Below, piece by piece: positions 1-64,000 of a DNA stretch of 64,000 nucleotides. A model generated the notes under the pieces. It was given only the letters and a program-made list of their open reading frames with translations. It searched no databases and was not told the DNA's origin. Source of the stretch: Eledone cirrhosa (lineage: Eukaryota); contig OZ024763.1 in the NCBI GenBank assembly GCA_964016885.1, forward strand, positions 20,336,001-20,400,000, in the 5' to 3' direction. Numbering within the stretch: the stretch's first letter is position 1; each line of letters begins with the position of its first letter. Both the position numbers and the translations under genes were made by a program.

Positions 1-15
1 TATATATATATCAAC

Positions 16-247
16 ATCATCATCATCATCGTTTAACGTCCATATTCCACGCTTGCATGGGTTTGGACGGGAGTTTTCCCACTTGAGGCAAGAGTGGTTG
101 TCTTGCTCGCATAGGACAGTCTGAATCCCCTTCCTAACACCAACCACATTTACAGTGTAGAACTGGGAGGTTTTTACCGTGTTACCTACACGGCCACATT
201 ACAGCATGGCCACATTACAGCATGGCCACATTACAGCGTGGGCCACA

Positions 248-250
<3 letters not shown>
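16..250 (-). mobile_element. 3' part of a tRNA-derived SINE with (TGA)n tail
   Basis: (CAT)n followed by cgtttaacgtcc...ccttcctaacaccaaccacatttacagtg, matching the SINE copies at 761-1098 and 62659-63024. Confidence 0.65.
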
Positions 251-289
<39 letters not shown>

Positions 290-293
<4 letters not shown>

Positions 294-525
294 TAAAGTA
301 GATGGCTGGTATTAAGTCAACATTCTTTGGCCAAATGAATCTGCTGAATTGCAGTAATGCAGCAGCAATATTTATATATATATATATAAACAGCTGAGTA
401 GATGTATGTTATGGAGTGGCATACCAGCCATCGATGAAACTGCATATTGATAGTATTGCTCTCTGAAACGATCGTAAAACATTGTATAATTTACTACTTC
501 ACATAGTTTTCTTATTTTTTATGTA
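290..525 (+). mobile_element. Fold-back fragment with hammerhead 3' half (family H)
   Basis: Inverted repeat gatggctggtat (301-312) / ataccagccatc (421-432). The motif tGAAAcgatcgTAaaac is shared with the minus-strand hammerhead at 22314-22495. Flanked by (TA)n. Confidence 0.5.
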
Positions 526-619
526 ATACATATATACATATATACATACATACATATATATATATTTATATATATAAACCATAGAGCAAATATTTATTAA
601 AATAAGAGATTAAAGTTTA

Positions 620-667
<48 letters not shown>

Positions 668-760
668 GTATGTATATATATATATGTATGTATGATATAT
701 ATTATCCTTATCGAGCCCTCTTCGGATTTTAGTCTTCACGTTTATTATTAATATAAATAA

Positions 761-1098
761 TCATCATCATCATCATTTTACCTCCACTTTTCCCTGCTTG
801 CAAGGGTGGGACGGGAACTGATTATGGCTTGATTTCTACAGCTGGATGCCCTTCCTAACACCAACCTCATTTACAGTGAGTGCTGGGTGCTTTTTTTTCC
901 GTGGCACCTGCACGACCACTTTGCAGTGGAATGATATGGACCCCAGTCCCTATCATCTCATTTTTACAGCTGAGTAAACTGGAGCAATGTGAAATAAAGT
1001 GTCTTGCTCAAGGAAACAACATATCACCCGGTGTGAGAATTGAACTCACAACCTTTCGATTGCAAGGCCAATGCTCTAACCACTAAGCCATGTGCCTC
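761..1098 (-). mobile_element. Full-length tRNA-derived SINE (CORE-like central domain, (TGA)n tail)
   Basis: Minus strand reads gaggcacatggcttagtggttagagc (A box), gagttcaattctc (B box), ccttgagcaagacactttatttcacattgctccag, then tgatgatga tail. Near-identical to 62659-63024. Confidence 0.85.
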
Positions 1099-1215
1099 TC
1101 TATATGTATATATATATTAGAAAATGTGTGAGATCCTTGGTACAGTTAGGTATATATGAAATAAAGGAAAAGAATTACTTCACTTGTAGTGTTAAAAAAT
1201 TTAATGATTTAATGT

Positions 1216-1712
1216 TATAATATAATATTATAATATAATATTATAATATAATATTATAATATAATATTATAATATAATATTATAATATAATATTATAATA
1301 TAATATTATAATATAATATTATAATATAATATTATAATATAATATTATAATATAATATTATAATATAATATTATAATATAATATTATAATATAATATTAT
1401 AATATAATATTATAATATAATATTATAATATAATATGATAATATAATATTATAATATAATATTATAATATAATATTATAATATAATATTATAATATAATA
1501 TTATAATATAATATTATAATATAATATTATAATATAATATTATAATATAATATTATAATATAATATTATAATATAATATTATAATATAATATTATAATAT
1601 AATATTATAATATAATATTATAATATAATATTATAATATAATATTATAATATAATATGATAATATAATATTATAATATAATATGATAATATAATATTATA
1701 ATATAATATTAT
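1216..1712. repeat. 13-bp pure-AT minisatellite (TTATAATATAATA)n
   Basis: Direct reading; about 38 near-perfect units. Confidence 0.95.
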
Positions 1713-1739
1713 GAGTTGGTAGATATATATGTATGTATA

Positions 1740-2260
1740 TGGGTAGATACACCCTATTGAACATTTCTCTTTCAACATTTGGCCAACTACGACCACACTG
1801 GATAATATCAATGTCTTTATACACATTTAAGATGGAGGCCCTCCTCATTTTGTACTCACTGTCCGTGAGCGGCTTGATATCGAAATTTCAGGACATTTTC
1901 TGTGTTGACGAGGGCCCCATTAATGGCCAAAAGAAAGACCTGACTTAACGCCATGTGATTTTCTTGTGGAGATGGACAAAGGAAGAAATTTAGAGCTCAA
2001 AACTAAAAACTCTGACTGAATTGGAGGAACGCATTCATCATGAACTGACCAACATCCAACCTGAGTTTCTGATTAAGCCAATCGAGGATGAGGACAACCC
2101 AGATGATTAAAAACACTGGTTGACATCCTATGTAGAATTTTATCAATGTACTGTACTGTAATCTTACAATTATTCTGTTCAAAATAGAAAAAAAGTTTTA
2201 TTAAAATCGACTAATAATGAATAAAGATATTAACAGTTTTGAATAAAGTTTTCCACCTCT
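1740..2260 (+). pseudogene. Degraded Tc1/mariner-superfamily transposase C-terminus
   Basis: Translation across stops and frameshifts gives DGGPPHFVLTVRERLD...RGPH*WPKERPDLTPCDF.LW...KTLTELEERI, matching the QDGAPPH...WPxRSPDLTPCDFFLWG motifs of DDxD transposases. Confidence 0.8.
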
Positions 2261-2809
2261 ACGCTCCAAAACGCAGTCATTGTTGCAACAACACACATAT
2301 ACTGACCTCCACACACACACTTACACACATATATACATACATACCTCTCCATACACAAACACGCACATAGAGATCCCTTCTTACATTCACAAACACACGC
2401 ATTCATAAACCTAGCGCATGCATTACAGAGCTCTCTTTCACACACTCACACATATACTCTCTCATACACACACACATACTCTCTCACACACCACACACAT
2501 ATTCTCACACATACTGACACACACTCACACACGCACTCACACACGCACTCACACATACACACTCACACACACACTCACACTCACACTCACACACACACTC
2601 ACACTCACACTCAAACACACTCACTCACATGCACTACACCATATTATAGAACGGTTTGTACCTTTGGACCAGTTTCATTTGATTCTGAGCCATTGTTCTT
2701 CTTTAACTCTCTCTCTCCCACTATACCACACTCTCTCTACCTCTCTCTCCCACTATACCACACTCTCACTACCTCCCTCTCTCACCCACTCTACCACATT
2801 TTTCTACCT

Positions 2810-4815
2810 CCCACCCTCTTCTAATCCTCCTCCCACCCTCTTCTAATCCTCCCCTCACTCTCCTCTAATCCTCCCCTCACTCTCCTCCCACCCTCTTAAA
2901 ATCCTCCTCCCATCTACTTCTATTCCTCCTCCCACCCTCTTCTATTCCTCCTCCCACCCTCTTCTAATCCTCCCCCACCCTCTTCTATTCCTCCCCCACC
3001 CTCTTCTAATCCTCCCCACCCTCTTCTATTCCTCCCCCCACCCCCTTCTAACCCCCCCCCTCTTCTATTCCTCCCCCACCCTCTTCTAATCCCCCCACCC
3101 ACTTCTATTCCTCCCCCACCCTCTTCTATTCCTCCCCCACCCTCTTCTAATCCCCCCCACCCTCTTCTAATCCTCCTCCCGCCCTCTTCTAATCCCCTCC
3201 CACCCTCTTCTAATCCCCTCCCACCCTCTTCTATTCCTCCTCCCACCCTCTTCTATTCCTCCTCCCGCCCTCTTCTATTCCTCCTCCCGCTCTCTTCTAA
3301 TCCTCCTCCCACCCTCTTCTAATCCTCCCCCCACCCTCTTCTATTCCTCCTCCCGCCCTCTTCTAATCCTCCCCCCACCCTCTTCTATTCCTCCTCCCAC
3401 CCTCTTCTATTCCTCCTCCCGCCCTCTTCTAATCCCCCCCGCCCTCTTCTATTCCTCCTCCCACCCTCTTCTATTCCTCCTCCCGCCCTCTTCTAATCCT
3501 CCTCCCGCCCTCTTCTAATCCTCCTCCCACCCTCTTCTAATCCTCCTCCCCCCACCCTCTTCTAATCCTCCTCCCGCCCTCTTCTAATCCTCCTCCCACC
3601 CTCTTCTAATCCTCCTCCCGCCCTCTTCTAATCCTCCTCCCACCCTCTTCTATTCCTCCTCTCTCTCTCTTCTAATCCTCCTCCCACTCTCTTCTAATCC
3701 TCCTCCCACCCTCTTCTAAACCTCCTCCCGCCCTCTTCTATTCCTCCTCCCGCCCTCTTCTATTCCTCCTCCCGCCCTCTTCTAATCCTCCTCCCACCCT
3801 CTTCTAATCCTCCTCCCGCCCTCTTCTAATCCTCCTCTCTCTCTCTTCTAATCCTCCTCCCACCCTCTTCTATTCCTCCTCCCGCCCTCTTCTAATCCTC
3901 CTCCCACCCTCTTCTATTCCTCCTCCCGCCCTCTTCTATTCCTCCTCCCGCCCTCTTCTAATCCTCCTCCCAGCCTCTTCTATTCCTCTCCCCGCCCTCT
4001 TCTAATCCTCCTCCCACCCTCTTCTAATCCTCCTCCCCCCACCCTCTTCTAATCCTCCTCCCGCCCTCTTCTAATCCTCCTCCCACCCTCTTCTAATCCT
4101 CCTCCCACCCTCTTCTATTCCTCCTCCCACCCTCTTCTATTCCTCCTCTCTCTCTCTTCTAATCCACCCTCTTCTAAACCTCCTCCCGCCCTCTTCTATT
4201 CCTCCTCCCGCCCTCTTCTAATCCTCCTCCCGCCCTCTTCTATTCCTCCTCCCGCCCTCTTCTAATCCTCCTCCCACCCTCTTCTATTCCTCCTCCCGCC
4301 CTCTTCTATTCCTCCTCCCGCCCTCTTCTAATCCTCCTCCTCTCTCTCTTCTAATCCTCCTCCCAGCCTCTTCTATTCCTCCTCCCGCCCTCTTCTAATC
4401 CTCCTCCTCTCTCTCTTCTAATCCTCCTCCCACCCTCTTCTATTCCTCTCTCTCTTCTAATCCTCCACCCACCCTCTTCTATTCCTCCTCCCGCCCTCTT
4501 CTAATCCTCCTCCCACTCTCTTCTAATCCTCCTCCCGCCCTCTTCTAATCCTCCTCCCGCCCTCTTCTAATCCTCCTCCCGCCCTCTTCTAATCCTCCTC
4601 CCGCCCTCTTCTAATCCTCCTCCCGCCCTCTTCTATTCCTCCTCCCGCCCTCTTCTAATCCTCCTCCCGCCCTCTTCTAATCCTCCTCCCGCCCTCTTCT
4701 AATCCTCCTCCCGCCCTCTTCTAATCCTCCTCCCGCCCTCTTCTATTCCTCCTCCCGCCCTCTTCTATTCCTCCTCCCGTCCTCTTCTATTCCTCCTCCC
4801 GTCCTCTTCTAATCC
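2810..4815. repeat. About 22-bp polypyrimidine minisatellite (CCCTCTTCTAATCCTCCTCCCG)n
   Basis: Period 22, e.g. 4581 to 4603. Strongly strand-asymmetric. Confidence 0.95.
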
Positions 4816-5577
4816 ACCTCCCACTCTCCTCCTCTCATCTCACTCACTCTCACTCACTCTCACTCACTCTCACTCACTCACTCTCACTCACTCACTCTCA
4901 CTACTCTTCCTCTCTCACATTCGCTTCACTCACCCGTGTCTCCCCTCCCAACCTCCTCTCACCCGTGTCTTTCTCCCACTCCTCTCTCTTTCTCCTATCA
5001 CCCACTCCTCTCTGTTCTCTACTCCCTTCAGCCACCTCCTGACTCCTTTCCTTATCACCCACTCAAGTACTCCGGTGCATTAGGTCCACCTGGTATCTTA
5101 CCACACCTATGTGTGTGTGTATATACACACACACCTATGTGTGTGTGTATATATATACACACCTATATGTGTGTGTGTGTATATATATACACACCTATAT
5201 GTGTGTGTGTATATATATACATGTGTTCCCGTACGTTTATCAATCTGTATGTTGTATTATTTTAATTTATTATTTTCTTATCTGAAACAAAACAAATTTG
5301 TAATTTCCGGTGACTGTTAAAACCTTTTGTCAATATTTCGTTTCGTCTGACACATTAGGTGGTGTGGTGGCGGAGATCTATGTCCATTCATCTCGTTATT
5401 ACCTTGGAGATATTACAACTTACACGAGATTATCATTACACAGAAATAACAAATAACAAAGAAATAACAAATACAAATTACACAGAAATAACAAAGAAAA
5501 CGTAGAGTACATTGAAGAAATATATTAGTTTAACACTTGAAATAGCAGGAAAGAGTCTGAACGTGTCTGTTATATAT

Positions 5578-5609
<32 letters not shown>

Positions 5610-5666
5610 CATGCTACCAATTAAAATACACGCACCCTGTTATGTTTCATTTAGCATTTATTATTA

Positions 5667-6650
5667 GGGCGGTGGATTGGTAGTATCGGTAGAGGGTCGG
5701 ACGCCATGCTTTCCAGCATAGTTACGTCCCTTTACGATCTGAGTTCAAATCCCGCCGAGGTTGACTTTGCCTTTCATCCTTACGGGGTCGATAAAATAAA
5801 GTAGCAGTAATGCACTGGGTAATTGCTGGCCTTGTGCCTAAAGTAGAAACAATTATCTCATTTATTTGAGGGCGACGGATTGGCAGAATCGGTAGAGCGT
5901 CGCACTCTATGCTCTGCAGCATAGAGTTACAGACCTTTACGTTCTGAGTTCAAATCCCGCCGAGGTTAACTTTGGTACTTTATTTTATCGACCCCGTAAG
6001 GATAAAAGGCAGTCACGCACTGGGGTCATTTTAATCGACTTTCCCCTCCCCCAAAATTGCTGGCCTTGTGCCTATATAAGAAACCATTATTAGTTAGGTG
6101 CTTTTCGGCATTATTAGTTAGTATCGGCATTATTAGTTAGTATCGGCAGAGGGTCGGACGCCATGCTTTCCAGCATAGTTACGTCCCTTTACGATTTGAG
6201 TTCAAATCCCGCCGAGGTTAACTTTGCCTTTCATCCTTACGGGGTCGATAAAATAAAGTACCAGTAATGTACTGGATAATTGCTGGCCTTGTGCCTAAAG
6301 TAGAAACCATTATTAGTTAGGTGCTTTTCGGCATGTCCCTTAGAATGCTGAGTTCAATTCCCACCGAGGTTAGCTTTGCCTTTCATCCTTACGGGATCGA
6401 TAAAATTAAGTAGCAGTAACGCAATGGGGTCGACCTAATCGCCCCTAATTTGTCCTTCCTTTTCATATTGCGGGCCTTGTGCTAAATGTAGAAGCGATTT
6501 CAGGGCGGTGACTTAGCAGTTTAACATGCTTCGTGATTCATAGTTACCATAGTTACGTTCGGAGTTCAAATCCCGCCGAGGTTGGCTTTGCCTTTCTTCC
6601 AACGCAAAGCCCGGTCTGAGAATCGAACTCACAACCTCACATTTTCAAGC
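5667..6650 (+). mobile_element. Cluster of 4-5 head-to-tail tRNA-derived SINE copies (Meta-domain-like)
   Basis: Repeated gggcggtggattggcagtatcggtagag...gagttcaaatcccgccgaggttaactttgcctttcatccttacggggtcgataaaataaagtaccag...tgctggccttgtgcctaaagtagaaac. Confidence 0.85.
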
Positions 6651-6658
6651 CCAATATA

Positions 6659-6692
<34 letters not shown>

Positions 6693-6699
<7 letters not shown>

Positions 6700-7130
6700 A
6701 TACTTTGGGAGGGTCATGTTGCCAATAAGAAACACACGCACCAGTTGCTTTCACTTCAATTTATTATATATTTATAAATTTATAAATTTACAAATCTACA
6801 AACTTATAAATTTCTGGTTGGTTGGTTGGTTCCACAACCAGATAGTTGTTTATATATAGTCATAGTCCTTTCGTCACACACTCTGTGACCTCTTCAGTGA
6901 CTGGGGATTCCTTTGTTTGTTTCTGTGCCTTTCCTTTCTTCTGTCCTACGCCATTTTCAAATTTATAAATTTAAAAATTTATAAATTTATAAATATATAA
7001 TAAATTGAAGTGAAAGCAACTGGTGCGTGTGTTTCTTATTGGCAACATGACCCTCCCAAAGTGTAACAATATCGGTTTCAACACACGATTTCAGATAAAG
7101 AATCTTGCTAAACAAATTCAGAAACGAAAT
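6693..7130 (+). mobile_element. Fold-back Penelope-like pLTR fragment, family F
   Basis: About 95-bp inverted repeat (6693-6789 vs 6975-7071) plus a one-sided tail ending cagaaacgaaat(AT)n. Second copy at 23933-24250. Contains a hammerhead. Confidence 0.75.
6858..6902 (-). ncRNA. Minimal type I hammerhead ribozyme
   Basis: AGUCA CUGAAGA G GUCACA gagug UGUGAC GAAA GGAC UA/UGACU: stem I AGUCA:UGACU, 6-bp stem II, minimal stem III, one extra G after the core. Confidence 0.75.
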
Positions 7131-7379
7131 ATATATATATATATATATATATATGCAAATACACACAAACACGTGACGTGCGCACACACATGCTCACGCA
7201 CAAGAGAAACATACATATTCATACACACTAACTTGGCAAACACGGACGAACATGTGTACACACACACTAACACGTGAAACATGCAATAAAAACACAAATA
7301 CACACGAACAAAAACGTGAAAAACAGGCGATAAACACACACACACACGTGAAAACACACACACACACATAGGGAAAAAA

Positions 7380-7700
7380 GGTGATAAGCACGCACACTTA
7401 CTCACACACACTCACACACACTCACGCGATAAGCACGCACACTTACTCACACACACTCACGCGATAAGCACGCACACTTACTCACACACACTCACACACA
7501 CTCACGCGATAAGCACGCACACTTACTCACACACACTCACACACATTCACACACACTCACGCGATAAGCACGCACACTTACGCGATAAGCTCGCATACTT
7601 ACTCACACACACTCACGCGATAAGCACGCGCACTTACGCGATAAGCTCACACACTTACTCACACACACACACACTCACACACACACTCACACACACATAC
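7380..7700. repeat. Imperfect minisatellite (GATAAGCACGCACACTTACTCACACACACTCACGC)n
   Basis: Direct reading. Confidence 0.85.
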
Positions 7701-8088
7701 TCCCATAATGCCATACATTGGTCCAACAACACTGACACAATGTTCTTTCAAAAATGGTTGCCAGGAACTGCAGCAGACTAAAACCGTTCTAGAAGGAAGC
7801 TAGAGAAAGTGGGGCTGTGGTGTGGTGTGGTGTAGTGGTGGTGGGGAGAGAAATTATCGATTTTTCACAAGAGAATATATGAAACCTGATCGAACTGGTT
7901 GCTGACATATACTTCAATCTTTAGATAAAGATATTCTCTTTTGAAATGGCATTAGAATAACTAGATAGATCGATTGGTAGATAGGTAGTTAGATTGGTAG
8001 ATAGGAAGGTAGAGATAGGTAGATAGGAAGGTAGTTAGATTGGTAGATAGGAAGGTAGAGATAGGTAGATAGATAGAGAGATGGATAT

Positions 8089-8127
<39 letters not shown>

Positions 8128-8440
8128 GTTTTAATATAGATGAGATTCTACAGGACTAGAACTGTTTCATTCTTTAGAAATCATCAGGATTCCTGATGAT
8201 TTCTAAAGAATGAAACAGTACTCAATACATTGCAGAGTATAAAAGTTTTAATATAGATGAGATTCTACAGGACTAGAACTGTTTCATTCTTTAGAAATCA
8301 TCAGGATTCCTGATGATTTCTAAAGAATGAAACAGTTCTAGTCCTGTAGAATCTCATCTATATTAAAACTTTTATACTCTGCAATGTATTGAGTACCTTA
8401 CTTACTGTGGTTACTTCCGATTCAACCCGGAATAGCGTAT
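8128..8440 (+). mobile_element. Nested double fold-back insert, family A (hammerhead-bearing)
   Basis: Two palindromes centred on catcaggattcctgatg (about 8190 and 8307) plus tail ...ctgtggttacttccgattcaacccgg. Flanked by (TA)n. Confidence 0.8.
8305..8353 (+). ncRNA. Type I hammerhead ribozyme (family A)
   Basis: GAUUC CUGAUGA UUUC UAAA GAAU GAAA CAG uucuaguc CUG UA/GAAUC: all three stems present, GUA cleavage triplet, U-U at the base of stem II. Confidence 0.8.
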
Positions 8441-8578
8441 ATATATATATATATATATATACATACACACATATAACTAGATCTACAAAACCAAATTGTG
8501 AAGTTATATTATTAAATTACATTAAATTGTTTAGAACTACACGTGAAGTCATTTTCCCCATTTTTTTAAAATATAGAT

Positions 8579-8898
8579 ATATTTCTTTATTAGCCACAGG
8601 AGCACAAAAGAAGGGGACAAGTACAAAGGGGGAAGTTTACATACAATAAAAACGTGTAAAATGTTATCACAAATGGAATTTAAAAAGTTAGTCGATTTTC
8701 CCCAATAGAGGGAGACAGTTTGGGTAACACATACCCCCGAAAAAAAATGTGCAACCCTCATCTCCAGGAGTACGAAGAGCTTGTACTCCTTTCCTCTCCT
8801 CCTCCTTTTCCTCAACCTACAGGCTGATATAGAGAGAAGGCCCATTCACTCGGGCCATTCTCGCCACTTTCACCCACCTTTCATAAAACTTTCTGGGG
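8579..8898 (-). mobile_element. 3' end of an L1/Tx1-like LINE
   Basis: Minus strand encodes PRKFYERWVKVARMARVNGPSLYISL*, followed by a 3' UTR ending gtggctaataaagaaata. Confidence 0.55.
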
Positions 8899-9217
8899 TA
8901 TATATAGATAGATAGATAGACAGATAGACAGACAAATTGATAGCTAGGTATGCAGAAATATATACTATTTATTTTCATACAAAAGCACTACCTAAGGTTT
9001 CAAGGCGCAATTTTGACCATCATTCTAGATTGTAAAGAGTTAAAAGATCCCATTACTCCTTGTGGAATCGTAGAGGCATCGTCATACGACGTGTCTAGGG
9101 CACTTTTAAACCTGGCGGAGCCCAACACTCTCCAGTTCTGAACACAGCCGATTTTTTTCTATAGAGGAAGAATCGACCCCAGTACTGGACTGGTACTTAT
9201 ATGTATATATATATATA

Positions 9218-9407
9218 ATTGTTTCTACTTTTGGCACAAGGCCAGCAATTGCCCAGTGCATTACTGGTACTTGATTTTATCGACCCCATAAAAATGAAAG
9301 GCAAAGTTAACCTCAGCGGGATTTGAACTCAGAATGGCAAGGGCTGTAACTCTATGCATCGAAGCATGGCGTCCGACCCTCTACCGATACTGCCAATCGA
9401 CCGCCCT
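9218..9407 (-). mobile_element. tRNA-derived SINE (Meta-like)
   Basis: Reverse complement of the 5667 family. Confidence 0.85.
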
Positions 9408-9729
9408 ATATATATATATATAATACATCTCTATCCGGCGTCCTAACGACTGTCAATTTGCCGTGTAACCCTAGATTATTAGAGGGACCTTATTACAATC
9501 TAGGAGATGGTCAAAACTGGGTCATGAACACTTTGGTATCGCTTTTGTTCTGTGTGTGAACATAAATAAATAATATATCAGCTCTCTTACCTGATTGAAC
9601 ACTGTTTTCCTTATTCTTTACTCACTCTCCAACGTTACACAGCAATATATATATATATATATTAAACATATAGTATACATACATTCATTTATACATCGCT
9701 ATTTCAGAACACCAATCCTAATATAATAT

Positions 9730-9880
9730 ATATGCTGGACACACTGGAAGAGGGAATCTTAGGGTTGACATATGTTGATGCCCAAAGGACAGACACTGGT
9801 CTGTTGGAGACGCAGGACATGGCAGCGATAATGAGGGACAGAGACCGCTAGAGAGAACTCGCCCATGGATCTCGGGAATT
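9730..9880 (+). pseudogene. Degenerate RTE LINE 3' end
   Basis: Translates approximately LTYVDA...DTGLLETQDMAAIMRDRDR, similar to the C-terminus at 15590-15973. Confidence 0.5.
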
Positions 9881-10091
9881 TTACCCGCCCTAGATATAGA
9901 GATTATATTAAGAATGAGATGTCGTGTTTCGCAAATGTTCAGCTTCGTCTCATGGATTGATTTCTTCTTCTTCTGACTCAATAGAGATTAGAACCAGGAT
10001 ATGTTCATCTCTCATAACTGAACCGGTCATTGGCAAACACGTGCTACGCGTGATTACGATTAAAATATGTTAATTTGAAGCTTCGATCAAT

Positions 10092-10160
10092 CATTTTATA
10101 AATATATATAAAGGTATCTGACTGAGTAGTTAGTGAACTATAACTCTCCCTCCCTCTCTC

Positions 10161-10194
<34 letters not shown>

Positions 10195-10269
10195 GAGAGA
10201 GAGAGAGAGAGAGGAAGTTATAGTTCACTAACTACTCAGTCAGATACCTTTATATATATTTATAAAATG
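10092..10269. repeat. Palindrome with about 55-bp unique arms around a (CT)n/(GA)n core
   Basis: cattttataaatatatataaaggtatctgactgagtagttagtgaactataact and its reverse complement; centre ctctcgagag. Confidence 0.9.
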
Positions 10270-10279
10270 TGTGTGTGTG

Positions 10280-10316
<37 letters not shown>

Positions 10317-10317
<1 letters not shown>

Positions 10318-10504
10318 CAAGGGAAAAGTGGTAAGGAACCAGGTGGACCATAACGCACCAAAGTACTCAATACTTAGGGTAGTAGAGTGGGTAATAGGAG
10401 TAAGTAAGACCCCGACGGCTGAGCTCAAGCCGTTTCGACGGCTAATTCTGTACTCAATTAGCCGTCGAAACGGCTTGAGCTCAGCCGTCGGGGTCTTACT
10501 TACT

Positions 10505-10509
<5 letters not shown>
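10317..10509 (-). mobile_element. Fold-back insert, family B (hammerhead 3' half)
   Basis: Palindrome 10394-10509 containing GAAA CGGC uugagcuca GCCG UC GGGGUC. One-sided tail. Related copy at 18319-18490 and a fragment near 5053-5108. Confidence 0.7.
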
Positions 10510-10536
<27 letters not shown>

Positions 10537-10537
<1 letters not shown>

Positions 10538-10732
10538 GTAGGTCCCGGGTTGAATCGGGGATAACCACAGTAATTAAGGTACTCAATACATGGCAGAGTA
10601 AAAATTTTTTATATTTTATAGAAGGAGCTTCTACAGGACTAGTACTGTTTCATTCAGATGAAATCTTCCTGAAGATTTCATCTGAATGAAACAGTACTAG
10701 TCCTGTAGAAGCTCCTTCTATAAAATATAAAA

Positions 10733-10734
<2 letters not shown>
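10537..10734 (-). mobile_element. Fold-back insert, family A, with hammerhead at 10665-10711 (+)
   Basis: CUUC CUGAAGA UUUC AUCU GAAU GAAA CAG uacuaguc CUG UA GAAG; (TA)n on both sides. Confidence 0.8.
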
Positions 10735-10772
<38 letters not shown>

Positions 10773-10777
10773 ATGTA

Positions 10778-11002
10778 TCCCGGGTTCAATCGGGGGTAAC
10801 CACAGTAAGGAAGGTACTCAATACATAGCAGAGTATAAATATTTAATATAGAAATGGCTTCTACAGGACTAGAACTGTTTCATTCCAAGGAAATCATCAG
10901 GAATGAAACAGTTCTAGTCCTGTAGAAGCCATTTCTATAGTAAATATTCATACACTGTTATGTATTGAGTACCTTACTGTGGTTAACCCCGATTGAACCC
11001 GA
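10778..11002. mobile_element. Fold-back insert, family A, with hammerhead at 10859-10903 (-)
   Basis: Near-symmetric arms. Minus strand reads UUC CUGAUGA UUUCCUUGGAAU GAAA CAG uucuaguc CUG UA GAA. Confidence 0.8.
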
Positions 11003-11112
11003 CACACACACACATTATGTAAAGGTATTGATACATATTGAATATGTATCGATTGTGTTTCTCAATAAAGAAAAACTCAATGGGCCTTAGTTCAACACAT
11101 CAATTATATAAC

Positions 11113-11175
<63 letters not shown>

Positions 11176-11220
11176 GAGAGTAAAACAAAGAAGCCTTCAA
11201 TACATCAAAAGTCTTTATTA

Positions 11221-11258
11221 GCCGACAATGTTTCGTCCTATTAAGGACTCATCAGGGC
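11221..11258 (-). ncRNA. Canonical minimal hammerhead ribozyme
   Basis: GCC CUGAUGA GUCC uuaaua GGAC GAAA CAUUG UC/GGC: perfect core with GUC cleavage triplet. Confidence 0.9.
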
Positions 11259-11319
11259 AATTAAAACAAGAAGTAATATCGGCAGATACAAGCCGGTATT
11301 ACTTCTTCTTGTTTTAATT

Positions 11320-11357
11320 ACCCTGATGAGTCCTTAATAGGACGAAACATTGTCGGC
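11320..11357 (+). ncRNA. Minimal hammerhead ribozyme (mirror copy, one stem I mismatch)
   Basis: ACC CUGAUGA GUCC uuaaua GGAC GAAA CAUUG UC GGC. Confidence 0.85.
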
Positions 11358-11530
11358 TAATAAAGACTTTTGATGTATTGAAGGCTTCTTTGTTTTACTC
11401 TCTTAATTTTTCGGCTCTGTTTAACTACATTGAGCTATACCTTTTACTGTCATTTCTATAATACGAAGAGGGTGTTTAACTCTAACACACTCCAGTATTT
11501 TAACCCTTATATATATATATATATATATAT

Positions 11531-11733
11531 AATAGCTTTCACCGTATTTTTTTACTAAAGAAATTTTAGCCTGATAATGGGGTTTAGAACCCTCAGATAA
11601 ATGGAAAAAGATGAGTATTGACGTCAATACTCATCTTTTTCCATTTTTCTGAGGGTTCTAAACCCCATTATCAGGCTAAAATTTCTTTAGTAAAAAAATA
11701 CGGTGAAAGCTATTCTATTTTCTAATTTCAAAC

Positions 11734-11735
<2 letters not shown>
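11531..11735. repeat. Near-perfect palindrome with about 90-bp arms (family D)
   Basis: Centre ttgacgtcaa at 11622/11623, short one-sided tail, (TA)n flanks. Confidence 0.9.
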
Positions 11736-11773
<38 letters not shown>

Positions 11774-11811
11774 TAAAATAACAGATTAAAGTTTAAGCAA
11801 AGAATCGCTGC

Positions 11812-11849
<38 letters not shown>

Positions 11850-12219
11850 TTTTAGTATATGTTGGTTGTTTACCGATACCTCAGTATACAGATTGGAGCA
11901 CTCGACGAAGTACGCAGGCTGGTTTGTTTACTCCGCAGTAATGTAAAATAAAATAAGTCAAATATGTAAAATTTGGCTTCGTTAAGTTTACTGCTATATA
12001 TATAGCAGTAAACTTATTATTTTTTAATATATATATATATATATATATAGGGAGAGGACAAAGAGTCATATTTTTTTTGAGAAACATATAGTATAGAACA
12101 AATATAAAATGTAGGAAAATATAAAATTACCTTAAAGTATGTATATTGCTTCCTTCTTTTCTCTCTATATACATCTTTTAAACTATATATATATATTTAG
12201 AGAGAGAGAGTAAGGGGCA

Positions 12220-15200
12220 GAGTAAAGACCCCCATTGGTCACGAATGACCTTGGGATTTGAACCTAGAAAGTTGACCTCCGAGGTGAAAACCAGCAGTCA
12301 CCCATGCATACCAGTCTCTCCTCTCTACACCACCGATGTTGTCCAAGGGAAAGGCAATGGCTGATACAGCTTGACACCAGTGACATCGCAACTGTATATA
12401 TACATTATATATACTATATGATGTTGTCTAAGGGAGAGGCAATGGCTGATACAGCTTGGCACCAGTGACATAGCAACTGTATATATACATTATATATACT
12501 ATATGATGTTGTCCAAGGGAAAGGTAATGGCTGATACAGCTTGACACCAGTGACATCGCAACTGTATATATACATTATATATACTATATGATGTTGTCCA
12601 AGGGAAAGGTAATGGCTGATACAGCTTGACACCAGTGACATCGCAACTGTATATATACATTATATATACTATATGATGTTGTCCAAGGGAAAGGTAATGG
12701 CTGATACAGCTTGGCACCAGTGACATCGCAACTGTATATATACATTATATATACTATATGATGTTGTCCAAGGGAAAGGTAATGGCTGATACAGCTTGGC
12801 ACCAGGGACATCGCAACTGTATATATACATTATATATACTATATGATGTTGTCCAAGGGAAAGGCAATGGCTGATACAGCTTGGCACCAGTGACATCGCA
12901 ACTGTATATATACATTATATATACTATATGATGTTGTCCAAGGGAAAGGCAATGGCTGATACAGCTTGGCACCAGAGACATCGTAACTGTATATATACAT
13001 TATATATACTATATGATGTTGTCCAAGGGAAAGGCAATGGCTGATACAGCTTGGCACCAGTGACATCGCAACTGTATATATACATTATATATACTATATG
13101 ATGTTGCCCAAGGGAAAGGTAATGGCTGATACAGCTTGGCACCAGTGACATCGCAACTGTATATATACATTATATATACTATATGATGTTGTCCAAGGCA
13201 AAGGTAATGGCTGATACAGCTTGGCACCAGTGACATAGCAACTGTATATATACATTATATATACTATATGATGTTGTCCAAGGGAAAGGTAATGGCTGAT
13301 ACAGCTTGGCACCAGTGACATCGCAACTGTATATATACATTATATATACTATATGATGTTGCCCAAGGGAAAGGTAATGGCTGATACAGCTTGGCACCAG
13401 TGACATCGCAACTGTATATATACATTATATATACTATATGATGTTGCCCAAGGGAAAGGTAATGGCTGATACAGCTTGGCACCAGTGACATAGCAACTGT
13501 ATATATACATTATATATACTATATGATGTTGTCCAAGGGAAAGGTAATGGCTGATACAGCTTGGCACCAGTGACATCGCAACTGTATATATACATTATAT
13601 ATACTATATGATGTTGCCCAAGGGAAAGGTAATGGCTGATACAGCTTGGCACCAGTGACATCGCAACTGTATATATACATTATATATACTATATGATGTT
13701 GCCCAAGGGAAAGGTAATGGCTGATACAGCTTGGCACCAGTGACATAGCAACTGTATATATACATTATATATACTATATGATGTTGTCCAAGGGAAAGGT
13801 AATGGCTGATACAGCTTGGCACCAGTGACATCGCAACTGTATATATACATTATATATACTATATGATGTTGCCCAAGGGAAAGGTAATGGCTGATACAGC
13901 TTGGCACCAGTGACATAGCAACTGTATATATACATTATATATACTATATGATGTTGTCCAAGGGAAAGGTAATGGCTGATACAGCTTGGCACCAGGGACA
14001 TCGCAACTGTATATATACATTATATATACTATATGATGTTGTCCAAGGGAAAGGTAATGGCTGATACAGCTTGGCACCAGTGACATAGCAACTGTATATA
14101 TACATTATATATACTATATGATGTTGTCCAAGGGAAAGGTAATGGCTGATACAGCTTGGCACCAGTGACATCGTAACTGTATATATACATTATATATACT
14201 ATATGATGATGTCCAAGGGAAAGGTAATGGCTGATACAGCTTGGCACCAGTGACATCGCAACTGTATATATACATTATATATACTATATGATGTTGCCCA
14301 AGGGAAAGGTAATGGCTGATACAGCTTGGCACCAGTGACATCGTAACTGTATATATACATTATATATACTATATGATGTTGCCCAAGGGAAAGGTAATGG
14401 CTGATACAGCTTGGCACCAGTGACATCGCAACTGTATATATACATTATATATACTATATGATGTTGCCCAAGGGAAAGGTAATGGCTGATACAGCTTGGC
14501 ACCAGTGACATAGCAACTGTATATATACATTATATATACTATATGATGTTGTCCAAGGGAAAGGTAATGGCTGATACAGCTTGGCACCAGTGACATCGTA
14601 ACTGTATATATACATTATATATACTATATGATGTTGCCCAAGGGAAAGGTAATGGCTGATACAGCTTGGCACCAGTGACATCGCAACTGTATATATACAT
14701 TATATATACTATATGATGTTGCCCAAGGGAAAGGTAATGGCTGATACAGCTTGGCACCAGTGACATAGCAACTGTATATATACATTATATATACTATATG
14801 ATGTTGCCCAAGGGAAAGGTAATGGCTGATACAGCTTGGCACCAGTGACATCGCAACTGTATATATACATTATATATACTATATGATGTTGTCCAAGGCA
14901 AAGGTAATGGCTGATACAGCTTGGCACCAGTGACATCGCAACTGTATATATACATTATATATACTATATGATGTTGTCCAAGGCAAAGGTAATGGCTGAT
15001 ACAGCTTGGCACCAGTGACATCGCAACTGTATATATACATTATATATACTATATGATGTTGCCCAAGGGAAAGGTAATGGCTGATACAGCTTGGCACCAG
15101 TGACATCGCAACTGTATATATACATTATATATACTATATGATGTTGCCCAAGGGAAAGGTAATGGCTGATACAGCTTGGCACCAGTGACATCGCAACTGT

Positions 15201-15570
15201 ATATATACATTATATATACTATATGATGTTGTCCAAGGGAAAGGTAATGGCTGATACAGCTTGGCACCAGTGACATCGCAACTGTATATATACATTATAT
15301 ATACTATATGATGTTGTCCAAGGGAAAGGTAATGGCTGATACAGCTTGGCACCAGTGACATCGCAACTGTATATATACATTATATATACTATATGATGTT
15401 GTCCAAGGGAAAGGTAATGGCTGATACAGCTTGGCACCAGTGACATCGCAACTCATTTCTACAGCTGAGTGAACTGGAGCAACGTGAAATAAAGTGTTTT
15501 TGCTCAAGAACACAGCGCAAAGCCTGGTCTGAGAATTGAACTCACAACCTCACAGTTGTTCTAGCCATTC
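12220..15570 (-). mobile_element. CORE-like SINE copy interrupted by an internal tandem expansion
   Basis: SINE 3' part at 12220-12393. SINE 5' part (catttctacagctgagtgaactggagcaacgtgaaataaagtg...gaattgaactcacaacc) resumes at 15454. Confidence 0.8.
12335..15453. repeat. 85-bp satellite, 36 full units plus one partial unit
   Basis: Unit = 59-bp SINE-internal segment plus 26-bp spacer gtatatatacattatatatactatat; unit starts run from 12335 to 15395. Confidence 0.97.
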
Positions 15571-15589
15571 ACTATATATATATATATAT

Positions 15590-15985
15590 ATCACTTGGAC
15601 GTTAACGTCGAAACTGGAGAAAAAGCTAGACGGGGCATACACACGTATGCTCCGTGCTGCTTTAAACGAGTCTTGGAGGGAACACCCAACAAATAAGGAT
15701 CTCTATGGCAATATACCACCCATCAGCAGGTCAATACGTGGACAGAGACTCAGATTTGCTGGCCACTGTTGGCGCAGCAAGGAAGAAATAGCAGGTGATG
15801 TGTTGTTATGGAGTCCATCTCATGGAGCAAGAAACGCTGGTCGTCCCAAGAAGACATACGTCAAGCAGCTTGAGGATGATACTGGATGCGCTGCGGAAGA
15901 ACTGGCAAACGCTATGAGAGACAGAGATGGATGGAGGAAACGTGTCGTAGAAAGCCGAGCAAGCTCGACCTGATGATGATGATAT
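15590..15985 (+). mobile_element. 5'-truncated RTE-clade LINE 3' end with (TGA)n tail
   Basis: WTLTSKLEKKLDGAYTRMLRAALNESW...LRFAGHCWRS...GRPKKTYVKQLEDD...RDRDGWRKRV, then tgatgatgatga. Confidence 0.9.
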
Positions 15986-15989
15986 ATAT

Positions 15990-16322
15990 GTAGAAGTTAT
16001 ATTTAATTTGTTGGGATTCCAACAAACGTAAAAGTTTATAACTGATATAGAAACTCAACACATTACTGGAGTAAATATTCAATATATTAATAAATGGAAA
16101 CTATACTTATAAAACCATAATTATTTTATTATATATATTTTAGGACCACCAAGCCAATCTTGGTGCGCTTTCATCAGATAAAATACAAAAATTGTTTTAT
16201 AAATAGTGACATAACCATGGAAAACAACCATATCCAGCGAATTTTCAACCGTCATGGTTCTTTTCCATGGTGATGTCACTATTTATAAACAAATTTTGTA
16301 TTTTATCTGATGAAAGCGCACC
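15990..16322 (-). mobile_element. Fold-back insert related to family E, with mutated hammerhead at 16124-16183 (-)
   Basis: Inverted arms 16162-16224 / 16261-16322. Minus strand UUUUAU CUGAUGA AAGCG CACCAAG auugg CUUGGUG GUCCU AAAA UAUAUA UA AUAAAA (GAAA changed to AAAA). Confidence 0.65.
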
Positions 16323-16630
16323 TCCACTACACCACACCACCACCACACCTCCACCACACCACCGCTACCACACCACCACTACCACCGCCCAGCACCACAT
16401 CACCACCACCACCGCCCAGCACCACCACCACCACCACCGCCCAGCACCACCACCGCCCAGCACCACCACCACGCAGCACCACCACACCACCACCACCCAG
16501 CACCACCACCACGCAGCACCACCCATCACCCCCACCCCACACTCCACCACAACACCACCACCTCCACACCACCACCCAGCACCCCCAACACCACCACACC
16601 ACTACCATCACCACCATCACCACCATCATT
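16323..16630. repeat. Imperfect (CAC)n microsatellite
   Basis: Direct reading. Confidence 0.9.
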
Positions 16631-16804
16631 AACAAACACAATCACAATAAACAAAACAAAGCTCAAACAGATTTTGACATGAAATCGATATCGAACAAAG
16701 CCCTATAGAGACGAGTTGTATAACATTCTTCGATAAATGACTGATCAAGATAATCAATCAGAGGTATAAACTGTCCTACACCAACCCGACACCCACCCTA
16801 GGCC

Positions 16805-18112
16805 TTCACAGGACCTCACATCATCACCACCCCACCACCCCGAGAGGACCTCACGTCATCACCACCCCACCCGACAGGACCTCACGTCATCACCACCCCA
16901 CCCCACCCGACAAGACCTCACGCCATCACCACCCCCACAACATCCTGCCCCACCCGACAGGACCTCACGCCATCACCACCCCCACAACACCCTTCCCCAC
17001 CCGACAGAACCTCACGCCATCACCACCCCCACAACACCCTTCCCCACCCGACAGAACCTCACGCCATCACCACCCCATCCCACCCCACTCGACAGGACCT
17101 CACGCCATCACCACCCCACCCGACAGGACCTCACGCCATCACCACCACCCACAACATCCTGCCCCACCCGACAGGACCTCACGCCATCACCACCCCATCC
17201 CACCCCCACTCGACAGGACCTCACGCCATCACCACCCCACCCGACAGGACCTCACGCCATCACCACACCCACAACACCCTACCCCATCCCACCCCACCCG
17301 ACAGGACCTCACGTCATCACCACCCCACCCGACAGGACCTCACGCCATCACCACCCCCACAACACCCTACCCCATCCCACCCCACCCGACAGGAACTCAC
17401 GTCATCACCACCCCCACCCGACAGGACCTCACGCCATCACCACCCCCACAACACCCTACCCCATCCCACCCCACCCGACAGGACCTCACGCCATCACCAC
17501 CCCCACAACACCCTACCCCATCCCACCCCACCCGACAGGAACTCACGTCATCACCACCCCACCCGACAGGACCTCACGCCATCACCACCCCCACAACACC
17601 CTACCCCATCCCACCCCACCCGACAGGACCTCACGCCATCACCACCCCCACAACACCCTACCCCATCCCACCCCACCCGACAGGAACTCACGTCATCACC
17701 ACCCCACCCGACAGGACCTCACGCCATCACCACCCCCACAACACCCTACCCCATCCCACCCCACCCGACAGGACCTCACGCCATCACCACCCCCACAACA
17801 CCCTACCCCATCCCACCCCACTCGACAGGAACTCACGTCATCACCACCCCACCCGACAGGACCTCACGCCATCACCACCCCCACAACACCCTACCCCATC
17901 CCACCCCACCCGACAGGACCTCACGTCATCACCACACCACCCGACAGGACCTCACGCCATCACCACCCCCACAACACCCTACCCCATCCCACCCCACCCG
18001 ACAGAACCTCACGTCATCACCACCCCACCCGACAGGACCTCACGCCATCACCACCCCCACAACACCCTACCCCATCCCACCCCACCCGACAGGAACTCAC
18101 GTCATCACCACC
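16805..18112. repeat. C-rich minisatellite with 31-bp and 57-bp units
   Basis: Core acaggacctcacgccatcaccacccc. A 57+57+31 higher-order pattern runs between about 17420 and 17860. Confidence 0.9.
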
Positions 18113-18154
18113 AATCTTAATATACGTCTGGATCGGTCATCAGACAGATGACAT

Positions 18155-18222
18155 CTCTGTCTGATGACCGATCCGGACGTATATTATTATTGTCTGGTAT
18201 CCAGAAACCTTTGGTAATGGAG
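18155..18222 (+). ncRNA. Type I hammerhead ribozyme within fold-back insert 18114-18252 (family G)
   Basis: CUCUGU CUGAUGA [CCGAUCCGGAC...GUCUGGUAUCCA] GAAA CC uuu GG UA/AUGGAG. Preceded by its own inverted copy at 18119-18147. Confidence 0.7.
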
Positions 18223-18318
18223 TAGTTATATTTTGTGTTGTACACTTTCTAAATATATATATATATATACACATATTGAAAGGAAAACAAGGACGATGGA
18301 TTACTCCTATATATATAT

Positions 18319-18489
18319 AGGAAAATGTTTGACCCCGACGGCAGAGCTCAAGCCGTTTCGACGGCTATTTCTGGACTCTGAGCTCTGCCGTCGGGGTCAG
18401 ACATTTCCCTATTACCCACTGTACTACCCGAAGTATTGAGTACTCTGGTGCGTTATGGTCCATCTGGTTCCTTACCACACCTCCTTCGT

Positions 18490-18490
<1 letters not shown>
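18319..18490 (+). mobile_element. Fold-back insert, family B
   Basis: gaccccgacggcagagctca...tgagctctgccgtcggggtc plus a tail homologous to 10317-10400. Confidence 0.75.
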
Positions 18491-18521
<31 letters not shown>

Positions 18522-18540
18522 CATACATATATATATATAC

Positions 18541-18571
<31 letters not shown>

Positions 18572-18592
18572 CATACATATATATATATATAC

Positions 18593-18643
<51 letters not shown>

Positions 18644-18701
18644 GTGAAGAAAATAAATTTGTTGAAAGCACAAGTGAAGCCATTTTTTCTTCCCCCCTGT
18701 C

Positions 18702-18771
<70 letters not shown>

Positions 18772-18828
18772 CATATATATATATACATATATATATATAC
18801 ATATATATATATACATATATATATATAC

Positions 18829-18868
<40 letters not shown>

Positions 18869-18878
18869 ATATATATAC

Positions 18879-18918
<40 letters not shown>

Positions 18919-18928
18919 ATATATATAC

Positions 18929-18979
<51 letters not shown>

Positions 18980-18993
18980 TATATGTGTGTGTG

Positions 18994-19193
18994 NNNNNNN
19001 NNNNNNNNNNNNNNNNNNNNNNNNNNNNNNNNNNNNNNNNNNNNNNNNNNNNNNNNNNNNNNNNNNNNNNNNNNNNNNNNNNNNNNNNNNNNNNNNNNNN
19101 NNNNNNNNNNNNNNNNNNNNNNNNNNNNNNNNNNNNNNNNNNNNNNNNNNNNNNNNNNNNNNNNNNNNNNNNNNNNNNNNNNNNNNNNNNNNN
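18994..19193. other. Assembly gap (200 N)
   Basis: Run of n. Confidence 1.
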
Positions 19194-19350
19194 GCACGCC
19201 TATATCACCTCTCTGCACGACTGTCTGTCTGCACGCCTATATCACCTCTCTGCACGACTGTCTGTCTGCACGCCTATATCACCTCTCTGCACGACTATCT
19301 GTCTGCACGCGTATATCACCTCTCTGCTCGACTGTCTGTCTGCACGCCTA
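19194..19350. repeat. 37-bp tandem repeat abutting the gap
   Basis: (GCACGCCTATATCACCTCTCTGCACGACTGTCTGTCT) x about 4. Confidence 0.9.
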
Positions 19351-19812
19351 ACGACGAAATATTTGCTTGTTTTACGTAGTCTTTAAATAGACTTGTTTTC
19401 AAGTAAAAATATTGTTTTAAAATGCTTTTAAATGGAAATGAAGCAAAACGGAAGCTTAGTGTTCGAACTGATGAATTTTGCAGGTCAATATTTTGCTGGC
19501 TCGACAACTGTTCGTGTATTGTGTTAATGTCATTTTAAACGCTGAGAAAGCCAGCGTAATTTTTTACGTAAGACGCTCAATGTAAACAGAACAAAGGGAA
19601 ATAACTGATAACTTACGCTCAAAAATCGATACATTATATTCGATTTCGTCACATAGGGTGGGTCAATTTGAAATATTTTTTTTCCGATGTCTTCGCTAGG
19701 GCTCAATGTACAAGTATAGCAATTTCGGTGCAATTCCGTCAGAGATTCTAAGAGGAGATGTGTGCCAAAAATCGATAGACAGACAGACAACCACAGTTTT
19801 ATATATATAGAT
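19350..19812 (-). mobile_element. Non-autonomous Helitron/DINE-1-like element, 5' portion
   Basis: Minus strand starts atctatatatataaaactgtggttgtctgtctgtc...gaattgcaccgaaattg, the typical DINE-like 5' layout. Confidence 0.55.
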
Positions 19813-20105
19813 ATATATATATATAATATATATATATATAATATATAATATATATATATATATAATATATATATATATAATATATATAATATATAATATA
19901 TATAATATATAATATATAATATATAATATATAATATATATATAATATAATATATATATAATATATATATAATATAATATATATATAATATAATATATATA
20001 TAATATATATATATATAATATATATATATATAATATATATATATATAATATATATATATATAATATATAATATATATAATATATATATATATAATATATA
20101 TATAT

Positions 20106-20137
<32 letters not shown>

Positions 20138-20407
20138 ATATATATATATATAATATATAATATATATAATATATATATATATAATATATATATATAATAT
20201 ATATATATAATATATATATATAATATATATATAATATATATATATAATATATATATAATATATATATAATATATATATATATAAATATATATATATAATA
20301 TATAATATATATATATAATATATAAATGAAAGTTATAGAAATTGTTTTAGCGATAAGCTAACAGTATTCCATAACATATATATATAATATATATATAATA
20401 TATATAT

Positions 20408-20457
<50 letters not shown>

Positions 20458-21215
20458 TATATAATATATATATATATATATGTTTGTGTATGTGTGTGAT
20501 TGGTTGTTTGGACTGGAGTAAGAAACAGTAGTTATCAGCCTTCCCAGGTTTTCTGTGACTGGAAAGTTTAATGTTGTTGATATTATTTTTAGAATGCTGC
20601 AGATCCACTGTTTGAACTCAGATCGTAATGTCCGACACTCTACCGATTTCTGCTAATACACTCTGATAACGAACAAGAAAAACTAAAATAAAATAATATA
20701 AAGAGATAATTAATAATTAGGAAGTATAAGTCTGTTTTGTAATTTGTAATTTGGTGGAGTAGCGGTTATTTAAAGTGTTATTGTTGCCAAGATGGCGGAA
20801 GATATAATCTCAAATGGATTCCGGTCGGGGGTGAAAGTTATAAATATAATATAACATAGGATAACAGTGATATCATCTGTACTGGATGTCTTCCGGTACA
20901 GCCTTGTTTTCAATAATAATAGATAGACGGGTAGAGAGATGGGGTATATAGATAGACGTGTAGATGGGTTGGTGGGTGGCTAGATAGATAGACATGTGTG
21001 TGTATATGTACAGATATGTGTGTATATATGTATATATATATGTACATATATACACACACACATATATATAGGTATGTATATATGTATATGTGTTTGTATA
21101 TATGTGCACATGTATATATGTGTGTGTGTGTGTGTATATGTATATATATGTGCATATTTATATATATGTGCATATATGTATATATGTGCATGCATATATA
21201 TATATATTATTTTTC

Positions 21216-21252
<37 letters not shown>

Positions 21253-21906
21253 TTTATATATATATATATATAAACACCCTTATATACATCTTTACACTCA
21301 CATATATCAGACAGAGATACGTCTATAAAATTACACACCCTCATACATATATACACACACACCCACACCCGCCCCCACACATACATACACACACACATCT
21401 ATCTACATAACAAAACCAAAATGGCGTATATTCTTAACCAATCAATAAACAATCAGAAATTTCACAATTCTTTCATCGTGTTTATGCGCCATATCTATTT
21501 TTAACTGGAGGTTTTCATTCTGACCAACAATATGGACTTGTGTTTAGTAGCTGCTATTGTATTGTATTTTATTTTATTTTATTGTATTGTATTGTATTGT
21601 ATTTTATTTTATTTTATTTTATTTTATTTTATTGTATTTTATTTTATTTGTTCGATTACAAGAAATTGGCACTGGCCATTTCCCACCACAACACGTATCC
21701 ACCTGCAGATCAATGTTTATATATATATATATTTATATATATAGGAACGCACTTTTTGTAGAAGTTACATATATGGGCGTGGGTATGTATGTGTGTGTTT
21801 GTGTGTGTATATATATATATATATATATGTGTGTGTTAATAGATATATAGATATATATACATATGATATATATATATATATATATATATACGTACATACA
21901 TGATTC

Positions 21907-21950
<44 letters not shown>

Positions 21951-22037
21951 TCACACACATATGTACATAGATATATATCTATATCTACGTATCTATCTAT
22001 GCATACATATATATATATGTGTGTGTGTGTTTATGTA

Positions 22038-22074
<37 letters not shown>

Positions 22075-22212
22075 GTCGCAACTCCAGGTAGAAGGAGCAA
22101 CGTGAAATAAAGTGTCTTGCTCAAGGAGATAACGCATCACCCGGTACAGGAATCGAACTCACAACCTCAAGATTGTGAATCCAGTAATCTAACCACTCAG
22201 CCACACGCCTTC
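22075..22212 (-). mobile_element. CORE-like SINE 5' half
   Basis: ggagcaacgtgaaataaagtgtcttgctcaagga...gaatcgaactcacaacc...aaccactcagccacacgcct. Confidence 0.8.
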
Positions 22213-22215
22213 ACA

Positions 22216-22311
<96 letters not shown>

Positions 22312-22313
22312 AT

Positions 22314-22492
22314 AGAATAATAAAAAAAACAGAAGTCAGGTGTAGGTAGATAGTTAGTTCGTTGTTTTACGATCGTTTCAAAGGGTTGATTGGTCGGTGG
22401 AGATCGATGTATCGACGAGAATGGTAGTGGTTAAGTTACTACCTATTTCCAGTCTCGAAATCCGTGTTCAACATCGGCCGTCCTCTTCAGAA

Positions 22493-22495
<3 letters not shown>
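22314..22495 (-). ncRNA. Hammerhead-like motif with about 100-nt expanded stem II (family H)
   Basis: Minus strand CUGAAGA GG...(about 100 nt)...CCUUU GAAA CGAUCG UA AAAC; palindromic stem III. Confidence 0.55.
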
Positions 22496-22550
<55 letters not shown>

Positions 22551-22673
22551 AGGTGAGTTTTATTGTAGTACAATAAAGCAATGCAGATATCGGATAAGAA
22601 GCACTCTACAGTTTGTAGGACTGGAGTATACATAATATATAAGATCAAAAGATGGTTAAAGGAGTTCCATGTA

Positions 22674-22740
22674 TTTTATTATGCGCATTTCAAAAACAAA
22701 CATCATCATGCAATAATATTTGTGTTTTCATCAGATAAAA
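22674..22740 (-). ncRNA. Type I hammerhead ribozyme (family E)
   Basis: Exact reverse complement of 22863-22929. Confidence 0.8.
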
Positions 22741-22862
22741 CAGGAGAACATGATATGAAGGCTAAAAAACACTTGTGGATAGTGCAGTTTTAAATCAACA
22801 TATGTTGATTTAAAACTGCACTATCCACAAGTGTTTTTTAGCCTTCATATCATGTTCTCCTG

Positions 22863-22929
22863 TTTTATCTGATGAAAACACAAATATTATTGCATGATGA
22901 TGTTTGTTTTTGAAATGCGCATAATAAAA
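22863..22929 (+). ncRNA. Type I hammerhead ribozyme (family E)
   Basis: UUUUAU CUGAUGA [AAACACAAAUAUUAUUGCAUGAUGAUGUUUGUUUUU] GAAA UGCGCA UA/AUAAAA; 6-bp stem I, palindromic stem III. Confidence 0.8.
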
Positions 22930-22961
22930 TACATGGAACTCCTTTAACCATCTTTTGATCT

Positions 22962-23000
<39 letters not shown>

Positions 23001-23093
23001 TGTATGTAAAAGGTAAACAGAAATAACAACACAATCGGTACAGTATATGGAAGGAATATATTAGTTTAACGCTTGAAATACCAGGAAGAGGAT

Positions 23094-23127
23094 CATAACG
23101 TTTCGGGCGCTAGTCCTTCATCAGACA
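23094..23127 (-). ncRNA. Penelope-type minimal hammerhead core
   Basis: UGU CUGAUGA AGG acuagcg CCC GAAA CG UU AUG. Flanking aatatattagtttaacgcttgaaata recurs near 5520 and 35978. Confidence 0.65.
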
Positions 23128-23170
23128 CTATATTACAGTATATATATATAAATAAAGACATTTTTATATA

Positions 23171-23225
<55 letters not shown>

Positions 23226-23393
23226 CATCCACTGAAAAGCAAAGAATTGGTAATTTCCTTCGCTAAAACAGCCTACCATAAGCTGACTGAGTGTTCCAGC
23301 AGTTGCCCAATATAGGTTTGTATTCCTTTTCTTGATTTATTGTGTTAAATTGATTCTAGCAAACCATATTACTAATAGTTAGTATTTTTTCAC

Positions 23394-23554
23394 CCTAGCG
23401 AACTTGCTCCCTTACGATTTGAACACATATGTTTATATCTGTGTTTATCTCTCTTTTATATTCAATTACATTACACGGCTCAGAAAACCCTCTTTCTTTA
23501 AGCTATTTAATTGTAAGAGACTATTTTGAGGTTCTAACTCAATATAAACCTTTG
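23394..23554 (+). mobile_element. Dispersed repeat family L; second copy at 36869-37082 has an inverted arm
   Basis: Shared cttttatattcaatta...cggctc.gaaaa...gtaagagactattttgag.ttctaactcaata; ends at (TA)n. Confidence 0.6.
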
Positions 23555-23898
23555 ATATATATATATATATATATATACGCAGCGATTCTTTGCTTGTTAT
23601 TTTAATAAATATTTGCTCTACGGTTCTTATATATCTGATATATATTTATCCTTATGGAGCTCTCTTTGGATTTTAGTCTTCAAATTTATTATTATTACTA
23701 TATATATATATATATACACACGTATATATGGGATAACAAATTATCGTTATAGGTAATCCAGTTAGAGGTTGTGAATACTCTGTATTGACACAACTTCAAG
23801 TGATTAGCAATTTTTAGACACCCTTATCAATGAAACAATTGTTAATACTGTAAATAAAACCCTTTTTATACTGTTGACCATGTTATTCTTCACTCTTT

Positions 23899-23932
<34 letters not shown>

Positions 23933-23938
<6 letters not shown>

Positions 23939-24245
23939 ATACTTTGGGAGGGTCATGTTGCCAATAAGAAACACACGCACCAGTTGCTTTCACTTCAATT
24001 TATTATATATTTATAAATTTATAAATTTACAAATCTACAAACTTATAAATTTCTGGTTGGTTGGTTGGTTCCACAACCAGATAGTTGTTTATATATAGTC
24101 ATAGTCCTTTCGTCACACACTCTGTGACCTCTTCAGTGACTGGGGATTCCTTTCTTTGTTTCTGTGCCTTTCCTTTCTTCTGTCCTACGCCATTTTGTTT
24201 CTGTGTGTGTCAGATAAAGAATCTTGCTAAACAAATTCAGAAACG

Positions 24246-24250
<5 letters not shown>
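23933..24250 (+). mobile_element. Family F copy with hammerhead at 24097-24141 (-)
   Basis: Near-identical to 6693-6957, joined directly to the tail cagataaagaatcttgctaaacaaattcagaaacgaaat. Confidence 0.8.
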
Positions 24251-24294
<44 letters not shown>

Positions 24295-24606
24295 AGAGAG
24301 GGGTGCGGGGGGGGGGGGGGGTAAACAGGTTGTCCTTTATATACACTAAACGGCAGCATTGTTACGAAGGAGACTGTAAAGTCAGTCATCAGCTGTAACT
24401 GGTATCACTGGAATTCGAAACACTCTTCCTCTGATCTACAAAGGAAAGGGAGGAAATAATCCACAATGGGTCACGTGTCTAATTTGAAGCATGATGCACG
24501 GGGTTTTGTACGTCTTACTGGTGGTAGACCATTTAAACCGGGGGAGTTGCCACTTCGGGGACTTAATCAGTTCATCGTCTAATTACCAGATTTATCAGGG
24601 CATTGA

Positions 24607-24950
24607 GGGCGGTGGATTGACAGTACGGGATCGATAAAATAAAATACCAGTAATACACTGGGTCGATTTAATTGACTTTCCCCTCTCCTTCAAATTGCGT
24701 AAAGTAGAAACAGTTATATGTGTTTAAGAGCGGTGGATTGGTGGTATCAGTAGAGCGTCGGACACCATACTTTTCAGCATAGAGTTATGGCTCTTTACGT
24801 TCTGAGTTCAAATCCCGCCGAGGTTAGCTTTACCTTTCATCCTTACGGGGTTGGTAAAATAAAGTACCAGCAATGCACTGGGGTCGATTTAATCAACAGT
24901 CCCCTCCCCTTCAAATTGCTGGCCTTGTGCCTAAAGTAGAAACAATTATC
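24607..24950 (+). mobile_element. Two tRNA-derived SINE copies (Meta-like; first internally deleted)
   Basis: Homology to the 5667 family. Confidence 0.8.
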
Positions 24951-25064
24951 AGAGACTCCAAGAGAAATTTTGCAAGGTGTTACAAGGCCCCTTTGGGGCC
25001 GGGCCGGGCCCGAAACAGGCAAATATTTTTCTCAAAATGGATATTGCGTGGTTGCTGTGGGGCC

Positions 25065-25380
25065 TTCTTAGCTCTTGGGCCCGGGGAAGTACCGGTTGGT
25101 CCACCCTCTCAGCTCTTGGGCTCCAGAACAAGGTATACCGGTTGAACCCTCCTCTCAACTAATGGGCCCCGAAACAAAATACCGATTGAACCCCACTCTG
25201 AGCTCTTGGGCCCCGGAACAAAATACCGATTGAACCCCACTCTGAGCTCTTGGGCCCCGGAACAAAATACCGATTGAACCCCCACTCTGAGCTCTTGGGC
25301 CCTGGAACAAAATACCAGTTGAACCCACTCTCAGCTTTTGGGCCCCGAAACAAAAAAACCGGTTGGACCCCTCCTCTCAA
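25065..25380. repeat. About 44-bp tandem repeat (GAGCTCTTGGGCCCCGGAACAAAATACCGATTGAACCCCACTCT)n, probably inside a DNA MITE
   Basis: About 6 units read directly. Confidence 0.8.
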
Positions 25381-25439
25381 AAAGATATACCTTCAAAGAA
25401 GATATACCTTCATTGTGCATGTAAACAACCTAGAACTGT

Positions 25440-26000
25440 AATGTGTTGATATAAACACAATCATTTCTCCCCGGATCGCGAGAGCTCAAGTTTCGTGCCA
25501 TCGTGCAATCGTCAGCGAGGCGGAAATAATTTAGTGTGCTGGCAAATCTATAATGCTGGACAAGGAGGTTTTAAGTTACGAAATCATGAGTGTATCTAAT
25601 TGAAATTAACATTGAAATTGCATTCACCTCATTCTACTTGAAACATTAAAGTACTTTACTGGGGTCGCAGGTGTAATTTATATCATATCATTTGATAATA
25701 TATCCTCTCTATATACATTCTATTTTGTCACTCAGATACAGAATGATCGATATTGAACTGTATAATGTTCGTAAACCATTATTGAATGGATAGTGATCTG
25801 GTGTAGATTGAAGATATAGGTTTAATATGTATGTTAAAATGCATATATACAAGGAAAAAATAGTTGATATAAACGAAAACATCTTTGTTGGACTGAGAGA
25901 TCTCGGGTTTCGTGGAAGTTTGCACTCGTCAGCGATGCGGTTATAATTTACTAGGCTGGCTAACAGATTTCAACGAAATTTGAGATCTCGCCATCGGAAA
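25440..26000 (-). mobile_element. Two degenerate hammerhead-like direct repeats about 417 bp apart
   Basis: Minus strand CUGACGA UUGC acgaug GCAC GAAA CUUGAG (about 25477-25517) and CUGACGA GUG caaacuuc CAC GAAA CCCGAG (about 25895-25934), with shared flanks. Confidence 0.5.
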
Positions 26001-26279
26001 AGATGTGTATATAAAAACGGTTTATGTATAAACGTATGTATAGATGTATGTTCGTACATGTACCACATAAGTAGATTGAATGCATGTATCTTGTAGATGT
26101 GTGTGTATATATATAAATATATGGGTGTGTATCTGCGTGTGTATATATATAGTCTTTAATGCGTCGAAATACCAACGATAAATCAGCAGACTACTGAAGA
26201 GGACATTTTAACCCTTGTCTATTTTTATTTATATCTATATATATATATATATATGTGCATATGTATCTATATTGATACG

Positions 26280-26312
<33 letters not shown>

Positions 26313-26412
26313 GTAAATATATATATATATATAAAAGAGTTTGTTTTATATACATATATATATATACATGGGTGTATATGTGCATATGTATCTATATGAA
26401 GACGTACATACA

Positions 26413-26481
<69 letters not shown>

Positions 26482-26898
26482 ATGTGTAAATATGTTTAAA
26501 TATATATATATTATATATATATATATATATACGTATGTGTGTACAGATACACAAACCATTTAATATATGACAGCATGTTGAGTATTTTAACATGAGCAGC
26601 AGATTGATCTAATATGTTTATTTGTTTGGTGCTGGAGGGATTGGTTAAATAATTGGATGGCGGAAGGATTGGGTGGTGAAGCAGTGGTTGTAGTGGGAGA
26701 GCTGATGGGGTGGTTAGATGGATTGGGGAATAGCTGGTTGACTGGTTGGTAGCTGGCTCGGTTGGTTTGTTGGTAAGATGGCGGAATAGAGAGAGATAGG
26801 GAGAGTGGAAAAGGAGAGAGAGAGACAGAGAGGGGTAGATACTATCTTACAAGAATATATAGAGAGAGAGTGAGAGGTAGATAGACATAGAGAGACAG

Positions 26899-26992
<94 letters not shown>

Positions 26993-27063
26993 TAGCTTAC
27001 AAGACAGAATATATAGACAGCGAGAGGGGCGAGAGAGAAAGAAAGATGTTAGTTTACAAGACA

Positions 27064-27112
<49 letters not shown>

Positions 27113-27523
27113 CACTGAGAGATAGAGAGAGGGGGGGTAGCTATTGACTACCTTACAAGACAGTACTTAGAAATAAACTCATCTACGCCATGTCAGCTTA
27201 TCAGCAAAATCCGGAGCTAAACGTTGACTTTTCTTTCTTTTTTTTTATCTTTTTCTTATCCTTTTTCTTATCTTTTTTCTTATCCTTTTTCTTATCTTTT
27301 TTCTTATCCTTTTTCTTTTTTCTTATCCTTTCTCTTTAATCTGCCGCTGGTATATTTATTTGTTTATCTATTTTCTTTAAACATTAATTACACGCAGAAT
27401 ACATACACTTATGTATGTATGTATATACGTGCGTGTATATATATGTGTGTGCATGTATATATACATATACACATATATACACATATATTTGTATGTATAT
27501 GTGTGTGTGTGTATATATATATA

Positions 27524-27843
27524 GAAATAGCTTCTACGGGACTATGAAATCATCGAATGAAACAGTTCTAGTTCTGTAGAAGCCAAGTCGATTAAATCGA
27601 CCCCAGTGCGTGACTGGTACTTTATTTTATCGATCCCGTAAGGATGAAAAGCAAAGTTAACCATGGCGGGATTTGAACTCAGAACGTAAAGGACCGTAAC
27701 TCTATGCTGCAAAGTATGGTGTCCGACACTACCGATACTGCCAATCCACCGCCCTTTCTATATTAAATAATCATATTTACACTCTACCAATGTATTGAGT
27801 ACATTTTTAACTGTGGTTACCCCTGATTTCACTCGGGATCTAC
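27524..27843 (+). mobile_element. Family A fold-back insert split by a minus-strand SINE (27586-27753)
   Basis: ...ctgtagaagcca [SINE] tttctatattaaat...ctgtggttacccctgatttcactcggg is colinear with family A once the SINE is removed. Confidence 0.75.
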
Positions 27844-27846
27844 ATA

Positions 27847-27876
<30 letters not shown>

Positions 27877-27878
<2 letters not shown>

Positions 27879-28066
27879 GCTGAATAATGAGTCTTGTTAC
27901 TCTGGAGTTTCGCCTGTTTGTCACAGAGTTATGAGATCTGATGAACCTGTCATAAACAGGCGAAACTCCTCCACAGTAAAAAGACTGACTATTCAGTCGT
28001 TTTAAAATCAATATTAAAACTCTACGTCGGTATTGAATACTCCTGTCTGTTAGCCGTCAATCAACT

Positions 28067-28070
<4 letters not shown>
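27877..28070 (+). mobile_element. Imperfect fold-back insert, family I, hammerhead core at 27938-27978
   Basis: CUGAUGA A CCUGU cauaa ACAGG C GAAA CU ccuccac AG UA; inverted arm gctgaata...ggagtttcgcctgttt; (TA)n flanks. Confidence 0.65.
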
Positions 28071-28163
<93 letters not shown>

Positions 28164-28435
28164 CATGTATGTATATATATATACTGTACGTCTGTATACA
28201 TATATGTATGTACGTATACATACTTACATTTAAGTATCAGCCGTACTAAGAGTGAGAAATGAAATTTCGTTTCATTCTTTTCCATTTATCGTTTTTGGTG
28301 CGCCCGGCCGGCTAACTCACTCGATATGCAAATTAGGCTGCTCAGCCGTTAATATGCATTTCGGGCTGTTTGTTTGTTTACAAACAAATCGAACATTATA
28401 ATAAATGTTCGGTAAATCCATACGTACATATATAT

Positions 28436-28620
28436 ATGTTACGTCGGTTCGATTCACGGAGGTTTAAATCTTATGAATTTAGTGTCGATCCTGTGTCTGC
28501 AGAAGATAGATCTTTATAACTTTACTTAACAACAAGTTAGAAAGATCTATCTTCTGCAGACACAGGATCGCCACTAAATTCATAAGATTTAAACCTCCGT
28601 GAATCGAACCGACGTAACAT
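28436..28620. repeat. Palindrome with about 80-bp arms (family K), followed by unique tail
   Basis: atgttacgtcggttcgattcacggagg...gaagatagatcttt / aaagatctatcttc...gaatcgaaccgacgtaacat. Confidence 0.9.
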
Positions 28621-29505
28621 AGCTTTCAACTAGGATACCCACTACACTGCACGAACCACCACAGAAATATAATCATTAAGTACATTCTAGCCTTCTTAGT
28701 TCTATACCACACTAATGTCTGTAAGTACCTCATCAACCCATAAACTTATCTCTTCTCAGCTGCTGTCAGCACTTGATCCTAAATCCAAGAACATTTCAAA
28801 ATACTACTACAACAGAACTTTACCTTCCTCTTGCTATAATTATAGTCAGCATGTTTTCTCTTTATATGTATGTATGTATGTGTATGTGTATATATATATA
28901 TGTTTGTGTGCATATATATATATATATATATGTGCCTCCTTAACCTCTGTATTAACTTGCCCATTATTTTGCTACTTTGTTAGTGTTGTTTTATACATGT
29001 ATGTTATTGATGATGAGAAAGCTAGACAGCCCTCTCATCTAATATAGACCACACAAATTTCACTACAGTGATAAACCCTTCATCTGTCAGACAATAACCG
29101 ACTCTTACGGCCACCTGACCTACATTGTTTAAAAACACCAACTTATCTTTACACTAGATATAATACACCCTACGACAGTTTTTACATGTCAATTTTATAC
29201 ATCTGCCTCATGTCAGCTAGTTTTACACGCTAAAATCGTAGATATACTATACTTCCCACCTAGATTGATGTTGTGATTATTTCAAATAATTTATTGCTAG
29301 CATTGTTGTTATTGTTCTGACTGAATGCCAGTATATTCTTTTCATTCTCGCAAGCTCCGATGAACTGACTGGTTATAACTTTGTATTGGCGTTCGAGTAA
29401 CGTGAAAATAAGCGGATACCGATCACCTACCAGTTCAGAGAAACAATTGTCAGCAATGAGGATTAAAAACCTTTTTTGTATAGCAAACCGTGTCACTCTT
29501 CTTTC

Positions 29506-29545
<40 letters not shown>

Positions 29546-29976
29546 TAATCGTTCCTTAATTTTAAAGTACGTATTCTTAGATTAGGTAGAAAGACACGAT
29601 CTTATAAATACATAAATTAAAGAAGTATGTCGACTGTTTTAGAGGAGAAAACCCACGATGTTTCGTGTTAATGTCACAAAAAGAACTAACAGCTATTCAG
29701 TCTTTTAGCTGTTAGTTTCCTAATCGTGACTCCATTTGACATGAACACACGATTTTTGTAAACAGTTTTTTTGAGGTTTTTAATTCTTTCAGCTTTTTAC
29801 TGTTGCTTCTTTTGTTTGGAGGGCAAACATATTTGATAACAACATTACAGCTATTTTAGCATTGTCTGTGTGTGTGTGTGTGTGTGTATATGTATATATA
29901 TATATATATTCGTATATGTGTATATGCATGTGTATATATGTATGTATGTATATATATATGTGTGTATATGTATATA

Positions 29977-30007
<31 letters not shown>

Positions 30008-30176
30008 GTGTGTGTATGTATATATATATGTGTGTGTATATATATGTGTGTGTGTGTGTGTGTATGTATGTGTGTGTATGAATATATATATGCGTATGTA
30101 TATATAGATGTGTGTATGCGTATGAATGTATGTTCTTCAGGTTTTATAATTTTATGAATTTTTACCAATAGAGAGT

Positions 30177-30291
30177 TGGTATCTAACATTGGTAGATATG
30201 TCTGCATGTCTTACAAATGGTATCTAACATTGGTAGATATGTCTGCATGTCTTACAAATGGTATCTAACATTGGTAGATATGTCTGCATGT
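30177..30291. repeat. 41-bp tandem repeat x3
   Basis: TGGTATCTAACATTGGTAGATATGTCTGCATGTCTTACAAA. Confidence 0.9.
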
Positions 30292-31224
30292 GAGCCTCTG
30301 TGTGCAGGTATGTACATCTGTACATACAGTTATTAGATGCAGAATTTGGGGAATGTTTTACATATTTTTACTGTTCCATTAATGGGTTGTACTTGTAATT
30401 TCCTAACTTTCTGGTTCTCTATGGGAGATTCTATAGTGTTGTGAGGGCGATGACTGACCTCTCTTTTAACCATGCACCATACATAATAGTCCAGAGTGGG
30501 GGGGGGAGAAAGCTGATTAAATCAACCCTCTTACTGGTGCTTGATTTGAGGGGGAATTGATTAAATCGCCCCAGTGTGTTACTGGTACTTTATTTTATCG
30601 ACCTCGGCGGGATTTGAATTCAGAACGTAAAGAGTTGGTAGAAGTACCGAAAAGCATTTTTTCCTTTCTTTCATTTTTTTCCTTTCTTTCATTCTTTTTC
30701 TTTCATTCTTTTTCTTTCTCTCTTTTTCTTTCTCTCTTTTTCTTTCTATCTTTTCGAGGGTTTTATCTAATATGTGTTTGACGAGAAATGAGGAAGAACG
30801 GGCGATGTGGAAAGAAGAAGGAAAGGAATTCAAGAAAGAAGAAAAAGAAAGTGTCTGGCAATTAAAGGTGAGTACAGGAAGACGTAAATATAAGCTGTTT
30901 AGTGTAGAACTTTCACTGCCCAGTCAACCCTTCCTATCACCACCTACATACCTTAACAGTCTCTACACTGCCACACGCCACCCTCTAATATTCACAACCT
31001 AGCCACCTCCACCCACTAACATTCACAACCAACCCTCACCCCACCCCCTAACACTCACAAACTAGCCACTTCCACAACCCAGCCACCTTCACCCACTAAC
31101 ACTCACTATCAGCCACCTTCACCCCTAAAATTCACTACCCCCACCCACCCCTAACACCCACTACCCATCCTAAACTAGAATGAGACAAGGCGAGAGATTA
31201 GTTAAGAAAATTTGTTTAAATGGA

Positions 31225-32050
31225 ATGTTGTTGTTGTTATATTATTATGGTGTTATGTTGATGTTGTTGTTGTTATATTGTTATGTTGTTGTTGTTATAT
31301 TGTTATGTTGATGTTGTTGTTATATTGTTATGGTGTTATGTTGATGTTGTTGTTGTTATATTGTTATGGTGTTATGTTGATGTTGTTGTTATATTGTTAT
31401 GGTGTTATGTTGATGTTATATTGTTATGGTGTTATGTTGATGTTGTTGTTGTTGTTGTTATATTGTTATGGTGTTGTGTTGATGTTATATTGTTATGGTG
31501 TTATGTTGATATTGTTGTTGTTATATTGTTATGGTGTTATGTTGATGTTGTTGTTATATTTATTATGGTGTTATGTTGATATTGTTGTTGTTGTTATATT
31601 GTTATGGTGTTATGTTGATGTTATATTTATTATGGTGTTATGTTGATATTGTTGTTGTTGTTGTTATATTGTTATGGTGTTATGTTGATGTTGTTGTTGT
31701 TATATTGTTATGGTGTTATGTTGATATTGTTGTTGTTGTTATGTTGATGTTGTTGTTGTTATATTGTTATGGTGTTATGTTGATGTTGTTGTTATAGTGT
31801 TATGGTGTTATGTTGATATTGTTGTTGTTATATTGTTATGTTGTTGTTATATTGTTATGTTGATGTTGTTGTTATATTGTTATGGTGTTATGTTGATGTT
31901 GTTATATTGTTATGGTGTTATGTTGATGTTGTTATAATGTTTTTGATGTTATATTGTTATGGTGTTATGTTGATGTTGTTGTTATAATGTTGTTGTTATT
32001 ATATTGTTATGGTGTTATGTTCATGTTGTTGTTATAATGTTGCTGTTGTT
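31225..32050. repeat. (TGT)n-derived minisatellite (GTTATATTGTTATGGTGTTATGTTGATGTT)n
   Basis: Direct reading. Confidence 0.9.
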
Positions 32051-32227
32051 ATATCCATATAGTAATATTGAAATTTAATCTAGGTTATTTTTTTGCTATT
32101 TTATTTTGTTATTGCTTTGTATGTGTGAGTCTGTATATATATATATATGTGTTTATCTGTCTGTGTATATATATATATATATGTGTGTTTCTGTGTCTGT
32201 ATATATATGTGTGTGTCTGTGTATGTA

Positions 32228-32525
32228 TGTGTACTTATGTATATATATGTAGGTATATATGTTATGCATCTATGTTTCTATGTTTATATATATATATATA
32301 TGTGTGTGTGTGTGAGCTGCTGCTGCTACTGTTGTTGTTGTTTAATTAATTGTGTACTTATGTATATATATGTAGGTATATATGTTATGCATCTGTGTTT
32401 CTATGTTTATATATATATATATGTGTGTGTGTGTGAGCTGCTGCTGCTACTGTTGTTGTTTAATTAATTGTGTACTTATGTATATATATGTAGGTATATA
32501 TGTTATGCATCTGTGTTTCTATGTT

Positions 32526-32557
<32 letters not shown>

Positions 32558-32650
32558 AGCTGCTGCTGCTACTGTTGTTGTTGTTTAATTAATTGTGTAC
32601 TTATGTATATATATGTAGGTATATATGTTATGCATCTGTGTTTCTATGTT

Positions 32651-32686
<36 letters not shown>

Positions 32687-32779
32687 AGCTGCTGCTGCTA
32701 CTGTTGTTGTTGTTTAATTAATTGTGTACTTATGTATATATATGTAGGTATATATGTTATGCATCTATGTTTCTATGTT

Positions 32780-32811
<32 letters not shown>

Positions 32812-32904
32812 AGCTGCTGCTGCTACTGTTGTTGTTGTTTAATTAATTGTGTACTTATGTATATATATGTAGGTATATATGTTATGCATCTGTGTTTCTA
32901 TGTT

Positions 32905-32938
<34 letters not shown>

Positions 32939-33031
32939 AGCTGCTGCTGCTACTGTTGTTGTTGTTTAATTAATTGTGTACTTATGTATATATATGTAGG
33001 TATATATGTTATGCATCTGTGTTTCTATGTT

Positions 33032-33065
<34 letters not shown>

Positions 33066-33158
33066 AGCTGCTGCTGCTACTGTTGTTGTTGTTTAATTAA
33101 TTGTGTACTTATGTATATATATGTAGGTATATATGTTATGCATCTGTGTTTCTATGTT

Positions 33159-33192
<34 letters not shown>

Positions 33193-33409
33193 AGCTGCTG
33201 CTGCTACTGTTGTTGTTGTTTAATTAATTGTGTACTTATGTATATATATGTAGGTATATATGTTATGCATCTGTGTTTCTATGTTTATATATATATATAT
33301 ATGTGTGTGTGTGTGAGCTGCTGCTGCTACTGTTGTTGTTGTTTAATTAATTGTGTACTTATGTATATATATGTAGGTATATATGTTATGCATCTGTGTT
33401 TCTATGTTT

Positions 33410-33443
<34 letters not shown>

Positions 33444-33536
33444 AGCTGCTGCTGCTACTGTTGTTGTTGTTTAATTAATTGTGTACTTATGTATATATAT
33501 GTAGGTATATATGTTATGCATCTGTGTTTCTATGTT

Positions 33537-33568
<32 letters not shown>

Positions 33569-33661
33569 AGCTGCTGCTGCTACTGTTGTTGTTGTTTAAT
33601 TAATTGTGTACTTATGTATATATATGTAGGTATATATGTTATGCATCTATGTTTCTATGTT

Positions 33662-33693
<32 letters not shown>

Positions 33694-33786
33694 AGCTGCT
33701 GCTGCTACTGTTGTTGTTGTTTAATTAATTGTGTACTTATGTATATATATGTAGGTATATATGTTATGCATCTGTGTTTCTATGTT

Positions 33787-33820
<34 letters not shown>

Positions 33821-33913
33821 AGCTGCTGCTGCTACTGTTGTTGTTGTTTAATTAATTGTGTACTTATGTATATATATGTAGGTATATATGTTATGCATCT
33901 GTGTTTCTATGTT

Positions 33914-33949
<36 letters not shown>

Positions 33950-34042
33950 AGCTGCTGCTGCTACTGTTGTTGTTGTTTAATTAATTGTGTACTTATGTAT
34001 ATATATGTAGGTATATATGTTATGCATCTGTGTTTCTATGTT

Positions 34043-34076
<34 letters not shown>

Positions 34077-34169
34077 AGCTGCTGCTGCTACTGTTGTTGT
34101 TGTTTAATTAATTGTGTACTTATGTATATATATGTAGGTATATATGTTATGCATCTGTGTTTCTATGTT

Positions 34170-34203
<34 letters not shown>

Positions 34204-34296
34204 AGCTGCTGCTGCTACTGTTGTTGTTGTTTAATTAATTGTGTACTTATGTATATATATGTAGGTATATATGTTATGCATCTGTGTTTCTATGTT

Positions 34297-34330
<34 letters not shown>

Positions 34331-34423
34331 AGCTGCTGCTGCTACTGTTGTTGTTGTTTAATTAATTGTGTACTTATGTATATATATGTAGGTATATATG
34401 TTATGCATCTGTGTTTCTATGTT

Positions 34424-34457
<34 letters not shown>

Positions 34458-34550
34458 AGCTGCTGCTGCTACTGTTGTTGTTGTTTAATTAATTGTGTAC
34501 TTATGTATATATATGTAGGTATATATGTTATGCATCTGTGTTTCTATGTT

Positions 34551-34584
<34 letters not shown>

Positions 34585-34677
34585 AGCTGCTGCTGCTACT
34601 GTTGTTGTTGTTTAATTAATTGTGTACTTATGTATATATATGTAGGTATATATGTTATGCATCTGTGTTTCTATGTT

Positions 34678-34709
<32 letters not shown>

Positions 34710-34802
34710 AGCTGCTGCTGCTACTGTTGTTGTTGTTTAATTAATTGTGTACTTATGTATATATATGTAGGTATATATGTTATGCATCTGTGTTTCTATG
34801 TT

Positions 34803-34836
<34 letters not shown>

Positions 34837-34929
34837 AGCTGCTGCTGCTACTGTTGTTGTTGTTTAATTAATTGTGTACTTATGTATATATATGTAGGTA
34901 TATATGTTATGCATCTGTGTTTCTATGTT

Positions 34930-34965
<36 letters not shown>

Positions 34966-35058
34966 AGCTGCTGCTGCTACTGTTGTTGTTGTTTAATTAA
35001 TTGTGTACTTATGTATATATATGTAGGTATATATGTTATGCATCTATGTTTCTATGTT

Positions 35059-35094
<36 letters not shown>

Positions 35095-35187
35095 AGCTGC
35101 TGCTGCTACTGTTGTTGTTGTTTAATTAATTGTGTACTTATGTATATATATGTAGGTATATATGTTATGCATCTGTGTTTCTATGTT

Positions 35188-35221
<34 letters not shown>

Positions 35222-35314
35222 AGCTGCTGCTGCTACTGTTGTTGTTGTTTAATTAATTGTGTACTTATGTATATATATGTAGGTATATATGTTATGCATC
35301 TGTGTTTCTATGTT

Positions 35315-35346
<32 letters not shown>

Positions 35347-35439
35347 AGCTGCTGCTGCTACTGTTGTTGTTGTTTAATTAATTGTGTACTTATGTATATA
35401 TATGTAGGTATATATGTTATGCATCTGTGTTTCTATGTT

Positions 35440-35471
<32 letters not shown>

Positions 35472-35502
35472 AGCTGCTGCTGCTACTGTTGTTGTTTAAT
35501 TA
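32228..35502. repeat. About 125-129-bp satellite, about 26 units, built from TA/TG/GCT/TGT microsatellites
   Basis: Unit tgtgtacttatgtatatatatgtaggtatatatgttatgcatctgtgtttctatgttt(at)n(gt)ngagctgctgctgctactgttgttgttgtttaattaat. Confidence 0.95.
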
Positions 35503-35895
35503 AAATAAAGTAAATAAAGCAAGAGAGAATTAGATATATAATTAAGTCTGTTTAAGTTGATGAAGTTTGTAGAATCACTTAATTAGAAGTGTGGAAATGA
35601 TGTGAGCTGTGAAATATAATGAAACTTTGAATGTGATGGGGGAGGAGAGGTGGTGGTGGTGGAGGAGATGAGAGATAAGACAGAAGATGAGAGCAGAGGG
35701 GCAAGAAGAGAGGACAGAGGGAGATGAGATGGAAGGGAGGGAGAGAGGAGAGAGAGAGAGAGGAGGAATGCAAGGTGATATAAGTCAGACAGAATTTTAG
35801 TTGGAAAATGAAAAGATATTTGTGTGTGTTAGTGTGATAGCGTGTGTGGGTGGGGGGATATATATATGTCTGGAGTGTGTATGTGTATGCATTTA

Positions 35896-35928
<33 letters not shown>

Positions 35929-36016
35929 GCAAAAAGGAAACATAAATAACAAAACAAACAACACAGTACAATGAAGAAATATATTAGTTTTATGCTTGAT
36001 ATTGTATATATATATG

Positions 36017-36160
36017 TATTTAATATAGAAATGGCATCTACAGCACTAGAACTGTTTCATTCAGGAGAAATCATGTATTGAGTACCTTACTTACTGTGGT
36101 TACACCTGATTGAACCCAGGATAAACATATATATATAAAATTGTGTATGTATCTCTCTCT

Positions 36161-36191
<31 letters not shown>

Positions 36192-36410
36192 AATGGCTTC
36201 TACAGGACTAGAACTGTTTCATTTGAAGTCATCAGGAAAGCTGACTGTCATATCACCATATCACAATGACAGTTGGCTTCCTGATGATTTCCTTCAAATG
36301 AAACATTTCTACTCCTGTAGAAGCCATTTCTATATTAAACATTTATACTCTGCTATGTATTGAGTACCTTATTTACTGTGGTTGCCCCCGAGCAAATCCG
36401 GTATAAACAT
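36017..36410 (+). mobile_element. Two further family A fold-back inserts (36017-36126; 36191-36410 with hammerhead at 36275-36325)
   Basis: GGCUUC CUGAUGA UUUCCUUCAAAU GAAA CAU uucuacuc CUG UA GAAGCC: stem I covaries relative to the 8305 copy. Confidence 0.75.
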
Positions 36411-37078
36411 ATGTATGTACACATGGAAAATCGCTAATTTTTCTAGGCTGGCCTGTTGATTTTTTAAAAACTAGAATTAGTCGTTTAGTTTACATATTGA
36501 GACCCCAACCCATCTTATTTATTTTATAACTTATGGGATTTCTTGTCATGTGTAATGTTCTTTTTAATGTCTAAAGAAAATTAATTGTTGCAGAAATGCT
36601 ACCACTTAAAATAAAATGTCACCTGAGATAGATTAGCAAAATTTAATAAACAGTGGGGGGGTTGGGTGTAAAAAAATCTGTAAGATTAATAAAGGCATCC
36701 GATTTTGTTGTCCAGCCTACATGCATACTCTTGTGTGTGTTGAGCTGGTACTTATCCCACTTCAAGGCAGGATCTAGTACAGATCGAACCTGACTCTGCA
36801 GATGCAAGTTCCTCAGATATGTTTTGCATTTTCAAAGCATTACCATACAACAACTATATATATATATATAAATAATATTATAATTGAATATAAAAGAAAA
36901 ATGAACACAGATATATATACCTTAGCGAATGTGGTCCCTTGTGATTTGAACACATATATGTATATATCTGTGCTCATTTTTCTTTTATATTCAATTATAA
37001 TATACGGCTCGGAAAAATCTCTTTCCTAGAGCTATTTTATTGTAAGAGACTATTTTGAGTTTCTAACTCAATATATAC

Positions 37079-37111
<33 letters not shown>

Positions 37112-37119
<8 letters not shown>

Positions 37120-37520
37120 AGATCAAAAGATGGTTAAAAGAGTTCCATGTATTTTATTATGCGCATTTCAAAAACAAACATCATCATGCAATAATATTTG
37201 TGTTTTCATCAGATAAAACAGGAGAACATGATATGAAGGCTAAAAAACACTTGTTGATAGTGCAGTTTTAAATCAACATATCTATCCACTATCCACAAGT
37301 GTTTTTTAGCCTTCATATCATGTTCTCCTGTTTTATCTGATGAAAACACAAATATTATTGCATGATGATGTTTGTTTTTGAAATGCGCATAATAAAATAC
37401 ATGGAACTCCTTTAACCATCTTTTGATCTTATATTATGCATACTCCAGTCCTACAAACTGTAGAGTGCTTCTTATCCGATATCTGCATTGCTTTATTGTA
37501 CTACAATAAAACTCACCTCC

Positions 37521-37522
<2 letters not shown>
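37112..37522 (+). mobile_element. Family E copy with hammerheads at 37152-37218 (-) and 37331-37397 (+)
   Basis: Near-identical to 22547-22970 in opposite orientation, with a different fold-back junction. Confidence 0.85.
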
Positions 37523-37558
<36 letters not shown>

Positions 37559-37559
<1 letters not shown>

Positions 37560-37948
37560 TGAAAGGATAACAAGGACCATTGGTTACTCCTTCATTACAT
37601 TTATTGGTAGGTGACACGTGTTTCGCCACTGATCAGCTCAAGGTTCGATCTGTATCGATCTTACCCGACTCAATAATCAGCAGCTCGACGGACCCTTATA
37701 GCATTTTAAAGGGTCCGTCGAGCTGCCGATTATTGAGTCGGGTAAGATCGATACAGATCAAAACTTGAGCTGATCAGTGGCGAAACGCGCGTCACCTACC
37801 AATAAATGTAATGAAGGAGTAACCAATGGTCCTTGTTATCCTTTCAATATATTACACTCTGTCTAGCTCTACACCTCAACACAGAAGTGAACCTAAACAT
37901 CGAGTTCTCACCCGGGTGAACCTGCAGTAACTCCAAGTTACACTCCCT
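37559..37948 (+). mobile_element. Fold-back insert, family J (about 140-bp arms, hammerhead 3' half)
   Basis: Arms 37559-37698 / 37710-37848; GAAA CGCGCG UC ACCU at 37782-37797; 100-bp tail; fragment near 18276-18308. Confidence 0.75.
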
Positions 37949-38749
37949 AGATATATATAGATATATATATATAAACTGGGAGAGGATGTAGAGAGCTGAA
38001 TACCTAAGATTAATAGAGGCACCTCATACACCCACAATCACTTTGACCATCAATGGTGAGTGCTCTCATCCAATTTTCATTGTCCAGCCCACACGCATGG
38101 CCTTGTGTGTGTTGAGCTGGTACTTATCCCAGTTTCATGGCGTGAAACAACTGAGAATACAAAACTCCCTCTGGACAGGATGCCAGTCTGTCGTAGAGTT
38201 AAACCTCCAGCTATTACTGGTATCTTTAGCTGAGTATACTGGAGTAACGTGAATTAAAGTGTCTTGCTCAAGAACACAACACACACCCAATCCTATGACA
38301 TTACAACCGTAATTCCAAGTGTCCTCAGGCAGGGTAACAAATATACAAGTTAGGTTTGCATGTGATTCTCTTGGTGTAGAGAGCTTAATACCTAAGACCG
38401 AGGACCCTCACAGATCCACAGTCACCTTGACCACCAAGGGTGAAGGCCTTCTCCACCCTACAGACATAGACAGTAGACTCATTCACTCTTACAATATTCA
38501 GTACTTTTGTCCACCTTTTGGTAAATTCACTGGAATGAGGTGAGTATCTCTCTCTCTACCCACCACCTCCCCTCTCCCATATCTCCCCCTCTCACTCACC
38601 TATCACAACAATCAATAAATCTCCATTTTTATCCCCCCTCCTCAGTAATTACTCCAGTATTTATTATGTCATAAAACACTAACATAATTATTGATTATTT
38701 GATCAACATATGAACAGAAAATATCAAGTGGATTTCTAGCAGAACTGTG

Positions 38750-43670
<4,921 letters not shown>

Positions 43671-43713
43671 TTGCACACACATGCGTATATCAATATGTAT
43701 TTATATGCATGTG

Positions 43714-43761
<48 letters not shown>

Positions 43762-43826
43762 CATACACACACATGCATATATCAATATGCATGCATGTAT
43801 ATATACACATACACACGCACATATCA

Positions 43827-43862
<36 letters not shown>

Positions 43863-43984
43863 TAACCAAATGGCTTTACTTCCAGATTTTGTGCAGTTTC
43901 TTGTCTATTTACTATTGACAAACTGCTTCAATAATGTTGATACATGAAATACTACATAACCGCCATCTTGTATGGCTGCTTTCA

Positions 43985-44572
43985 GTGTGTCTCTGTGTTG
44001 ACATACATATATATATGTGTGTATATATATATATACACACACATATATGTATGTGTGTGTATACATACATATATACATGTGTGTGTGTCTGTGTTGACAT
44101 ACATATATATATGTGTACACACACACATATATATACATGTGTGTGTCTCTGAGTGTTGACATACATATATGTATGTGTGTATATATATACACACACATAT
44201 ATGTATGTGTGTATATACATATATACATGTGTGTGTCTCTGTGTTGACATACATATATGTATGTGCGTATATATATACACACACATATATGTATGTGTGT
44301 ATATACATACATATATACATGTGTGTGTCTCTGAGTGTTTACATACATATATGTATGTGTGTATATATATATATATACATGTGTGTGTCTCTGAGTGTTT
44401 ACATACATATATGTATGTGTGTATATATATACACACACACATTATGTGTGTATATACATACATATATACATGTGTGTGTCTGTGTTGACATACATATATG
44501 TACGTGTATACACACACACATATATATATATATACATGTGTGTGTCTCTGAGTGTTTACATACATATATGTA

Positions 44573-44580
<8 letters not shown>
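43985..44580. repeat. About 60-80-bp compound minisatellite (gtgtgtctctgtgttgacatacatatat...)
   Basis: Direct reading. Confidence 0.85.
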
Positions 44581-44604
<24 letters not shown>

Positions 44605-45118
44605 CATACACACACACATACATGAGTGTGCATGTGTAAATATATATATATATGTCTGTTGGTATTTGTGCATATCTATAAGAATGCATACGTGTATATA
44701 TATATGCACACACACATACAGAGAAAGAGATTCACACACACACACACACACACACACAAACATATATAGACATCCATAATTCCACACACCTCCACACACC
44801 CTGTTATATTTACAGTAGTTCCACTATCTTGACTGGTTTCTCTATGAAATTAGACATGAAAGAATGTTGTCATATATTTATGACCATACTGAAGTATCAA
44901 TAACCAGGTCATAAATATAGGACTTGATAAATGATTTATGATCCAGATTTCTTGTACTTAATTGACTTTATAGTAATGACGGTTGCACTTGATTTACTTT
45001 TAAAATGTCTCATTAGATGTGTTGTTTTTGGTTGTGCCTTTGATTGATAATTATGTTTTTCTGATATTTTCTCAGTCAATACCTTATATTGTAATAGACC
45101 ACAACAGTATTGTCATAT

Positions 45119-45160
<42 letters not shown>

Positions 45161-45889
45161 AAAGAGTCAGGATTGACTCAGTCAGATTAGACCAGGAGGG
45201 TGAGGATTGACTCAGTCAGATTTAAATGCACACATGACTGTAAATACGACACCCCTACAAGAATAGTTAAGTGTCTATAACAACAACGCATTTAAGAGAC
45301 TGAAAACCTTACTAATGTGTTTTTATTTTGGTACTTGAAAACAAAATTTAAAAACAAATTATATATTTAATTTCACGTAAGTCAAATACAATGTATTTAA
45401 ATGAATCTACAGATGGAGTTGCAATATCTGCCAGGACTTTGGATTAAAACTTCTTTTCAAAGGAATAATAAAGATATACACACACATCTCTAGTGGAGAT
45501 ATTTCTGAGATTGGAAACCCTATCGATCTATGTATTTTGTCATTGAAAAGTTATCAAAAATGTTTTATTATATATACATATGTATGTTTTCGATACCTGC
45601 CAGAGCTTATGAAATAGTAAAATATATATTTTTTTTTCAATTATGTCAAACATCGTATGTGGTTCTTTATTAAAGAAATGCTAAAATAGATTTAAATATA
45701 TAAAATTTGCACAGTAGAATTACGACCAATTGGTAAAGTGCTGGTATCGTTGGTAGTGGTAGTGTAGGTTCGAGCCGAAGGGGAACTAACAAGGTGGCTT
45801 CTAGATGATCGTGGTCCCGGGTAGCCCAGAAGGTAGAGACCATTCTTTTAAATTCAAAAAATAAAAATGTTTTAAATTTAAGTTAAAGA

Positions 45890-46300
45890 TCGAAACCTTA
45901 TCTCCAATCTATATATATCTATAGGAATTAGGTTTAAACATTTACGGACATATTGCCCAAGGAGGGAATATTTCACACACACACAGACACACGACACACA
46001 CACGAACCAAGTATGATAGATTTAAAGTTAGTAAAGATTATTGCAAACGGAGACATTGTAGGTTCAAATCAACCATGGAGCGATAAGAAACAAAATTAAG
46101 ACTTGCTTCATGAAAGACGAGGTCGACCGTTTTTAGTAGTAATAACATTGAGTAAAGCATGAACGCCACCACGTAAATTTTGCTTGGTTGGAAATAGAAA
46201 GTAGGTTTATAAATATTAATTTTCATACGGTTTCTGTGGCCTAGTCGGAAATAAGAGAGACAGTGGAGATCCTGGTTCGGGGTTCAATCTTGGCCAGAAT
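45890..46300. repeat. About 400-bp dispersed repeat with Helitron-like end and tRNA-like segment
   Basis: Copies at 48830-49250 and 53410-53860, and inverted at 46370-46590. Shared gtatgatagatttaaagttagtaaa (reverse complement atctttactaac) and tggcctagtcgg...ggttcaatcttggccag. Confidence 0.6.
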
Positions 46301-47129
46301 TAAAGAAGACTCGCGAGAAGGCATCGTTTTTTTTTTATCTCTTGTAAAATGGAAAAAAAAAAAAGTGTAGCTCCTGGCCGAGATTGAACCCCAGGCCATG
46401 ATCTTCTCATATACCTACCGATAGGCCACAGAGACAACTACAAAAATAAAATGAAAATTAATATTTATTAACCTAGTTTTCTATTTCCAAGCAAAATTCA
46501 CGTTGTGGCGTTCGTTTCCTTCTCGCTGCTATTCGTACCACAAACGGTCGACCTTGTCTTTTATCCCTCTGGGGCTTTCATAAACCTACCTTGTATTTCG
46601 AAGCAAAAGAGACGCTGTGGCATTCATGGCATTCTCAGCCTTATTGAAATTACAAAGGTGACGACATTGGCTTTTATTCTCCTGGGAATATCATAAAATA
46701 CATCTTTACATTGTTTTTCATCTCTCTAAGGTTGATTTCATCCTACAACCAGATTGTCTGCAGTGGCCTTCTTCAAGTGTCGTCTGTGTGTTGTTTGAAT
46801 AATCTCTGTTAAAATCTGTAACCCTGACTACACATTATAGCAACAACCACGACATAACAGGCCCCCGTTAAAAATAGCCTACTGTAATTCTTGATTAAGA
46901 TTCAACCCTGTCACTTTATCTCACTACTTATTCAGGGACCAAGGTCCTTAAACTGGGAGAATGTTAATAAGGAGAGAAGAGTGTATCCTTATTTGGACCG
47001 TCTTTCCAGTTAACACGGTATATAAATGACACTTGTTGGGACCTAACACTAAACATGTGATGTTCACCGTTGTCAGCTAAACACACTGCCAGTTAGCTTT
47101 CAGCAACGGTGAAAGGCGGTCGTGATATT

Positions 47130-49250
47130 TCTGCCCCTCACCCAACAAATTGGGAATATGTGTCAATTTGAATTTAAAGGTAGCTAACCATCTTACTGAA
47201 AAGTGCCCCACACCAAGTCCGATTATAGGAATGATAAAATATTACTTTACCCAGCTAAATAATGTGCGATACTACTTAGAATATTATCTGCAGGGTAAAG
47301 TAATATTTTATCATAAAATACCAGAATTATTAAGAAATCTGTCTTCAGAAGAAAGATGTAAAAACTTAGGAAGAGCTAAAGCTAAGGGGATACATCATAG
47401 AAATATTTAAGATGATGAAAGGATTTGAAATTACAGAAGAAAATGTAAGAAGAGGACACCATTATACTGTTTATAAGAAACAATGCTCTAAAGACATCAG
47501 AAAAAATATTTTCTCAAAAAGATATTAGTGATGGAATAGTTTGTTTAATCGTGGAGCAGACGACACAACAGTAAATGATTATAAAAAGATATGACAGATG
47601 AACGAATGAATAGATTGAAATATTTGTGATGCTGAGTAAAAGAGAGCAGAAAGCATTGTAGTGAATTTGAACTTGCTATGGCAATAAGAAAAGAACACAG
47701 CAAATCTTTCATTACGTTCGTTAAAGATTTAATTTACTACATACTTTCGATGTGTATCTGTGGTTGGCTAAATATAAACTTTAACATTAGTTCATTATGC
47801 CTGTCTTCCAAATTCATGTTGTTAAAGTATATCAATCAGGATAATGTCATTTCTAAATCTACAAAAATAAACAAAACACAAAATCGTAATGTATACCTTT
47901 GAAAGTATATCTCGATGAAATATGTATTATTATAAGTAAGTTTTGAGGAAACTAATCGGATGTGAGAGGAGGGGCATTAAACTATATTTATGTCGTGAAA
48001 AATGTCTAACTTCAGACAGTAAATTGTGGCCGAGATTCTTTCTGCCATCGAGTGTTTCTTTGAACGTCATTTTAAAATATTTGTCGCTCTTTAAAGATGG
48101 ATTATCTTTTGTAAAAGTAATTATAGATTATTCATGGCTGGTCTGTGTGGTTTGTTTTGATGCAGCATCTGTCTTGTAGACAGGTTAAATTTGATCAAGT
48201 GGAACATGAATCTTGAAATTGAAATATTTCATAAAAGACACACCTTATGTTTATCTCAGGTATTGCGGTAGATGTCCTGGGGTCTCCTGTTTGTAAAGTA
48301 ATCCAAAAAACAAGACAACATTCAGTAAACCTTGGTAATAATCCAGTTTCACCGTAGCTGACATTTACAATAGAAAATGGCAAGAAAAAAACAAAACAAA
48401 AGGCACACTGAGCAGTTAATGTATTGAAAGTCACAATAAAAATAAAACTACTGAATAAAAAGTCTTACTTCAATTATTTTATTTATTGTTAATGCATAAT
48501 CTAATTAAAATTTATATATATATATATATATACCGCGAGAGTCCCATCAATTATGTTGATATCAATATGTGACTGGTACTATATTTTATCTATCCAAAAA
48601 TAAAAAAAATTGAACATTAATCTGGGCCAGATTTTCACTGAGAACACAAAAAGGTGAATTAATATCATTAAAAAACTGAGGTGTTAATATTTTATCATTT
48701 AGTTACAAAGTCTTGTGAGACTCGGTAGTTTGTGGTGCTGTCAGGAGTTCAATCTTTAGCTGGAGATATAGAATTTATTTATACATATCGCTACTTAGTT
48801 GAAATTGTGTAAAATTACTGCAAAACATATTGTAGGTTCAGATCTTACACTGGTACATATGTTATCTATATAGGAATCGGGTTCAAAAATTTACGGACAT
48901 ATCGTACGAGGTGGGAATATTTCACATACACAAACCTGGTATGATAGATTTAAAGTTAGTAAACATTATTGTAGACGGAGGCATTTTAGGTTCAAATCAA
49001 CTGTAGAGCGATAAGAAACAAAATGAAGATTTAATTTATGAAAGTCCCAGGAGGATGAAAGACAAAGTCGACCATTTTTTAGTAGCAATAACATTGAGTA
49101 AGGCATGAATGCCACCACATCAATTTTGTTGGAAATAGAAAAGTAGGTTTATAAATATTCCAAGTATTTTTGTAGCCGTCTCATTGGCTTAATGGTAGGT
49201 ATGAGAGACGGTGGAGATCCTGGTCTGGGTTTCGATCTTGGCCAGAATCT
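47130..49250. repeat. Old local segmental duplication (paralogue at 52215-53860) containing a decayed CR1-like 3' end
   Basis: Colinear blocks, e.g. tcaatttgaatttaaaggtagctaaccat (47163/52251) and gctatggcaataagaaaagaacacagc (47675/52673). CR1-like motifs LEYYVQVWSP...LERIQRR...IPELLRN...LRGDVIEIFKIM. Confidence 0.8.
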
Positions 49251-49368
49251 TTTGCCAATTTTTTTCATCTTCAACGCCAATACAATCTATTGAAAATTGA
49301 AATAAGATATTGATTGAAATGAAACACTTACATACAGGATTTTTCGGAATATGTTTTGAGGAAGAGTT

Positions 49369-49949
49369 TTTAGCAGTATTGGTTATTGAGTAGTCGCCAC
49401 TTTAGCAGGGTGGTAGAATCAGTGGTCGTTACTTTAACAGGGTAGATGATTGAAGGTCGTTAGTTGCCAGTGTGGTAAGTGATAGTATCCTCGTAGGATT
49501 ATCTTGTTGACATAGACGTGAGGGAAGGTCCCTCGATCTATTTACCATCTATTTACAATATTCCTTTCGTCAGGTCGCCAATTCCAGCAGCATGGATTAT
49601 AGATGTTATTGAGACACGAGTAACATAACAACGATTTCAACAGCAGTAATTAGAGATGAAATGTATGTTTATTTATATGGTTGAAGTTACAGATAAAAAG
49701 AGGTTACAAAAGGGAATGTGCCATTGCGCCGTTAAGCCGGCGAGGCTAGGGTGCAAATCTCACCGTTACATTATGCGTGTTGCTGGCTTGAAGTTTCCGG
49801 TACAAGAGAGAGATTCTTCAAATCTTCGCGGAGAATTTCTTCCTCAGGGCGCGTAGGGATACATCCTTTTCTACTGGCGCTGATTGGCTGAACTGAGCCA
49901 AATCACGCACAGAGAATGTATGTGAGCCCGCGGAATGTAGGTCACTACA
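49369..49949 (-). repeat. 3' LTR
   Basis: Minus strand TGTAGTGACC...CTGCTAAA. Confidence 0.85.
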
Positions 49950-51515
49950 TCACCTCCGACCAGATTTCCAGCCGAAAATCGATAACGAAGAAACCAAGGA
50001 CCCACATATTAAATCAGCAAGAACAAATGCTGAAAGAGCACATCAGTGAAAAAAATAATTGAGCAGAAGGTTGCATGCAAGAACAAAAAATGAGGCGCTA
50101 CGGGCCGTGTTGAGCCGCTGTGTCAAATGACCAGTTGTTTTGTTGTTTATACGTGACCGCCAAAGGTCTAACAAAAAACGGATAAAGTCTGACATGGGCG
50201 AAGTTGCTGTTCTTGCATTAAATGTTAATGGTAAGCGTTGTACCAGTAGCTGTGAACGAAGCTATTATGGTAGTTTACCAGTGCTGGCGAGAAAATGATG
50301 GCCCCCAGATGTATTGTCGAATGTGCTGTGGAGCCAGGAAAAAATGGCTGGTTGCTTTGTAAAGAAAAAAAAGCAAGTTTAATCTGTAGGTGGGCTGCAG
50401 TGTAAATTCCATAATTCGGGCGAATCCACAGAAGTGGCCGAAATGATGACAAGTCCAGTTCAATTTGCTTTCCCAGCGAGTCGGGCAAAAACAACAAGAC
50501 GGATGGCCGTCATGGACGATCAGTGTGCAACGAGATGCGAAGCTGTTTGAGTTCAGCTGCAATTAGTATTCTCGTGTTGCGGTGCCTGTTTGAATCCAGT
50601 GGATTAAGCTCTGTGAGCTGCTAGCATGTGACAGCACCTCGACCAGGTGAAAAGGGACTCGCAGAACATTACGTTTGAAGAACATATACCAAGAACAACA
50701 TGTTGGTGTGATAAAAAAAATGTGTGCATATGCAGGCATGTAAAACAGCAAAGAATGTGAATGAACAAAAACCATGAGCAAACAGATAGCAAAAGAGCAC
50801 AAAACAAGTAAATGCATTCTACAAAGAAATATGTGAATGTAACAAACTGATAATTCAAAGTCAATATAAGGGAGCAGAGAAATTGCTCAATAAGTTCAAA
50901 GTTTTTCAAAGTCAAATAGTTCACACATCACCAGTGTACAGACACTAGTTCTATCTGAAAACTGAAAAAGAAGTTTGCTAATGCCGTTAGGGGTTAGATG
51001 TATGGTGTTTTTGTGAGATTTCGTGGCCATCTTGTGTGGCATAAGGTTGTGTTGCTTATTGTTAAAGCAAAGTCAAAGAATCTTCTGTAGAGTAGCGGTC
51101 ACCAAATATGGCACCCACGTCTGACGCCATAATGGTGAGAAAACTACTGTCTCAATTTCTCGCGTCCCTGTGGTAACGAGACAGAAGGTATGGTGGTTGC
51201 GTCGGTAAAGTTACAAGCCGTTTTGAAATGTCCGATGTGTGGTGGTTTGCGTCGGTAAGGCTATGAAGCTGCCACTCACTGTTCCCTGTATTGGTCAGTG
51301 GTTAAGCAACGCTGTCGCTGCTGCTGTCGTTGTTGTTGGTAGCCATTTTGAAATTTCTTCGTGGCGAAAAGTTTTTGAAATACTGCTAATTTTTCAAAAA
51401 TCTTAGAAGGAATATTTTTTATTTTCGCAAGTTGCGAAAAGGTTGGCAACGTGGCAATAAAAGTTCAACTGAATGAAAAAGAAGGGCTGCGTTAAATTCT
51501 TACGTCGGTCACCAC

Positions 51516-52111
51516 TTTAGCAGTATTAGTTATTATTGTAGTCGCCACTTTAGCAGGGTGGTAGAATCAGTGGTCGTTACTTTAACAGGGTAGTAGAATC
51601 AGTGGTCGTTACTTTAACAGGGTAGATGATTGAAGGTCGTTAGTTGCCAGTGTGGTAAGTGATAGTATCCTCGTTGGATTATCTTGTTGACATAGACGTG
51701 AGGGAAGGTCCCTCGATCTATTTACCATCTATTTACAATATTCCTTTCGTCAGGTCGCCAATTCCAGCAGCATGGATTATAGATGTTATAACGAGTAACA
51801 TAACAACGATTTCAACAGCAGTAATTAGAGATGAAATGTATGTTTATTTATATGGTTGAAGTTACAGATAAAAAGAGGTTACAAAAGGGAATGTGCCATT
51901 GCGCCGTTAAGCCGGCGAGGCTAGGGTGCAAATCTCACCGTTACATTATGCGTGTTGCTGGCTTGAAGTTTCCGGTACAAGAGAGAGATTCTTCAAATCT
52001 TCGCGGGGAATTTCTTCCTCAGGGCGCGTAGGGATACATCCTCTTCTACTGGCGCTGAGCCAAATCACGCACAGAGAATGTATGTGAGCCCGCGGAATGT
52101 AGGTCACTACA
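51516..52111 (-). repeat. 5' LTR
   Basis: Direct repeat of 49369-49949 with one extra unit of about 32 bp and small indels. Confidence 0.85.
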
Positions 52112-52967
52112 AGTTAATATGCAGATATACTTTAATTATCATATTAGTATCTTGAATGTATAAGACGCCAGCAGGTTTTAACATCGAATATTGATATAAA
52201 AATGTGTCTCTTGTTTCACCCACCCCCAACAAATTTAGAATATATATATCAATTTGAATTTAAAGGTAGCTAACCATATCACAGAAAACAAACAACCCCA
52301 AGTCCGATTATGGGAATGATAAAATATTATTTTACCTAGCTAAATACAGAAATATTAAAACTCTAGATATGTGTGATACGACTTAGAATATTATGTGCAG
52401 GTATGGTCACCCAACTTCAGAAAGAACAGAGAAGCTGTTGAAAGAATCCAGAGAAGAAAAAAGCATGAAATACCAGAATTATTAAGAAATATGTAGAATC
52501 TTAGGAATTACAACTTTGGAGGAGATAAAGCTAAGGGGAGACGTGATAGAAATATTTAAGATAATGAAATGATTTGAAATTACAGAAGAAAGATGAAGTA
52601 CGAATGAATAGATTGAAATATTTGTGATGCTGAGTAAAAGTGAGCAGAAATCATTGTAGTGAATTTGAATTTGCTATGGCAATAAGAAAAGAACACAGCA
52701 AATCTTTCATTATTGTATTTAGTTACGTTCGTTAAAGATTTAATTTACTAAATACTTTCGATGTGTGTTTGTAGTTGGCTAAATATAAACTTGAAAATTA
52801 GTTCATTATGTCGGTATTCCTATTTCATGTTGATAAAGTATAATATCAATCAGGATAATATCATAGATTTTCTACATGATCGTAACGTCATTTCTAAACC
52901 TACAAATTACTAGAAAAGGTAAAAAAATAAACAAAACACATCATTATGTATATCTCTATAAAATATG

Positions 52968-53027
<60 letters not shown>

Positions 53028-54619
53028 TCTTTGTCTATAACCGAGGCAAAAATCAGAAATTTACAAGGAGAGTTCGATCGATTAAATTGATCTCAGTATG
53101 TGACTGGTACTATATTTTATCCATCCAAAAAGAAAAGAAATGAAAATTAATCAGGGCCAGATTTTTACCGAGAACAGAAAAAGGTGAAGTAATATCATTA
53201 AAAATGAAGTGTTAATATTTTATTATTTAGCTACAAAGTCGTGTGAGACTCGGTAGTTTAGTTGTTAAATATTTAACGTAGTTTATGGTGCTGTCAGGAG
53301 TTCAATCTTTAGCTGGAGATATAGAATTTCTTTTATTGTTAACGAACAGGAAAAAAACATATACATATCGCTATTTAGATTAATTTGTGTAAAATTACTG
53401 CAAAACATATCATTGTAGGTTCAGATCTTACACTGGTACATATGTTATCTCTATAGGAATCGGGTTAAACAATTTACAGATATATCGTACGAGGTGGGAG
53501 TATTTCTCTCTCTCACACACACACCCCCGCGCGAACCAGGTATGATAGATTTAAAGTTAGTAAACATTATTGTGCCTAAAGTAGAAACAATTATTGCAGA
53601 CGGAGACATTGTAGGTTCAAATCATCCATAGAGCGATAAGAAAGAAAGTGAAGATTTAATTTATTAAAGACCCAGGAGGATGAGAGACAAAGTCGACCCT
53701 TTTGAGTAGCAATAACATTGAGTAAGGCATGAACGCCACCACGTGAATTTTACTTGAAAATAGAAAAGTAGGTTTATATATATGAATTTTCATAATATTT
53801 TATAGCAGTCTCGTGGCCTATTGGTAGGTATCAGAGACGGTGGAGATCCTGGTCTGGCGTTCAGTAGTAAGTGAGAAAGAGATATAGAGAAAGAAAAGAC
53901 CCCAGTACTAGACTGGTACTTTTTTATCGACCTCAAAAGAATGAAAGGCAAAGGCTCGGGATTTGAACTGAGAGAGCCGAAAGCCGGAATGGTCACCATA
54001 AAGTATTCTATCTAACGTAACAACTCTGCCACCTTCTAATGTCATGTACACTCAAACAAATCTGACATTCTCCAAATCTACCGGATATTTCTTCTTCTCT
54101 TATCTTCTCTTATGGGTTTTATTCTACCTGTACCAGGTAAGTATTGGCTATTTCGCTACTAATCCAACAGATTGTTCTGGAAAAACAAACTTACAACTAC
54201 TGTAAACAGAGGAAACTAACCTACTTAGTAACACCTTGGGTGGTTATATTTGTTTTCAACTTAAAAATGAATACCTGTCCAGTTTTTCACCTGAGAGAAA
54301 TAAAATAAAGACATTCTAATGTTTCTGGAGAAAATTCAAAATAAAAATTCAAACAAAATATTTTTCTAAGGTAAAAAAAAAAAAATTTCTAACAAATATT
54401 TTACAAATATTTAAAGAAAGATGAAAGTCTTTACTTTAAATGTATCTATCTTCTCTGTGAGAAGAACTATTCCTTAATAAGCTTTAGTCTTTAAGTTAAT
54501 CTGAGGACACAACACTTTAAGTAAATATGAAGACATGACACTGAGTTAAAATGACACACCTGCCAACCTCTAAAAACCCAACGGCGAGAAATGAAGCAAA
54601 ATAGGGGAGATTTTATATA

Positions 54620-54822
54620 ATGGTTTCTTATATAAGCACAAGGCCAGTAATATGGGGGGGGGGGGAGTCGATTAAATCAACCCCAGTGCGTGACTGGTAC
54701 TTTATTTTATCGACCTCGTAAAGCAAAGTTAACCTCGGCGGGATTTGAACTCAGATCATAAAGGGCCGTAACTCTATGCTGCAAAGCATGGTGTCTGACC
54801 CTCTACCAATACTACCAATCTC
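54620..54822 (-). mobile_element. tRNA-derived SINE (Meta-like)
   Basis: Reverse complement of the 5667/58281 family. Confidence 0.85.
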
Positions 54823-54959
54823 CCTTGGGGGAGATTTTACATAATGAAAGCTATCCCTATTTTCACAAGAGAAGACATCTCTTCTTCGGATGGGGAGAGT
54901 TGATAGTTCTGAAATGAGGACATCACACTTTAAGTTAATATAAGGACATGGTATTTTAA

Positions 54960-56695
54960 CCCTTTAAGCATTTAAACTGGCCAGAATTCTCTCACCTCTT
55001 TCTGTTCAAACCAGCTGTAACTGGCCACTCATACTGATGTTAAGGTATTGTTCTCAAAATAAATAACATCAAAATCTCATAGATTCAATATTATGTGAGG
55101 TAAAGCCTTTACCATGAAAATACAATAGTATATATAGAGTAATGTAAATGTTATGTGAGATATTATGTGAGGTAAAGCCTTTACTGTGAAAATACAATAG
55201 TATATATAGAGTAATGTAAATGTTATGTGAGATATTATGTGAGGTAAAGCCTTTACTGTGAAAATATAATAGTATAAATAGAGTAATGTAAATGTTATGT
55301 GAGATATTATGTGAAGTAAAGCCTTTACTGTGAAAATATAATAGTATAAATAGAGTAATGTAAATGTTATGTGATATATTATGTGAGGTAAAGCCTTTAC
55401 TGTGAAAATATAATAGTATAAATAGAGTAATGTAAATGTTATGTGAGATATTATGTGAGGTAAAGCCTTTACTGTGAAAATACAATAGTATATATAGAGT
55501 AATGTAAATGTTATGTGAGATATTATGTGAGGTAAAGCCTTTACTGTGAAAATACAATAGTATATATAGAGTAATGTAAATGTTATGTGAGATAATTATG
55601 TGAGGTAAAGCCTTTACTGTGAAAATATAATAGTATATATAGAGTAATGTAAATGTTATGTGAGATATTATGTGAGGTAAAGCCTTTACTGTGAAAATAC
55701 AATAGTAAATATAGAGTAATGTAAATGTTATGTGAGATATTATGTGAGGTAAAGCCTTTACTGTGAAAATATAATAGTAGATATAGAGTAATGTAAATGT
55801 TATGTGAGATATTACGTGAGGTAAAGCCTTTACTGTGAAAATACAATAGTAAATATAGAGTAATGTAGATGTTATGTGAGATATTACGTGAGGTAAAGCC
55901 TTTACTGTGAAAATACAATAGTAAATATAGAGTAATGTAAATGTTATGTGAGATATTACGTGAGGTAAAGCCTTTACTGTGAAAATACAATAGTAAATAT
56001 AGAGTAATGTAAATGTTATGTGAGATATTACGTGAGGTAAAGCCTTTACTGTGAAAATACAATAGTAAATATAGAGTAATGTAAATGTTATGTGAGATAT
56101 TATGTGAGGTAAAGCCTTTACTGTGAAAATATAATAGTATATATAGAGTAATGTAAATGTTATGTGAGATATTATGTGAGGTAAAGCCTTTACTGTGAAA
56201 ATACAATAGTATATATAGAGTAATGTAAATGTTATGTGAGATATTATGTGAGGTAAAGCCTTTACTGTGAAAATATAATAGTATATATAGGGTAATGTAA
56301 ATGTTATGTGAGGTAAAGTCTTTACTGTGAAAATACAATAATATATATAGAGTAATGTAAATGTTATGTGAGATATTATGTGAGGTAAAGCCTTTACTGT
56401 GAAAATATAATAGTATATATAGGGTAATGTAAATGTTATGTGAGGTAAAGTCTTTACTGTGAAAATACAATAATATATATAGAGTAATGTGAATGTTATG
56501 TGAGGTAAAGCCTTTACTGTGAAAATACAATAGTATATATAGAGTAATGTAAATGTTATGTGAGATATTATGTGAGGTAAAGCCTTTACTGTGAAAATAT
56601 AATAGTATATATAGGGTAATGTAAATGTTATGTGAGGTAAAGTCTTTACTGTGAAAATACAATAATATATATAGAGTAATGTGAATGTTAAAGGG
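54960..56695. mobile_element. piggyBac-type MITE inflated by an internal minisatellite
   Basis: TTAA|CCCTTTAAGCATTTA ... TGAATGTTAAAGGG|TTAA: TTAA target duplication and CCC/GGG inverted ends. Confidence 0.8.
55088..56688. repeat. 72-bp (and 60-bp variant) minisatellite
   Basis: Unit ttatgtgaggtaaagcctttactgtgaaaatacaatagtatatatagagtaatgtaaatgttatgtgagata. Confidence 0.92.
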
Positions 56696-56723
56696 TTAAT
56701 ATGAGGACATAGTACTTTAAGTC

Positions 56724-56887
56724 AGTCATAGGCAAACTGCAGCCCGCAAACCACATGCGACCCATTTGGCTTTCTGAATGGCATGCCTAATTTCAAAATT
56801 ACCTCAAATTTTTTAGTAGTGTCACCCCTCCTTATGATGAGCCACATTCTATATGGCTGACTGGTAGAAAAAGGTTTCCCATGCCTT
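56724..56887. mobile_element. hAT (Charlie/MER30-like) MITE, degenerate
   Basis: cagtcataggcaaactgcagcccgcaaaccacatgcgaccc ... aaaaaggtttcccatgcct. Confidence 0.6.
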
Positions 56888-57177
56888 CTTTAAGTTAATA
56901 CAAAGACATGGCACAAGTAATTAAAATATTTCAGATTATATTTTAAGTCAAGCCACAAGGAAGAATGTTGTTTGGCATTTGGAAGATTAACAGAGAAATC
57001 CTATTTGGAATGTCAACACTGTTCCCTTTGCTAGCAAGGAAAGCAGCCATTAAACGACGATGATGATGATGATGATGATAATATTGCTGTAGTGTACTGC
57101 AGAGAGTTAGTTGTAAACAGATATTTCTTGCAGTAAGACCAACATATGTCATAGAAATATTCTGATTTATTTCAATC

Positions 57178-57232
57178 ATGAAAACTCCAGCTATCATCTT
57201 CATTTTGATTATTTTCATCAAATGTATTTCAG
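57178..57232 (+). CDS. First coding exon (signal peptide) of a secreted chitin-binding peritrophin-A/CBM14 protein
   Basis: ATG, MKTPAIIFILIIFIKCIS, then G|gtaagg phase-1 donor that joins in frame to the exon at 62421. Confidence 0.8.
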
Positions 57233-57339
57233 GTAAGGACATTTTTTTTTTTCAATTTTGCTTTTATAAGTATGGATGTGCATGTGTGTGTATATATATA
57301 GTATATGTGTATATATATATATGATGATGATGATGATAT

Positions 57340-57550
57340 TTCATCAAAGGTGCATGTATAGTACATAGAATAATGTACAAATGTCAGGAAAATGAACAGT
57401 GTACGAGTCATGATATAATAACAATAACAATAATGAAATATTGTGTACAGTGCCCAGGTGCACCACAACTCATCAAAAAAGTGCATGTACAGTACATAGG
57501 GCAATGCACAAACATCAGTAAAATGAACAGTGCACGAGTCATGATACACA
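57340..57550 (-). mobile_element. Isolated copy of the CR1 3' UTR
   Basis: Near-identical to 59018-59228. Confidence 0.8.
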
Positions 57551-57551
57551 C

Positions 57552-57900
57552 GTTTTACGTCCGTTCTTCCACGCTAGCATGGGTTAGACGGGTTGTCCTG
57601 TTGTGGGCAGTGTCTGGTCGGCTGACCATGCCTTGCTCATACAGGAACTGATCTGGCTTGATTTCTACAGCTGGATGCCCTTCCTAACACCAACCTCATT
57701 TACAGTGAGTGCTGGGTGCTTTTTCGTGGCGCCTACACGTCCACTTTACAGTGTGGGCTGAGTGCTTTTTTGCTGTGGCACCTCAACGACCACCTTGCGG
57801 TGGGGGGTGTGGGGGCATATTGTTTATATGCTTCAGCATGTACCCATGGGAGGTCGGGTACTCTGTATTACTGCGTGACGCCAGAAGTCACGGTCGTGTG
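57552..57900 (-). mobile_element. SINE 3' part (same family as 761-1098)
   Basis: ggcttgatttctacagctggatgcccttcctaacaccaacctcatttacagtgagtgctgggtgct. Confidence 0.75.
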
Positions 57901-57917
57901 TCATATATATATATCGT

Positions 57918-57951
<34 letters not shown>

Positions 57952-58145
57952 CATTATCGTTTAACATCAATCTTCCATGCTAGCATGGATAGAACGGATA
58001 TTGGATTGGCAATCGCTCTGTAATAATCAGCTCCTGATTATTACTGGTATTCTATAAGAATCCAGCTTCTATAATTTTTGGCGGAAGCAGGGGGTGCGTG
58101 GCTCTGATGATCGCCAACCAGCGTGACACAGACTTTATACATATG

Positions 58146-58505
58146 AGGGCGGTGGATTGGCAGTATCGGTAGAGGGTTGGACGCCATGTTAGGGCGGTGG
58201 ATTGGCAGTATCGGTAGAGGGTTGGACGCCATGTTAGGGCGGTGGATTGGCAGTATCGGTAGAGGGTTGGACGCCATGTTAGGGCGGTGGATTGGCAGTA
58301 TCGGTAGAGGGTTGGACGCCATGCTTTGCAGCATAGAGTGATGGCCCTTTATGATAGGAGTTCAAATCCTGCCGAGGTTAACTTTGCCTTTCATCCTTAC
58401 GGGGTCGAGATAAAATAAAGTACCAGTCATGCACTGGGGTCGATTTAATCGACTTTCCCCTCCCCCAAAATTGCTGGCCTTGTGCTTATATAAGAAACCA
58501 TTATT
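58146..58505 (+). mobile_element. Meta-like SINE with its 45-bp head repeated four times in tandem
   Basis: agggcggtggattggcagtatcggtagagggttggacgccatg at 58146, 58191, 58236 and 58281. Confidence 0.9.
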
Positions 58506-58522
58506 AATTTATACATATATAT

Positions 58523-58765
58523 TGATGACGATGATGATGGTAATGATGGTGGTGGTGGTGGTGGTGGTGGTGATAAGGAGGATGACGATGATGATGGTAA
58601 TGATGGTGGTGGTGGTGGTAGTGGTGGTGATAAGGAGGATGACGATGATGATGGTAATGATGGTGGTGGTGGTGGTGGTGGTGGTGATAAGGAGGATGAC
58701 GATGATGATGGTAATGATGGTGGTGGTGGTGGTGGTGGTGGTGATAAGGAGGATGACGATGATGA
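58523..58765. repeat. 57-bp compound (GAT/GGT) repeat x4
   Basis: Direct reading. Confidence 0.9.
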
Positions 58766-58968
58766 CCAAAACTTTACAGTAATCTTTAACAAAAATTAAT
58801 TTCAATGAACATTGTTATATTTGGGGAAGGTCATGTGGAAGGGCCAGAAAAATATAGTAAAACACACTCGCTGTTTGGTTTGGTTTTTGTTTCAATATAT
58901 CTTTATATTTCTATAAACAATTCAGTTTACAATCAATGTTTCCTCCTGTTGTGTTCCTGTAATGTTTT

Positions 58969-61900
58969 AAATAATAATAATGAAATTATTGTGTACAGTG
59001 CTCAGGTGCACTACAACTCATCAAAGGTGCATGTATAGTACATAGAATAATGTACAAATGTCAGGAAAATGAACAGTGTACGAGTCATGATATAATAACA
59101 ATAACAATAATGAAATATTGTGTACAGTGCCCAGGTGCACCACAACTCATCAAAAAAGTGCATGTACAGTACATAGGGCAATGCACAAACATCAGTAAAA
59201 TGAACAGTGCACGAGTCATGATACACACATGTGTACATGTGTATGGAAGGGGTACATCAGGTGTAGTTTTGGCGTATTTCGGGAAGCATGAGTGTCTTAA
59301 AGGATGCAGTGTCTCGGCAGCTAACAATTGACGCAGGCAGTTTGTTCCATGCTTCAGCAACTCTGAGCGTGAAAAAATGTCTACGAAAGTCATGGGAGCT
59401 GTGCTGTTTTCTGATCTTGTAGGCATGTCCACGTGTGTTAGACACATGGAGATCAAAGAGGCGCTCAGGGTTGCAATTGGCGAGATGGTTAAAAACTTTG
59501 TGGGTATTCACCAAGTCCATTGCCAGACGTTGGAGCTTCAATGAATCCATGCCCGGGGAAGCAAGGCGTTCAGAGTATGGTAGGTGTCTGATGGAGGGTA
59601 TGCGCTTGGTTGCACGTCTCTGAACAGTTTCCAGGAGGTCAATGTTCTGAGCAAGATAGGGGTTCCAGACTGATGATGCGAATTCCAAGTGTGGTCGTAC
59701 CATAGCTGTTTACAGTTTTAAATAGATGGCTGGAGAGCGGCTAACAAAGGTCTTGCTGAGTGATGCCAAGACACCCTCGGCCTTCTTGGCAATCTTAGAG
59801 ACATGCTTTGTCCAACGCAAATCGTTGCTGACAGTAATGCCCAGGTCACGTTCACAAGAGGACTTTTTGATATCAGTGTTGTGGAGGGAGTATGTGGACG
59901 CTGGATTTTTCCTTCCAAAATGCATGGTGGTACACTTGTCCACAGCCAGCTTCAGTTGCCAGTCTGTGATCCATTGCTGCATTGTGTCCAGGTCTGATTG
60001 TAGGAAAGAGTTGTAGATTTCAGGATCAGTCCTTTTGATTTCAAGGTACAGCTTGATGTCATCTGCATATTTTAGTACCGTGGCATTCTGTAAGTTGGCA
60101 TCTATGTCGTTAATATATGCCACAAACAAAAGAGGACCAAGAACAGATCCCTGTGGTACACCAGATGACATCTCATATGGTGAAGAATGCTGTCCTAGAA
60201 CCGTAACTACTTCTTTTCGGCTGAGAATGAAGGATTTCAACCAGTCGAAAAGATCATCCCTCACACCCATTGCAGAGAGTTTTGCCATAAGTCTTTTGTG
60301 TGGCACAGAATTAAAAGCCTTAGCAAAGTCAAGGTAAACAACATCCACCCATGAGCCGCTGTTAGTGATCCTCTTCAAGGAACTCGATAAGCTGATCACA
60401 GCAGCTGGAGTTAGGGATAAATCCAAACTGTGAGGGCCGGATGAGGCTGTGAGAGCTCCAGAAGTTCCAAAGTGTTTCTCTGACACAGGATTCCATCAGT
60501 TTGGCAATACAGCTAGTAAGACTGACTGGACGATAGTTGACAGGTGACATGCGGTTGCCCTTTTTGAACAGGGGAATGACACTGGCAGTTTTCCACTGCT
60601 CCGGAGTAGCACCATTGTTGAGACAGTATTGAAAGAAGAAAGAAAGCTGGCGCAAAAGGAAATACCCGCCACGTTTGAGAAGCAGGTATGTCACACCATC
60701 AAGACCAGGGGAGGCATAGTTGCGCTTATTCTTAAGGTGACGTCGCAACATTGCAGGTGTAAATTCCATAGTTGTTATGGAATTTGATGTTAGAGATGGT
60801 GGAGATGGTACATTCTGGTTTTCAACAGTAAAAATACTTGCATAGCACTCAGCAATGAGTTCTGCGCATTCCTTGGGATCGTCAGTGATCTGGCTTGTGT
60901 GGGGATTGCGAAGAGGACCAACTGGAGAGTGAGGTCTCTGCTTTGAATGAACATATTTCCAGAACACCTTACTGTCAGGATTGGTTGCGATGCACTGTTC
61001 AAATTCAAGCACTGCCTTCTTTGTCACTTGCTTGAGATGGTTAGAAGATTTATTCCGCTTTTTTCTGTTGGCATCTGATCTATGCAGTTTATATTCCCGT
61101 TCAGCGTTCCGACGTTCTTTCCTGGCAAGTCGGACCGCTGAAGTTTCCCAGATTGCACTTTTGGGGTGGTTATTTTTCCGCTTCCGTGGCACTGATGCTG
61201 CACATGCTATCCATATTGTGTCCAGGATGCTCTGGAGTATAGAGTTCACATCTCCAGAGTTATACATCTCATGCCAGTTTGGGCACTGTAGCTCAGTGCA
61301 GTACAAGTTCCAATCCGCCCTCTTTCAATCAAAGCAAGCAGATTGGAGATGGCTCTGGTTTTTGTTGCTGCCCTCAAGTGCCAGATTGGCAATGATCATA
61401 GCATGATCAGAGTCGCCTAGAGGTTCCTCAGTAGTACAACTGATAACCACTTCAGGAGTAGTGGTGAAGATCAGGTCCAAAGTGTTGTCACCTCTTGTTG
61501 GAGAGGTGACTACTTGTGACCAGTTTGAGTCCAGCACTAGTTCAAGGAAATCGTTTGCACCTTGTGGCCAACGAAAGGTTTCCCAATCGATCTCTGGATG
61601 ATTGAAGTCACCTGCAATAAACACATAAGTGGCTGTTTTCTTGGCAGCAACTCTGAGGATATCGCAAAGCTGTGTGTCCTGGTGGTAGTTTGGGGGGCGA
61701 TAAACAACACCAAGCAGAAGTGTTGACATGGTCATACGTATGTCACAGAAAAAAACTTCTTCTTGTGATTCGTTCAAATCAACGCAAGGAATTACCGAAA
61801 AGTTTGAACGAACGTAGACCATCACACCACCCCACGGCGGTTAATGCGGTCCTTGCGGAAAAGGTTGTACCCAGTAATGCTGAAAACCCCATCACAGAGT

Positions 61901-62370
61901 AAGGAATGTGCCCATGTTTCCGTGACTGTGATGAAGTCAGGGTCGATGCTTCTGACGTAGGATTCGAACAGATGTATCTTGTTGCATAAACTGCGAGCAT
62001 TTAAGGACAACAATTTGTACCCTGCTCGCAGTTTGTGATGGTGTGTAGAGGGTGGCAGGTTGTTCTGGTTTAGTTTCCCAGAGTTGTAGCAGTTTTTACA
62101 TTGCCAGTTATTGTGGGTAGATCACACTCAGACCAGCTGGTATCTCTCTTCCACGTTTCACCAGCCTTGACAAACCTCCAGATCTGCCCATCATCACGCA
62201 GACTAAAACTTTCATCTTGTGCTGAGTTCCGATTCAAGGAAGCTGCAGCACGTAGCTTTGGACGTACATGGGGTGGTAGGCCTGGGCGTGTTCGGAAGGT
62301 AATCCGATTTTCACGCCCAGCTTTAGCAGAGGCCAGATGATATGAGGTTGCCTCTGCGGGGTCCGTTTTC
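58969..62370 (-). mobile_element. 5'-truncated CR1-type LINE: ORF1 C-terminus, frameshifted APE-RT ORF2, duplicated 3' UTR, (ATT)n tail
   Basis: APE motifs LNARSL, TETW, GDFN and SDH; RT motifs YRPVSLTS, YLDFAKAF, GVPQGSVLGPLLF, YADD; CR1 C-terminus VRPHLEFASSVWNP...TRGH...WNKLP. Confidence 0.95.
59257..62020 (-). pseudogene. CR1 ORF2 (endonuclease-reverse transcriptase) broken by about 4 frameshifts
   Basis: Consecutive ORF pieces 61822-62013, 61325-61825, 60362-61306, 59710-60360 and 59257-59703. Confidence 0.92.
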
Positions 62371-62420
62371 TTATTCTATTTTATTTATTTATTGCCATCA
62401 CAATTTCAATAATGTTTCAG

Positions 62421-62631
62421 CTCAAAGAAGTTTTACGACACATTTAAGTAAACATGTTCAAACCACACATTCTCCTGGGAAAACAGATAAAAGCTCTCTG
62501 TGTATCGACAAAGAGAATGGTTTGTACATTGGAGGATGTACTTGGTTCTACCGATGTAAAGATGGCGAGACTGTGAATATACCCTGTCCTCATGACCTCA
62601 TTGTGAATAAGCTACAAATGTATTGTGATTA
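62421..62631 (+). CDS. Second coding exon of the chitin-binding peritrophin-A (CBM14) protein
   Basis: tttcag| ... TA|gtaagt. Encodes QRSFTTH...LCIDKENGLYIGGCTWFYRCKDGETVNIPCPHDLIVNKLQMYCD, five Cys with ChtBD2 spacing. Confidence 0.88.
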
Positions 62632-62658
62632 GTAAGTAATTGTTTTTTTTTTATTTTG

Positions 62659-63024
62659 GAGGCACATGGCTTAGTGGTTAGAGCATTGGCCTTGCAATCG
62701 AAAGGTTGTGAGTTCAATTCTCAGACCGGGTGATGTGTTGTTTCCTTGAGCAAGACACTTTATTTCACATTGCTCCAGTTTACTCAGCTCTAGGGGTCCC
62801 TATCATTCCACTGCAAAGTGGTCGTGGAGGTGCCACGACAAAAAAGCACCCAGCCTACACTGTAAAGTGGACGTGGAGGCGCCACGGAAAAAAAGCACCC
62901 ACCAGTCACTGTAAATGAGGTTGGTGTTAGGAAGGGCATCCAGCTGTAGAAATCAAGCCAGAATCAGTTCCCGTCCCACCCTTGCAAGCAGGGAACAGCG
63001 GACGTAAAAATGATGATGATGATG
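62659..63024 (+). mobile_element. Full-length CORE-like tRNA SINE with (TGA)n tail
   Basis: ggaggcacatggcttagtggttagagc...gagttcaattctc...ccttgagcaagacacttt...ggacgtaaaaatgatgatgat. Confidence 0.88.
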
Positions 63025-63074
63025 ATATATATACACACACAAACACACACATAATATATACATAATATATATAA

Positions 63075-63225
63075 TTGTTTCTACTTTTGGCACAAGGCCA
63101 GCAATTATCCCAGTACATTACTGGTACTTTATTTTATTGACCCCATAAGGATGAAAGGCAAAGTGAACCTTAGCGGGATTTGAACTCAGTTCATAAAGGG
63201 GCATAACTCTATGCTGCAAAGTATG
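63075..63225 (-). mobile_element. Meta-like SINE
   Basis: Similar to 9218-9407. Confidence 0.8.
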
Positions 63226-63252
63226 CAGTTACGGCCCTATATAATACACACA

Positions 63253-63292
<40 letters not shown>

Positions 63293-63774
63293 TAAGTATG
63301 TATACGTACATACATATATGTATACAGACGTACAGTAATATGTATATATATATATATACATACATGCACACATATATATATGTACGTATGGATTCACCGA
63401 ACATTTATTATAATGCTCGGTGTGTTTGTAAACAAACATCCCGTATTAAGCCGTAGTGTCTAGCAACCATCGTTGCTCGTTTGTTCAACACTGACAAAGG
63501 TGATAGCGTGACTAAGGTGCTGGAATAACCAAGTACCCTCACCAGGAGCACAACTTGATACCTCGAGAAGGCGAGGTGATAGCGTGACTAAGGTGCTGGA
63601 TTAACCAAGTACCCTCACCAGGAACACGACTTGTAACCTCGGTTAAGTGAGCTGTCAACAATGACAAGAACGTCATCGTCAGCAACTCAGCTCCCATAAA
63701 CAAAACTCCAAGCTTGCCAACTTGTGTGTTCCTTACTTCAGATACCGTTCATCACCCAAAACACTTAATACTCA

Positions 63775-63903
63775 GAAAAATTGTTCGTGAATCCATTCGT
63801 TTGTGAACCAATTTGTTTGAGATGAGAGCCATTCGTGAATCAATTCGTTTGTCAACTAATTTGTTTGTGACAAGAGGCGTTCATGAACCGAGGTCCCACT
63901 GTA
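63775..63903. mobile_element. Tigger/pogo-like terminal fragment
   Basis: Subterminal ttcgtgaa repeats ending cgaggtcccactg|ta. Confidence 0.5.
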
Positions 63904-63965
63904 TTTATCTGATAAACTAGGTTCATGGAATATTTCCCACATTATATATTTTTTCTTCTTTCCAG

Positions 63966-64000
63966 CCATGACAAAGTCGACCCTCCCTGTGGTACAGCTC
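63966..64000 (+). CDS. Third coding exon (runs off the window) of the chitin-binding protein
   Basis: ttttcttctttccag| acceptor. Phase 2 completes TAC, giving (Y)HDKVDPPCGTA, which supplies the sixth Cys of the domain. Confidence 0.85.

Follow-up and report, generated by a model that had tools for sequence, protein, structure and literature searches.

Head-to-head ends of Penelope-like elements in the Eledone cirrhosa genome as candidate products of strong-stop cDNA insertion

Fold-back inserts in the window

The stretch of 64,000 nucleotides analysed here (the window; Eledone cirrhosa, contig OZ024763.1, positions 20,336,001 to 20,400,000) contains about 22 fold-back elements from 14 families when the sequence is read by eye, and these are mostly seated in (TA)n. 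This confirms the roughly 20 short fold-back inserts of shared architecture described in a first-pass annotation. Its estimate of at least ten sequence-unrelated families holds in number, but F1 and F2 have an 11-nt tail motif in common and hence are not fully unrelated.

Many of the inserts resemble ends of Penelope-like elements (PLEs), whose putative placement in the Hydra or Neptune clade was made by motifs alone. Among the Hydra-type ends, F1 is present as a double fold-back of four alternating pieces (8128-8440) with a full hammerhead at 8310 (plus strand) and the tail at 8370-8440, as a fold-back with the tail on the left and a core at 10669 (plus; 10538-10733), and as a copy in which both arms are tailed (10772-11001; core at 10900, minus). 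Two further F1-type fold-backs lie within 36010-36410, at 36010-36130 and at 36189-36410, the latter with a core at 36281 (plus). F2, likewise Hydra-type, occurs at 10319-10509, with the tail on the left and both arms beginning within loop II of a U3-A8-variant hammerhead, and at 18317-18490, with the tail on the right. The Hydra-type F3 element (11171-11508; tail on the right) carries cores at 11255 (minus) and 11323 (plus). The F9 fold-back (28435-28690) has the C-terminal coding end of a Hydra-type PLE at its centre, and its right arm continues into the 3' UTR. F16 forms a short end on the minus strand (11766-11813; also at about 558-620 and at 23579-23729), which a Hydra-type ORF precedes in longer copies.

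The Neptune-type F4 end at 6692-7128, flanked by (TA)n on both sides, combines a tailless arm (6692-6954; sense on the minus strand, core at 6897) with a tail arm (6959-7128), and in the second F4 copy (23934-24248) a long tailless arm (core at 24136, minus) is joined to a tail piece of 37 nt. Both F5 fold-backs carry two cores: the one at 22548-22976 has 175-nt arms, no spacer, cores at 22734 (minus) and 22869 (plus) and the tail on the left, and the one at 37115-37531 has cores at 37212 (minus) and 37337 (plus) and the tail on the right. Single ORF links, weak in each case, were found for F6/F18 (15990-16322; tail on the left, right arm shortened) and F7 (18118-18252; core at 18161, plus), both to a Neptune-type ORF, for F10 (37554-37948; tail on the right) to a Hydra-type ORF end (E 4e-5), and for F14, a single minus-strand arm with a core at 23124 and no inverted partner (23003-23125). 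No ORF link was found within 1.8 Mb of loci examined for F8 (11531-11737; zero spacer), F11 (36875-37085; tail on the right), F13 (27878-28070; short inverted arm, core at 27938, plus), F17 (11850-12025; short, tail on the left) and F12 (10040-10269), which has a (CT)n/(AG)n centre and no core. For F12, these loci held no further copy either, and its PLE origin is putative.

An inverted-repeat scan of the window (arms of at least 30 nt, identity of at least 90%, spacer of at most 300) gave 20 matches, all within 5768-37852; two of these are chance SINE pairs, and some elements yield two matches. Under a strict (TA)n rule, with one end at most 5 nt from (TA)4+ and the other at most 130 nt away, which 146 of 16,901 random position pairs satisfy, ten fold-backs remain in 63.8 kb of the window. 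The same rule gave 38 (one of them a redundant outer pair) in 75 evenly placed 10-kb pieces of the genome totalling 749.8 kb, i.e. 5.1 per 100 kb. The window is hence about three times denser than the genome average, and none were found in four neighbouring 10-kb stretches. By extrapolation, the 3-Gb genome would carry about 1-2 x 10^5 fold-backs.

Perfect palindromes next to microsatellites are typical artefact sites, yet it is hardly credible that the fold-backs are assembly or amplification chimeras: arms end at fixed biological positions, those of older copies diverge by up to 10% or more, and templated insertions are present at junctions. In addition, an 83-nt contig among public run contigs crosses the fold-back centre at 22801/22802 with a depth of 37.8, and 15 joints among those listed meet this point, nearly all at a depth of 30-98.

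Parent elements and their hammerhead ribozymes

At least seven families (F1, F2, F3, F4, F5, F9 and F16) are the 3' ends of autonomous PLEs, consisting of pseudo-LTR (pLTR) and tail, and a PLE origin of the inserts is virtually certain. In longer copies all seven continue into PLE ORFs, which supports the first-pass proposal that the inserts are Penelope-like, extremely truncated and derived from many lineages with a preference for TA repeats. "Truncated", however, fails to convey that most of the 5' ends are non-random. The pLTR occurs in partial tandem, and the tail matches, without differences, sequence that lies immediately upstream of the ORF start or within it. For F1, pLTR and tail lie directly upstream of the ORF in all 20 loci around full-length Hydra-type frames. 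This frame of 758 aa features RWR (the RWK motif), DKT, a CxCX5C linker, CxxC and CxH, and many of its 100 scored reverse transcriptase (RT) matches are 95-99% identical. The F4 tail continues into a frame of 1208 aa within a 4304-nt tandem unit; this ORF has an Asn-rich N-terminal stretch and shares with that of a further element, PLE-A, the RT, a CX4CxxC linker and a GIY-YIG at the C-terminus. PLE-A matches Pfam PF01541 and PF00078, whereas the Pfam search gave no match in the F1 and F4 frames. Neighbours in the atlas bear RVT_1 and HTH_animal. The ORF links are partial for F2, F3, F5, F9 and F16; in two long copies of F5, the end of a Hydra-like ORF lies 900-970 nt upstream. Genome searches with the F5 tail and with sequence upstream of F2, by a method that passes over very common words, gave no matches. 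An ORF beside F1 at one locus (L015) was rejected as the F1 parent, as it belongs to PLE-A, which has its own pLTR. The statement that the inserts have no coding partner is true for the window only, and even there the C-terminus of a PLE ORF forms the centre of the element at 28435; young intact F1 and F4 ORFs exist elsewhere in the genome.

Alternatively, the inserts could represent non-autonomous retrozyme- or MITE-like families that move as fold-back units, or, as also suggested in the first pass, an orphan ribozyme-hairpin system. Very high copy numbers, the predominance of short, non-coding copies and five or six window families that so far lack an ORF link would fit such families. Yet junctions vary between copies, so that every insertion makes the unit anew and the fold-backs do not replicate as units. 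The arms are arranged head-to-head, unlike the head-to-tail monomer arrays of non-LTR retrozymes, and a one-sided tail with variable inner junctions differs from the TIRs of MITEs and foldback DNA transposons, which are fixed in length and have symmetric ends. Moreover, short copies have no upstream promoter, and half of the ribozyme is missing from F2 copies. Together with the firm ORF links of seven families and the intact F1 and F4 ORFs, these features render this alternative very improbable.

The predicted hammerheads are located in the pLTR. A full type I descriptor that allows an extra base before stem II, as present in F1, gave 11 matches in the window, compared with 0.4 per shuffle when positions 1-38000 were shuffled with the microsatellites left out. 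Nine of the 14 cores listed in the first-pass annotation fit it fully (6858, 8305, 10665, 22674, 22863, 24097, 36275, 37152 and 37331), while the other five have both core halves but one imperfect stem: at 10859, 11221 and 11320 stem I has 3 bp, at 18155 the stem II base is imperfect, and at 27938 the stem III region is altered. None of the 14 cores is among the best 150 of 609 Rfam matches, which include no hammerhead family and, apart from a single tRNA-like SINE head, consist of noise from microRNA-like hairpins. No tRNA was predicted by ARAGORN in ten loci, including one with a cloverleaf upstream of F8. No core was seen in the window copies of F9, F11, F12 and F17, and both F2 copies retain just the 3' half of the ribozyme. 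Stem I varies in sequence among F1 subfamilies with its predicted pairing retained. Extrapolated by descriptor, the genome would hold about 3-6 x 10^5 hammerhead motifs.

Arm ends, the 5' edge and a possible route of insertion

In head-to-head pairs, one arm ends at the end of the pLTR and the other at the end of the tail. Exactly one arm is tailed in 97 of 106 pairs, with F1 and F4 loci picked by tail queries; the remainder comprises five two-tailed pairs, one tailless-only pair (a double count) and three intermediates. The same holds for 22 of 24 F2 pairs, a family selected by no search, and for all seven full-length copies with an inverted 5' arm. The 97 junctions bear microhomology or inserted bases (42 overlaps, 11 blunt, 44 insertions), and (TA)n flanks 70 of these pairs on both sides, masking any target-site duplication. 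Furthermore, the ends of the two arms are coupled. They lie at most 12 nt apart in 46 of the 97 pairs versus 31.4 +/- 2.8 in permutations, and outside hot zones, which were delimited after data inspection, in seven pairs (including one at -1101/-1101) versus 1.7 expected.

The 5' ends pile up against a one-sided edge. In loci not chosen with the respective family, the 20 nt from the edge hold 34 of 52 F1 ends, 60 of 96 F2 ends and 9 of 23 F5 ends, whereas the 20 nt upstream hold one, two and none. For F19, 17 of 24 ends fall within 5 nt of the edge and none in the 200 nt upstream; the F20 end list was overwhelmed by microsatellite matches and left out. A TATA-like box, the sole one in about 500 nt, is situated 29-31 nt above the main end peak in F1, F2 (where the variant TATTTAAA was accepted only after F2 was seen) and PLE-A (four ends), and F19, looked at after the TATA idea was set down, fits too at 31 nt. 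This spacing in four of 11 families corresponds to P ~2e-4, while the edges of the other seven (F3, F4, F5, F8, F10, F14 and F18) have no TATA box; the F4 edge shows what we take to be YY1- and NRF1-like motifs. Of 13 F1 edge ends, 10 carry an untemplated G before +1, as copying of a cap would produce, compared with 18 of 96 other stops (Fisher 5e-5), a control set that includes subfamily mismatches, and some of the Gs could derive from the partner arm. The G directly follows (TA)n twice and is found on both arms at one locus (L029). It is not significant in F2 (2/5 versus 3/27) and absent in F19 (1/7). Judged from these sequence features, the edge quite probably represents a capped transcription start.

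Two other origins of the edge were rejected. A 3' splice site, suggested by YAG at the F1, F19 and PLE-A edges, lacks a constant upstream exon after the G, and F19 has no pyrimidine tract. Hammerhead cleavage does not account for the 5' ends: in the end lists, no F1 end comes as close as 1 nt to the cleavage site, although a single F2 end and a single F4 locus do lie near theirs. The start site proposed for F2 divides its ribozyme in two. In the fold-back copies the hammerhead would be a passenger, and its cleavage would not set their ends.

Ordinary 5' truncation might also be considered, in which two independent RNAs are copied and RT pausing at structure near the hammerhead creates hot spots with no role for the cap. 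Every edge indeed falls inside a hammerhead core or no more than 70 nt away from one, most families have no TATA box at the edge, and shared hot spots give much of the symmetry between arms. Nevertheless, the position relative to the ribozyme is not fixed, ranging from the start of stem I in F1 and loop II in F2 to a point some 60-70 nt upstream of the ribozyme in F4 and F5, and one-sidedness, TATA spacing, the extra G in F1 and symmetry above chance outside the hot zones all speak against it, making truncation of this kind quite unlikely.

Self-priming, proposed by Arkhipova et al. 2013 (PMC3846280) on an antisense template, offers another explanation of the inverted arms: the cDNA would snap back and copy itself into a hairpin, from one side of which an endonuclease trims the tail. 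It accounts for tiny spacers, for coupling independent of position, for the tail rule and for common palindromic junctions, and the five two-tailed copies would be untrimmed hairpins. Yet the tailless arm is the longer one in 37 of 51 asymmetric pairs, although a copy of the tailed cDNA cannot exceed its 5' reach. Both arms in L029 extend to +1 with a separate extra G on each, a 5-nt quasi-palindrome at the F1 edge is resolved with either central base, as for two annealed ends, and an antisense template leaves an edge below a sense TATA box unexplained. Snap-back is hence an unlikely source of the pairs.

Instead, the head-to-head pairs probably arise when both nicked (TA)n strands prime cDNA on PLE RNA and both cDNAs extend until they leave the template at what is presumed to be its capped 5' end, a reading based on end geometry. 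The start of the Drosophila Penelope transcript lies inside the pLTR (PMC2377424). If the pLTR holds the promoter here as well, the two RT start sites, at the pLTR end and the tail end, would be separated from a monomeric transcript's 5' end by just 130-320 nt. According to PMC11167929, both strands are nicked and extended by a PLE protein in vitro, and RT begins at two internal sites between which the tail lies. A single complex would use both sites, one per nicked strand, and the chance that one and the same RNA serves both primings appears about even; the 14 pairs with a longer tailed arm and a 3 to 4 split in arm length among long PLE-A pairs count against a strict one-RNA chase. Both cDNAs would halt at the cap in the manner of retroviral strong-stop DNA, an extra base would often result from copying the cap, and host microhomology-mediated end joining would connect their 3' ends. 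On balance, we slightly favour the wider proposal that PLEs routinely insert strong-stop DNA in this way, with one RT-endonuclease complex, both nicked strands, two start sites, a monomeric capped RNA and end-joined cDNAs.

Among F1 copies that reach the edge, 9 of 43 unselected ones pass it in contrast to 17 of 19 full-length ones; counted over 20 full-length copies, 17 extend beyond it. A simple retrovirus-like jump from the cap to the 3' end as the maker of full-length copies is therefore not supported, and another class of template has to be postulated: read-through or multimeric RNA, primed at a downstream pLTR, would give rise to the long and full-length copies.

Implications and comparison with known systems

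Craig et al. 2021 name as an open question how the inverted repeats and tails of PLEs are made, and to Schostak et al. 2008 a route for regenerating the pLTR was not obvious. The genome studied here offers very many young insertions, for whose ends the proposed route predicts exact start sites, a cap-derived base and one arm per start site. Counted from the tail end as 0, the predicted capped starts are at -128 in F1, -137/-141 in F2, -213/-214 in F19, -247 in PLE-A and -310 to -325 in F4. If true, PLE integration would be a two-primer reaction, unlike LINE target-primed reverse transcription (TPRT), and one mechanism would lie behind the inverted pLTR, the one-sided tail and swarms of solo hammerheads, most of which in animal genomes would be integration by-products. 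Each mini-element could then be read as a map of its element's transcription start, and the genome would carry more than 100,000 perfect DNA palindromes. The extrapolated load of fold-backs and hammerhead motifs may matter for repeat annotation, in which hairpins of this kind can be mistaken for MITEs or microRNA precursors, and also as putative double-stranded RNA for editing or silencing.

In LINE-1 twin priming the second primer is likewise the other target strand and the junctions are end-joined, but the two cDNAs copy different stretches, whereas here they would copy the same one and thus form a palindrome. Retroviral minus-strand strong-stop DNA also runs off a capped RNA 5' end, yet it is tRNA-primed and not inserted.

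The inverted pLTR with tail, TA targeting and hammerheads have been published before; the end geometry was not found in print, and supplements of the papers may hold end maps that bear on its novelty. As described by Craig et al. 2021 (PMC8557442) and Arkhipova et al. 2013 (PMC3846280), canonical EN+ PLE insertions share the head-to-head inverted pLTR, the tail at one end, partial tandems, palindromic junctions and microsatellite targets. Their tails measure 30-40 nt compared with 40-110 nt here, and they are described there with variable 5' truncation and the origin of the inversion left open, in contrast to the fixed edge, promoter and cap marks and coupled arms seen here. F1 shares RWK, DKT, the CxCX5C linker, CxxC/CxH, the hammerhead and (TA)n targets with the Hydra clade, which in PMC8557442 is described as a small set of families; here, in contrast, numerous families have young intact copies, and the 3' UTR spans several kb and is rich in microsatellites. 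By motifs, F4 and PLE-A resemble Neptune-type PLEs in their RT, linker and GIY-YIG, while the length of the F4 ORF, its Asn-rich stretch and its lack of a Pfam match set it apart. The minimal PLE hammerheads of Cervera and De la Pena 2014 (PMC4209133) are also type I with a short or palindromic stem III and an extra base before stem II; they likewise include the U3-A8 variant and opposite-strand pairs 100-700 bp apart and occur mostly as solo truncated copies. For coelacanth and Xenopus, 4,000-9,000 of them have been reported, far fewer than the number extrapolated here with a different descriptor. For the in vitro TPRT of Poseidon PAc (Frangieh et al. 2024, PMC11167929), the accessible text invokes a multi-copy mRNA for insertion and does not discuss capped run-off or the joining of two cDNAs. 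This system nonetheless agrees with the proposed route in that two internal RT start sites bound the tail, both strands are nicked and extended, and uncleaved RNA is the substrate.

Fold-back insertions in the window and across the genome

The short fold-back inserts claimed by the first-pass annotation are real: an inverted-repeat scan gave 20 matches, and by reading, about 22 elements from 14 families can be distinguished. Under a strict TA-anchored rule, which random position pairs satisfy in 146 of 16,901 trials, 10 fold-backs remain in 63.8 kb of the window (G000:C24:20336001-20400000, from an assembly of 2,996 Mb in 1,796 contigs). The same rule retains 38 of 117 fold-backs in 75 evenly placed genome samples (749.8 kb), a density of 5.1 per 100 kb (bootstrap 3.3-6.9). 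Extrapolated to the whole genome, the load would be 1-2 x 10^5. That these structures are artefacts is unlikely, as public contigs cross the 22801/22802 centre and many distinct joints occur at that point. A type I hammerhead descriptor yielded 11 matches in the window versus 0.4 per shuffle, and 103 in the 75 samples versus one in 30 shuffled samples; by extrapolation, the genome would hold about 2.8-5.6 x 10^5 such motifs. Nine of the 14 hammerhead cores listed previously stand with a full descriptor fit, while the other five fit imperfectly.

No host genes were seen in the 64-kb window, whose content comprises satellites, SINEs and LINE fragments. A broken LINE with endonuclease and reverse transcriptase (RT) pieces (59085-61840, minus strand) is, judging from its translation, presumably CR1/L2-like, and a 3' fragment at 15533-15973 (plus strand) we likewise take to be RTE-like. 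A 78-nt tandem unit, seemingly derived from a SINE segment, is present in about 40 copies at 12330-15460, and an assembly gap of 200 N lies within a TA-rich tract (18994-19193). At 25420-25990 (minus strand), two diverged direct copies carry hammerhead-like cores at 25515 and 25932; further copies were not found in 1.8 Mb of fetched sequence.

Parent elements

Each family whose genome search succeeded is a dispersed repeat. The F1 tail continues directly into a 758-aa frame with RWR, DKT, CxCX5C, CxxC and CxH motifs, a set given as marks of the Hydra clade in passages of PMC8557442. The F1 pLTR and tail lie immediately upstream in each of the 20 loci retrieved around these frames and recur downstream in 17; many intact frames, 95-99% identical, are present among the best 100 of 40,548 first-look candidates. 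The F1 3' UTR spans several kb of mostly microsatellite that moves along with the element (L118-L119, L016, L244-L263), which may thus spread new (TA)n targets. In a tandem unit of 4304 nt, the F4 tail similarly leads into a frame of 1208 aa bearing a CX4CxxC linker. An Asn/His/Thr-rich stretch of ~130 aa before the RT (L191, minus strand) is reminiscent of the Asn-rich inserts that parts of PMC3846280 describe in rotifer Penelope ORFs. F2, F3, F9 and F16 precede or follow Hydra-type ORFs, as does F5 in two loci; a single weak link exists for each of F6, F7, F10 and F14, and none was found for F8, F11, F12, F13 and F17 in the 1.8 Mb fetched. Longer F8 copies show a tRNA-like cloverleaf with A- and B-box-like motifs directly upstream of the short-copy starts (L058 near 7700-7780; window copy 11531-11737), which ARAGORN did not call as a tRNA. 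The F8 limit could be set by tRNA processing, or F8 could be a SINE mobilised by Penelope-like elements (PLEs).

As a comparison family absent from the window, PLE-A (e.g. L043:2862-5186) encodes a 775-aa frame with Pfam RVT_1 and GIY-YIG. It is a very young family of Neptune type: among 34,065 first-look candidates, scored matches with 96-100% identity number 127, many having the intact frame. Ends from different PLE families abut directly at L015:180-1900 and L046: F1 meets PLE-A head-to-head, and the F2 tail is joined to PLE-A. These joins could reflect either mixed templates or nested insertion. A 1679-aa open frame at L062:1693-6729 ends in PLE-A sequence and is probably a fusion with another element.

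Arm geometry and the 5' edge

Arms were mapped onto natural long copies, with coordinate 0 at the tail end, giving 106 head-to-head pairs from four families. One arm is tailed and the other tailless in 97 pairs, and five have two tails; the remainder are one tailless-only row, a double count, and three intermediates. F1 and F4 loci were selected by tail queries; even so, if the two sites were used at random, a ratio of 2:1 would be expected, against the observed 97:5; in F2, free of such selection, 22 of 24 pairs are one-tailed. The tailless arm's end is fixed, in F4 at -56 in 31/31 pairs.

Among the 97 one-tailed pairs (the other nine rows were left out), the two 5' ends lie at most 12 nt apart in 46, versus 31.4 +/- 2.8 over 20,000 permutations within families, none of which exceeded 43. 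Outside hot zones, drawn after the data were seen, seven coupled pairs compare with 1.7 expected. Such coupling would also follow if a single cDNA snapped back and copied itself, but this would leave the arm-length polarity unexplained: among unequal pairs, the longer arm is the tailless one in 37 cases and the tailed one in 14. Junctions comprise 42 overlaps, 11 blunt joints and 44 with inserted bases; some insertions repeat nearby sequence, a pattern similar to that of polymerase-theta end joining.

The 5' ends gather at a one-sided edge. Counting only loci not chosen with the family itself, 34 of 52 F1 ends fall within 20 nt from -129 and one within 20 nt upstream; 20-nt zones hold 60/96 ends versus two upstream in F2 and 9/23 versus none in F5, and, over all loci, 30/100 versus one in F4. 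The sole TATA-like box of each reference lies above the peak by 30 nt (F1), 29 or 25 nt (F2) and 31 nt (PLE-A, four ends). In F19, examined after the TATA idea was recorded, 17 of 24 ends map to -214 to -210, none lies in the 200 nt upstream, and the box is 31 nt above the peak. No box was found at the edge in the 7 other families of 11. This spacing in 4/11 families has P of about 2e-4 when the higher of two backgrounds is used; dropping the variant admitted for F2 leaves 3/11, with P of about 3e-5 under the lower, genomic one.

Directly upstream of the putative F1 start (+1), an untemplated G occurs in 10/13 copies versus 18/96 other stops; the excess is not significant in F2 and was not seen in F19. 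Full-length LINE and RACE products can carry an extra base copied from the cap. An extra G on both sides is likewise not explained by snap-back of one cDNA. No fixed relation of the edge to the ribozyme was found, nor do arm ends cluster at the hammerhead cleavage site. Long F2 copies (L058, L167, L190) bear a hammerhead whose core is U3-A8 with position 7 variable. Its loop II, ~35-40 nt long, contains the end of the TATA-like box and the inferred start, so the whole ribozyme would exist only in read-through RNA.

A two-cDNA model and its relation to known elements

The element's own 5' region begins with the tail, so transcripts initiated at the pLTR promoter would have both RT start sites close to the cap. 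Probably, one complex nicks both strands of a (TA)n target, one cDNA is primed at each of the two sites, both extend toward the cap, and end joining connects them into a fold-back. With a single RNA, a tail-primed RT trailing the other would produce both the coupling and the longer tailless arm, leaving the 14 pairs with a longer tailed arm unexplained. Full-length F1 copies mostly extend beyond the edge (17/20) and would thus need longer templates.

Taken together, the fold-back inserts belong to a known class, with new families. Passages of PMC8557442 and PMC3846280 describe PLE insertions with an inverted 5'-truncated pLTR, a tail on one side and a (TA)n bias, for which the latter proposes self-priming on an antisense template. 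According to parts of PMC11167929, RT starts at two internal sites, both strands are nicked and extended, and ribozyme cleavage is unnecessary; a transcript beginning within the pLTR is reported in part of PMC2377424. The end-geometry evidence is indirect and makes an open question on the PLE mechanism directly testable. Sections of PMC13282606 and PMC8967140 portray octopus PLEs as abundant and recently active, those of PMC13282606 leaving hammerheads unmentioned, and a passage of bioRxiv 10.64898/2026.07.22.740005 derives retrozymes from PLEs. Minimal hammerheads, the U3-A8 core and opposite-strand pairs 100-700 bp apart all appear in passages of PMC4209133; the same core is found here in F2 and F19.
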